Assembly (NCBI GenBank): GCA_039630055.1 | Contig: JBCNVN010000003.1 | Span: forward strand, 56,068 to 92,128 | Length of the DNA stretch: 36,061 nt | Direction of reading: 5' to 3' | DNA from: Candidatus Caldarchaeales archaeon | Lineage (GTDB): Archaea; Thermoproteota; Nitrososphaeria_A; Caldarchaeales; Wolframiiraptoraceae | In this document: in pieces, positions 1 through 36,061 of the stretch | Layout: each line of letters starts with the position of its first letter | Position numbering within the stretch: the stretch's first letter is position 1 | Program-made: the position numbers and the translations under genes | Notes under the pieces: generated by a model | Databases searched by the model: none | Seen by the model: only the letters and a program-made list of their open reading frames with translations | Told to the model about the DNA's origin: nothing

Positions 1-1138
1 TCACCGTTTCCTGCTCTGTAAATAATATTGCACCACTTATACCTATAGTGCTAACTATCGCTTTTATCCTACTGTCTTCTATCATGTCTTTATATCCTTT
101 AGCAAGCTTCTCACCTAGTCTAGCTGCCTCCTCCATCGCTGTTCTTGTAAGTATCTTCTCCAGAGTTACTATTCCCGCCTTCACGGAGAATGGGTTTGCA
201 TTAAAGGTCCCAGCATGTGAAACCTTCCCCGGCCCGAATAGTTCCATTATCTCTTTTCTACCACCTAGAGCAGATAATGGTATACCTCCACCAATCGCTT
301 TACCAAGAGTCTTCAAATCAGGTTTAATACCATACCTCTCTTCCGCACCTCCAAACCATTTACCACACGTCTTAACCTCATCAAATATCAATACTGAGTT
401 GTATTCATTGCAATAATCTCTTAAAGTCTTTAGAAACTCTATTTCAGGCTCTATCACACCCATATTCATCGCTACAGGCTCCAATATTACTCCAGCTATC
501 TCATCTCCATACTTTCTAAACATTTCTTCAACAGACTCTACATCATTGAACTGGGCTACCACTGTATGTTTTGATATCTCCGGTATTAGTCCAGGTGAAG
601 CAAGTACTGATATAGGATGTTTTCGATGTCCAGCTTTTGAGAGGTGGGGTTTAACGCTTACAAGGAGACCGTCGCAGCTTCCATGATAACATCCTTCAAA
701 CTTCATTATCTTGTTCCTTCCAGTATATGCTCTAGCTAATCTAGCCGCATACATTGTAACCTCCATACCCGTAGAGTTAAATCTAACCATATCGAGATTA
801 AATCTTCTACAAATGATCTTTGCTAGCTTAACGCTCTCTTCAGGTTCATGCCCGAAGATCGTTCCATTCTCCAATACATTTTTTAGTTCACTTACTAGTA
901 TAGGATGTGAGTGCCCTGCAACCAATGCGCCGAACGCCATATTAAAGTCAATGTACTCGTTGTTATCAGCATCCCAAACTCTCGATCCTTTAGCTCTTCT
1001 AATAAAGAGGGGGAATGGATCGTGTACACGATAGTTGCTATTGACACCGAAAGGTGTAAGCTTCTTGTTTTCCTCAAATAATTTACATGAAGTAGAAGCC
1101 CTACTAGAGAATTTTTCATATTCTGAACTGAACGACAT
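1..1138 (-). CDS. Class III PLP aminotransferase, glutamate-1-semialdehyde aminomutase (HemL)-like; runs off the left edge
   Basis: Absent from the ORF track because it has no stop in the window. Manual minus-strand translation from ATG at 1138: MSFSSEYEKF...TPFGVNSNYRVHDPFPLFIRRAKGSRVWDADNNEYIDFNMAFGALVAGHSHP, later LIFDEVKT...PDLKTLGKAIGGG (PLP lysine) and HAGTFNANP. May be a HemL paralog given the catabolic context. Confidence 0.88.
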   Translation of the reverse strand, partial: MSFSSEYEKFSSRASTSCKLFEENKKLTPFGVNSNYRVHDPFPLFIRRAKGSRVWDADNNEYIDFNMAFGALVAGHSHPILVSELKNVLENGTIFGHEPEESVKLAKIICRRFNLDMVRFNSTGMEVTMYAARLARAYTGRNKIMKFEGCYHGSCDGLLVSVKPHLSKAGHRKHPISVLASPGLIPEISKHTVVAQFNDVESVEEMFRKYGDEIAGVILEPVAMNMGVIEPEIEFLKTLRDYCNEYNSVLIFDEVKTCGKWFGGAEERYGIKPDLKTLGKAIGGGIPLSALGGRKEIMELFGPGKVSHAGTFNANPFSVKAGIVTLEKILTRTAMEEAARLGEKLAKGYKDMIEDSRIKAIVSTIGISGAILFTEQETV

Positions 1139-1195
1139 ATAACTAACCTCAAAAGATGACTTGATATAGATGGCTAAAAACTTTTTCTCTTATTA

Positions 1196-2002
1196 TTAGT
1201 ACCATTCTTCAACCTCATTATACCATTTCTCTTTTATGCCTATCGATGCTCTCTTCATCCATTTCTTACTCTTTGGAGCTTCTTCTAAAAACTTTATAAT
1301 TCTATGGATTCTATCTGAAACTATAGATGCGTCTTCTAAATTTATATCGTATTCATTTATCTTCGTAGATGTAAGTTTGAGGTTCATGGTTACGGTATAC
1401 CAGAAACCCCAGTCATCGAATAATCCTTGATAGTTGAATGCTTCTAGATTTATCTTGTCATTATCATCGTAACCTATGTCATGAGCTCTTATAAGGACTA
1501 TTATATCTTTAATATCTTTCTCATTTATCTTGACGATCTGTAATTTTTCCAAGAGTAGTTCCGCTAATGGTATAGTTATAGAGTCTTTTTCAAGTCTATT
1601 CTCGAACCTGATAGAGTGGTTCATCTGGAGTTTATCTAGGAATACTTCTACCATCGGTATTCTCGAACCGTAATATATCTGTCTTGTTCTCCCATAATAC
1701 ATCAACAGTCTATTGTCTACTTGATAACCCATACTTCTAAGAAGGTTAAAGTAAGAATCTCTCTGTTTTCCATATCCCGCCAGGTCGATATCTGTAAATA
1801 CTTTTTGAGATAATCTGCCTAATTTCTTCCATAGAGCTTCATACTCCATACTATGAATGTACACTGCAATTCCTCCCATTATCCGTAGTATTAATCCTCG
1901 TCTATTGGCTGATTCAACAATATCCAGTGCCTCTTTTACGAATTCTTCTGGCTTTGGGTATTCTTCTGGTGGTATATCACTAGGCAACTTGAATCTATGC
2001 AT
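1196..2002 (-). CDS. Uncharacterised nucleotidyltransferase-fold (Pol-beta superfamily-like) protein
   Basis: Motif LRIMGGIAV...FTDIDL plus a downstream acidic strand (VEVFLD) and C-terminal KDxxD resemble the GG/GS...DxD signature of NTase-fold proteins. Start moved to ATG 2002 (MHRFKL), which has GGTGA just upstream overlapping the stop of the previous gene; the ORF track starts at 2020. Confidence 0.6.
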   Translation of the reverse strand: MHRFKLPSDIPPEEYPKPEEFVKEALDIVESANRRGLILRIMGGIAVYIHSMEYEALWKKLGRLSQKVFTDIDLAGYGKQRDSYFNLLRSMGYQVDNRLLMYYGRTRQIYYGSRIPMVEVFLDKLQMNHSIRFENRLEKDSITIPLAELLLEKLQIVKINEKDIKDIIVLIRAHDIGYDDNDKINLEAFNYQGLFDDWGFWYTVTMNLKLTSTKINEYDINLEDASIVSDRIHRIIKFLEEAPKSKKWMKRASIGIKEKWYNEVEEWY

Positions 2003-2006
2003 ATAT

Positions 2007-2939
2007 TCACCCAGATACAAACATAAAGCTCTTTAAATTATCTTTCTCTAATTCTATGATGACGCCCCTCATTATTCCTTCACCATATTCGCTCCCCGGA
2101 TTAATACAAGTAGTTCTTCCTATCTTTTGAGAGCCTTTAGACTCATGTATATGTCCATGAAGCCCCAGTATTGGTTGATATTTCTTTATGGCCTCGAGGA
2201 CTGCGATGCTTCCTACATGGACCATCTCGGAGACAGATGGTCTCATATCTTTTGAGAGTTTAGGTGCGAGGTCTAATGGTGTACCGAAAGGTGGTGCATG
2301 AAGATTGAATACCGCTCTCTCAATATCATCTATCTCTCCAGCAAGCCTATCTATTATCTGGGCCAGCTCTTCCTCACTTATTTCTCTCGGAGTCCTCCAA
2401 GGGGTTGGATTCGTATATGGGACAGTTATCATCTCGTGAAAATCGTCGATGTACACTTTTCTCATACATACATTTATGATGACTTTACTACTATTCAGTA
2501 TATCTTCGATATCCCATGGATCATCATTTCCAGCAGAGATGAAAAATCTTATCTCTTTATCTTTTAGTCTTTCTTCTGCTAATTGTATCCATTTTCGGAG
2601 CCTCTCCTTAATCTCATTTATAAACAATCTATCTCTTTCTTCAGGACTCTCTTCAAGTTCTTCGAATTTTCTTCTATCCATCGTTACGGGATAGTAGCCC
2701 ACAGCCATGATCTCTTTTTTTAATTCTTCTATCTGAGTTTCCTTCACCTTCTTCTTCTCTCCCAAGAAGGTAACACTATAACTACCATCCTCATTCTTTA
2801 TTATAGGTATAATTAATTTTCCCGAAAGATCTCCCATCATTATACCTACATCTATCTTATATATTGATAGAGCGTTTAAGAATTTTCTAAAAACGTATTC
2901 TGAGCCATGTACATCTGTTGTGAATAAGATTCGAGTCAT
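2007..2939 (-). CDS. Calcineurin-like (Icc-type) metallophosphoesterase
   Basis: Metal-binding motifs DVHG, GDLSG, GNDD, HAPP, HGHIHE and INPGS are present in the canonical order. Confidence 0.9.
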   Translation of the reverse strand: MTRILFTTDVHGSEYVFRKFLNALSIYKIDVGIMMGDLSGKLIIPIIKNEDGSYSVTFLGEKKKVKETQIEELKKEIMAVGYYPVTMDRRKFEELEESPEERDRLFINEIKERLRKWIQLAEERLKDKEIRFFISAGNDDPWDIEDILNSSKVIINVCMRKVYIDDFHEMITVPYTNPTPWRTPREISEEELAQIIDRLAGEIDDIERAVFNLHAPPFGTPLDLAPKLSKDMRPSVSEMVHVGSIAVLEAIKKYQPILGLHGHIHESKGSQKIGRTTCINPGSEYGEGIMRGVIIELEKDNLKSFMFVSG

Positions 2940-2963
2940 GGTCTCTACCTAAAAAATATATGC

Positions 2964-4592
2964 CTACTCTGGAGGCAGCTCTCTCCATGCCAGATCAATC
3001 TCAATCCCTTTCTTCTTCCATCTCCATCTCCAACCATAGTACCATGCTGCTCCGAATATCCATAATCCCAAGAACCACATTATTGCCAATGGTGTGACAG
3101 CTTCAAGGCCAGGTGTTGTGTAGAAAAAGTAGAGCAATATACCAATGTATACAACATCTATAATACCTGCTATTGTTAGAATTGGGATGGGTCCGATCTT
3201 CCATCTCTTGTAGGGTGATGTCTCCCATATGGTTCTAGCTTTGCCTATGAATGGAAATATTATCGCAGCGATGGCTGTTACACCCCATATACTAACACAC
3301 TCGGTAGCTGTTACGGCTAGACCGGCAAACCACTCAGGATTGAGACTGTACAAGATTATTCCTATCTCGCTAGTTACAAAGATGAAAACTAGATTCTTTA
3401 ATGGGGAAGCCCACTTTGGATGCACTTCAGAGAGCCAGAGAGGTCCCATCCTATCCATTCCCCATGCGACGGCTATCCTACTTGCTGCCACATAGGACAT
3501 AGGGATCCAGATATAGTCTGCCAAGATCAATGAAAGAGATGCAAAGATTGCTAGAAGTACGCCTGTAAATGTTGAAGTATCAATGAAGACTCTTGACATA
3601 CCTACAAAATTTGCAGGGAAGGGCATATTGTAGCCTTCAAGTCCGACATTATCGGCTATCGATAAGGCTCTCATAAAATCTACGCCTACCACTCTAGGAT
3701 ATATTATAGAGAAGATCAATGCAAACACGGCTGGGACGATAATCGCTCCGATCTGAGAGAGTAGTAAATTTCTCTGAGGTCTCTTTACCTCTCCCCCTAT
3801 AACGCTAACCGCCCATCCATAGTGAGCCCACCAAGAATTAACGACCATTAAACCTAAAGTTCCGAATATTATCGGAAGCGTAGGGGTAAATATCTCAGGG
3901 TAAGCTTCTTTAGCCGCCTCGATCATCTCGTTATAGCTTAGAGATCCATATTCTGCAGCCATCTTGTTCCAGGCGGAGACGAAGTCTGCATTTGTATGCA
4001 TTCCGAGAATTATCCCGACAGTCGCCAATGTTATTATTGATAATGTCATTACTATCTTTTGATGAAGTAGGTACCATCTTAAACCATAGAAGGCGAATGA
4101 AAATCCAAGAATGTTTACTGTCGTCGCTACGGTAAACATACCTATAGGAGTCTTAACCCATTCCGCAGCCTCAACAGCATCGATCATACCGAATAATGTT
4201 GTAAGACCTGGGTCAGCTATCCATGGGGAGAGTATCACTATCCATAGCCACCAAATAAAGAAGTCTCCGAAGCTTACGGCCATTCCGATCGCTGGATGAA
4301 TTATTCTTGAATTGTAAATATAGCATCCTCCACTTCTAGGCATAGAGGCTGCTAAAATACCCCAGACGAGCGCTACTCCAGGCAATGTAAAAATTACACT
4401 TAATATTACAGAGCCTAATAGGTCTCCTGAAGGAAATAGGAAAACTCCCCAGCTTAAAAGCATCCATAACGCTATTGCTATCCCTTGATTCATAAAGCCA
4501 AATGAGAATGCGTCTATAAATGATGCCTGTCTAACAAGACCACTAGCTCTCCTAGCAAATATCTCTCTCGGAATAAACTCTTTATCACTCAT
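2964..4592 (-). CDS. APC-superfamily amino acid/polyamine permease
   Basis: 542 aa with about 12 or more hydrophobic segments; N-terminal FxRxASGLVR, MPRSGGxY, GGEVKxP and C-terminal ELPPE are typical of archaeal APC permeases. Confidence 0.88.
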   Translation of the reverse strand: MSDKEFIPREIFARRASGLVRQASFIDAFSFGFMNQGIAIALWMLLSWGVFLFPSGDLLGSVILSVIFTLPGVALVWGILAASMPRSGGCYIYNSRIIHPAIGMAVSFGDFFIWWLWIVILSPWIADPGLTTLFGMIDAVEAAEWVKTPIGMFTVATTVNILGFSFAFYGLRWYLLHQKIVMTLSIITLATVGIILGMHTNADFVSAWNKMAAEYGSLSYNEMIEAAKEAYPEIFTPTLPIIFGTLGLMVVNSWWAHYGWAVSVIGGEVKRPQRNLLLSQIGAIIVPAVFALIFSIIYPRVVGVDFMRALSIADNVGLEGYNMPFPANFVGMSRVFIDTSTFTGVLLAIFASLSLILADYIWIPMSYVAASRIAVAWGMDRMGPLWLSEVHPKWASPLKNLVFIFVTSEIGIILYSLNPEWFAGLAVTATECVSIWGVTAIAAIIFPFIGKARTIWETSPYKRWKIGPIPILTIAGIIDVVYIGILLYFFYTTPGLEAVTPLAIMWFLGLWIFGAAWYYGWRWRWKKKGIEIDLAWRELPPE

Positions 4593-4881
4593 ATTTCTAT
4601 ACCTTTATTTATGCGGATCGAAAAATATATTTTTTTCATATATTTAAAAACCAGACATGTATGTATTACGAATAGTTGATGCTTCTCTTTTCGATAAGTA
4701 ACAAATTTTTGGGATTTGGATACAGAAAGTCTGATACTTTTATCTAAGATCTTTATAAGACAGCATCAACTTTAAACATAACCTATCTTCAAAGTATTGT
4801 GTCAGAATTGTGAAGAGAATAGATTGTAGAGCATTATCGCAAGAACAGAAAGTTATCGGTAGAATATCTTAGATACTTCTT

Positions 4882-5334
4882 CTAAAGCTTTTGTAAAATT
4901 TCATTAAGAACCTTACACATTCTTTGAGATTCTTTCGAGAAAGATTTTAACAGTAGTGCTGCATCTCCAGACATTCGCACTATCTTCGATGAAACTTCTC
5001 TATAGAGATTCTCGAACATCCCTTCTACATCGATTAAAGTCCTTCCAAGATTACTAGAATTCAATAATCTTCTCATCTCTTCTAATCTAGATGTGAGGGA
5101 TGGAAATGACATCGGTTCAAGCGCCATCTCTATGACGGTCTCTCTAGAAGTCTTCTTTAAAGCATCTACCCTTTCCCTATGAACTCTAGCGAGATCTCTT
5201 AGAGCTTTCTTCATCTGGGGATCTTCTATCCTATCTGCCTTCTCTACACATCTATCACTAAATTCTTCTTCTAGTTTTATGAGGAGACTTATCAGCTGGC
5301 TGAAGGTGTAGTTTTCTTCCAAGAATCTCACCAT
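4882..5334 (-). CDS. Hypothetical helical protein, possibly a degenerate ferritin/rubrerythrin-like four-helix bundle
   Basis: 150 aa, helical composition with two similar halves (LIKLEEEF.../LIDVEGMFENLY...); overlaps the upstream dehydrogenase by 7 nt. Confidence 0.5.
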   Translation of the reverse strand: MVRFLEENYTFSQLISLLIKLEEEFSDRCVEKADRIEDPQMKKALRDLARVHRERVDALKKTSRETVIEMALEPMSFPSLTSRLEEMRRLLNSSNLGRTLIDVEGMFENLYREVSSKIVRMSGDAALLLKSFSKESQRMCKVLNEILQKL

Positions 5335-6818
5335 CTCGTGATTATTATCCTCTTATTTGTAAAGAAGTCGACGCAGTCTATTTGTCCGTGGAGAACTCCG
5401 AAGAAAGAATCTTTCCATCCACCAAATGGGAAGAAGGCCATAGGTGCTGCTATCCCTACGTTTATACCGATATTTCCAACAGTGACCCTTTTCCTAAATT
5501 CTCTAGCATTCTTTCCACTCCTAGTAAATATCGAGGCAGCATTTCCATAATTATTATTATTTATCATCTCTATTGCTTCATCGAGGTTTCTTGCAGGCAT
5601 AATCGAGACAACGGGGCCGAATATCTCTTCTCTCGCTATCTTCATATCTGGAGCGACTTCATCGAAGACTGTCGGGCCTATAAAATATCCTTTAGGATAC
5701 TCTGGAACCTTCGAATTTCTTCCATCTAGGATTAGCTTCGCCCCCTCTTCTAAACCCTTTTCCACGTATCCGGTCACACGTTCTAAAGCCTTCTTAGTAA
5801 CAAGAGGACCCATATTAGCTGATTCATCCAATCCATATCCTAGCTTCAGTCTCTTAGATGCTTCTATAAACTTTCTTATTAGTGGTTCATAGATCTCTCC
5901 TACCGGTACTAGGTTTGAGCCTGAGAGACACCGTTGACCCGTGTTTCCATAGAAGGATGTGATCAGGGCAGGAATGGTAAGCTCGAGATCTGCATCCGGC
6001 ATAACTATTATGAAGTTCTTTGCTCCAGCTTGGACTATAGCGCGTTTCCCATATTCACCTGCAAGTTTGTATACTTGTTTTCCAACATGTGTTGAGCCGA
6101 CGAAACAGACTCCCTGTATGCTGGAGTGGGTTATCATGTTTATAGCTGTATCTTTTCCTCCATGTACCATGTTTATGACGCCTGCAGGAAGCTTGACTTC
6201 TTGAAGTACATGCATCAACCAGTCCATAGCAACTGGAGTTATCTCACTTGGTTTAACTACTATTGTATTTCCGAGGACTAGTGCATAAGGTATGAACCAG
6301 AATGGGGCCATAACAGGGAAGTTGAAGGGGCCGATAATCGAGAAGACCCCCATGGGTTCTCTTACGAGAGTTTCATCTATACCCGATGCAACTTGATCGA
6401 GTTGTTCACCCTTCTGAAGGGTATAAGCTATGGCCGCCGCTGTCTCCACATTCTCTATTAATCTTCTTACCTCACCTCTAGCTTCATCTATCACTTTTCC
6501 ATGATTCTGGGATATAATGCGGGATATCTCTTCAAAATGCTCTTCTAAGACATGCCACATCTTGTAGATGTATCTTACCCTCGTTGTTACTGGAAGCTCA
6601 GCCCAAGCTGGAAATGCTTCTTCCGCTGTCTTTATTGCTTCATCGACTTCATCTCTTGTTGCAAATGGGACTTCAGCTATCGTTGTATCTTTTGCAGGGT
6701 TCATAGAGGGGATAACCTCATCTGAGTCCGAATCGACCCATTCACCATCTATATAGAGCTTTAATCTTCCATAGTATTGTTTTACTTCTTCAAGAATCCC
6801 CAAGGAATGCACCTTCAA
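5328..6818 (-). CDS. mmsA: CoA-acylating (methyl)malonate-semialdehyde dehydrogenase (ALDH family)
   Basis: PFNFP, KPSE, FVGST, GAKN (no general-base Glu, as in CoA-acylating MSDHs), GQRC catalytic Cys, EEIFGPV, YGNAASIFT, FFPFGGWKDSFFG; TTG start. Confidence 0.85.
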   Translation of the reverse strand: MKVHSLGILEEVKQYYGRLKLYIDGEWVDSDSDEVIPSMNPAKDTTIAEVPFATRDEVDEAIKTAEEAFPAWAELPVTTRVRYIYKMWHVLEEHFEEISRIISQNHGKVIDEARGEVRRLIENVETAAAIAYTLQKGEQLDQVASGIDETLVREPMGVFSIIGPFNFPVMAPFWFIPYALVLGNTIVVKPSEITPVAMDWLMHVLQEVKLPAGVINMVHGGKDTAINMITHSSIQGVCFVGSTHVGKQVYKLAGEYGKRAIVQAGAKNFIIVMPDADLELTIPALITSFYGNTGQRCLSGSNLVPVGEIYEPLIRKFIEASKRLKLGYGLDESANMGPLVTKKALERVTGYVEKGLEEGAKLILDGRNSKVPEYPKGYFIGPTVFDEVAPDMKIAREEIFGPVVSIMPARNLDEAIEMINNNNYGNAASIFTRSGKNAREFRKRVTVGNIGINVGIAAPMAFFPFGGWKDSFFGVLHGQIDCVDFFTNKRIIITRW

Positions 6819-6960
6819 AACTCATAGTTGTAACTTAGAATTTAAAGATTCATTCCATGTAAATATAGATCGAAAAATCCATGTCTTTATAAATTATTCA
6901 ATATAAGTGGAGGTTGTGGTTTCTAATATATTATCTTGCATAGTTTAGATCGTAGAGAGA

Positions 6961-7911
6961 TTAAGAGAGTAGGAGAGCCATGATCGCGGCTTCAGTCCAT
7001 AGTCTATTCTCTGCTTGATCATAAACTACAGACCATCTTCCATCTATTACTTCGCTCGTCATCTCATTTCCCCTATAGGCTGGGAGACAGTGCATGAATA
7101 TTGCATCTTCTTTTGCAAGATTCATAACGTCAACAGTTACTGTGAATGGTTTGAAATCTTCCTTCCTCTTCTCTTTATCCATCTCCGGCTTCCCCATACT
7201 CCACCAAGTATTAGCATAGACTATATCCGCTCCCTTTACAGCCTCTCTTATATCATGGACAATCTCCAGTCTTGTCCCGTTTCTAGATGCAGCATCTTGA
7301 CCGAACTTCCATATCTCTGGTAAAGGATCATACCCTTTAGGTGCAGCTATTATCAAATCTATTCCGAATAGGGGGGCCACAGTTATGAGTGAGTGGCAGA
7401 CATTCCACACATCCCCAGTGTAGACCATCTTTAACTCTTGAAGCCTTCCCTTCTTCTCTTTTATGGTCATCAAGTCGGCCATAGCTTGACATGGATGTTC
7501 TTCATCTGTAAGAGCATTTATCACCGGGTTTTTCATGTACTCTGCATACTCTACTACCTCACTCTGTTCAAATGTTCTTATAACGAGGGCGTCAAAATAT
7601 CTATCTAAGACTTTTGCGGTATCGATTATCGGCTCACCCCTAGCAAGCTGTAGCTCATCAGGTCTCATATAGACCGAGAATGCTCCCAGCCTACTGGCGG
7701 CTACTTGAAACGAGTTTCTAGTTCTAGTCGAAGGCTTCTTAAAGATTAGAGCGATATTCCTTCCATCCAAGATCTCTCTAAGATTCCTCCTCATACCTCC
7801 ATAAAACATTGATTTGAGCTGGAAGGAGAGATCCAGTATATGGGATAATTCTTCTTTTGTAAAATCTCTAGTCGTGATAAAATCTCTACCTCTAAGAGAA
7901 TATCCTACCAT
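6961..7911 (-). CDS. Ornithine-carbamoyltransferase-family transcarbamylase with an atypical substrate loop
   Basis: STRTR, HPCQ, HCLP, QAENR and SMG motifs. ATG 7911 (MVGYSLRGRDF) is a more likely start than TTG 7974. The DxxxSMG Asp is replaced by Asn, so argF is not assigned. Confidence 0.85.
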   Translation of the reverse strand: MVGYSLRGRDFITTRDFTKEELSHILDLSFQLKSMFYGGMRRNLREILDGRNIALIFKKPSTRTRNSFQVAASRLGAFSVYMRPDELQLARGEPIIDTAKVLDRYFDALVIRTFEQSEVVEYAEYMKNPVINALTDEEHPCQAMADLMTIKEKKGRLQELKMVYTGDVWNVCHSLITVAPLFGIDLIIAAPKGYDPLPEIWKFGQDAASRNGTRLEIVHDIREAVKGADIVYANTWWSMGKPEMDKEKRKEDFKPFTVTVDVMNLAKEDAIFMHCLPAYRGNEMTSEVIDGRWSVVYDQAENRLWTEAAIMALLLS

Positions 7912-8005
7912 AAGCTTCTCTAACACAACGTTGAGAGTATCATAAATATATGTGTATCTTGAGAATAATTTCAAAATTTAAATATTGTTCATGGAAAAAA
8001 TCTTT

Positions 8006-8283
8006 GTGAGTAAGATAGAGGATTAAAAATCGATCTCCAATTTTCATACTCCTCCATATAATTCAATCCTCGACTCGGCACCTAAGCTGTTAGAAAGGCT
8101 ATTGAAAAATATCAACCGATTTTAGGACTCCATGGACATATTCATGAGTCGAGGGGTGTGACGCAGATAGGTAGAACACTCTGTATCAATCCGGGCAGCG
8201 AATATTCAGAAGGTATTCTTCATGGAGTAATAGTTGATCTAAGCAAAGGTAAGATTGATAGGTACTTGCTCACAACAGGCTAA
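8006..8283 (+). pseudogene. Decayed C-terminal fragment of a second Icc-type metallophosphoesterase
   Basis: Manual translation: VSKIED*KSISNFHTPPYNSILDSAPKL, frameshift, then AVRKAIEKYQPILGLHGHIHESRGVTQIGRTLCINPGSEYSEGILHGVIVDLSKGKIDRYLLTTG*. Clearly homologous to the C-terminus of 2007..2939. Confidence 0.88.
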
Positions 8284-8381
8284 TCAAGAGTTTCTTAGAT
8301 TATTTTTAATCAAACAAGACAAGTATCTCTGAGAGTTGTCTCCAATCTGGAAAACCATCTATCAAGTAGATCTGGAGGAGG

Positions 8382-9797
8382 CTAGCATGGTATATCTCTT
8401 GTAGCACATCTTGGGCCACCTCCACCTGCCTCGATATGTGGTATATCTACCTCGATTAGATCTATTTTTAACTCTTTCTCAAGATAACTATTTACATCTC
8501 TGTTAAAAGAGTCTACAACCAGCTTTCCATTAGATAGGTTAAGTGCATTAATCATCGTTATTGGGCTTCCATCCCTTCTCGGAGGCTCATCGATTAGAAG
8601 ATTAAATTCTTTCACGAAGTCTATAAAACTTTTTAATCTAAGGCTTTTCGATACTCTTTCATACTCTATTATCGAGTAGAAACCTATCCTCGAAGGGTCT
8701 ACCAAGGCTACTCTACCCTCGGCCGTCTCACCTATATAGGCAAAGGCCACATCTAGATGGACTGCTCCAGTTATCCAATCTCTCAAATATCCTGCTAGAG
8801 GAACACCGTAGAATCTTACCTCTCTAGGTAGGATACTATCCAATATACTGAATACTTCTATATCTGATCCTCTTACACCTATACCTGTTATTAATGCTGC
8901 TTCATCATCTCCACCGAGCATGAAGAAGTTTCCACCTTCTATGCTCACCCTCTTCAACCCTATCCTATTTTCCACCCACTTAAATCGTAGAAGAGGTATC
9001 AATCCTAACTTCCAATAGGCTTCGGTTATCACATCTTCTTCGCCTCTTCTGAATGATAGAGCCATGTTAGATATTATTGGTCTACTGAACCATCGGAGAC
9101 TGGAATCTCTCGGATAACCTATTTTACATAAGCCTTGACCTAGGTCGAGATATAAGATCTCTCCTTTCGAGAAGGGCAGTTTACTCTCCAGAAGTTTATC
9201 TGCCAATATGATTATCTTAACACCCTCCCCTCTTAGTGCATCTGCAAGAGTAACTATATCTCTAATCCATCCGTCGGCTTTAGGGGTATCTACACCTTTT
9301 ATAGTCTTTTCTCTCCATGCATATTTTCTCCATTTACCGAGAACGATATCCAGCTGTCTCTGTGAGGGTATTATCAACAAGATCTTTTCTTTCCGAAAAT
9401 CTTCAAAGAATAGATCCTCAAATCTTAGATTATCTATAACATTCGAGTATTCATGCCGCAGGTTACGTCCAAATCTTCTTATTATCTCTAGACCTTCATC
9501 GCTTCTCGATACAATATCCACATCTGAAAACATACTTCTCGGTATGAGAGAGACTACAAGGTCTACAGCTGAGAAGATCTCCACCCCATTATTCCCCAGC
9601 CTCTTTTCGATAATATCTAATGGAATATACTCTATTGGTCTCTGAGGCGGTGATTCCTCGTTAAAGCCTCTGACATGCTTAGTATAGTTGTCTACTGTTT
9701 CGATAGGTGGGTTGAGAACTAGCTCAAAAGCTTTCTTTAATTTATCTTCATCTAGATCTTCGACGAGTTTGAATCTTTCTTTAAAATCTATCTTCAA
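8382..9797 (-). CDS. Arginine deiminase/amidinotransferase (pentein) superfamily enzyme
   Basis: YPRD, IEGGN, HLD and C-terminal GGGGPRCAT (catalytic Cys) correspond to ADI/DDAH motifs F(T)RD, EGGD, HLD, GGxRC; long divergent N-terminal region. Confidence 0.8.
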   Translation of the reverse strand: MKIDFKERFKLVEDLDEDKLKKAFELVLNPPIETVDNYTKHVRGFNEESPPQRPIEYIPLDIIEKRLGNNGVEIFSAVDLVVSLIPRSMFSDVDIVSRSDEGLEIIRRFGRNLRHEYSNVIDNLRFEDLFFEDFRKEKILLIIPSQRQLDIVLGKWRKYAWREKTIKGVDTPKADGWIRDIVTLADALRGEGVKIIILADKLLESKLPFSKGEILYLDLGQGLCKIGYPRDSSLRWFSRPIISNMALSFRRGEEDVITEAYWKLGLIPLLRFKWVENRIGLKRVSIEGGNFFMLGGDDEAALITGIGVRGSDIEVFSILDSILPREVRFYGVPLAGYLRDWITGAVHLDVAFAYIGETAEGRVALVDPSRIGFYSIIEYERVSKSLRLKSFIDFVKEFNLLIDEPPRRDGSPITMINALNLSNGKLVVDSFNRDVNSYLEKELKIDLIEVDIPHIEAGGGGPRCATRDIPC

Positions 9798-9968
9798 TAG
9801 AGATCACTATGTTAATGTTTGATTAAGGAAAAAACTTTATGTCGATATAATCTTACATGCTTAGAATCTTTGAGGTTTATTCGAGAGCCTTAGACATATG
9901 GGATGATTTTATTCAGTTAAAGCTATATACTACAAAAGATAAATATATCGCCTTAAAGAAACGTTAAT

Positions 9969-11144
9969 ATGATGGTTGGTAGAAGGGATGTTTTAAAGAT
10001 AGCGGTTGCTGGGGTACTCGGCGCAGCCGTCGGAGGAGCAGCAGGTTATTTTCAGGGTAGGGCAGAGGTTGAAGGTCTGAGGAGAGAAGTTGAAGACCTT
10101 TCAAAACAGATCGGAGAACTCAAGGTTAGACTCGAGCCGAATCTAAACATATACAACTGGACATACTATATCAATAGAAACATAGTTGATCAGTGGGCTG
10201 AGGAGAATAGGATAAACTTAGTCTATGATACATTCGAGTCAATTGATGAGGTTGTTGCAAAACTATCCACTGGTGCTAGTGGATATGACTTAGCCATGCT
10301 ATCCGATTCCGAAGTATTAGAGATCTCCTCATTAAACTTGCTTGAACCAATAAACTTGAAAAAGATCCCTAATTTTAAGTATATACCTGAAAGATTCAAG
10401 AAACCATACTATGATCCTGAGAACAAGTATAGTGTATTGTATAGTTATGGAACAACTGGAATAGGATGGAATAATATGGAGGTTTCTCCAGAGGTGACCA
10501 TGTGGGCTGATATATTTGAAGTTGATAGACATCTGGGAAAATATCAGAAAAAGATAACAATGATGAATGATACGGATGAAACATATGGTGCTGTCTTGAT
10601 ATATCTAGGAAGAGACCCTAACAGTAGTAAAGATGAAGATCTCAGAGAGGCAATAGAAGTATTAAAAAGACAGAAACCTTATCTTGCAGGTTATGCGTCA
10701 ACTGAAGAGTATATGGATGGGTTGGAGGCTGGTAGGTTCTGGATAAGCCATGCATTTAATGGAGATATAGCAGGGATAATGTATGCATCCGATGAAAGAG
10801 AGATAATAATATCGAAGCAAGTAGAGCATATCTCGTATACAGTTCCTGAAGAAGGTGCTCTAGCATGGACAGACAACTTCGTCATTCCTAAAGGTGCAAA
10901 GAATATTGAGGCTGCTCACGCTTTCATAAACTTCATTCTAGACCCGGCGGTATCGGCTATCTGTACGATTACAGTTAAGTATCCATTTCCAGCAGGTAGA
11001 GACTATGTTCCCGAGGAGATACGTAACGATCCAGTCGTATTCACACCTGAAGAACAGCTGGATAAACTCTACTGGGGTAGGCCTTTTACACCAGAGGAGC
11101 GGGCTAAGAGAGCAGAGTATTGGCTTGAACTCATGGCGGCTTAA
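9969..11144 (+). CDS. potD: Spermidine/putrescine ABC transporter substrate-binding protein with twin-arginine signal
   Basis: GRRDVLK Tat-like motif and hydrophobic stretch; LNIYNWxxYI, GYDL, GTTGI, PEEGALAWTDNFVIPKGAKN, FINF are PotD/PotF-like. Confidence 0.88.
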   Translation: MMVGRRDVLKIAVAGVLGAAVGGAAGYFQGRAEVEGLRREVEDLSKQIGELKVRLEPNLNIYNWTYYINRNIVDQWAEENRINLVYDTFESIDEVVAKLSTGASGYDLAMLSDSEVLEISSLNLLEPINLKKIPNFKYIPERFKKPYYDPENKYSVLYSYGTTGIGWNNMEVSPEVTMWADIFEVDRHLGKYQKKITMMNDTDETYGAVLIYLGRDPNSSKDEDLREAIEVLKRQKPYLAGYASTEEYMDGLEAGRFWISHAFNGDIAGIMYASDEREIIISKQVEHISYTVPEEGALAWTDNFVIPKGAKNIEAAHAFINFILDPAVSAICTITVKYPFPAGRDYVPEEIRNDPVVFTPEEQLDKLYWGRPFTPEERAKRAEYWLELMAA

Positions 11145-11178
11145 GATCTTCTATATTATTACTTGAAGTGGTTAAGAG

Positions 11179-12063
11179 ATGAGCTTTCTCGAACCGCTAA
11201 TAAAAAACATTAGAAAGAGTACAAAGCTTAAAGTCTCTCTACTTCTGGCTCCACCCCTGATCTTTTTAGCTATCTGGTTCTATGCACCCTTCTTTGTACT
11301 AGGTCTATACAGCTTTAACATGGTAGATATAAAGAGACAGATTGTCTTTGCACCTTCACTAGAACACTACTCCAAGATTCTAACATGGTCGGGTGCCGTA
11401 AACATCTATCTCCGCTCTCTGTATTTCGCTGGTCTAACAGTTATATTATGTTTACTTATCGGTTATCCTGCAGCCTACTATATCTCGTTTAAAATGAAGA
11501 AGTATAAAGACTTGTTCATAATACTTTTCATTATACCTTTCTGGGTGAGCTTCCTACTTAGAACTTACGCTATGATGAGTATCCTCGATGAGAGAGGCTT
11601 CATAAATACTATGCTCACCTATCTTGGGATTATAGGCTCACCCCTCAAGATTATGTACACAGATATAGCTGTGATATTGGTTATGGTATACGATTATCTC
11701 GTATTGATGGTCTTGCCATTATATGCAAATCTTGAAAAACTTGATAGAGCATTATTAGAGGCAGCATCTACTCTAGGAGCCAGCCCATTCAGAACATTCA
11801 TTAAAGTAACACTACCTCTCAGTATGCCGGGGATTATGGCCGGGTTCCTACTAGTCTTCATACCTGCTGTCGGAGAGTTCGTTATACCCGAGCTTGTGGG
11901 AGGGCCAAACAACTACATGGTTGGTAACATCATTTACGAGATCTTTATGGGTGCTAGGCACTGGTGGATAGGCTCAGCCTTCTCCATGCTATTTATAGCC
12001 TTCATCCTATCTCTAGTTATAATCTACATTAGAAAGATCGGTGAGGGGGGTTTGGCTATATAG
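11179..12063 (+). CDS. potB: Polyamine ABC transporter permease
   Basis: GYPAAY, IPFWVSFLLR, EAA loop (LLEAASTLGA), TLPLSMPG. Confidence 0.9.
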   Translation: MSFLEPLIKNIRKSTKLKVSLLLAPPLIFLAIWFYAPFFVLGLYSFNMVDIKRQIVFAPSLEHYSKILTWSGAVNIYLRSLYFAGLTVILCLLIGYPAAYYISFKMKKYKDLFIILFIIPFWVSFLLRTYAMMSILDERGFINTMLTYLGIIGSPLKIMYTDIAVILVMVYDYLVLMVLPLYANLEKLDRALLEAASTLGASPFRTFIKVTLPLSMPGIMAGFLLVFIPAVGEFVIPELVGGPNNYMVGNIIYEIFMGARHWWIGSAFSMLFIAFILSLVIIYIRKIGEGGLAI

Positions 12064-12839
12064 TGAGACTTATACCTTTGTTCTTGAAAGTATTCGTCAT
12101 CCTGGTATTCTTATTCCTATACTCTCCAATCGTTGTCATGGTGCTATACTCATTCAACGAGGCAAGATCATTAGGGGTCTTTACGAACTTCTCTTTAAAA
12201 TGGTATGAGAGGGTCTTAGCGAACCCGAGCGTATGGAGCGGACTTTACAACTCTTTCTGGGTTGCAGCTGTAGTAACTATAGTTTCAACGATCCTAGGGT
12301 TGATGATCGCTACGGCTGTTACGAGGTATAATTTTAAGGGTAGAAGCTTTCTAGAAGGTCTTATACTCATACCTATAATTATACCAGAGATAGCTGAAGC
12401 CCTCTCCCTCATGATAATGTATATTTTTCTTAATATCCCGATGGGGCCGATAACGGTTATAATAGGGCATATAGCATTCGATATATCCTATGTGACAGTG
12501 GTGATGAGGGCTAGGATGGTGGGATACAATAGGGCTGTAGAAGAAGCTGCTAGAACTTTGGGAGCGAACGAGCTTCAGACCTTTATCAAGATAACTCTAC
12601 CGATGCTCTACCCTGCCATACTTGCATCAGCTCTACTAGCTTTCACGCTAAGCTTCGATGACTTGATCAAGACACTATTCACTACTGGGCCAGGATTTAG
12701 AACTCTACCCTTAATAGTCTGGACATCTGCGGCCAGGGGAGGGGTCTCACCAGAGCTAAACTCTTTATCCACTTTCGCTCTATCTATATCGTTCTTATTT
12801 GCGATCTTTAGATTGAGGGCAGAGAAGGGGATGAGGTGA
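12063..12839 (+). CDS. potC: Polyamine ABC transporter permease
   Basis: FLYSPI, YSFN, EEAARTLGA, AFTLSFDD, TLPL; overlaps its neighbours (translational coupling). Confidence 0.9.
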   Translation: MRLIPLFLKVFVILVFLFLYSPIVVMVLYSFNEARSLGVFTNFSLKWYERVLANPSVWSGLYNSFWVAAVVTIVSTILGLMIATAVTRYNFKGRSFLEGLILIPIIIPEIAEALSLMIMYIFLNIPMGPITVIIGHIAFDISYVTVVMRARMVGYNRAVEEAARTLGANELQTFIKITLPMLYPAILASALLAFTLSFDDLIKTLFTTGPGFRTLPLIVWTSAARGGVSPELNSLSTFALSISFLFAIFRLRAEKGMR

Positions 12840-13906
12840 TGGCTGAATTATACTCCGTCGAGTTGGAGAACGTTGTCAAAAGATTCGGAAACGTTGTAGC
12901 GGTAGATCATGTTAATATCAAGATAAAGGAGAACGAGTTCTTCTCTCTTCTCGGACCTTCTGGATGTGGAAAGACAACTACTCTGAGAATAGTTGCAGGA
13001 TTAGAAGAGCCAGATGAAGGTGTGGTAAAGCTGCATGGTAGAGATGTTACAGATGTTCCTACACATAAGAGAAATATTGGAATGGTCTTCCAGAATCTAG
13101 CGCTCTTCCCACATATGGATGTATTCGAGAACATTGCTTTCGGATTGAAGATGAAGAAAGTTCAAAAAGAAGAGATAAAGAGAAAAGTGAAGGAGATATT
13201 GGAGATAGTTAAACTTGAAGGCTTGGAGAGGAGGAGGATATCTCAGCTGAGTGGAGGTCAACAGCAGCGTGTAGCTCTCGCTAGAGCACTGGTCATAGAG
13301 CCGAGTGTACTTTTATTAGACGAGCCTCTAGGAGCCTTAGATCTGAAGATAAGACAGCACATGATGGTTGAGTTGAAGAATATTCAGAGACGGGTGGAGA
13401 CAACCTTCATCTACGTTACACATGACCAGACAGAAGCGATGACAATGTCGGATAGAATCGCCATAATGAAAGATGGTAGAATACAGCAGATAGGAACACC
13501 TCTACAGATATACTACGAGCCTTCGAACACTTTCGTAGCATCTTTTATCGGAGAGGCTGTAAATCTTATAGAGGGAGAATTAAAAGAAGATGGAGTTATA
13601 GAGACAGGTCTAGGTCCTATATACTGTCCATTCTCAGAGGCTAGGGGGAGGGCTGCTTTAATGCTTAGACCTGAAGTATTGGAGATAGGTAATAGATTAG
13701 AGGAGCAGGATAACATTCTAAGAGGAGTGGTTCAAGCGACGATCTTCAAAGGACCATACATAGAATACAGAGTAGATGTAGGAGGCACGATATTCATAAT
13801 CCACAAACATGGATTATCTGGTACTGGGAATATTTATTCTGTGGGAAGTCATGTAGAAGTAGGTTGGAAGAAAGACTCATCATTAATAATTCCTCTTGAA
13901 AGGTGA
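12836..13906 (+). CDS. potA: Polyamine ABC transporter ATPase
   Basis: Walker A GPSGCGKT, signature LSGGQQQR, Walker B LLLDEP, H-loop VTHD, C-terminal TOBE-like region. Confidence 0.93.
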   Translation: MMAELYSVELENVVKRFGNVVAVDHVNIKIKENEFFSLLGPSGCGKTTTLRIVAGLEEPDEGVVKLHGRDVTDVPTHKRNIGMVFQNLALFPHMDVFENIAFGLKMKKVQKEEIKRKVKEILEIVKLEGLERRRISQLSGGQQQRVALARALVIEPSVLLLDEPLGALDLKIRQHMMVELKNIQRRVETTFIYVTHDQTEAMTMSDRIAIMKDGRIQQIGTPLQIYYEPSNTFVASFIGEAVNLIEGELKEDGVIETGLGPIYCPFSEARGRAALMLRPEVLEIGNRLEEQDNILRGVVQATIFKGPYIEYRVDVGGTIFIIHKHGLSGTGNIYSVGSHVEVGWKKDSSLIIPLER

Positions 13907-14239
13907 TTATTCCACCACATCTCACCAACTATAAAAGTACTGGTCTTTATCATCTTTTAGAAGTTTATGAGAGAGCTTCTTGAAGAGCTTTATATGAAGA
14001 AGTTCGATCCGCTATATGTCAAGTCTGATATTGACCGATATATTTACCATAAAAAGACTAGAATCAAGACCAACAATAGAGAAAGAGTCAAGATCCAAGT
14101 TAACAATATTTTAAGAGGTTAATGGTATATCATATGGAAAAGATTTGAAAAACTGGGACGGTAGATCTTTTACTGATAAGAGAAAAGATTTTAGTGTTGG
14201 TTAAACCAAAAATGTAATTGTCCTATCTGGTGAAGTTTT

Positions 14240-15394
14240 GTGAGGTTTCTAGTTCTAGGTGGTTCAGGAATCATCGGCTCTACGATCGTTAGAGACCTTC
14301 TAACAGATGAAGAAGTCGAAGAGGTAACTATAGGAGATATAGATGAAGAAAAAAGTAAAAAACTCATCAAGGAGATCGGAGATGGAAGGCTAATTCAAAA
14401 ACGCATCGATGTTAGAGATATTGACAACCTCTCTCAAGAGATGAAGAAATATGATGTAACAATAAACTCCACATGGTATCAATTAAATCTTCATGTTACT
14501 AAGGCTGCTATAATTTCGAGATCAAGATTGATAGACCTGGGAGGGCTTTACCACATGACTCTAAGACAGCTTGAGCTAGATGAGCAAGCAAAGAATGCGA
14601 AGTCATCTATTCTGATTGGATGTGGTGAAGACCCTGGAGTAAGTAATATAATGATAAAGTATGTCGCAGATAAGTTTGATGAAGTTCACTCGATCATTAT
14701 AAGAGATGGTGATAAGGATCTTAAGCCTACAGAGAGACCTATCTTCAAGTTCTCCATCAGGACGATAGTAGATGAATGGACCATGAATGCAGTAGTGTTT
14801 AGAGATGGAAGGTTTGAGGAGGTCCCGCCATTGAGCGGTATCGAGATATTCGAGTTTCCGGAGCCTGTTGGAAGACTATCTGTCGGATATAGTTTACACT
14901 CTGAACTTGCAACGATACCTAGAACCATCAACAAGAAGGTTAGATATGTTGACTTTAAATTGAGTGAGAATTTTGAGTTAGTCAACTCTCTTAGAAGCCT
15001 AGGCCTATTATCTGATGAAACAATAACTCTAGATAATCTTAGAATTACCGGTAAAGAATTAACAATAAAGCTTCTATCAAGGTTCATGGCAGACCCATCA
15101 GTAGAGTTAGAGGATGTAACATGTATACTGATAAGGGTTGATGGGGTTAAGGATGGAGTAGAAACATCATATACTATGTATGCTCTCTCTAATTCTAGAA
15201 AGGATTGGAAGGCTTCAGCCTCCAGCTACATAACAGGCGTACCACCATCCATAGTTGCTAGAATGATGGTGAGAGGTGAAGTTGAGTTTTACGGAGTCCA
15301 GCCACCCGAGTTATGTGTTCCCGCTAACAAGTTCCTCTCAAATCTTAAAGAATATAGGGGAATTATAGTTGGAGAAAAGATAGAGAAGGGTTAA
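14240..15394 (+). CDS. Saccharopine dehydrogenase / carboxy(nor)spermidine dehydrogenase / lysine 6-dehydrogenase family oxidoreductase
   Basis: N-terminal Rossmann LVLGGSGIIG, IDLGG, GCGEDPG (cf. GxGxDPG), HSE(L), GVxPPE near the C-terminus. Confidence 0.82.
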   Translation: MRFLVLGGSGIIGSTIVRDLLTDEEVEEVTIGDIDEEKSKKLIKEIGDGRLIQKRIDVRDIDNLSQEMKKYDVTINSTWYQLNLHVTKAAIISRSRLIDLGGLYHMTLRQLELDEQAKNAKSSILIGCGEDPGVSNIMIKYVADKFDEVHSIIIRDGDKDLKPTERPIFKFSIRTIVDEWTMNAVVFRDGRFEEVPPLSGIEIFEFPEPVGRLSVGYSLHSELATIPRTINKKVRYVDFKLSENFELVNSLRSLGLLSDETITLDNLRITGKELTIKLLSRFMADPSVELEDVTCILIRVDGVKDGVETSYTMYALSNSRKDWKASASSYITGVPPSIVARMMVRGEVEFYGVQPPELCVPANKFLSNLKEYRGIIVGEKIEKG

Positions 15395-15452
15395 GTCGTC
15401 AATATTCTGGAAAACTCTATATATGGGAAGTATCTTTAGAGAGTATGGAGAT

Positions 15453-16790
15453 TTAACTAGTGGAAACTTCTTGGTCAGCGATCTTTAGAGACTCATCTAA
15501 AACTTCGACTCCTTTATCTATATCTTCCTTGCTGGCAATAAGCGGTGGAGCGACTATTAGATTATTTACCCATCCTATGATGAAGACCCCTAGCTCGCTC
15601 GCCTTTGCAGCCACCTTCTCAACCACTATAGGTCTTCCAGCAAGTTTATCCTTAGGCGTATTCATAAACTTCCTTGTCTTCTTATCTCTCGTTAGATCTA
15701 TGGCCCAGAACATTCCTATACCTCTCACCTCTCCTACAGATCGATGATATTCCAGCTCCTTCAATCTTTTACCAAGATAATCGCCGACTTTCTTTACATT
15801 CTCTTGAATATTCAACCTCTTGTACTCATTTATAGTTGCTATTCCAGCCGCTAATGTTACTGGATGGGCTTCGTATGTATGTCCATGAGCAAAAAGGTTT
15901 TCTTCAAAGTATTCTGAGATCTCCCTTGACACACCTGTCACTCCCAATGGTAGATATCCTGATGTAACACCCTTAGCGGTGGTTATGATGTCCGGCTCAA
16001 CCTTCCAGTGGTTTACTGCAAACCATTCTCCCGTCCTAAGCCAACCACTCATTACTTCATCGACTATCAATAATACATTGTGCTCTCTTGTTATCTCTCT
16101 CAGACGTGGTAGATACTCAGGAGGAGGAACCATCACGCCGTTCGACCCAACTACAGGCTCGATTATAACTGCAGATACATCTCCTTCATGTTGAAGCATG
16201 TAATCAATGTACTCGACGCAAGCCAATCCACAATCTGGATATGATAGCTTGAATGGGCATCTATAACAGTAGCATTCTGGGGCGAACTGTGTTCCTGGCA
16301 CCGTATGGTATCCATCTATAGGGATTCTACGTAATTCTCCAGTAACGGAGATGGAGGCCGCTGTAGCTCCATGATAACTCCTATATCTTGAGATGATCTT
16401 ATGCTTCTTATTGTACATTCTAGCTATCTTCAATGCGGCTTCAACAGCTTCTGTTCCAGAAGTAGAATAGAAGAATTTTACTATACTCTTAGGCATGATC
16501 TCCAACAACATTCTACTGAGCTCTGCTCTTACATCACATGTAAAGGCAGGTGTAAGATATTGGAGCTTCTTCATATATTCATAGATAGCATTTATTACAT
16601 TCATGTTACTATGCCCAAGGTTTACACAGATCAATTGGGAGGATAGGTCGAGATACTTCTTACCACTTGAATCTTTAAAGTAACACCCTTCAGCAGACAC
16701 GATGTTTATAGGTTTCCAAGTCTTCTGAACCCTCCAAGTACCGAAAACATGCCTCCGAGTAATCTCTACTGTTTCATCAAATCCAGACAT
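15453..16790 (-). CDS. Class III PLP omega-aminotransferase (beta-alanine/taurine/GABA type)
   Basis: YLDLSSQ, NLGH, SGTEAVEAA, SYHG, DEVMSG, DIITTAKG (PLP Lys), HGHTY, RGIG, APPL. Confidence 0.9.
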   Translation of the reverse strand: MSGFDETVEITRRHVFGTWRVQKTWKPINIVSAEGCYFKDSSGKKYLDLSSQLICVNLGHSNMNVINAIYEYMKKLQYLTPAFTCDVRAELSRMLLEIMPKSIVKFFYSTSGTEAVEAALKIARMYNKKHKIISRYRSYHGATAASISVTGELRRIPIDGYHTVPGTQFAPECYCYRCPFKLSYPDCGLACVEYIDYMLQHEGDVSAVIIEPVVGSNGVMVPPPEYLPRLREITREHNVLLIVDEVMSGWLRTGEWFAVNHWKVEPDIITTAKGVTSGYLPLGVTGVSREISEYFEENLFAHGHTYEAHPVTLAAGIATINEYKRLNIQENVKKVGDYLGKRLKELEYHRSVGEVRGIGMFWAIDLTRDKKTRKFMNTPKDKLAGRPIVVEKVAAKASELGVFIIGWVNNLIVAPPLIASKEDIDKGVEVLDESLKIADQEVSTS

Positions 16791-16884
16791 ATACTTTAAG
16801 TAGTTCTAATACTACTTATATCTTTCCTATGAGTTAAGTTTATTGCATACCTATCCTGGAATACACTGATGAGACTATAAACGA

Positions 16885-17448
16885 GTGTGTAGTAGAGATA
16901 TGGATATAGATAATGTAAGATTGTTTGTTGAGAGGTTAGAAAGTATAGGAGCGATAACATGTATATGCAAAAATATAGAAGAATTAATCCAATATCTCTA
17001 TGACGTAATTGGAGAAGTAAAGACTCCTATACTAGTAGTTGGTTCTAAGACCGATTATCGAGAAGAAATATTAAAAAAATTGAAAGAGCGTTATTTAGAG
17101 ATTCAGAATGTAGAACGAGGTTTAATATATGATGTCTACGCTTCAGAGCTTTCCATAGGTTTCCCTGAACTGGGAATCGCATTTACAGGTACAGTAATCT
17201 ATAGAGCTTCCTCAGGAATAGAAGAGGCCGCACTATTCGCTCCTGAGAAACATATCTCAATAATATCGAAGAGTAAGCTACATTATCAACTAAACGATGT
17301 GGAAGGATTTTTAAGGAATGTACTGGAAAGAGGGGAATCGGTATTCTTTATTACTGGGCCCAGCAGTACAGCAGACATAGAGGGTGAGATAGTCAGAGGA
17401 GTCCATGGTCCTCGAAAATTCTACGTTCTCATCTTAGATAGATATTGA
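16885..17448 (+). CDS. lutC: LUD-domain protein, LutC/YkgG-like
   Basis: C-terminal ITGPSSTADIEGEIVRGVHGP is the LutC signature; true start may be ATG 16900. Confidence 0.8.
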   Translation: MCSRDMDIDNVRLFVERLESIGAITCICKNIEELIQYLYDVIGEVKTPILVVGSKTDYREEILKKLKERYLEIQNVERGLIYDVYASELSIGFPELGIAFTGTVIYRASSGIEEAALFAPEKHISIISKSKLHYQLNDVEGFLRNVLERGESVFFITGPSSTADIEGEIVRGVHGPRKFYVLILDRY

Positions 17449-17929
17449 GACTAGCGAGATAAATTATTACTATAGGTGAAAGTAGGTATTTGCATTCTCT
17501 TCGTCAAAGTGTTTATCATATCTTGTATTATTTGTATCATTAAAACCCTGAATAACTTTCATCCATCCTTCTGTTATACCAGATACCTTTAATGAAGGGG
17601 AAGTTAAAGAGTAGCAAGAACATTTCCTAAAACTACTGTTAAGATTATTGACATGATCATGAATAAAAAATACATCATAATGCTTCATGAATTATTCTCA
17701 TCAATACATGATATAGGCATTTCGAGTTCGCTATCTCTACATCAAAGCTCTTCAATGAATGGACTAGTCATATATCTCAAAATAGAGTTAGACTAATACA
17801 GTTTCTATCTTTAAATTATTTTTACAATATTCTAAATATCTCTTAATGTTAATTCGATAACATCTTTAAAGATATCAATTAAATGATAGATTAAAATACG
17901 CGTAATAAGATTTTTAGATAGATCTGAGC

Positions 17930-20032
17930 ATGGAGAAGAATCATCCGAGAAGATTGTCTGAAGAAGTTTTAGAAAAGATCTCTTTATTCAAGAATAATTG
18001 GCCTATGTTGAAAAATAATCTTAGGATTAGAGAAAGGAAGGAGAAGATATTAGATGAGATATCTCATGACTTACTCAAAGAGGTTAGGAAAATTAAAGAA
18101 GAGACAATACATAGAATAGAGGAGAATATTGGAAAATTGAGAAAAGCTTTAGAGGATAAAGATGCTGAATTGAAGATTGCTAGAAATGGACTAGAAGCTT
18201 CAAGAATTGTTCTAGAAATCTGTAAACAACATAACGTCAATCTAGTGGTTAAATCTAAATCTCTAACAACCGAGGAGATAGAGCTAAATAAGTTCTTAGA
18301 ATCTGAAGGTATAGAAGTTGTCGAGACCGACCTTGGAGAGAGAATAGTCCAACTCGCAGCTCAAAGACCTTCACATATCCTTGGACCTGCCTTCCATATG
18401 ACAAGATATGAGGTAGCAGAGATTTTTACCAGATATTATGGGAGACCGATCCCACCCGATCCTCGTGAAATTGTGCTAGAAGTAAGAAGAGAGTTTAGGG
18501 AGAAATATCTGAAAGCTGGGATGGCTATTACGGGTGCTAATATTATCGTAGCTGAGAATGGTGCGGTAGTTCTCGTGACTAATGAGGGGAATGATAGACT
18601 ATCTGTAGCCTTTGCTCCAATACATGTAGTCATAGCAGGAGTTGAGAAGATCGTGCCTTCAATGAAAGATGCATTAAAGATATTGGAGGCTCTGCCCAGG
18701 AATGCTACAGGCCAACGTTTAAGCTCATATGTCTCATTTCATATTCCTACATCATTCTCTTATCCTAGAGAGGGTCTAATAGGACCTCGTAAGATGATCT
18801 ACATACTTATCGATAATGGTAGAATTCAAGCATGTAAAGATGATGAAATCAAGGAGGCACTATACTGTATTAGATGTTCATCCTGTCTCCAAGTCTGCCC
18901 ACCCTATAATATGGTTGGAGGCCACGTCTTCGGGTATATTTATAGTGGACCTATGGGTATTCCATGGACCATGATAACCCATGGATTGGAAAATACAGAG
19001 TTTGCACAGCTATGTAATTTCTGTGGGTTATGTAAAGAAGCATGTCCAGTCGATATAGACCTACCCTATCTGAATTCTATAGTTAAAGAGAGATATGGGA
19101 AGAGATTTGGTTATCCAAGGATAAACAGATTCTTGAAGAAATATGAATTGTTTCTCTATCTATCAAGCAAGATGCCGAATCTATCCAACTTTATTTTAGA
19201 GTCGAGAACCGTTAGGAAGCTTATGGAAGTATTCATAGGTTTAGATTCAAGGAGAGATTTACCGAGATTATCTAAGAATAGTCTAGGAAAAGTTTTTAGA
19301 GAAATTGGAAGTGAAGATGAAGGCAAAGTAGCATTGTTTACAGAAGCATTAATATATTATATCTATCCTGAATGGGGATTAAAAGCTTCACAGGTCTTGT
19401 CTCAGCTAGGTTTTAGAGTAATTCTTCCTAAACAGAAGAGTAGTGGTATGCCATTGATCCAGTATGGGTTCATTGATGAAGCAAGAAAAATAGCTAGATA
19501 TAACATAGAATGCTTATACACTCTAGTAGAAGAAGGCTTTAAGATAATCTCACTAGAACCCACGGCCCACTACTGTTTAACCTATTACTATCCTAAACTC
19601 TTGAAGACCGACGCCTCAAAGAAGGTTTCAGAGAATAGTTATGGATTCTTCGAATTTCTCAAGAAGATCGGTTGGAGAAGAGTATCGAGTATTCTAGAAG
19701 AACTAGATGGAGTAAAGATAGTATACCATCTACCATGCCATTCTAGGACTAGAGATGGAAGCATGGCCACCAGAGAATTCCTAGAACAGCTTGGAGCAGA
19801 AGTATCGTTTAAGAACGTTGGATGTTGTGGGCTTGCAGGAACATGGGGGATGAAAAAGGGAGGTCATGGATACGACCTGAGCATCGAGATAGGTAAGTAT
19901 GTCGTGGCCCAGTACGAGAATATGGGTGGGAATATGATAGCCACAGAAAGCAGTATATGTCTCCAACAGCTGAGTAACCTATCCAAACTACCATGTAAAC
20001 ATGTTCTTGAACTAATTAATATAACGAATTAA
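17930..20032 (+). CDS. LutB-like LUD/4Fe-4S protein fused to a C-terminal CCG (LutA/GlpC-like) domain
   Basis: KSKS, ETDLGE, PSHI, TNEGN, ATGQ, two ferredoxin motifs (CIRCSSCLQVCP, CNFCGLCKEACP), then HLPCH and GCCG motifs. Confidence 0.85.
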   Translation: MEKNHPRRLSEEVLEKISLFKNNWPMLKNNLRIRERKEKILDEISHDLLKEVRKIKEETIHRIEENIGKLRKALEDKDAELKIARNGLEASRIVLEICKQHNVNLVVKSKSLTTEEIELNKFLESEGIEVVETDLGERIVQLAAQRPSHILGPAFHMTRYEVAEIFTRYYGRPIPPDPREIVLEVRREFREKYLKAGMAITGANIIVAENGAVVLVTNEGNDRLSVAFAPIHVVIAGVEKIVPSMKDALKILEALPRNATGQRLSSYVSFHIPTSFSYPREGLIGPRKMIYILIDNGRIQACKDDEIKEALYCIRCSSCLQVCPPYNMVGGHVFGYIYSGPMGIPWTMITHGLENTEFAQLCNFCGLCKEACPVDIDLPYLNSIVKERYGKRFGYPRINRFLKKYELFLYLSSKMPNLSNFILESRTVRKLMEVFIGLDSRRDLPRLSKNSLGKVFREIGSEDEGKVALFTEALIYYIYPEWGLKASQVLSQLGFRVILPKQKSSGMPLIQYGFIDEARKIARYNIECLYTLVEEGFKIISLEPTAHYCLTYYYPKLLKTDASKKVSENSYGFFEFLKKIGWRRVSSILEELDGVKIVYHLPCHSRTRDGSMATREFLEQLGAEVSFKNVGCCGLAGTWGMKKGGHGYDLSIEIGKYVVAQYENMGGNMIATESSICLQQLSNLSKLPCKHVLELINITN

Positions 20033-20065
20033 AGAATGGTGAATTTTAGTAGGTGGAGTAAGTGT

Positions 20066-20614
20066 ATGAGTAGTGAGAGAAAGTATGGTAGAGGAGATGA
20101 CGGGATGACTATTCTACGCAGTGGTGAGAGAGTGTGGAAGGATGATGAAAGACTTGAAGTTCTCGGAGAAATTGATGAACTATCATCTATCATCGGGCTA
20201 GCTATATCTTTGCTGGGGGAAGAAGATGAGGTTTCAAAGATTTTATTGAAATCTCAGGAACACTTGTTCATTATAGGTTCTCAACTTGCTTTAAGGCAAC
20301 CTTCAGAAGATTATCTGAAGAAGATCGAGGAAGCATATAGAAAAATTGAGGAACTAGTTTACGAATATGAATCTAGACTGCCAATTCTGAGAAGGTTCAT
20401 ATTCCTTGGAGGAACAACACCTGCAGCAGTAATATATTTTGCAAGAGCGGTTGCTAGAAGAACAGAACGGAGAATCGTCACAATGAGTAAGAAGTACTAT
20501 GTGCATCCAGTAATATTAGCATATATCAATAGAATTTCAACTCTACTCTTCATCTTAGCTAGATATGTTAATATGACGAGAGGCTATAGAGAGAAGGAGT
20601 GGATATCAATCTAG
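20066..20614 (+). CDS. PduO-type ATP:cob(I)alamin adenosyltransferase family protein
   Basis: GDDGMT, GEIDELSS, QxxLF, FI..GG, RAVARRTER, YINRIS. ATG 20066 follows AGGTGGAG; the ORF track starts at 20036. Confidence 0.82.
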   Translation: MSSERKYGRGDDGMTILRSGERVWKDDERLEVLGEIDELSSIIGLAISLLGEEDEVSKILLKSQEHLFIIGSQLALRQPSEDYLKKIEEAYRKIEELVYEYESRLPILRRFIFLGGTTPAAVIYFARAVARRTERRIVTMSKKYYVHPVILAYINRISTLLFILARYVNMTRGYREKEWISI

Positions 20615-20795
20615 CAGAAAACTATAAAATAAGACAGACAATATTTCTACAGACTATGGCATTCTATCCCTACCGGCATCCTAGCATTTTAGAACTAAAG
20701 ATACATTCTTATTTAGGAATTTCAAAAACTACAAGATGTCTATTTGAACGGAAATAGATATATGTAATCCTATCTTTGGATAATGTGGGTTTGAA

Positions 20796-21638
20796 TTGGT
20801 AGAGAAAGCATTTGGCTTCATATCGATCCGAGACCTCCCACGAAAACCTAGAGATATTGGATTGACGGAGATCAGAGGACCATACTACTCTCCTGTAACC
20901 CTCGGATATCTGAGAGATCTACTAGACGATTGGGGAGAATATATTGATGGTTTTAAGTTTGCAGGCGGTTCACAAAGATTACTCTCTCGAGATCTCGTTA
21001 AAAAAATCATTAGATTATGTCATGACTATGATGTATATGTTTCTACAGGCGGCTTCATAGAGAGGGTCATCATCCAAGGTTCTGAAGCCGTAGACAGATA
21101 TCTTGAAGAATGTAAAACTTTAGAGTTTGACGTTGTAGAAGTCTCGAGTGGTCTGGCACCTATCTCTCTAGAAGATAAGATAAAGATAGTTAAAGAGGTT
21201 AGAAGACTGGGGATGAAGCCTAAGCCGGAGATCTCAATAATTATGGGTGCAGGAGCAGGGGTACACCAAGTCAAGTACGAAGAACAGATAGTAGCTAGAG
21301 ATTTAGACGAGGTTAGAGTAGAAGCGGAAAAACATCTAGATGCTGGGGCATATATGCTAATGCTAGAATCAGAAGGAATAACTGAAGGATTACCTCCCGA
21401 GAAGTGGAGAACTGATGTTGTAAGAGAGCTCGTAAAAATTTTTGGTCATAGTAGATGGATGTTCGAGGCTGCTGAGCCTGAGGTCTTTAAATGGTACTTG
21501 AAGAATATTGGAGAAGATGTTAATCTCTTCATAGATCATTCTCAAATTGTTGAGCTTACAGCATGGAGGACAAAACTATGGGGAGATAGAGATATATGGA
21601 GAGGCAAGAAAATCACTTACAATCCTAGAAAATTCTAA
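20796..21638 (+). CDS. Phosphosulfolactate synthase (ComA)/HSA32-like TIM-barrel protein
   Basis: KPRxxGLTEIRGPYY, DGFKFAGGS, STGG, EVSSG, ESEG, MFEA, VNLF motifs. Confidence 0.82.
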   Translation: MVEKAFGFISIRDLPRKPRDIGLTEIRGPYYSPVTLGYLRDLLDDWGEYIDGFKFAGGSQRLLSRDLVKKIIRLCHDYDVYVSTGGFIERVIIQGSEAVDRYLEECKTLEFDVVEVSSGLAPISLEDKIKIVKEVRRLGMKPKPEISIIMGAGAGVHQVKYEEQIVARDLDEVRVEAEKHLDAGAYMLMLESEGITEGLPPEKWRTDVVRELVKIFGHSRWMFEAAEPEVFKWYLKNIGEDVNLFIDHSQIVELTAWRTKLWGDRDIWRGKKITYNPRKF

Positions 21639-21907
21639 CAGGTTGATAAGTCTAGATTCGAAACTCTAAACTATGAAGCTGGATAGAAAGATTACTTAAT
21701 CCCTACCTCTCCCATAATAGACGTATAAGTATTGATAGAGGACTACTCCAAAATCTTATAGTAATTGATCGTCTAATATAAAAGAAGTCAAAGCTTTCTG
21801 AATCCTTGAGATTCACTTTCTGAGAAATCAGATGAGTTTTTCCCTAGATGATTGAAAACTAAAAATACTATAAATTTAAACATAACCTAAGTCAATATAG
21901 AATATGG

Positions 21908-23329
21908 ATGGATGAAGAGTTTAGAAGCCTGGTTGCGAGAATTCTCAGGGCTGTTCCAGGGATCTCTAGAGAAGATATAGATTTTATGGTCGATGAAAAG
22001 ATGAAGAGTAATCCATACTTGAATAGAGTTGGTGCATTATTATTAGTTGCTGAAGAATTAGGAGTATTCGATGTAAGGAGGGAAACCCCTCTAGAAGTCT
22101 TTGAAGAACTTTCTTACAGTAAGATAGGAGACCTTGTACCAGGCTTAAACAATGTATCTATAAGAGGAGTTGTATATGCTATTACCAGACCTATCGATCT
22201 CAGGTCACATAGGCTTCTTAGAATAAAGATCGGAGATAAGACCGGTGTAGTTGAAGTATGTGCATGGAATGACAAAGTAGATGAAGTGAAAAATATATCT
22301 ATAAAAATAGGAGACCAGATAGCTATCTTAAATGGCTATACTAGAGAGAGAATAGAGACGGGGGGCATAGAGGTCCATCTTGGAAAGAATAGCTCTGTAA
22401 AGAAGCTAGCACATGATCCCAGCCTACCTGAACCTTACACATTCTACAAAACAATATCTGAGATATTTGAGAAAGGCAAAGGAATATACGATCTAAGAGC
22501 CTATATCGTACATATTGGAGATGAGAGGAAGGTTACTACTAGAAGCGGAGAGCTTACAGTCATAGATATACTGTTGACAGACACTATCAGAGAAGCGAGA
22601 CTATCTGTTTGGACTGATAAGATAGAGTCTTTTAAAAACCTGAAGATAGGTGAAGAAATATTCATAACAGATGTTAGGTTTGAAGATGGCAGATTCACCT
22701 TGACATCTAGGAGTGATCTAGCCATGGTTAGAGAGGAAAGAGATGAACTGATTAAAAGACTTGAAGAGAAGAAGATCGTCCTCAGAGTTCTAGATGTTTC
22801 TCCTTCAGATGACTATACTCTTATAACTGTGACAGATGGATCAAGAATACTACAAATACTATATCAAGATAGTATTAAGCTAGACTATGGCGAATACATA
22901 GAAGCAAGTATGGCTATTTCTGATACTCTAAGTAGAAGTAGATTTATAAGATGTGGAAGAGATGCTTTGAAAAAGATTACACCTCCAAGTATTGAGATAC
23001 CTATACCGGATAGACTGATAACTTTAAAAGACATAGTTGAAAGAATAGCTGTAGATATGGAGAATGTGATCGTTGAGGGCATACTGTATACTAAGACTAA
23101 CCCCATATTAATTGAGACAAAGTATGGAGTTATCGAGAAGATACTATTCTGGTTGAAGGAAGAGAATGTTGCAGTTCAGGGAGTTGCATGGCGTTCAAAA
23201 GCAATAGAGATATCTCAATTATCTGAGGGATCAAAGATAAGATTAAGATGGGTAAATATTAAGCTGAATCCATTTAATGAACCTGAGATAAGTGTAAATC
23301 ATTATTCAAAGATAGAGAAGATACCGTAA
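21908..23329 (+). CDS. Archaeal replication protein A-like multi-OB-fold ssDNA-binding protein
   Basis: N-terminal helical GALLLVAEELGV segment, then repeated OB-fold signatures (IGDKTG..VCAW, LTDT..LSVW, GVAW). Confidence 0.78.
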   Translation: MDEEFRSLVARILRAVPGISREDIDFMVDEKMKSNPYLNRVGALLLVAEELGVFDVRRETPLEVFEELSYSKIGDLVPGLNNVSIRGVVYAITRPIDLRSHRLLRIKIGDKTGVVEVCAWNDKVDEVKNISIKIGDQIAILNGYTRERIETGGIEVHLGKNSSVKKLAHDPSLPEPYTFYKTISEIFEKGKGIYDLRAYIVHIGDERKVTTRSGELTVIDILLTDTIREARLSVWTDKIESFKNLKIGEEIFITDVRFEDGRFTLTSRSDLAMVREERDELIKRLEEKKIVLRVLDVSPSDDYTLITVTDGSRILQILYQDSIKLDYGEYIEASMAISDTLSRSRFIRCGRDALKKITPPSIEIPIPDRLITLKDIVERIAVDMENVIVEGILYTKTNPILIETKYGVIEKILFWLKEENVAVQGVAWRSKAIEISQLSEGSKIRLRWVNIKLNPFNEPEISVNHYSKIEKIP

Positions 23330-23555
23330 AAATGCTCTTCTAAATAGATCGCGATATTCTGAGATGACTTAAATATTGTTTGGACTCTCACTATAAAATT
23401 TTAATTTTCTCTCTATATGCCCTCTAAAGATTAGATAAAAACTCACATATTTATTTGTTATACTATCTTTGGATAATTATTTAGAAATTCTAAATATTTT
23501 TACATATATTTTTTAGTTAAATATCAGCCTAACAATATAAAAAATGTGAGTATCT

Positions 23556-24809
23556 ATGTCCATGAGTGGTAAAGAATTTCTAGAAGCAGCGATAAAACAA
23601 TTTGATGAAGCTGCAGATATCTTGAAGCTAGATGAGGGATTAAGAGAGTTTCTAAAAATGCCTAAGAGAACTCTAATAGTCTCTATACCAGTTAAGATGG
23701 ATGATGGATCGATCAAAACTTTCATGGGTGTCAGAGTTCAGCATAGTAGTGCACGTGGACCATACAAGGGTGGAATAAGATACTATCCAACAGTAACTGT
23801 GGAAGAGGTTACCGCCTTAGCAATGCTAATGACTTGGAAAACCGCTGTAGTAGACCTTCCATACGGTGGAGCCAAGGGTGGGGTAAGATGCAATCCTAAA
23901 GAGATGTCGAAGGATGAATTGGAGAGATTGACTAGAAGATATACTGCTATGATAAGTGATTTTATAGGGCCACTTATAGATATACCAGCACCTGATGTAT
24001 ATACAGATGCTCAGACAATGGCCTGGATAATGGATACATATAGTCAATTGAAGGGTGAGCCGACACCTGCTGTAGTTACGGGTAAACCTGTCCACTTAGG
24101 AGGATCAGAGGGTAGAGCTGAAGCAACTTCATATGGTGCTGCTGTATGTGTTAGAGAGGCTGCGAAGAAGTTTGGTATACCCTTAAAAGATTCTAGGATA
24201 GCAATACAAGGATATGGAAATGTGGGTTCATATGCTGCTGAGATACTTTATGATTGGGGAGCTAAAATAATAGCTGTAAGCGATTCTAAAGGAGGAATAT
24301 TAGTTAAAGATGGTCTGAATCCTTACAAGGTTATGGAGCATAAGAAGAAGACTGGGAGCGTGATAAACTTTCCACAAGGAAAAAACCTAACAAATGAAGA
24401 ATTGCTGGAAGTTGATTGTGACTTCCTAATACCTGCAGCTTTAGAAGGACAGATAAATAAAGGGAACGCTGGAAATATCAAAGCTAAAGTAATTGTTGAG
24501 GGCGCGAACGGTCCAACTACCCCTGAGGCTGATGTGATTCTCGAAGAAAAGAAGGTTAAGGTTATCCCAGATATTCTTGCTAATGCAGGAGGTGTAACCG
24601 TCAGCTATCTAGAATGGGTTCAGAATCTTCAGATGTTCAGATGGAGTAAAGAAGAAGTCTTGAAGAAGCTTGATGATAAGATGGTGAAGGCATTCAATGA
24701 TGTTATGAGCTATGCGGAGAGATATAAAGTTCCATATAGAAAGGCAGCGATGGTATTAGCGGTAGAGAGAGTAGTCGATGCGGTTAAATCTCGTGGAATC
24801 TGGCCTTAG
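23556..24809 (+). CDS. gdhA: Glutamate dehydrogenase (NAD(P)+)
   Basis: GPYKGGIRY, MTWK, GGAKGG, DIPAPD, IQGYGNVG, EGANGP, PDILANAGGV. Confidence 0.95.
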   Translation: MSMSGKEFLEAAIKQFDEAADILKLDEGLREFLKMPKRTLIVSIPVKMDDGSIKTFMGVRVQHSSARGPYKGGIRYYPTVTVEEVTALAMLMTWKTAVVDLPYGGAKGGVRCNPKEMSKDELERLTRRYTAMISDFIGPLIDIPAPDVYTDAQTMAWIMDTYSQLKGEPTPAVVTGKPVHLGGSEGRAEATSYGAAVCVREAAKKFGIPLKDSRIAIQGYGNVGSYAAEILYDWGAKIIAVSDSKGGILVKDGLNPYKVMEHKKKTGSVINFPQGKNLTNEELLEVDCDFLIPAALEGQINKGNAGNIKAKVIVEGANGPTTPEADVILEEKKVKVIPDILANAGGVTVSYLEWVQNLQMFRWSKEEVLKKLDDKMVKAFNDVMSYAERYKVPYRKAAMVLAVERVVDAVKSRGIWP

Positions 24810-24812
24810 AGA

Positions 24813-25823
24813 CTAATCTCCAAGCAGGGAGTACCGTGGAGGTCTAAGCCTATTTATGGTTACGACTCCTGGTTCAGCCTCTAGAACTATGGGGATATAG
24901 TTTAAGACTACTCCAACAGTAGCCACATCACCAGGGACTCCGAAAGAGCTCCTCCAACATATCTTAGGCTCACCCTCAATCGTAATCTCTTCAAATTCTC
25001 CCTCAGCACCTACTAAAGCTTCAAATTCTATCCTTATTATCTCTTTACCATCTCTATATCCTATGCCATAACCATGTATCCCTCTAACCCTATTTTTCTC
25101 TACTACTATACCATCAAGCCCAATATCTTTTTGAGCTAATACAGGATCCTGTCTCTCTTCGACTTTATCTAATTTTATATTTAATGCTTCAGCCAGAAGG
25201 CAGACGGATTCAGCATAACCTACATGACCTGTAATTTCTCCCCTTCTAATCATCTCCTCGAAACCTGACAAATTCATTCCAACCCCGATCTTCTTTCTAA
25301 AAGATTCTCTACGTTTAGATGCTTCAAGGACCCTTCTCGCAGTTACCCTCTCTACTCTAATACATGGTGTTGTCATGATGGCTGGAAGTAGGTCTAATAG
25401 GAAGCCTGGATTTATTCCTGTACCTAGAATCGTTGAACCCTGTCTCTTCGCTTCTTCATCAAGCTTTCTAGTTATTTCAGGATATCTATAGTATGGATAT
25501 GAGAGGGTTTCACATGTTGAGATAACGTCCGCCCCGACCTCTACAGCATTCAATATCTGGCTATACACTTTATCCAGATAGCTTCCAGTAGCATGTAAAA
25601 CTACGTCTGGCTGAGTCTCCTTCAAAATTCTTCCAGCATCTCTCTCGACCAATATTCCTATCTTCCTACCTAGACCGACAACCTCACCCACATCTCTATC
25701 TATTTTCGAGGGATCTATATCTAATGCGGCCACCAGCTCCAATCCTTTTCTCTCTAGACCATGTTTAACGATCAGTGAACCTATCGGTCCCAAACCATAT
25801 ACTGCAAACTTTATCTTGCTCAT
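24813..25823 (-). CDS. DapB-like NAD(P)-dependent oxidoreductase, 2,4-diaminopentanoate dehydrogenase (Ord)/native amine dehydrogenase family
   Basis: YGLGPIG Rossmann motif, ISTCE, GTGINPGF, GHVG..ES, PGDVAT. Confidence 0.78.
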   Translation of the reverse strand: MSKIKFAVYGLGPIGSLIVKHGLERKGLELVAALDIDPSKIDRDVGEVVGLGRKIGILVERDAGRILKETQPDVVLHATGSYLDKVYSQILNAVEVGADVISTCETLSYPYYRYPEITRKLDEEAKRQGSTILGTGINPGFLLDLLPAIMTTPCIRVERVTARRVLEASKRRESFRKKIGVGMNLSGFEEMIRRGEITGHVGYAESVCLLAEALNIKLDKVEERQDPVLAQKDIGLDGIVVEKNRVRGIHGYGIGYRDGKEIIRIEFEALVGAEGEFEEITIEGEPKICWRSSFGVPGDVATVGVVLNYIPIVLEAEPGVVTINRLRPPRYSLLGD

Positions 25824-25975
25824 GTGCAGAGACTATATCATCATGTCTATTAATAAGTTTAAGATATTCTTATAGGATGTACTGACTCCAAAGAGCTGAA
25901 TGGTAACCTATAATGGTCTCAAGAAGCTGTTGAACAATCTTTAAATTAGAATTTATCCTGAAAGTTATTTAGAGT

Positions 25976-27205
25976 ATGAGTAAAAGTAGGTCAGATACCC
26001 TGTTAGCAATACTAATCTCAGTAGCATTAATTCTATCTATTGGTTCTCTAATAATGAATCAGGTATTTTTATATCAGGTTAATCTGAGGCTATCAGAGAT
26101 CTCTGAGAAGATTAATGCTGTAAGCTCTAAGCTATCAAATCAAGAGTCCAGACTATTTAAAGTTGAAGAAAAAGTATATGCTAATGCTACGAGTGTTCAG
26201 ACCGTAATCGTCCAACAGAATCTTACCGCTCCAGAGATTGTATATGAAAGAGTCAAAGACTCTGTCGTACTTATAAGAGCTAGAGTAGTCATTCAAACAT
26301 TCCTAGGTAGAGCTTACACATCAAGTGAAGGCTCAGGATTCATATATTCTAGCGATGGATACATAGTGACAAACTATCATGTTGTTGAGAACTCTGAGAC
26401 TATTCAAGTATTTTTAAATGATAGAAGTGTCTACACGGCAAGAATCGTTGGAGTAGATCCTTACTCTGACCTAGCTGTACTAAAGATAGATACTGGAGAC
26501 AAGTCTCTTAACCCACTTATCCTGGGAGATTCCTCAAATTTGAGGGTGGGTCAACCAGTAATAGCTGTAGGAAATCCTTTCGGATTAACATATACTTTAA
26601 GCACAGGGGTAATAAGCCAGCTTAATAGATTGCTTGAAAGTCCAGGAGGTAGAAGTATACCGAATGTTATACAGTTTGATGCTGCCGTTAACCCCGGCAG
26701 TAGTGGAGGACCACTACTAGACTACTCTGGAAGGGTTATAGGTGTAATTACCGCTATAGCTTCTACTACAGGAGAATTCGCGGGGGTCGGGTTTGCGATA
26801 CCATCCAACACCGTCAAAAGAGTTGTAAAATCCTTGATAGAGACTGGAGTATTTGAGCATCCTTGGATGGGTATAGGTGGGATTGATGTAAATATGGAGA
26901 TAGCCCAGTTAATGAATTTGAAGAATGCTTATGGTTTCTTGATCACAGGAATCGCCGATGGAAGCCCGGCGGAGAAAGCAGGGCTAAGAGCTGGAGATAG
27001 GAGTGTTAGACTCTCTGATGGAACAGTAGTAAATATTGATGGAGATGTGATAATAGGTGTTGACAATATAAAGGTTTTCGGACTTTCTGAACTCTTATCC
27101 TACATAGAAGAATATAAGCGTCCTGGAGATACTATTATCCTAAAGATCTTTAGAGAGAACGTAGAGATGGATGTACCCTTAACACTTGGGGCCATATCGG
27201 GTTGA
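25976..27205 (+). CDS. Membrane-anchored HtrA/DegP-like trypsin serine protease with PDZ domain
   Basis: N-terminal TM helix and coiled-coil-like stalk; GSGF, TNYHVV (His), DLAVLK (Asp), NPGSSGGPL (Ser); PDZ region with SPAEKAGL. Confidence 0.92.
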   Translation: MSKSRSDTLLAILISVALILSIGSLIMNQVFLYQVNLRLSEISEKINAVSSKLSNQESRLFKVEEKVYANATSVQTVIVQQNLTAPEIVYERVKDSVVLIRARVVIQTFLGRAYTSSEGSGFIYSSDGYIVTNYHVVENSETIQVFLNDRSVYTARIVGVDPYSDLAVLKIDTGDKSLNPLILGDSSNLRVGQPVIAVGNPFGLTYTLSTGVISQLNRLLESPGGRSIPNVIQFDAAVNPGSSGGPLLDYSGRVIGVITAIASTTGEFAGVGFAIPSNTVKRVVKSLIETGVFEHPWMGIGGIDVNMEIAQLMNLKNAYGFLITGIADGSPAEKAGLRAGDRSVRLSDGTVVNIDGDVIIGVDNIKVFGLSELLSYIEEYKRPGDTIILKIFRENVEMDVPLTLGAISG

Positions 27206-27386
27206 AGACATAGAGAGCTTATAAATCCATCGAGATTTCAAGATACATTATATCTAAGCTTAAAGAGCTCCCTATAACGATAGGCTTATTCATATCTGTA
27301 TATACATGTATGGCCAAGAACTATATGTAAATTCCTTGAGACGCCTTATCTCATGGCCAAAAAACTTCTAAATTAAATTCTACTCT

Positions 27387-28145
27387 ATGAAGATCATTTC
27401 CGTGTCTATCGATAAGTTCGAGTCAGACATATTACGAATCTTTGAGAAAGCTGTATCTATATATGGTTCCAATATACGTGGTAAGCTGTCTAGATTAAGT
27501 GATAAACTTATAAACCTTCATAGAGCGAATAGAGTAAAGATAAACCATTCGGTTATGGAGATGATCTTAGGAGCCTATCTTATAGATAGAGGTTATGAAG
27601 TAGATGTAGAAGCAGATGTTGGAGATAATCTAGTAGCGGATGTAACAGCATATAATGGCGAGGAAAAAATGATAGTAGAGATAGAGACGGGTTTTACTTC
27701 TCCAGAGAATGCTCTTGACCCTCAGAGCTACTTGACAGCGAGAATCATAAGTAAGCTGGCGAGATATAGCAAGTATGCAGACTTATTCTCTTTTGCAACA
27801 CCTCTACATAACGTACTACAGATACCTAGATTCTACTTAAAAACAATCAGAGAGAGAAGTCTAAAAGAAGCACTCATCCTAAGAGATCTCTGTAGTAGAT
27901 ACTATTCCCAGCCGCCCATAACTATTGAGGATTTAAGAAATTCGAGAATAGACTCGATATACCTATTGAATATAGATACGCTAGAAGTAAGGAGGCTGAC
28001 ACCTAAAAAATACGTGGAAACATTGATAGAGAGATTTACTCCTAAAACATTAGAATTGAAAAAATACTTGAAATGGAGCCAACATTCGGAGCAGGCGGGA
28101 ACAAGTTGTACACAACCCTACAACTCCCAGGCTGTGTACCCTTAG
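27387..28145 (+). CDS. Hypothetical protein with a putative PD-(D/E)XK nuclease-like fold
   Basis: H..ME...GYEVDVE...ADV...IVEIETG pattern resembles the restriction-endonuclease-like core (E-x-E in place of E-x-K). The last ~23 codons run into the structured element. Confidence 0.55.
   Translation: MKIISVSIDKFESDILRIFEKAVSIYGSNIRGKLSRLSDKLINLHRANRVKINHSVMEMILGAYLIDRGYEVDVEADVGDNLVADVTAYNGEEKMIVEIETGFTSPENALDPQSYLTARIISKLARYSKYADLFSFATPLHNVLQIPRFYLKTIRERSLKEALILRDLCSRYYSQPPITIEDLRNSRIDSIYLLNIDTLEVRRLTPKKYVETLIERFTPKTLELKKYLKWSQHSEQAGTSCTQPYNSQAVYP
28058..28073 (-). terminator. Putative oligo-T terminator for the candidate ncRNA
   Basis: Minus strand reads TTTCAAGTATTTTTTC directly after the closing stem. 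Confidence 0.3.
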
Positions 28146-28285
28146 TTCCCATCATCAATCCATCCAGGTTAACCGTTCTTCACGGCGTTGTATGGATGGA
28201 TTGATGGTATGTTGCAGGTACACATATTGAGGCTTCCCCCAACATGTTTCCCTACAACATGCCTGAGCCTTTTCCTGTCGGCTCC
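28075..28285 (-). ncRNA. Candidate structured non-coding RNA, family unassigned
   Basis: Nested helices: 28075-84/28276-85 (10 bp; G-U on the minus strand but A-C on the plus), 28092-96/28261-65, 28104-10/28119-25, 28133-40/28217-24, perfect 14 bp 28153-66/28193-206, 28173-76/28182-85, 28243-48/28256-61. Visibly more GC-rich than the flanks. Confidence 0.65.
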
Positions 28286-28307
28286 AATCAGATTCTATTT
28301 TATAGTC

Positions 28308-28322
28308 AAAAATAAGGTTTTC
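28308..28322 (-). promoter_or_regulatory. Putative BRE/TATA promoter for the candidate ncRNA
   Basis: Minus strand reads GAAAAC-CTTATTTT, with the TATA-like part ~24-31 nt upstream of the first paired G (28285), the usual archaeal spacing. Confidence 0.4.
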
Positions 28323-28496
28323 TATTTTTTGGGTTACCGGTAATACCTAGATATATTTCTGGATATTTTAATATCTAAAAGCCCTCAATATTATGATCGC
28401 TTAACAGGTTCTCCAATATCTCTATCAGATGGACTTCTCAATATTCATTATAATAAAACTTATCTATTATCCCATATAGATAGTTTATGAGATATT

Positions 28497-28730
28497 ATGG
28501 CGATATATGCATACATTCTACTCCGGTGTAGTATGGGGAAGTTGAAGAACGTAATCGAGGAAGCCAAGAGACTAGAGAAATTGAAGGCTGTCTATCCTGT
28601 TACTGGTAGATTCGATGCCATAATTGAGGTAGAAGTAGAAGATTTGAAACGGTTAGAAGATCTGGTAATCGACCATATCCAGAAGATCGATGGAGTAGAG
28701 AGGACGGAGACGCTTCTCTCTGTGGGGTGA
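28497..28730 (+). CDS. Stand-alone Lrp/AsnC ligand-binding (RAM) domain protein
   Basis: 77 aa; AYILL, VTGRFD, IDGVERTET; no HTH. Confidence 0.85.
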   Translation: MAIYAYILLRCSMGKLKNVIEEAKRLEKLKAVYPVTGRFDAIIEVEVEDLKRLEDLVIDHIQKIDGVERTETLLSVG

Positions 28731-28738
28731 GGGTGAAG

Positions 28739-28972
28739 ATGCCTATCCATGCTTATGTATTCATTAGAGTCGTGAAGGGTAATGCAAATGCTGTTTTGAA
28801 GGGAGTATCTAGAATCTCAGGGGTAAGGTCTGCTAGAATCGTAACTGGAAGATATGATATAGTGGCATTCGTGGAAGCTGATTCTCTCGAGGGTCTCGGT
28901 AGATTAGTCGCTACAAAGATCCATAGAGTTAGAGGTGTACAATCTACTGAGACAGCGGTAGTTACCATCTAA
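28739..28972 (+). CDS. Second stand-alone Lrp/AsnC ligand-binding (RAM) domain protein
   Basis: AYVFI, VTGRYD, VRGVQSTET; ATG 28739 preceded by GGTGA (the ORF track starts at GTG 28727). Confidence 0.85.
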   Translation: MPIHAYVFIRVVKGNANAVLKGVSRISGVRSARIVTGRYDIVAFVEADSLEGLGRLVATKIHRVRGVQSTETAVVTI

Positions 28973-29190
28973 CTTCCTTCATCTTTTTTATTGGTATAAT
29001 TGGATTGGGCCACGACACATAGCACCAGCATACTCCAGCAATATTTCAAATAATCCTTTAAGATATCTTGTTTGGATATCCAAAAATTTTCTAGAATAAT
29101 ATTGATAGAGAACAATCAAAAAATTTACATCGAGGTCATATACTCATTCCATTGATGATTTTCAATAAAGTATTGGAGAATACTAAATCC

Positions 29191-30615
29191 TTAAACCGAT
29201 ATGGATTTTTCTGCTATTTTATCTTCTCGAAAATATGAGATTATCGCGGCTACGATGTTCAACCCTGCAGAGGCTAGTAGTGCATTTTTTATTCCTTGAA
29301 CAAGATCTAGCAGTTCCATTAATTGTGATGGTTCTCCAACCTCTCTTCCATCTATAAATATTGAAAGATTACTAAATGAAGTTGTAGTAGTGATTATCGC
29401 TACAGAGAAAGGTATGCTCAAAGCTATGCTAGTATTTATTATAGTGCTCCTAATACCTGCAGCTACACCTCTTTTACTGTTTGGGACAGATGCCATTACG
29501 GAGCTCGCATTAGGGCTGCGGAATAAACCTACTCCAAGACCTGCTAAGACTAGGGCGATAAGAAGTAGATTGAGATCGATGTTGATTGATATATTGGATA
29601 GAGTTATAAGAGCTATACCTGTAAGTGCTAAACCTGATGTACATAGGATTCTAGACCCAATCCGGTCAGACATCCATCCACTGATCGGGCCAGCGAGGAT
29701 CAAGGTGAGGTCTAATGGTATCAGGCTTAAGCCAGCTTGGATAGGTGAGAGTCCAGCAACAATTTCAAGATATATTGAGACAAGAAAAGCTAGAGATGCA
29801 AAGGATATACCGTTCAATAGATTTGAGATATTTCCAATTGTGAATATCCTGATTCTAAATAGCTCGAAATCGATCATCGGATAGTTTTTTCTCCTCTCAA
29901 CAAAAAGGAAGATGAGGAATAAGATTGAGCTAAATATTATGAGGGATAAAGTTGTTGGAGAAGTTAAGGCTCCAGATGTTAAGCCTAATATTAGCAATGT
30001 CAGTGCGGTAGATAGCAATATCGCTCCAGTAAAATCGAACTTCTCCATAATGCTGAAAGAATAGTTTTCTTTCAACCTTGTCTTGGCCCAGATCCCTCCA
30101 AGTATTCCGATTGGAAAGTTTACTAAGAAGAGAGCTCTCCAACCATACAAGCTAATTATTACTCCACTCAAAGTATATCCAAGGATTGTCCCAGCATTTA
30201 TCGCCATCTGATTTAATCCCATTCCAGCACCAAGTCCACGTCCAGAAAAAGCATCTGTAACTATAGCCATAGAGTTTACGAATATTAGAGATGCTCCTAT
30301 TCCCTGTATCAATCTGAAAATTAGCAGTTGATATATATCGGTTGTTAGAGAGCATAGTAGTGAGCTTAATGCAAATATGAAGTACCCAAAAGAATAGAGT
30401 CTAACTCTTCCATATATATCTGAGATTCTACCGATAGGTATTAGCAGAATTGTAAGAGCGAGCCGATATATTGTGATTACCCAGCTTCCAGTAGCTAGAT
30501 CAGTATTAAGATCGTTAATAACTATTGGTAAGCCGACTACGAGTAAGCTTGCATCAAAAGATGTCATAAAGACTCCTATAGTCGTAACGGTGAGTACACC
30601 CCAACGCTTTTCCAT
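29191..30615 (-). CDS. MFS transporter, DHA2/EmrB-like (14 TM)
   Basis: Motif A GRISDIYGR and GWMSDRIGSR, RLIQGIG, GWRALFLVNFPIG. Confidence 0.9.
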   Translation of the reverse strand: MEKRWGVLTVTTIGVFMTSFDASLLVVGLPIVINDLNTDLATGSWVITIYRLALTILLIPIGRISDIYGRVRLYSFGYFIFALSSLLCSLTTDIYQLLIFRLIQGIGASLIFVNSMAIVTDAFSGRGLGAGMGLNQMAINAGTILGYTLSGVIISLYGWRALFLVNFPIGILGGIWAKTRLKENYSFSIMEKFDFTGAILLSTALTLLILGLTSGALTSPTTLSLIIFSSILFLIFLFVERRKNYPMIDFELFRIRIFTIGNISNLLNGISFASLAFLVSIYLEIVAGLSPIQAGLSLIPLDLTLILAGPISGWMSDRIGSRILCTSGLALTGIALITLSNISINIDLNLLLIALVLAGLGVGLFRSPNASSVMASVPNSKRGVAAGIRSTIINTSIALSIPFSVAIITTTTSFSNLSIFIDGREVGEPSQLMELLDLVQGIKNALLASAGLNIVAAIISYFREDKIAEKSISV

Positions 30616-30713
30616 CCCAGTAAACTACATAGAGGTAGCTAAAAATGATTATAATAAAGAGATATGAAAAGTTTAGGTGGAGAGAAGATATTTCATTGCA
30701 TCTCTCAGGCTTT

Positions 30714-31520
30714 CTAGATCATGGATTTAGGGATATCTTGTGGTTTAAATGCTATCCTAGGCTTCATCTTCCTCTTCTCTAATAGCTCGATAACATGAGA
30801 ATATAATATGACGTACTCTTCATCTATGCACTTTGAGAGAGTAGGATCAATATTTGAAATTCTTTCTTTAAGCTTGTCATAATCTTTCGGCTCACTAAAG
30901 CTGAGCATAACAGCTGGATAGACTTTCTCACAAGGTTTTGCACCCGCTTCGATCAAGTTTTCTAGAGCCTTCAGCTGTAGGTCAAAATATTCTGGTCTTG
31001 CAAGTGTAATTTTATGGAAATCAGTTCTGTTACATCCTTTCAATGAGACTCTAACCACTAAACATCTATACTTTACTAGCTGTTTTGCGTAATCAGGTTC
31101 GCTTCCAATAATTATACCATTGGTCTCCAATATGAACTCGAGTCCACTATTCTCAAAGAATTTCAAGAGGTCAAGAAGATGTTCTTTAGATATTGTAGGC
31201 TCCCCACCGCTTAGTCTAACCATTCTAAGATTAGATCTATGAATGATATTCCACAGATTCTTGTATGCTGAGTGGGGAGAGAGGTAGAATCCTCCAACCA
31301 TTATGTGGCTTGCAGACCTCCAGCTCCAACACATTCCACATCTAAGATTACATCCTACAACATCTCCTGTAGCGATGCCACCATACCATCTATCTCTCCT
31401 AAATCTATAATATTTTCTCTCTTCTATGCCTTGTGTCTTCCTAGTAACCTTCTCTCTTACTTTTTCCGTTAACTTTATTGGATTGTATCCTTCTACTACT
31501 TCCTCCAAATTCATCACCAC
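30714..31520 (-). CDS. Radical SAM protein of unknown function
   Basis: CNLRCGMC (CxxxCxxC), RLSGGEP, ILETNG, RVSLKG. Confidence 0.88.
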   Translation of the reverse strand: MVMNLEEVVEGYNPIKLTEKVREKVTRKTQGIEERKYYRFRRDRWYGGIATGDVVGCNLRCGMCWSWRSASHIMVGGFYLSPHSAYKNLWNIIHRSNLRMVRLSGGEPTISKEHLLDLLKFFENSGLEFILETNGIIIGSEPDYAKQLVKYRCLVVRVSLKGCNRTDFHKITLARPEYFDLQLKALENLIEAGAKPCEKVYPAVMLSFSEPKDYDKLKERISNIDPTLSKCIDEEYVILYSHVIELLEKRKMKPRIAFKPQDIPKSMI

Positions 31521-32444
31521 CTACTTCTTTATCAATTTTAGAGGATCTTTTCCACGACACAAATATTCTGCACCATAAAGATAAGCTGCTGTCTGGAACC
31601 ATCCAGCCACATATCCAAATAATCTAAAAAGATTGTAGGTAATGCATTCTCCAAGTATTCTACAATCTCTGTCTAGGAAGCATCTCGACTTCATACATAG
31701 GGTTTTAACCGGGGTCTTATACTTTGGGCTGATTATCCCTAAATATTTTCCAATATATAGTAGATGTCTATCTACCTGGCTTAAATTTGATAAGCCTAGC
31801 GAGAATAGCCCCCAGCCATGCACGACTTTTGGGCCACAATATTTTATGGATAGCATCTTTTTCCGAATATCGAGAAACTCCCCTAACATGTTCATTTTTT
31901 CAAAATCATTTAGATAGTACAATGATGTAATCTCATCTTTAACCTCTTTCAATTGTCTTAACTGGTAGCTATTACCAACATAGTCTAGATTGACAGAGCT
32001 CAACTTTTCTTCAGTACTAGCCATCTTCAATATTTTCTTCATCCACCTAACAGTATTATTGTGATAATCAGTATTTCTCGATAAGAAGACTGTGTACAAG
32101 ATAGCTATCTTATCCCATGGGTCGATAGAAATTCCAAGACCTGGGAAAAACTCTAGAAACTTTTCCAAAATGTTTCTGGCATTTCTACCAACTGTTTGGA
32201 TTTCATAGTGGGGATTGAACCATGCACCACTTAACCTAGTAGCCTCTAACAGGCTTCCACCTTTAAACTTTAGAGATCCACCCTCTATCCAAATCTTTAG
32301 ACCCCTACTCCTTCCATACGATTTAACATACTTATCTCCAATCTTATCAAATAATGGGAGTGTAAAAGATGCATCTAGAGTTTGATCTAGACTAAACTCG
32401 CTCCATACCTCTAAAGTACCCTCAGTAGATGAAGCTTTCATCAT
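31521..32444 (-). CDS. HhH-GPD DNA glycosylase-superfamily-like protein with a C-terminal 4-Cys cluster
   Basis: VFLSRNTD (cf. EndoIII ILSxxT), HhH-like LSIKYCGPKV, VDRH (catalytic Asp position), C-x4-C-x5-C-x5-C. Confidence 0.65.
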   Translation of the reverse strand: MMKASSTEGTLEVWSEFSLDQTLDASFTLPLFDKIGDKYVKSYGRSRGLKIWIEGGSLKFKGGSLLEATRLSGAWFNPHYEIQTVGRNARNILEKFLEFFPGLGISIDPWDKIAILYTVFLSRNTDYHNNTVRWMKKILKMASTEEKLSSVNLDYVGNSYQLRQLKEVKDEITSLYYLNDFEKMNMLGEFLDIRKKMLSIKYCGPKVVHGWGLFSLGLSNLSQVDRHLLYIGKYLGIISPKYKTPVKTLCMKSRCFLDRDCRILGECITYNLFRLFGYVAGWFQTAAYLYGAEYLCRGKDPLKLIKK

Positions 32445-32980
32445 GGAATAATCCTTGGTTTAGGAGGCGTTGGACCTCTCTGATTATGGTATCTACCCCT
32501 ATATGGTTTCTGGGCTGGAGATGATAGTTTAACAAATATTATCTGAACTATTTTTGCACCTCTACGTATCTTGATTGGGAACGGTCCGCCTATCAACTCG
32601 ATGGTTAATTCTCCTTCTGATCCAGCATTAACTATTGTAGGAGGTATACTAAGACCTAGCCTCGCATAGGTACTCTTTAAGTTTACGAACCCCATAATGT
32701 TTACTGGAATTTTTAGATACTCTTGACTCGTCAGCAATATATGTTCCCTAGGCTCTATAATAAACTCTTCATCCTCCTCTAATGTATAGTATTCTTTTAG
32801 ATCATCTAGTTTTTCAGAATCGAGGACCTCATTAGAACTCTTCAATCTAATTATTTTACTACCTATCCTTAGGTCTAGACTGTTGGAGCCTACTAGATTA
32901 TTCTCTATAATGTCCGAGCTTGGAGTCACCAGCCATCCCTTGGAGATATAATCCAGTATCTCTTTATCACTCAGGATCAT
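32441..32980 (-). CDS. dcd: dCTP deaminase/dUTPase family protein with a deviant motif
   Basis: MILSDKEI, NSLDLR, KSTYARLG, GELTIE, IVQIIF, PYRGRYxxQ. Confidence 0.85.
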   Translation of the reverse strand: MILSDKEILDYISKGWLVTPSSDIIENNLVGSNSLDLRIGSKIIRLKSSNEVLDSEKLDDLKEYYTLEEDEEFIIEPREHILLTSQEYLKIPVNIMGFVNLKSTYARLGLSIPPTIVNAGSEGELTIELIGGPFPIKIRRGAKIVQIIFVKLSSPAQKPYRGRYHNQRGPTPPKPRIIP

Positions 32981-33189
32981 AAACCCACTTAAACCTCTAA
33001 AAGCATTAGATAATGATGAAATTTAAGATTAATTCTCCTTGAGAAACATCTTTATTAAGTGGAGACAGAAAGACATATACAATCTTGCTAGCATGGTAGA
33101 CATATATGCTAAACCTGTCTACAGAGACCAATCTAACTATATTAGAGTATAGAAAAAAGTTAATCTATTATTTATCGAGATTATGATCA

Positions 33190-34068
33190 GTGTTGAAGAG
33201 TACTCGACTAATCCGGATTTTCGATCCATGGAGAAGTAGTCTTTGTACCTGCCCTCCTAAGTATTCCTTCGATCCATATACTGGATGCTCCCATAGATGT
33301 TTGTATTGTTATGCTTCCTCCTATGTTAAAGATTTCTATAATTGTAGACCTAAAAAGAACCTAATTAAAATCGTTAGGAGAGATTTAGAGGATCTTCCTG
33401 AGGATATTCTGATCTCTATGTCCAATAGTTCTGATCCTTATCCTCGGATAGAGAGAGAATTAGAACTTACAAGAAAGTGTCTTGAAGAATTTAAGAACTT
33501 TAACTTAAGAATACTTATCATAACTAAGAGCAATCTCGTTGTTAGAGATATAGACCTATTAAAAGAGCTGAAGGCGGCCGTAACAATAACCATTACTACT
33601 CTCGATAAATCGCTAGCTAGAAAGATAGAGCCTTTGGCACCCTCACCTTCAGAAAGGCTTGAAGCATTATCAATACTTTCAGAAGAGCGTATTGGTATAG
33701 GATTAAGACTAGACCCGATAATACCTTTCATAAATGATGGCTATAAAGAATTGTTAAAGGAGGCTAGAGACGTAGGAGTAAAGCATGTAGTATCCAGTAC
33801 ATTTAAACCTAGATATGATAGCTGGAGGAGGATCTCAAATGTATTTCCAGATATACGAGAAAAATTAGAGAGAATATACTATTCGGAGGGTGAGAGGATT
33901 GGGAGAAGCTGGTATGCATCCAGAGAGCTTAGATTCAAGATTATGAAGGATTTGGCTGAACAATGTAGAAAGCTCGGGTTAAGTTTTGCAACATGTAGAG
34001 AAGGTTTTAGAGAACTCCATAGTTCTCGGACTTGTGATGGTAGCCACCTGATAGAGGCGGTAAGATAA
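33190..34068 (+). CDS. Radical SAM protein, spore photoproduct lyase (SplB)-like family
   Basis: DPYTGCSHRCLYCYA, SNSSDPYP..E, ITKS, EP.APSP.ERL, RLDPIIP; extra CTC at the N-terminus and C-terminal Cys residues. Confidence 0.85.
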   Translation: MLKSTRLIRIFDPWRSSLCTCPPKYSFDPYTGCSHRCLYCYASSYVKDFYNCRPKKNLIKIVRRDLEDLPEDILISMSNSSDPYPRIERELELTRKCLEEFKNFNLRILIITKSNLVVRDIDLLKELKAAVTITITTLDKSLARKIEPLAPSPSERLEALSILSEERIGIGLRLDPIIPFINDGYKELLKEARDVGVKHVVSSTFKPRYDSWRRISNVFPDIREKLERIYYSEGERIGRSWYASRELRFKIMKDLAEQCRKLGLSFATCREGFRELHSSRTCDGSHLIEAVR

Positions 34069-34095
34069 TATGAGGATCTTTCCCATTTCAAGATA

Positions 34096-34758
34096 TTATC
34101 TCACCCTCCACACATCTACTTTGAACATTTTATATCTTAGAAATTCTCTTCCAGCCCACCTCGTATCTGGTGGATTATCCACAACATCCTCTTTTGGAAA
34201 TCTGGCTATATAGGGTTCTTCTTCTCTATCAACTGGATTGAATACCTTCTTGTCTTCATCCATAATCCATCCTCTAAAATATATCTCAATCTTCTCAGCT
34301 TCGGGATCTAGTCTCACAGTAAAATATGCTCTCTTAACATCATATCCATACACCTCACTTGAAAAAATTTCTATTATACTTGAGTTTAATGGATCTATTA
34401 TTTCAAAACTATCTGATACACCTATTATATGTTGAAAACTCTCGATTCTATACTGTATGAATTTTGCACCTTTAAGAACTAATAATACACCTGAGGCCAG
34501 CTCGTAACCTTTAGGTCCAGGCTCACTACTATTGTTAATTAGTATAATATTAAAATTCAATTCATCATCATCTACACAGTTTTCGACTATGCTATCCTCT
34601 GAGATCTTAACCATCTCATCATCTTTACACATTATCTCTAATATTATAATCGGCTTTGGATATAGTTCATCCACTAGCTGGGAAGAGTCTTGTGAAACCA
34701 GTAGATAGATTAGTACAACTGTAAAAAATATCAATAGAATCTTTCCCAACTTCAACAT
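34096..34758 (-). CDS. Hypothetical secreted/membrane-anchored protein
   Basis: Basic N-terminus and hydrophobic helix (KILLIFFTVVLIYLLV), followed by an acidic, beta-rich-looking domain. Confidence 0.6.
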   Translation of the reverse strand: MLKLGKILLIFFTVVLIYLLVSQDSSQLVDELYPKPIIILEIMCKDDEMVKISEDSIVENCVDDDELNFNIILINNSSEPGPKGYELASGVLLVLKGAKFIQYRIESFQHIIGVSDSFEIIDPLNSSIIEIFSSEVYGYDVKRAYFTVRLDPEAEKIEIYFRGWIMDEDKKVFNPVDREEEPYIARFPKEDVVDNPPDTRWAGREFLRYKMFKVDVWRVR

Positions 34759-34852
34759 CCATCAAGGATTATCTTCCCCTATAGTATATAGAGATTCTCT
34801 CTAAATTAGATCCTGAATATCGTTCAGACCGGATCTCGATGTATTCTCTATC

Positions 34853-35860
34853 CTAGATCCATCTCTTCCTCCTAAAGTAGAATACCATCCATAATCCGAC
34901 TCCAGACATAACCATTAGGACTGCGGGATATCCCCAGATCATCTCCAACTCTGGCATATACTTGAAATTCATCCCGTATATTCCTGCGATGAAGGTTAGA
35001 GGCATGAAGATCGTGGCTATCATTGTTAAGATTTTCATGATTTCATTAAGCTTAGTACTAACTGCTGAGAAGTATATATCCAGCATGTCTGAAAGTGTTA
35101 TATGGAGCATTTCAACATTCTCTATGACAGTTACAACGTGATCGTAGAGATCTCTGAAGTAGGGGATTGTCTGCTCTCTAATAAATCTGTATGTGGCCCT
35201 CTCCAATCTTCCCACAACTTCTCTTAAAGGCCAAAGATTCTTCTGCATCTGGATCAGGTCCCTCTTTAATTTGTGGATCGATTGGAGTATTCTCGAAGAT
35301 GGATTAGAAGTTAGCTCATCTTCAATATTCTGAATATATTCTTCAATCTTCTCAAGAATATAAAAATAGCTATCTACTACCGAATCCATCATTAGATAGA
35401 TCAGATAGTCTACATACATTTTTCTTACTATTCCTCTCGAGAATTTGATCTGATCTTTAATGTTATCTAATATTTCACTCGCTTCTTCTTGGAATGTAAT
35501 TACCGTGTCTGAGCTTAAGACTATGCTTAATTGTTTTGAAAATAATTCTTCCTCTGGGCCATAGTTAAACATTCTCAAAACTATGTAAGTATAATCATAG
35601 AATTCTTCTATCTTTGCTCTCTGATCAAGTCTCAATATATCTTCAAGAGTTAATTCATGTATCTTGAAATTTTCTGCTAGCCTCATTATGCTCTCTCTAT
35701 CTTTGAGACCAACCACTTGTATCCATCTAAACTTCTGCATATTTATGAGAGGTTTACACTCGTCAACCTTCTTTAAAACCTCTTCTTTGAAAGAATCCTC
35801 ATCGTACTCTATTAACCTGATCTCTGTATCCATTAAATTTTCCAATGTCCCATTCTCCAA
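34853..35860 (-). CDS. corA: Magnesium/cobalt transporter CorA
   Basis: IHELTLEDI, QRAKIEE, YFRDLYDH, YGMNFKYMPEL signature between two C-terminal TM helices. Confidence 0.95.
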   Translation of the reverse strand: MENGTLENLMDTEIRLIEYDEDSFKEEVLKKVDECKPLINMQKFRWIQVVGLKDRESIMRLAENFKIHELTLEDILRLDQRAKIEEFYDYTYIVLRMFNYGPEEELFSKQLSIVLSSDTVITFQEEASEILDNIKDQIKFSRGIVRKMYVDYLIYLMMDSVVDSYFYILEKIEEYIQNIEDELTSNPSSRILQSIHKLKRDLIQMQKNLWPLREVVGRLERATYRFIREQTIPYFRDLYDHVVTVIENVEMLHITLSDMLDIYFSAVSTKLNEIMKILTMIATIFMPLTFIAGIYGMNFKYMPELEMIWGYPAVLMVMSGVGLWMVFYFRRKRWI

Positions 35861-36061
35861 TCTTGTTACACCTATATAGTTCTCTAGGAAAAATGATACT
35901 TATATTCTTTGAGTAGTCTATTAGCCGTCCATCTAAATGTTCACTCCTATACTATTATGAGTTCTTGTAAGCATTCATATTGATTCGATCTACAGATTCA
36001 TGAAGTAAAACAATCTTGGATAAAGGATGAAAACCTGTTTATTTGATATATTTCAGTATCT

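Follow-up and report, generated by a model that had tools for sequence, protein, structure and literature searches.

What joint function is served by the genes for polyamine transport, transamination, deimination and transcarbamylation that lie together in a genome of a Candidatus Caldarchaeales archaeon from a hot spring? The window that we analyzed, that is, the whole stretch of DNA, comprises 36 061 nucleotides of contig JBCNVN010000003.1. The original prediction, covering positions 1..16790, had proposed that polyamines bearing aminopropyl or guanidino groups are imported and degraded via β-alanine and malonate semialdehyde. All genes that it named were found at their coordinates:

2..1138, minus strand: AT1, HemL-like class III aminotransferase (Pfam Aminotran_3, 221.6 bits)
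1196..2020, minus strand: 274-aa ORF, nucleotidyltransferase-like as a lead only (Atlas clusters)
2007..2939, minus strand: 310-aa metallophosphoesterase-like protein (Pfam Metallophos, 22.2 bits, E = 2e-4)
2964..4592, minus strand: 542-aa membrane protein, divergent APC-type permease as a lead (ESM Atlas)
4882..5334, minus strand: 150-aa helical ORF, no assigned function (weak DUF2383 match, E = 0.0016)
5328..6818, minus strand: MmsA, CoA-acylating (methyl)malonate-semialdehyde dehydrogenase (MSDH) of the ALDH6 type (TIGR01722)
6961..7974, minus strand: non-canonical, 'N-type' transcarbamylase of the OTC clade (TIGR00658)
8074..8280, plus strand: metallophosphoesterase relic, 69 aa (blastx)
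8382..9797, minus strand: 471-aa ADI-like deiminase-fold protein, putative deiminase (Pfam ADI, 26.1 bits)
9969..11144, plus strand: PotD/PotF-like substrate-binding protein, membrane-anchored at the N-terminus (NCBIfam and PDB matches)
11179..13906, plus strand: PotB, PotC and PotA, ABC permeases and ATPase (NCBIfam)
14240..15394, plus strand: SDH-like, CASDH-fold NAD(P)-dependent dehydrogenase (Pfam Sacchrp_dh_NADP, Sacchrp_dh_C)
15453..16790, minus strand: AT2, class III transaminase for omega-amines or omega-amino acids (Pfam, 310.4 bits)
16885..20032, plus strand: LutC-like and LdhH-like (LutB+CCG) genes (LUD_dom, Fer4 and CCG domains)

The ORFs at 1196..2020, 2007..2939 and 4882..5334 and the relic at 8074..8280 had not been listed in that prediction. 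Its statement that Puu and amine oxidase genes are absent agrees with the domain matches of the window, which include no such family. Positions 1 to 17 000 are covered by contigs of two samples, both belonging to a single study.

We examined 41 archaeal loci containing homologues of the 471-aa deiminase-fold protein and compared their neighboring genes with the expectation under random placement. Neighbor families occurred 5- to 12-fold above this expectation (class III aminotransferases, 13 observed versus 2.0 expected; tungsten aldehyde oxidoreductases (AOR), 12 versus 1.7; SDH-like enzymes, 10 versus 0.8; PotD, 4 versus 0.3), figures that are rough because the loci are phylogenetically related and the expected counts derive from copy numbers in the genome under study (G000). 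Other neighbors of the deiminase were OTC-clade transcarbamylases (the window, L012, L045, L036, L044 and G054) and either carbamate kinase (L027, L036 and L044) or, immediately after the deiminase, an M20 amidase of the hydantoinase/carbamoylase family (L024, L033 and L035; TIGR01879, 314 bits against 204). The cluster is kept together, though rearranged, in five genomes of the genus and in distant Thermoproteota, and the Pot genes, SDH-like gene, AT1 and deiminase lie inside 11 kb in the genus and in two distant MAGs (L020 and L021). In the phylum sample, the deiminase was found in 5/5 other genomes of the genus and 0/19 genomes of the family's other genera. Orthologues of PotD (6/7 within the genus, 0/23 in the other genera), the SDH-like enzyme (6/7, and within the family seen only in the genus) and the N-type transcarbamylase (4/7, none in the other genera) were similarly restricted. 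The enrichment and this shared distribution indicate clustering beyond chance.

The Pfam ADI score of the 471-aa protein was low, and the arcA equivalog model gave 18.3 bits against a cut-off of 489.1; the best profile E-value (0.006) was obtained for AGAT, at the C-terminus. In the structural model (pLDDT 90.7), residues 1–127 form an additional helical N-terminal domain. Arginine deiminases were its top eight structural matches (VIA-align, Z 28.7–31.4), and amidinotransferases, DDAH, ArgZ, NnhA, agmatine deiminases and AstB scored Z 22.9–27.0. D166, R185, E224, R243, H278, D280 and C406 of ADI were profile-aligned to residues invariant in 33 homologues; Arg185 and Arg243 are presumably the carboxylate-binding residues. 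Sequence and model thus point to an ADI-like enzyme that modifies guanidino groups, a putative deiminase. Several homologues carry the JGI name 'arginine deiminase'.

The transcarbamylase, the start codon of which is probably the ATG at 7911, scored above the OTC equivalog cut-off (TIGR00658, 374.6 versus 280.85 bits), and its top PDB match was P. furiosus OTC (300 bits). It retains the motifs FKKPSTRTR, HPCQ and HCLP, and has ANTWWSMG for TDVWxSMG and GDVWNV for GDGNNV, the first Asn of GDGNN being replaced by Trp. According to an excerpt of a review (PMC4581275), the Asp of DxxxSMG binds ornithine. N-type enzymes are without this Asp, which binds the α-amino group: ANTW-x-SMG, with Asn for Asp, was present in 6/6 deiminase-adjacent OTC-clade transcarbamylases, and Asp was kept in 118 of 130 aligned representatives. 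In the tree, the window enzyme fell within a clan of eight non-Asp rows (SH-aLRT 99). It is ruled out as the housekeeping ArgF by a second, canonical OTC elsewhere in the genome (C26, motif TDVFVSMG). Because both carboxylate-binding arginines of ADI are kept in the deiminase, and the Lys that pairs with the carboxylate is kept in the transcarbamylase, a guanidino acid is favored as substrate. These residues argue against agmatine and N-carbamoylputrescine as direct substrates of the deiminase and transcarbamylase, respectively. Carbamate kinase, for which a genome search had been proposed, is present: its gene, cut at the contig end, lies at the beginning of the contig that holds the window, outside the island and 56 kb from it. 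The enzyme was above cut-off in 5/5 other deiminase-bearing genomes tested, and it also occurs in two genera of the family without the deiminase (g4, 3/3; g5, 2/3).

AT1 lacks its C-terminal ~50 aa owing to a 10-N scaffold gap immediately before the window. Its hemL score (TIGR00713, 359.6 bits) is below the cut-off of 527.3 and a true HemL is encoded at C4 (570 bits, above 527), which rules out AT1 as the housekeeping HemL. Eight deiminase-linked HemL-like proteins clustered together in the tree, apart from HemL (SH-aLRT 96), and AT1 orthologues adjoin the deiminase or AOR in L045, L017, L020-22 and L026. The top PDB match of AT2 was taurine:2-oxoglutarate aminotransferase (6jix, E = 5e-80), further matches being omega-transaminases, including polyamine:pyruvate transaminase (9j4z); in L006 and L012, AT2 orthologues (85–90% identity) adjoin the SDH-like gene.

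The predicted MmsA is firmly a CoA-acylating MSDH, as judged from TIGR01722 (493.9 bits, cut-off 448.5), the PDB matches (10/10 MSDH, the top one being B. subtilis 1t90, E = 1.9e-126) and the motifs GQRC and QAGAKN, the latter replacing the catalytic-Glu motif; loss of this Glu in ALDH6 enzymes is described in an excerpt of PMC12041015. MSDH-type genes lie within or close to the island in G082, G166 and G261. The window MSDH has no close orthologue, other MSDHs showing 44–47% identity, and the block comprising MSDH, the 150-aa ORF, the permease, the phosphoesterase and the nucleotidyltransferase-like ORF looks like an insertion peculiar to the genome under study, so that parts of the minus-strand module described below may not act together. 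As the released amine, GABA, ornithine and 5-aminovalerate do not fit MSDH, and the GABA-transaminase-like neighbor in L024 does not fit β-alanine; a single substrate cannot account for all loci.

For the transport genes, PotF (157.7 bits) and PotD (132.9 bits) scores of the substrate-binding protein, and those of PotB (212.9) and PotC (209.2), were below cut-off, and PotA exceeded its subfamily cut-off (TIGR01187, 365.6 versus 355.6 bits). The top PDB matches of the binding protein were SpuE (3ttl, E = 6e-45) and PotF, and its alignment was read against what we take to be the contact residues of PotF. The order of Pot and SDH-like genes is kept in L006, L012, L045, L020 and L021. The dehydrogenase had been predicted to resemble saccharopine or carboxyspermidine dehydrogenases; in its model (pLDDT 95.9), CASDH was indeed nearest (VIA-align; 8h52, Z 47.7, rmsd 2.1 Å over 374/384 residues; 8deb, Z 47.1), and saccharopine reductases (Z 32–35) and homospermidine synthase (~Z 30) were more distant. 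Lysine dehydrogenase (3abi) was close in structure (Z 41.5) and the top sequence match (E = 5.8e-20), and lysine-6-dehydrogenase-like chemistry may therefore apply. Identity to CASDH/CANSDH of alternative spermidine biosynthesis is only 20–23%, the equivalog model NF043000 gave 58 bits against a cut-off of 800, and the gene lies in an importer operon. The carboxyspermidine decarboxylase gene nspC was looked for in the genome and not found.

The 542-aa membrane protein had no Pfam match even at E = 10, and the ESM Atlas placed it with AA_permease_2 clusters (0.99, 231/256 features); the predicted APC permease is thus a supported lead, short of a family assignment. Its homologues (34–38% identity) occur in L009 and L010. 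The 274-aa ORF had no match in Pfam or NCBIfam, its closest named Atlas clusters being NTP_transf_5/DUF2204 (0.92–0.96), and its homologues (47–49% identity) adjoin the deiminase in L007, L009 and L010. Homologues of the phosphoesterase (36–44% identity) are close to the deiminase in L007, L009, L010 and L037, and a paralogous pair is present on C24. The relic in the transcarbamylase–deiminase spacer, which has an in-frame stop, matches residues 242–310 of this phosphoesterase at 42 of 69 positions (blastx, E = 2e-27). The 150-aa ORF shares 7 bases with the end of the MSDH gene and had no homologue in the related loci searched. The LutC-like/LdhH-like pair (LdhH model, 512.6 bits, below 800) also adjoins AT2 in two relatives from the genus, L006 and L012, where the order is identical; its link to the island is uncertain.

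The classical arginine deiminase pathway alone (arcA-arcB-arcC-arcD, as in Pseudomonas aeruginosa and Halobacterium salinarum) would convert L-arginine to citrulline, with a catabolic OTC, ATP from carbamate kinase and an APC arginine/ornithine exchanger, leaving the Pot, SDH-like, aminotransferase and MSDH genes as separate neighbors or for ornithine processing. A plain pathway of this kind is possible, since the transcarbamylase is above the OTC cut-off and true ADIs are the closest matches of the deiminase, but we consider it rather unlikely. It shares with the island the deiminase fold, the catalytic and substrate-binding residues, an OTC-family neighbor resembling P. furiosus OTC, a genomic carbamate kinase and an APC-type permease in the operon; the order in G054 (deiminase, transcarbamylase, then APC permease) resembles arcA-arcB-arcD, and the JGI names point the same way. 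However, the island deiminase represents a very distant family (about 15–18% identity, arcA score far below cut-off) with the added 127-aa helical domain. The deiminase-linked transcarbamylases form a separate clan in which Asn replaces the ornithine-binding Asp, the window enzyme also has the Trp substitution, and the carbamate kinase gene is unlinked. The M20 partner in three loci suggests a ureido group near a carboxylate, in line with the substrate range of such carbamoylases. Moreover, an exchanger-based pathway leaves unexplained the recurrent linkage to Pot/SDH-like, AOR and HemL-like aminotransferase genes and, in the genus, to MSDH, none of which belong to the ADI pathway. An excerpt of PMC11032458 describes the ADI pathway as widespread among archaea, which favors this alternative, and also the arginine synthetase (ArcE) pathway of Thermococcus kodakarensis, likewise an ATP-yielding archaeal arginine/citrulline/ornithine route with OTC and carbamate kinase, in which an unrelated ADP-dependent enzyme takes the place of the deiminase.

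In a biosynthetic reading, which appears improbable, the 471-aa protein would be an amidinotransferase like HsvA, AGAT and SxtG, with arginine as donor of the amidino group and an amine as acceptor; ornithine would be recycled by the transcarbamylase, and polyamine assembly would fall to the CASDH-like enzyme. The near structural matches to SxtG (Z 26.5), AGAT and HsvA (both Z 25.1), the AGAT profile hit, the argininosuccinate-lyase-like gene adjoining the deiminase in L011, L016 and L019, and the CASDH fold are consistent with it, but ADIs rank 2 to 6 Z units higher, arginine synthesis is already served by the canonical OTC, nspC was not found, and the island encodes an importer rather than an exporter. 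The partner enzymes (carbamate kinase, M20 carbamoylase, AOR, omega-transaminases, MSDH) belong to catabolism and act on products that carry ureido or aldehyde groups. That standard genes (HemL, ArgF, lysine dehydrogenase, a valine-pathway MmsA, and import of polyamines that the cell itself uses) lie together by chance, with no common pathway, is largely refuted and very improbable: every gene has a generic family annotation, transcription units are multiple and on both strands, and 3abi is the top sequence match of the SDH-like protein, but the true HemL and canonical OTC are encoded elsewhere, synteny survives rearrangement in five genus genomes and distant phylum members, neighbor families are enriched, and the island genes share a genus-restricted distribution.

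Among other known systems, the agmatine deiminase pathway of Enterococcus faecalis (AguA, putrescine transcarbamylase (PTC), AguC and AguD) has the same logic of deiminase, transcarbamylase and ATP from carbamate kinase acting on a non-arginine guanidino compound, and a tie to polyamine-type transport. In contrast, the island deiminase matches ADI (Z 31) better than it does agmatine deiminases (Z 23). In P. aeruginosa, polyamine and β-alanine catabolism proceeds via spermidine dehydrogenase, the transaminase BauA and the malonate-semialdehyde dehydrogenase BauC. The island resembles this route in its polyamine ABC importer and in combining an omega-transaminase with a CoA-acylating MSDH (β-alanine to acetyl-CoA), whereas the window is without FAD/haem spermidine dehydrogenase, amine oxidase and γ-glutamylation genes and has a CASDH-fold NAD(P) enzyme where a C–N cleaving enzyme is expected; in relatives, a tungsten AOR is proposed to oxidize the aldehyde. 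The island transcarbamylase lacks all four PTC signatures of PMC3282769, namely Gln for Lys, the (Y/W)(G/W)(V/L/I) loop, the C-terminal helix and TIGR04384 (286 bits, below 500).

We therefore return to a composite catabolic island for nitrogen-rich cationic compounds, genus-restricted within the family and built of two linked modules, a reading to which we assign an even chance. In module A (2–9797, minus strand), the ADI-like deiminase would turn a carboxylate bearing a guanidino group into a ureido compound, which the OTC-clade transcarbamylase would phosphorolyze to an amine and carbamoyl phosphate, the latter yielding ATP through the carbamate kinase encoded at the contig start. AT1 would transaminate the released amine to a semialdehyde, to be oxidized by the CoA-acylating MSDH or, in relatives, by tungsten AOR, and the APC-type permease may serve uptake or exchange. 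In module B (9969–16790), PotDBCA would import a polyamine-like amine, which the CASDH-fold enzyme and AT2 might convert to amino-aldehydes and omega-amino acids, leading finally to β-alanine, which would pass via malonate semialdehyde to acetyl-CoA. As a guess, substrates of module A could be agmatine- or arginine-derived guanidino acids with the α-amino group absent or blocked, such as 3-guanidinopropionate, 4-guanidinobutyrate or N-acyl-arginine, and those of module B aminopropyl or aminobutyl polyamines; the catabolic direction and the coupling of the modules are likewise predicted. The original prediction thus stands in part, namely in its conserved cluster, non-housekeeping enzymes, MSDH and carbamate kinase, but agmatine as the direct deiminase substrate is disfavored by the carboxylate-binding residues. 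The conserved island most likely imports polyamine-like and guanidino compounds and degrades them for ATP and acetyl-CoA, using unusual, uncharacterized versions of ADI, OTC and CASDH relatives.

The genes of the window were inventoried by ORF calling together with Pfam and NCBIfam scans, and the gene set named in the original prediction (Pot importer, permease, saccharopine-dehydrogenase-like or SDH-like gene, two aminotransferases, MmsA, deiminase and transcarbamylase) was recovered in full:

2-1138 (-): AT1, a HemL-like class III aminotransferase
2964-4592 (-): 542-aa membrane protein, placed in AA_permease_2 clusters by the ESM Atlas (0.99)
5328-6818 (-): MmsA-type dehydrogenase
6961-7974 (-): OTC-family transcarbamylase
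8382-9797 (-): deiminase, 471 aa, with a weak ADI match
9969-13906 (+): PotD/B/C/A
14240-15394 (+): SDH-like gene
15453-16790 (-): AT2, a second class III aminotransferase

Pfam gave no match to the 542-aa membrane protein, even at E 10. The inventory also contained ORFs that had not been predicted, encoding a nucleotidyltransferase-like protein, a metallophosphoesterase-like protein, a 150-aa protein and a 69-aa metallophosphoesterase relic. The relic (8074-8280, +) is a C-terminus lying between the transcarbamylase and the deiminase, in a spacer of 400 bp; it shows 61% identity to residues 242-310 of the protein encoded at 2007-2939 and contains an in-frame stop. Relative to the deiminase, it is oriented like the intact gene in two retrieved loci (L009 and L010), suggesting that a deiminase/nucleotidyltransferase-phosphoesterase-permease arrangement existed earlier and has since been reshuffled. 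Another contig of the source genome (G000:C24:3990-9177; L078) carries a second nucleotidyltransferase-like/metallophosphoesterase pair, with 37% and 41% identity to that of the window, next to a further class III aminotransferase and a gamma-glutamyltranspeptidase; such a pair thus recurs beside amine-metabolising genes.

The source genome, G000 (window at C23:56068-92128), comprises 1.54 Mb and is 92% complete, and its nearest public loci belong to hot-spring Aigarchaeota, Wolframiiraptoraceae (Candidatus Geocrenenecus). A 10-N scaffold gap (C23:56057-56066) lies directly ahead of the window and cuts AT1. Because housekeeping genes (exosome, SBDS, ABCE1) follow beyond this gap, the cluster has no visible upstream extension. 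In run X1, a public contig (record 1) reaches 382 nt past the first base of the window and could close the AT1 gene. The stretch was found in only 3 DNA runs, all from one hot-spring study, and in no RNA run; contigs from three runs on two samples of a single study fully covered positions 1-17000 at at least 95% identity. Rfam, at gathering thresholds, yielded zero matches in the window, and hence no riboswitch. ARAGORN called a tRNA-Glu(TTC) within potC (12226-12310, +), at which Rfam is silent; the call is probably a false positive.

To examine gene neighbourhoods, 33 homologues of the 471-aa protein were aligned (A1) and used to search archaeal and bacterial genomes sampled at one genome per species, which led to 46 loci. 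A deiminase ORF was present in 41 of these loci, with a mean flank of 9.6 kb, and expected neighbour counts were calculated from the G000 copy numbers under random placement.

Genes near the deiminase in 41 loci, observed and expected; kinship among the loci makes the enrichment ratios rough
Class III aminotransferase: 13/41 loci, expected 2.0
Tungsten aldehyde:ferredoxin oxidoreductase (AOR): 12/41 loci, expected 1.7
SDH-like: 10/41 loci, expected 0.8
OTC-like transcarbamylase: 4/41 loci, expected 0.5
PotD: 4/41 loci, expected 0.3
Carbamate kinase: 3/41 loci, expected 0.3
Hydantoinase/carbamoylase M20 amidase: 3/41 loci, expected 0.3

Congeneric genomes carry the same genes in shuffled order. 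For example, G082 has MSDH (MmsA-type malonate-semialdehyde dehydrogenase)-deiminase-transcarbamylase-AT1, then AOR, then PotDBCA-SDH-SDH2 as separate blocks; G261 has AT1-PotDBCA-SDH-AOR-SDH2 and, further along, MSDH; G166 has MSDH and PotDBCA-SDH-SDH2 in separate blocks; and G194 has the transcarbamylase and, at some distance, the deiminase, then PotDBCA-SDH, then AT2 as separate blocks. Some of these genomes may duplicate assemblies behind the retrieved loci, so that not all are independent. In two distant Thermoproteota MAGs (L020 and L021), PotD, SDH-PotCBA, AOR, AT1 and the deiminase were found inside 11 kb. The cluster is thus kept across genomes, shuffled within the genus and also present in these two MAGs.

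Among 401 genomes sampled from the phylum, 8 carried the deiminase, in one case with six in-frame stops; it was present in all five other sampled genomes of the genus, compared with 0/19 from the other genera of the family. Orthologues of the SDH-like protein (at least 58% identity) occurred in 6/7 genus genomes, whereas no match in the 23 genomes from four other genera exceeded 38%; for PotD, the corresponding figures were 6/7 and 0/23. The window-type transcarbamylase (84-89% identity) was present in four of the seven genus genomes, and other genera had only canonical OTC (43-48%). This phyletic pattern agrees with the clustering. The deiminase homologue at G326:C57:3917-4747, in which 274 aligned positions include six in-frame stops, appears decayed. 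A closed 1.3-Mb genome (G054:C1:397062-403870; L063, L064) has a deiminase operon encoding, in this order, a GlcD-like FAD oxidase, a GlcF-like Fe-S protein, a CCG protein, the deiminase, an Asp-less transcarbamylase (see below) and an APC permease; together with the LutC/LdhH pair nearby in the window, this places a 2-hydroxyacid oxidase module beside the system twice.

Sequence scores of the deiminase were low (Pfam ADI, 26.1 bits; arcA TIGR01078, 18.3 bits, below the cut-off of 489.1). Its sole sequence match in the PDB was at chance level (E 0.3), and a profile search against the PDB returned weak AGAT and ADI matches. An AlphaFold model built on A1 (pLDDT 90.7, pTM 0.91) placed ADI first in Foldseek (E 1e-14), and the top eight structures in VIA-align were arginine deiminases (Z 28.7-31.4, rmsd 2.5-3.0 Å, ~300 residues, model residues 128-471), followed by NnhA (27.0), SxtG (26.5), ArgZ (26.3), DDAH (25.4), and AGAT and HsvA (25.1), with agmatine deiminases (23.1) and AstB (22.9) in the lowest rows. 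The model thus predicts the fold of guanidino-group-modifying enzymes with ADIs as nearest solved relatives, and residues 1-127 would form an additional helical domain. In a weak alignment (E 0.077) of the A1 profile with the P. aeruginosa ADI 1rxx, residues D166, R185, E224, R243, H278, D280 and C406 corresponded to D231, R250, E287, R309, H347, D349 and C464, and all seven positions are invariant across the 33 homologues. These ADI residues are the catalytic Cys/His/Asp-Glu set plus two arginines, R185 and R243, that hold the substrate carboxylate. We conclude from the model and the alignment that the 471-aa protein is a putative hydrolytic ADI-like enzyme with a carboxylate-bearing substrate; agmatine, one of the candidate substrates proposed originally, is disfavoured as its direct substrate. 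Fused forms of the deiminase were absent among proteins of 826-2355 aa, which is weak evidence.

The transcarbamylase scored 374.6 bits against TIGR00658, above the cut-off of 280.85, and the other OTC copy of the genome scored 421. The motif descriptions in the review PMC4581275 define SxRT, HPxQ, HxLP, the FxKxSxRT Lys and DxxxSMG for OTC, the Asp of the last binding ornithine directly. The island enzyme keeps the carbamoyl-phosphate motifs FKKPSTRTR, HPCQ and HCLP, the FxKxSxRT Lys in the first of these being the one that pairs with the carboxylate of ornithine. However, it lacks the DxxxSMG motif: where P. furiosus OTC has TDVWASMG and GDGNNV, it reads ANTWWSMG and GDVWNV. The change from Asp to Asn, together with the same other changes, was found in 6/6 deiminase-adjacent OTC-clade enzymes (window, L012, L045, L036, L044 and G054); in L027, carbamate kinase is accompanied instead by a transcarbamylase of the knotted AOTC/YgeW-like type. 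When 1.84 billion representatives were searched and 130 of the top 150 aligned, 118 had the Asp and the four nearest (62-47% identity) did not, and an 80-row tree placed the eight non-Asp sequences on one side of a branch with an SH-aLRT of 99. Retention of the carboxylate-binding residues and loss of the charge that binds the alpha-ammonium suggest that the predicted substrate is an amine that bears a carboxylate and has no free alpha-amino group.

Two known specificities were considered for this enzyme. Putrescine transcarbamylases are marked, in the signature descriptions of PMC3282769, by Gln for Lys before STRT, a (Y/W)(G/W)(V/L/I) 230-loop and a C-terminal helix of ~20 residues; the island enzyme has none of these, as the Lys is retained, the loop reads SMG and the C-terminus is not extended, and it scored 286.1 bits against 500 for TIGR04384. 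That it might simply be ArgF is excluded, as a canonical OTC (421 bits, TDVFVSMG, GDGNNV) is encoded on C26 (8008-8907; L050:1498-2448). This housekeeping OTC has HPLP for the usual HCLP, which the island paralogue retains. The carbamate kinase for which a genome search had been proposed was found in G000, truncated at the start of the contig that carries the window, and scored above cut-off in all five other deiminase-bearing genomes tested. It is not an exclusive marker of such genomes, since two other genera of the family also have one, beside other transcarbamylases. In these deiminase-less genera (G387:C86:1827-3781 and G402:C1:68505-70462), a different transcarbamylase paralogue with 35-40% identity adjoins the kinase, which points to another catabolic transcarbamylase system.

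For AT1, the possibility of a true HemL, which would have contradicted the prediction, is likewise excluded. AT1 scored 359.6 bits (gene truncated) against hemL TIGR00713, and its full-length orthologues 394.6 and 397.9, compared with a cut-off of 527.3, whereas the true HemL at C4 scored 570, above it; a further paralogue is at C13. In a small 13-row tree, AT1 grouped with the seven further HemL-like proteins linked to the deiminase (SH-aLRT 96), apart from true HemL. The nearest solved relatives of AT2 are taurine:2-oxoglutarate and omega-amine transaminases, including polyamine:pyruvate transaminase.

The dehydrogenase scored 493.9 bits against TIGR01722 (cut-off 448.5) and matched B. subtilis MSDH at E 1.9e-126, and 10/10 of its PDB matches were MSDH. 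GQRC is kept, QAGAKN aligns with B. subtilis TGAKN, and the catalytic Glu is lost, a loss that PMC12041015 describes for ALDH6-type enzymes. The sequence firmly identifies a predicted CoA-acylating (methyl)malonate-semialdehyde dehydrogenase (ALDH6/MmsA/IolA). Talfournier et al. in 2011 reportedly assigned roles to MSDH residues Arg124 and Arg301. Three other genomes of the genus have MSDH-type genes within or close to the island, and the window copy is only 44-47% identical to them. The genus-common MSDH of G000 (C33:259-1752; L079) has an internal TAG near residue 437 of 498, which makes it a pseudogene unless the TAG is a sequencing error; the divergent intact copy of the window may have replaced it. 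The AOR of the genus island has a G000 orthologue (77% identity) on C12. At L024, genes for an M20 carbamoylase and a GABA-transaminase-like protein come directly after the deiminase, and AOR is nearby.

The binding protein of the importer scored below the equivalog cut-offs (PotF, 157.7 bits versus 636; PotD, 132.9 versus 582). Its best solved relatives were SpuE and PotF (E ~1e-45), and 22/22 PDB matches with E up to 1e-10 were polyamine, putrescine or spermidine binders or unnamed relatives. It reads NWTYYI, compared with NWTDYI in SpuE and PotF, and keeps the GD, WTDNF and Tyr positions, all of which we take to have roles in SpuE and PotF. The SDH-like model (pLDDT 95.9) matched carboxyspermidine dehydrogenases (CASDHs) best (8h52, Z 47.7; 8deb, Z 47.1) and is thus predicted to have the CASDH fold. 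Next came P. horikoshii lysine dehydrogenase, saccharopine reductases (Z 32-35) and homospermidine synthases (~Z 30). Lysine dehydrogenase 3abi was the best sequence match, at only E 5.8e-20, and its Z of 41.5 over 339 residues is ~6 below those of the CASDHs. Of the three standard enzymes that would have contradicted the prediction, lysine dehydrogenase is thus the one that the SDH-like protein may still represent. The score against the CANSDH equivalog NF043000 was 58.4 bits, below 800. No match to nspC carboxyspermidine decarboxylase (TIGR01047) was found in the 92%-complete G000, whereas control genomes matched, which argues against the canonical CASDH/CASDC biosynthetic role.

Two further genes of the window were noted. 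A 2,4-diaminopentanoate-dehydrogenase-like (Ord-like) gene (24813-25823, -; NF040740, 269.8 bits, below 400) lies tail to tail with glutamate dehydrogenase (23556-24809, +). In the genome, the best OrtB score was 55.9 bits against 550 and OrtA thiolase gave no match, control genomes being equally silent for the latter; the Ord-like gene therefore more probably encodes another amine dehydrogenase than a member of the clostridial oxidative ornithine pathway. The protein encoded at 20796-21638 (+; Pfam, 228.7 bits; archaeal phosphosulfolactate synthase equivalog, 75.8 versus the cut-off of 280) is by sequence a divergent ComA-family member in a non-methanogen.

The best-supported reading of the region is that of a composite catabolic island comprising two modules. 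One would perform ADI-type substrate-level phosphorylation (deiminase, Asp-less transcarbamylase, carbamate kinase and APC permease), and the other polyamine uptake and oxidation (PotDBCA, CASDH-fold dehydrogenase, omega-transaminases and AOR or MSDH). For the genus, the best-supported terminal step leads from beta-alanine via malonate semialdehyde to acetyl-CoA. The original prediction of polyamine or guanidino-compound catabolism is thus partly supported: in silico, the evidence favours an island that is catabolic in character, ends in beta-alanine/malonate semialdehyde and gains energy through deiminase and transcarbamylase, whereas direct action of the deiminase on agmatine is disfavoured. 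The identity of the imported compounds and a C-N cleaving role of the SDH-like enzyme are what we infer. One substrate cannot suit every locus: MSDH points to beta-alanine, the L024 neighbours to GABA, and the OTC carboxylate site to a C5 acid or N-acyl-ornithine.

The logic of deiminase, transcarbamylase and carbamate kinase is already known from the ADI and agmatine-deiminase pathways, and that of omega-transaminase and MSDH from the Pseudomonas beta-alanine pathway. Each of the three central enzymes is in an uncharacterised clade. We raise, as a tentative and rather improbable proposal, that the island encodes a route which is anaerobic, conserves ATP, is so far undescribed and comprises three new activities: a guanidino-acid deiminase, an omega-amino-acid transcarbamylase and a polyamine-splitting CASDH-fold enzyme. 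The deiminase, of a deep ADI-like family, would act on omega-guanidino acids or N-blocked arginine. The Asp-less OTC clade would correspond to the catabolic transcarbamylase that has long been postulated for an omega-amino acid, e.g. beta-alanine or GABA. The NAD(P)-dependent CASDH-fold enzyme would split secondary amines of imported spermidine, norspermidine and aminopropylagmatine into amino-aldehydes, and polyamines and agmatine from thermophile necromass would be fermented to acetyl-CoA, succinate, ammonia and ATP.

According to the 2015 review of the transcarbamylase family (PMC4581275), a catabolic beta-alanine transcarbamylase is unproven. Literature searches brought up no work on archaea that degrade polyamines or guanidino compounds by such a route; the listings and abstracts they covered, together with passages of PMC11032458 and PMC9246946, likewise contained no study of this deiminase family in Thermoproteota or of archaeal polyamine catabolism by an SDH-type enzyme. 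The words polyamine, spermidine, arginine and putrescine have 0 occurrences in the running text of the Wolframiiraptoraceae paper PMC9246946. If the three-activity proposal is true, a conserved archaeal ADI-like family would gain a function, the well-studied transcarbamylase family a new specificity and the carboxyspermidine-dehydrogenase fold a catabolic role, and peptide- or necromass-feeding thermophiles would be shown to obtain substrate-level ATP from abundant thermophile polyamines.

Follow-up and report, generated by a model that had tools for sequence, protein, structure and literature searches.

A structured non-coding RNA family of the Caldarchaeales, encoded convergently to a gene for a putative PD-(D/E)xK-like protein

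HgcC, OLE and raiA are orphan structured non-coding RNA (ncRNA) classes that came from comparative genomics. RatA/txpA and SR4/bsrG are type I toxin-antitoxin pairs of Bacillus subtilis with convergent antisense RNAs, and the omega-RNAs of TnpB/IscB and the bridge RNA of IS110 are encoded beside their own nuclease or recombinase. To our knowledge, the structured ncRNA classes described in Archaea are few once the universal ones are set aside, and the Caldarchaeales ('Aigarchaeota'), uncultivated archaea of hot springs, have almost none. Here we describe an RNA of this order. Its gene lies on the minus strand at 28075..28285 (211 nt, from P1 to P1) of a 36,061-nt window, the whole stretch of DNA analysed (GCA_039630055.1, contig JBCNVN010000003.1; all coordinates are positions in the window), as defined by the minimum free energy (MFE) fold, a full-length match to the model R1 and covariation among 30 sequences. 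It is convergent to ORF252 (27387..28145, plus strand), which encodes a conserved but uncharacterised protein of predicted PD-(D/E)xK-like fold and whose final 71 nt lie within the RNA gene. The locus is a single-copy gene for a compactly folded ncRNA, about 211 nt long and outside every described family, and very probably represents a real, previously undescribed family of stand-alone structured ncRNAs.

The gene occupies the GC-enriched island seen in the initial annotation (GC 0.43-0.46 versus 0.29-0.37 in the flanks). The minus strand of 28075-28287 has an MFE of -117 kcal/mol, compared with a mean of -63.8 (sd 4.5) for shuffled sequences (z -11.9), and 0/200 shuffles match it. The plus strand reaches -91.9 kcal/mol (z -8.95). 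R1 scores the window's own copy at 204.6 bits on the minus strand, over the full length of the RNA, versus 43.9 bits on the plus strand, and the 30-sequence alignment holds many conserved G-U pairs when read as minus strand. The annotated minus-strand RNA is supported by the strand energy difference, the model scores and the G-U pairs alike.

Three arms leave a four-way junction, and the closing helices P1 and P2 enclose a conserved GGAAAA/GAA internal loop (all parts on the minus strand). P1 pairs GGAGCCGACA (28276..28285) with UGUUGGCUCC (28075..28084) and P2 pairs GGCUCAGGC (28261..28269) with GCCUGCUCC (28088..28096); both are present in the MFE fold and the consensus and are supported by covariation. 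On the 5' side of the loop between them, the purine stretch GGAAAA (28270..28275) is kept as GGRANA in all aligned homologues; on the 3' side GAA (28085..28087, within CUCCGAA) is invariant or nearly so. Arm A (28209..28260, helices 3-6; MFE and alignment) has two stems with a 3x3 GAA/GUA loop between them and an apex (28229-28240), GGGGGAAGCCUC, that is almost invariant in the alignment. The central arm B (28153..28206, helix 7; MFE and consensus) is made of a 14-bp stem, a pseudoknot strand, an apical CCGN..NCGG hairpin (28172-28186) and a pyrimidine/A-rich return strand. The third arm, C (28097..28150, helices 9-11; MFE and consensus), has, besides a stem and internal loops, the apical loop to which arm B is joined by a 6-bp pseudoknot, UACAAC (28187..28192) pairing with GUUGUA (28119..28124). 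Several elements of the fold first drawn by eye recur in both the MFE structure and the consensus, namely the closing stem GGAGCCGACA/UGUUGGCUCC, the CAGGC/GCCUG stem, the perfect 14-bp stem and the apical CCGU..ACGG hairpin. The '8-bp stem plus large bubble' of the central arm is absent, and what was read as a 'bubble' above the 14-bp stem supplies one strand of the pseudoknot. The loose likeness to 6S RNA is not supported: the consensus forms a four-way junction and a pseudoknot, where a 6S-like RNA would show a long rod-like helix opened by a large central bubble, and no Rfam 6S model matches. Inspection of the conserved loops by eye gave no consistent fit across the alignment to a K-turn, sarcin-ricin/loop E motif, GNAR-tetraloop, T-loop or SD/anti-SD sequence.

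Compensatory changes were found at 59/72 pairs among 30 RNA sequences, in an alignment that had been fitted to the covariance model; paired cells amount to 93.8% as against 36-40% in slid controls, and 0/500 shuffles reach the observed values. Changes of this kind affect 7/9 pairs of P1, 6/8 of P2 and 15/15 of arm B helix 7. The pseudoknot, which occurs in eight different sequence versions across genera and covaries between them, is 92.6% paired (slid controls 30-51%) with compensatory changes at 5/6 pairs.

Upstream of P1, a BRE-like AGAAAA and a TATA-like CCTTATTTTT form a promoter block (28308..28323, minus strand, about -38 to -23 from P1) that is conserved in homologues, and a U6 run 11 nt past P1 (28059..28064, minus strand) is a likely archaeal oligo-T terminator. 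A GAAA..TTAT/TATA block at about -37 to -23 was recognised by eye in 36/36 homologues with readable upstream sequence (30/36 by a crude scripted rule), and a T run of at least four within 25 nt downstream in 29/37. The promoter and terminator that had been proposed for the RNA are real, conserved features.

No Rfam 15 family reaches threshold in the window. At E<=10, the region 27900-28500 returns only SBWMV1_UPD-PKe, MIR5291 and bxd_1 at 12-17 bits, which is chance level, and in nine homologue loci the only Rfam match is to 16S rRNA nearby, none being to the RNA itself. Archaeal RNase P RNA (RF00373) and the other Rfam RNase P models do not match even at E<=10, and the genome has its RNase P RNA gene at G000:C56:33356-33652 (174.3 bits). 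Archaeal SRP RNA (RF01857) and 5S rRNA (RF00001) likewise give no match, their genes being at G000:C3:60-373 (150.8 bits) and G000:C19:17483-17603 (87.3 bits), respectively. Searched for cloverleaves with D and T loops, the window gives a single ARAGORN call, tRNA-Glu at 12226-12310. A box C/D sRNA, with C (RUGAUGA) and D (CUGA) boxes that form a K-turn, was rejected as well: UGAUGA stands at the arm B/C joint in just 3/9 aligned sequences (by eye) and Rfam gives no match. The lack of tRNA, SRP, RNase P and C/D guide hallmarks noted at the outset is in keeping with these searches, and together with the abundant compensatory changes they support a stand-alone ncRNA outside the known families. 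The literature passages covered on 'Aigarchaeota', Wolframiiraptor and novel archaeal or thaumarchaeal structured RNAs contain no description of it; a term search of PMC9246946 gave no mention of non-coding RNA, ncRNA, small RNA, metatranscriptomes or riboswitches, although supplementary files might list ncRNA annotations.

P1 constitutes a terminal inverted repeat and both strands fold strongly, as they would in a MITE or a DNA-level cruciform, the alternative raised in the initial annotation. Against this, there is a single RNA match in the 1.54-Mb genome, 31/31 R1-positive genomes carry one each, and viral contigs contain no match to the RNA pattern; both the G-U pairs and the scores of the model are, moreover, strand-specific. 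We rejected the mobile repeat and the cruciform because the RNA is single copy here and occurs once per related genome. That the locus is either of these, or else a divergent copy of RNase P RNA, SRP RNA, tRNA or 6S RNA, is barely conceivable given the RNase P, SRP and 5S genes elsewhere and the lack of a tRNA call or Rfam match.

The compact multi-helix junction with its pseudoknot, and the concentration of conserved unpaired nucleotides in a few loops, would suit a new ribozyme or a ligand-sensing RNA that acts alone. However, no Rfam ribozyme or riboswitch matches, the RNA has its own terminator with no same-strand gene nearby downstream, and nothing points to a cleavage site, so that we consider this function very unlikely. 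A Moco/tungsten riboswitch in particular was rejected because Rfam gives no match and the RNA stands alone as a gene that ends in a terminator of its own.

Homologues of about 180-220 nt were found in 38/76 genomes of the order, one per genome: 31 by R1 and seven, all of genus g6, by R2, a model built from family f2 sequences that matched this genus only. One further RNA, in genome G053, was found at its locus. Named records with the RNA include Ca. Geocrenenecus, Terraquivivens, Wolframiiraptor and 'Aigarchaeota'. When the 5' two-thirds of the RNA were aligned by MAFFT across both families, genus g6 fitted too poorly for use. A pattern scan of 185,579 species yielded 27 stretches, of which R1 confirmed 19, all archaeal, and did not confirm seven bacterial stretches and one from Calditenuaceae; the one extra candidate of a class-level pattern scan (G059) was not confirmed by R1 either. 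R1 at E<=1 found no RNA in five genomes (two of genus g9, two of family f3, one of family f4), which may reflect absence or divergence, and no RNA was found either in genome G003, in genus g3 or in family f4. As far as R1 and R2 see, the RNA is confined to two families of one order.

ORF252 matches no Pfam, NCBIfam or PDB profile. Its AlphaFold2 model (pLDDT 86.6) matches 3dnx (4.2e-4), 4g6v_A (8.5e-4) and the XisH structure 2inb (1.8e-3) in Foldseek, followed by restriction enzymes, Hjc, NucS and Bax1. VIA gave Z values of 7.7 over 106 residues for 3dnx, 7.6 over 113 residues for XisH 2okf, 6.7 for AF1548 and 5.6 for NucS, all in the range that the tool calls 'middling'. All of 45 sequences share E75, D85, E98, E100 and K123, candidates for the catalytic D...(D/E)xK residues by an active-site placement judged by eye. 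The modelled fold may be that of the PD-(D/E)xK nuclease superfamily, with its restriction-endonuclease-like alpha/beta core. Members of the family are conserved, soluble proteins of 220-250 aa with a vertical-looking spread.

The proposal in the initial annotation to look at the loci of 27387..28145 orthologues gave the decisive lead, ORF252 being a near-constant neighbour of the RNA, convergent and adjacent at 37/38 RNA loci (29/30 in family f1, 6/6 in genus g6, plus G055 and G053), while both outer flanks of the pair differ between six genus-level groups. Among these surroundings, the RNA gene is divergent from a 16S rRNA gene, about 300-420 nt away, in four genomes of two genera, and genera g2 and g5 have a UPF0020, RNA-methylase-type gene ahead of ORF252. 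The genomes of the order tested for both partners comprise 27 with both, 19 with neither, five with the protein only and one with the RNA only. In G003, which belongs to the same genus, the flanking genes are in place, but HtrA and AsnC are about 393 nt apart as opposed to 1288, and both the RNA gene and ORF252 are missing from between them with no remnant. Since the two genes touch and one deletion removes both, such joint absence is weak evidence.

We tentatively take the RNA to be functionally partnered with ORF252, working with or on that protein, as a possible reading of the conserved gene order that remains short of probable. It would then be a protein-binding RNA forming a two-gene module with its convergent neighbour, and might bind and control the ORF252 protein or serve as its substrate or cofactor. 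The contact surfaces would be the invariant loops, that is, GGAAAA/GAA, the GGGGGRNGCC apex and the CCGC/GCGG hairpin. We speculate further that the RNA could be an obligate partner that switches, targets or inhibits the PD-(D/E)xK-fold nuclease, in one version with the four-way junction standing in for a branched nucleic-acid substrate; this stronger form is unlikely.

Several observations speak against a partnership. ORF252 is far more widespread than the RNA, with homologues in 128/301 genomes sampled across the phylum and, in databases, 684 proteins of Nitrososphaerota and Bathyarchaeia. The RNA is intact in G070 (76% complete), but the gene beside it there is a different one from ORF252. 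Either another gene or an AT-rich spacer follows ORF252 in genus g9, family f3 and G310, and neither R1 nor R2 detects the RNA in the genomes of g9 and f3. Folding the downstream antisense strand of seven thaumarchaeal ORF252 loci gave weak MFEs (-35 to -56 kcal/mol over 171-321 nt), and none of these regions resembles the RNA. Lastly, the convergent genes are not co-transcribed, and their overlapping ends can hold them together without a shared function. These points bear on a somewhat unlikely alternative, in which the RNA is a trans-acting structured RNA, an RNP scaffold or regulator in, for example, ribosome or RNA metabolism, that is unrelated to ORF252 and sits beside it by inherited order locked by the overlapping 3' ends. 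The intact RNA of G070, the many ORF252 genes that lack it and the position of the invariant loops in the 5' half, outside the overlap, agree with such independence, as do the 16S rRNA and UPF0020 neighbours. Yet the 16S adjacency is limited to four genomes, and the pair stays together at nearly all RNA loci while its outer flanks change between genera. The RNA is also dispensable, as its absence from the G003, g3 and f4 searches indicates, and a core housekeeping role is therefore argued against.

The arrangement itself suggests a third possibility, a cis-encoded antisense regulator that would base-pair, through its 3' part, with the ORF252 mRNA at the 3' end and so limit how much of a potentially harmful nuclease is made. 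The two genes converge at each of the 36 loci measured, and at 25 of these ORF252 reaches its stop codon 1-291 nt into the RNA gene; the RNA and ORF252 are lost together, and the size and arrangement are like those of RatA/txpA and SR4/bsrG. In the remaining 11/36 loci, however, the coding regions do not overlap and are separated by gaps of 6-62 nt; antisense pairing would require neither the four-way junction nor a pseudoknot that covaries, nor invariant loops beyond the overlap; and the size, solubility and apparently vertical descent of the ORF252 protein are unlike those of type I toxins. We regard this mechanism as decidedly unlikely, and return to the favoured partnership below.

The RNA is a well-supported new class with a concrete candidate partner, a family of nuclease-like fold found across Nitrososphaeria and Bathyarchaeia. 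Its covariance model is ready for use in annotation, and RNA and ORF252 make up a defined RNA-protein pair that is testable in vitro. Should the partnership prove right, it would provide a first functional handle on the ORF252 protein family; were it obligate, the two would represent a new kind of archaeal RNA-nuclease ribonucleoprotein module. The narrow range of the RNA (two families of one order, by these models) and its dispensability limit its general importance.

In comparison with known systems, the RNA resembles archaeal RNase P RNA in its multi-helix junction, long-range pseudoknot, closure by 5'/3' pairing and single copy per genome, but it has no RF00373 match at E<=10 and is not found in many relatives. 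With RatA/txpA and SR4/bsrG it shares a convergent RNA of about 200 nt whose 3' part lies over the 3' end of its neighbour, and joint loss. A type I toxin-antitoxin antisense RNA was nevertheless rejected: overlap occurs in 25/36 loci, but the partner is a PD-(D/E)xK-like protein of 220-250 aa and not a small hydrophobic toxin or membrane peptide, 11/36 loci lack overlap, and this RNA has a tertiary fold that covaries and invariant loops that the overlap does not reach. A type III (ToxI-like) antitoxin was rejected since the RNA is a single unit convergent to the protein gene, whereas ToxI-like RNAs are tandem repeats co-transcribed upstream of an endoribonuclease toxin; PADLOC gives only a weak RT_I-A match (E 0.0027). 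As in the TnpB/IscB omega-RNAs and the IS110 bridge RNA, a structured RNA in the range of 150-250 nt is encoded at, and overlapping, the end of a nuclease-like gene. Here, however, it is on the opposite strand, single copy and not mobile, with no evident variable guide-like strand; a TnpB/IscB omega-RNA guide was rejected on strand, copy number, a PD-(D/E)xK-like rather than RuvC partner, and the lack of an Rfam match. The remaining comparison is with classes of the HgcC/OLE/raiA type, which likewise are encoded independently, between a promoter and a terminator of their own, and have a conserved, covarying complex fold and a narrow phylogenetic range. From these the present RNA differs in lacking an Rfam match, in being archaeal and about 180-220 nt long, in combining a four-way junction with a pseudoknot, and in being tied to one protein gene.

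The element at 28075–28285 on the minus strand (211 nt, counted from P1 to P1) has a GC content of 0.43–0.46 versus 0.29–0.37 in both flanks. The initial annotation had read it as a structured minus-strand RNA and suggested scoring the fold on both strands. The minus strand of 28075–28287 has a minimum free energy of −117 kcal/mol (z −11.9), and none of 200 dinucleotide shuffles (mean −63.8 kcal/mol, s.d. 4.5) folds as low; the plus strand reaches −91.9 kcal/mol (z −8.95). In the minus-strand fold, a 10-bp closing stem (P1) is followed by a 6 × 3 internal loop (GGAAAA/GAA) and then by a further stem, P2, which leads into a four-way junction. Of the three arms, the central one (arm B) is a 14-bp stem capped by a small CCGU..ACGG hairpin. 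All stems that had been drawn by eye are recovered. Between the 14-bp stem and the hairpin of the central arm, where a ‘bubble’ would otherwise be read, the six bases 5′ of the hairpin are one strand of a pseudoknot. R1, a covariance model built from nine homologues, scores the window's own copy at 204.6 bits on the minus strand versus 43.9 bits on the plus. Together with the energy gap between the strands and the many conserved G-U pairs, this settles the strand as minus, from which the element is presumably transcribed. Arms A (28209–28260) and C (28097–28150) each carry, in many homologues, a 3 × 3 GAA/GUA-type internal loop that by eye looks loop-E-like.

Covariation among homologues, proposed earlier as a check, supports this fold. 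RNAalifold predicts 71 pairs from nine sequences, 36 of them with compensatory changes. In a 30-sequence alignment, which was fitted to R1 and is hence biased toward the structure by construction, standard pairs fill 93.8% of 2023 cells versus 36–40% when the partners are slid by 1–3 columns, 59 of 72 pairs change on both sides, and the covariation score is 0.61 versus 0.07–0.11 in the slid controls (0/500 shuffles match the observed values); the margin is large even so. The pseudoknot, absent from the initial annotation, joins UACAAC (28187–28192, minus strand), directly 5′ of the arm B apical hairpin, to GUUGUA (28119–28124, minus strand) in the apical loop of arm C. Its strands are complementary and vary as a unit among lineages (CACAAC:GUUGUG, UACAAC:GUUGUA, CACGAC:GUCGUG, ACGGGC:GCCCGU, GUGAGC:GCUCAC, AUGAAC:GUUCAU, ACGAGCG:CGCUCGU and, in genus g4, approximately CUCCG:CGGAG). 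In a MAFFT alignment (A3), 92.6% of pseudoknot cells are paired versus 30–51% in slid controls, and five of six pairs are compensatory. A scripted control gave a mean of 7.3 contiguous bp for self pairs versus 5.9 bp for cross pairs; as the motif is common to related sequences, this difference is modest. Invariant or near-invariant positions are found in the P1/P2 loop (GGRANA and GAA), at the arm A apex (GGGGG-RN-GCCYC) and in the stem of the arm B hairpin (CCGC/GCGG), in the tetraloop of which stable types (GAAA, GUAA, GCAA, UUCG and others) interchange freely. We suggest that the invariant loops would be protein recognition surfaces; a ribozyme or sensor built on the same fold seems to us improbable.

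The RNA belongs to no known family that we could detect, as had been supposed. Rfam 15 gave zero matches at gathering score across the whole window, only three chance-level matches at E ≤ 10 within 27900–28500, and only nearby 16S rRNA on nine homologue loci. ARAGORN placed no tRNA at the element, the only one in the window being tRNA-Glu (anticodon UUC, 12226–12310, plus strand). The RNase P RNA (174.3 bits), SRP RNA (150.8 bits) and 5S rRNA (87.3 bits) of the same genome each lie on another contig. The genome (1.54 Mb, 80 contigs) contains a single copy of the element, and the MITE alternative raised in the initial annotation therefore fails; that the element is mobile DNA or a known RNA family is scarcely credible. 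Its own promoter and terminator, also postulated there, recur in homologues. A purine-rich GAAA block followed by a TTAT/TATA-rich stretch, at about −37 to −23 of P1, was seen by eye in 36/36 readable homologues (37 rows, one of which reads N), of which a crude scripted rule scores 30/36; the window copy is AGAAAA-CCTTATTTTT (28323–28308, minus strand). Runs of at least four Ts occur at most 25 nt downstream in 29/37 homologues (at least five Ts in 20/37), and the window copy has a terminator-like U6 at 28064–28059 (minus strand).

BLASTN located the RNA in six of seven other genomes of the same genus (67–81% identity), with weaker matches in a second genus; its weakest match (G030, family f4, E 0.004) was confirmed by neither covariance model. 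R1 found one full-length match per genome in 31/76 genomes of the order, including 29/34 of the window's family (genera g1 6/7, g5 3/3, g4 7/7, g2 13/14, g3 0/3) and a single weak match in a second family (G055) with the conserved motifs present. Looking beside orthologues of ORF252, the neighbouring 252-residue plus-strand ORF (27387–28145), as had been recommended, revealed that genus g6, within the second family, has a shorter version (∼181 nt), and gave an additional copy in G053. R2, a second covariance model, found the shorter version in 7/8 g6 genomes and in no others among 41 genomes searched. R1 and R2 gave 0/18 in family f4, 0/4 in family f3 and none in genus g9, through either absence or divergence. 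Scanned with a strict three-motif pattern, 185,579 species, each represented by a single genome, gave 27 matching stretches, 19 of which R1 confirms; these are all archaeal and come from entries labelled Ca. Geocrenenecus, Ca. Terraquivivens, Ca. Wolframiiraptor, ‘Aigarchaeota’, ‘Thaumarchaeota archaeon’ or Nitrososphaeria. R1 did not confirm the remaining eight, seven of them bacterial and one from Calditenuaceae, about as many as expected by chance, and viral contigs gave 0 matches to the pattern. The most divergent copy (G070, L043:1501–1717, 58.7 bits) still adopts the common architecture (z −4.2) and keeps the pseudoknot, with altered arm A apex and junction motifs.

ORF252 is the convergent neighbour in 37/38 RNA loci examined (29/30 in the window's family, 6/6 in g6, plus G055 and G053); the exception is G070, where the neighbour is unrelated and no relative of ORF252 was found in the 76% complete assembly. 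Orientation is convergent in 36/36 measured loci. The ORF252 stop codon lies 1–291 nt inside the RNA gene in 25/36 (71 nt in the window), and a gap of 6–62 nt separates the two in the other 11/36. Antisense pairing may add a second layer of control where the loci overlap; a purely antisense role, set beside the loci with a gap and the paired, covarying fold, is unlikely. The outer flanks of the pair vary in every genus-level group: an HtrA-like protease and two RAM-domain genes with an MFS transporter (g1), an SBF symporter and YHS/P-type ATPase (g4), a UPF0020 methyltransferase and CDP-alcohol phosphatidyltransferase or 16S rRNA (g2), a UPF0020 methyltransferase and 16S rRNA (g5), PCNA or ribosomal protein S2 and a molybdopterin-binding enzyme (g6), and a B12-binding protein and M50 peptidase (G055). 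In G003, of the same genus as the window, the genes for the protease, the RAM domains and the MFS transporter all keep their positions, around a gap of ∼393 nt versus 1288 nt, with no remnants of ORF252 or the RNA in it (C23:79480–79874, L148); the joint absence is clean, with no assembly hole. Among genomes of the order tested for both, 27 have RNA and ORF252, 19 neither, five ORF252 alone (in genus g9 and family f3) and one the RNA alone. The pair behaves like a module. The RNA is the product of a single-copy, dispensable gene with its own promoter (transcription being predicted); it is compact, combines a long-range pseudoknot with a four-way junction, and keeps a few loops invariant.

Several features of the surroundings were also noted. 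In four genomes from two genera (L031:1–1112, L024:1–1077, L021:1–186, L023:330–1202), the 16S rRNA gene begins ∼300–420 nt upstream of the RNA and is read from the other strand, so the promoters are divergent; several further RNA loci lie near the ends of their contigs, as would be expected next to rRNA operons. The UPF0020 gene (RMKL-like, RNA-methylase-type) is directly upstream of ORF252 in g2 and g5 (L025:1–744, L026:2450–3211, L023:2471–3214). The window's RAM-domain genes (28497–28972, plus strand) are two tandem stand-alone Lrp/AsnC ligand-binding domains of 77 and 81 residues, with a 4-nt overlap and ∼35% mutual identity, kept within the genus.

Sequence searches of Pfam, NCBIfam and PDB give no match to ORF252. 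It is nevertheless a genuine conserved protein, with 684 database relatives, all labelled ‘hypothetical’ and typically of 219–235 residues, spanning Aigarchaeota, Nitrososphaerota including Nitrosopumilaceae, and Bathyarchaeia; 128/301 sampled genomes of the phylum have a match. Across Caldarchaeales, Nitrosopumilaceae and Bathyarchaeia, the family (alignment A7, ∼220 residues) is conserved at ∼40% identity. A 45-sequence alignment has 25 invariant residues, including K51-x-N-H-S, E75, D85, E98-x-E100-T-G, R119, S122-K123 and R126-Y127. The AlphaFold model (pLDDT 86.6, < 50 for the tail 231–252) gave weak, consistent Foldseek matches to 3dnx, a CdiA-CT domain, XisH, restriction enzymes, Hjc, Bax1 and NucS, and VIA-align Z scores of 7.7 (3dnx), 7.6 (XisH), 6.7 (AF1548) and 5.6 (NucS). 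The model is PD-(D/E)xK-like, and membership of that superfamily is probable. The disordered C-terminal tail of the window's protein is an antisense reading of the RNA gene.

ORF252 would be the most likely protein to recognize the RNA loops. The RNA could regulate or inhibit it, for example as a mimic of a branched substrate, or ORF252 could bind or process the RNA. We put this functional partnership forward tentatively, at somewhat less than even chances, because the range of ORF252 greatly exceeds that of the RNA; because in g9, f3 and one further family it is trailed by another gene or an AT-rich spacer, and seven folded thaumarchaeal ORF252 loci gave no comparable structure in the downstream region; because its neighbours elsewhere vary (PAC2, endonuclease dU, DNA ligase, a weak sub-threshold MGMT-like match, HypD); and because one deletion can remove two touching genes, whose overlapping ends themselves hinder separation. 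A trans-acting role unrelated to ORF252, set against the near-constant pairing of the two genes, we judge less probable, though it is the leading alternative. In three Nitrosopumilaceae-like genomes (L105, L106 and L108), a spacer of ∼155–190 nt separates the ORF252 homologue from the convergent gene that follows (PAC2-family in L105 and L108); the spacer folds weakly and does not resemble the RNA.

No description of the RNA was found in the literature covered. The element is well supported as an RNA, of a new class that is narrow in range and comes with a concrete, testable candidate partner in ORF252. Although it lacks the defining features of each class with which it was compared, its gene arrangement is similar to that of convergent type I antitoxin RNAs and of RNAs encoded at the ends of nuclease genes, and in its way of working it is most like other orphan structured ncRNAs.
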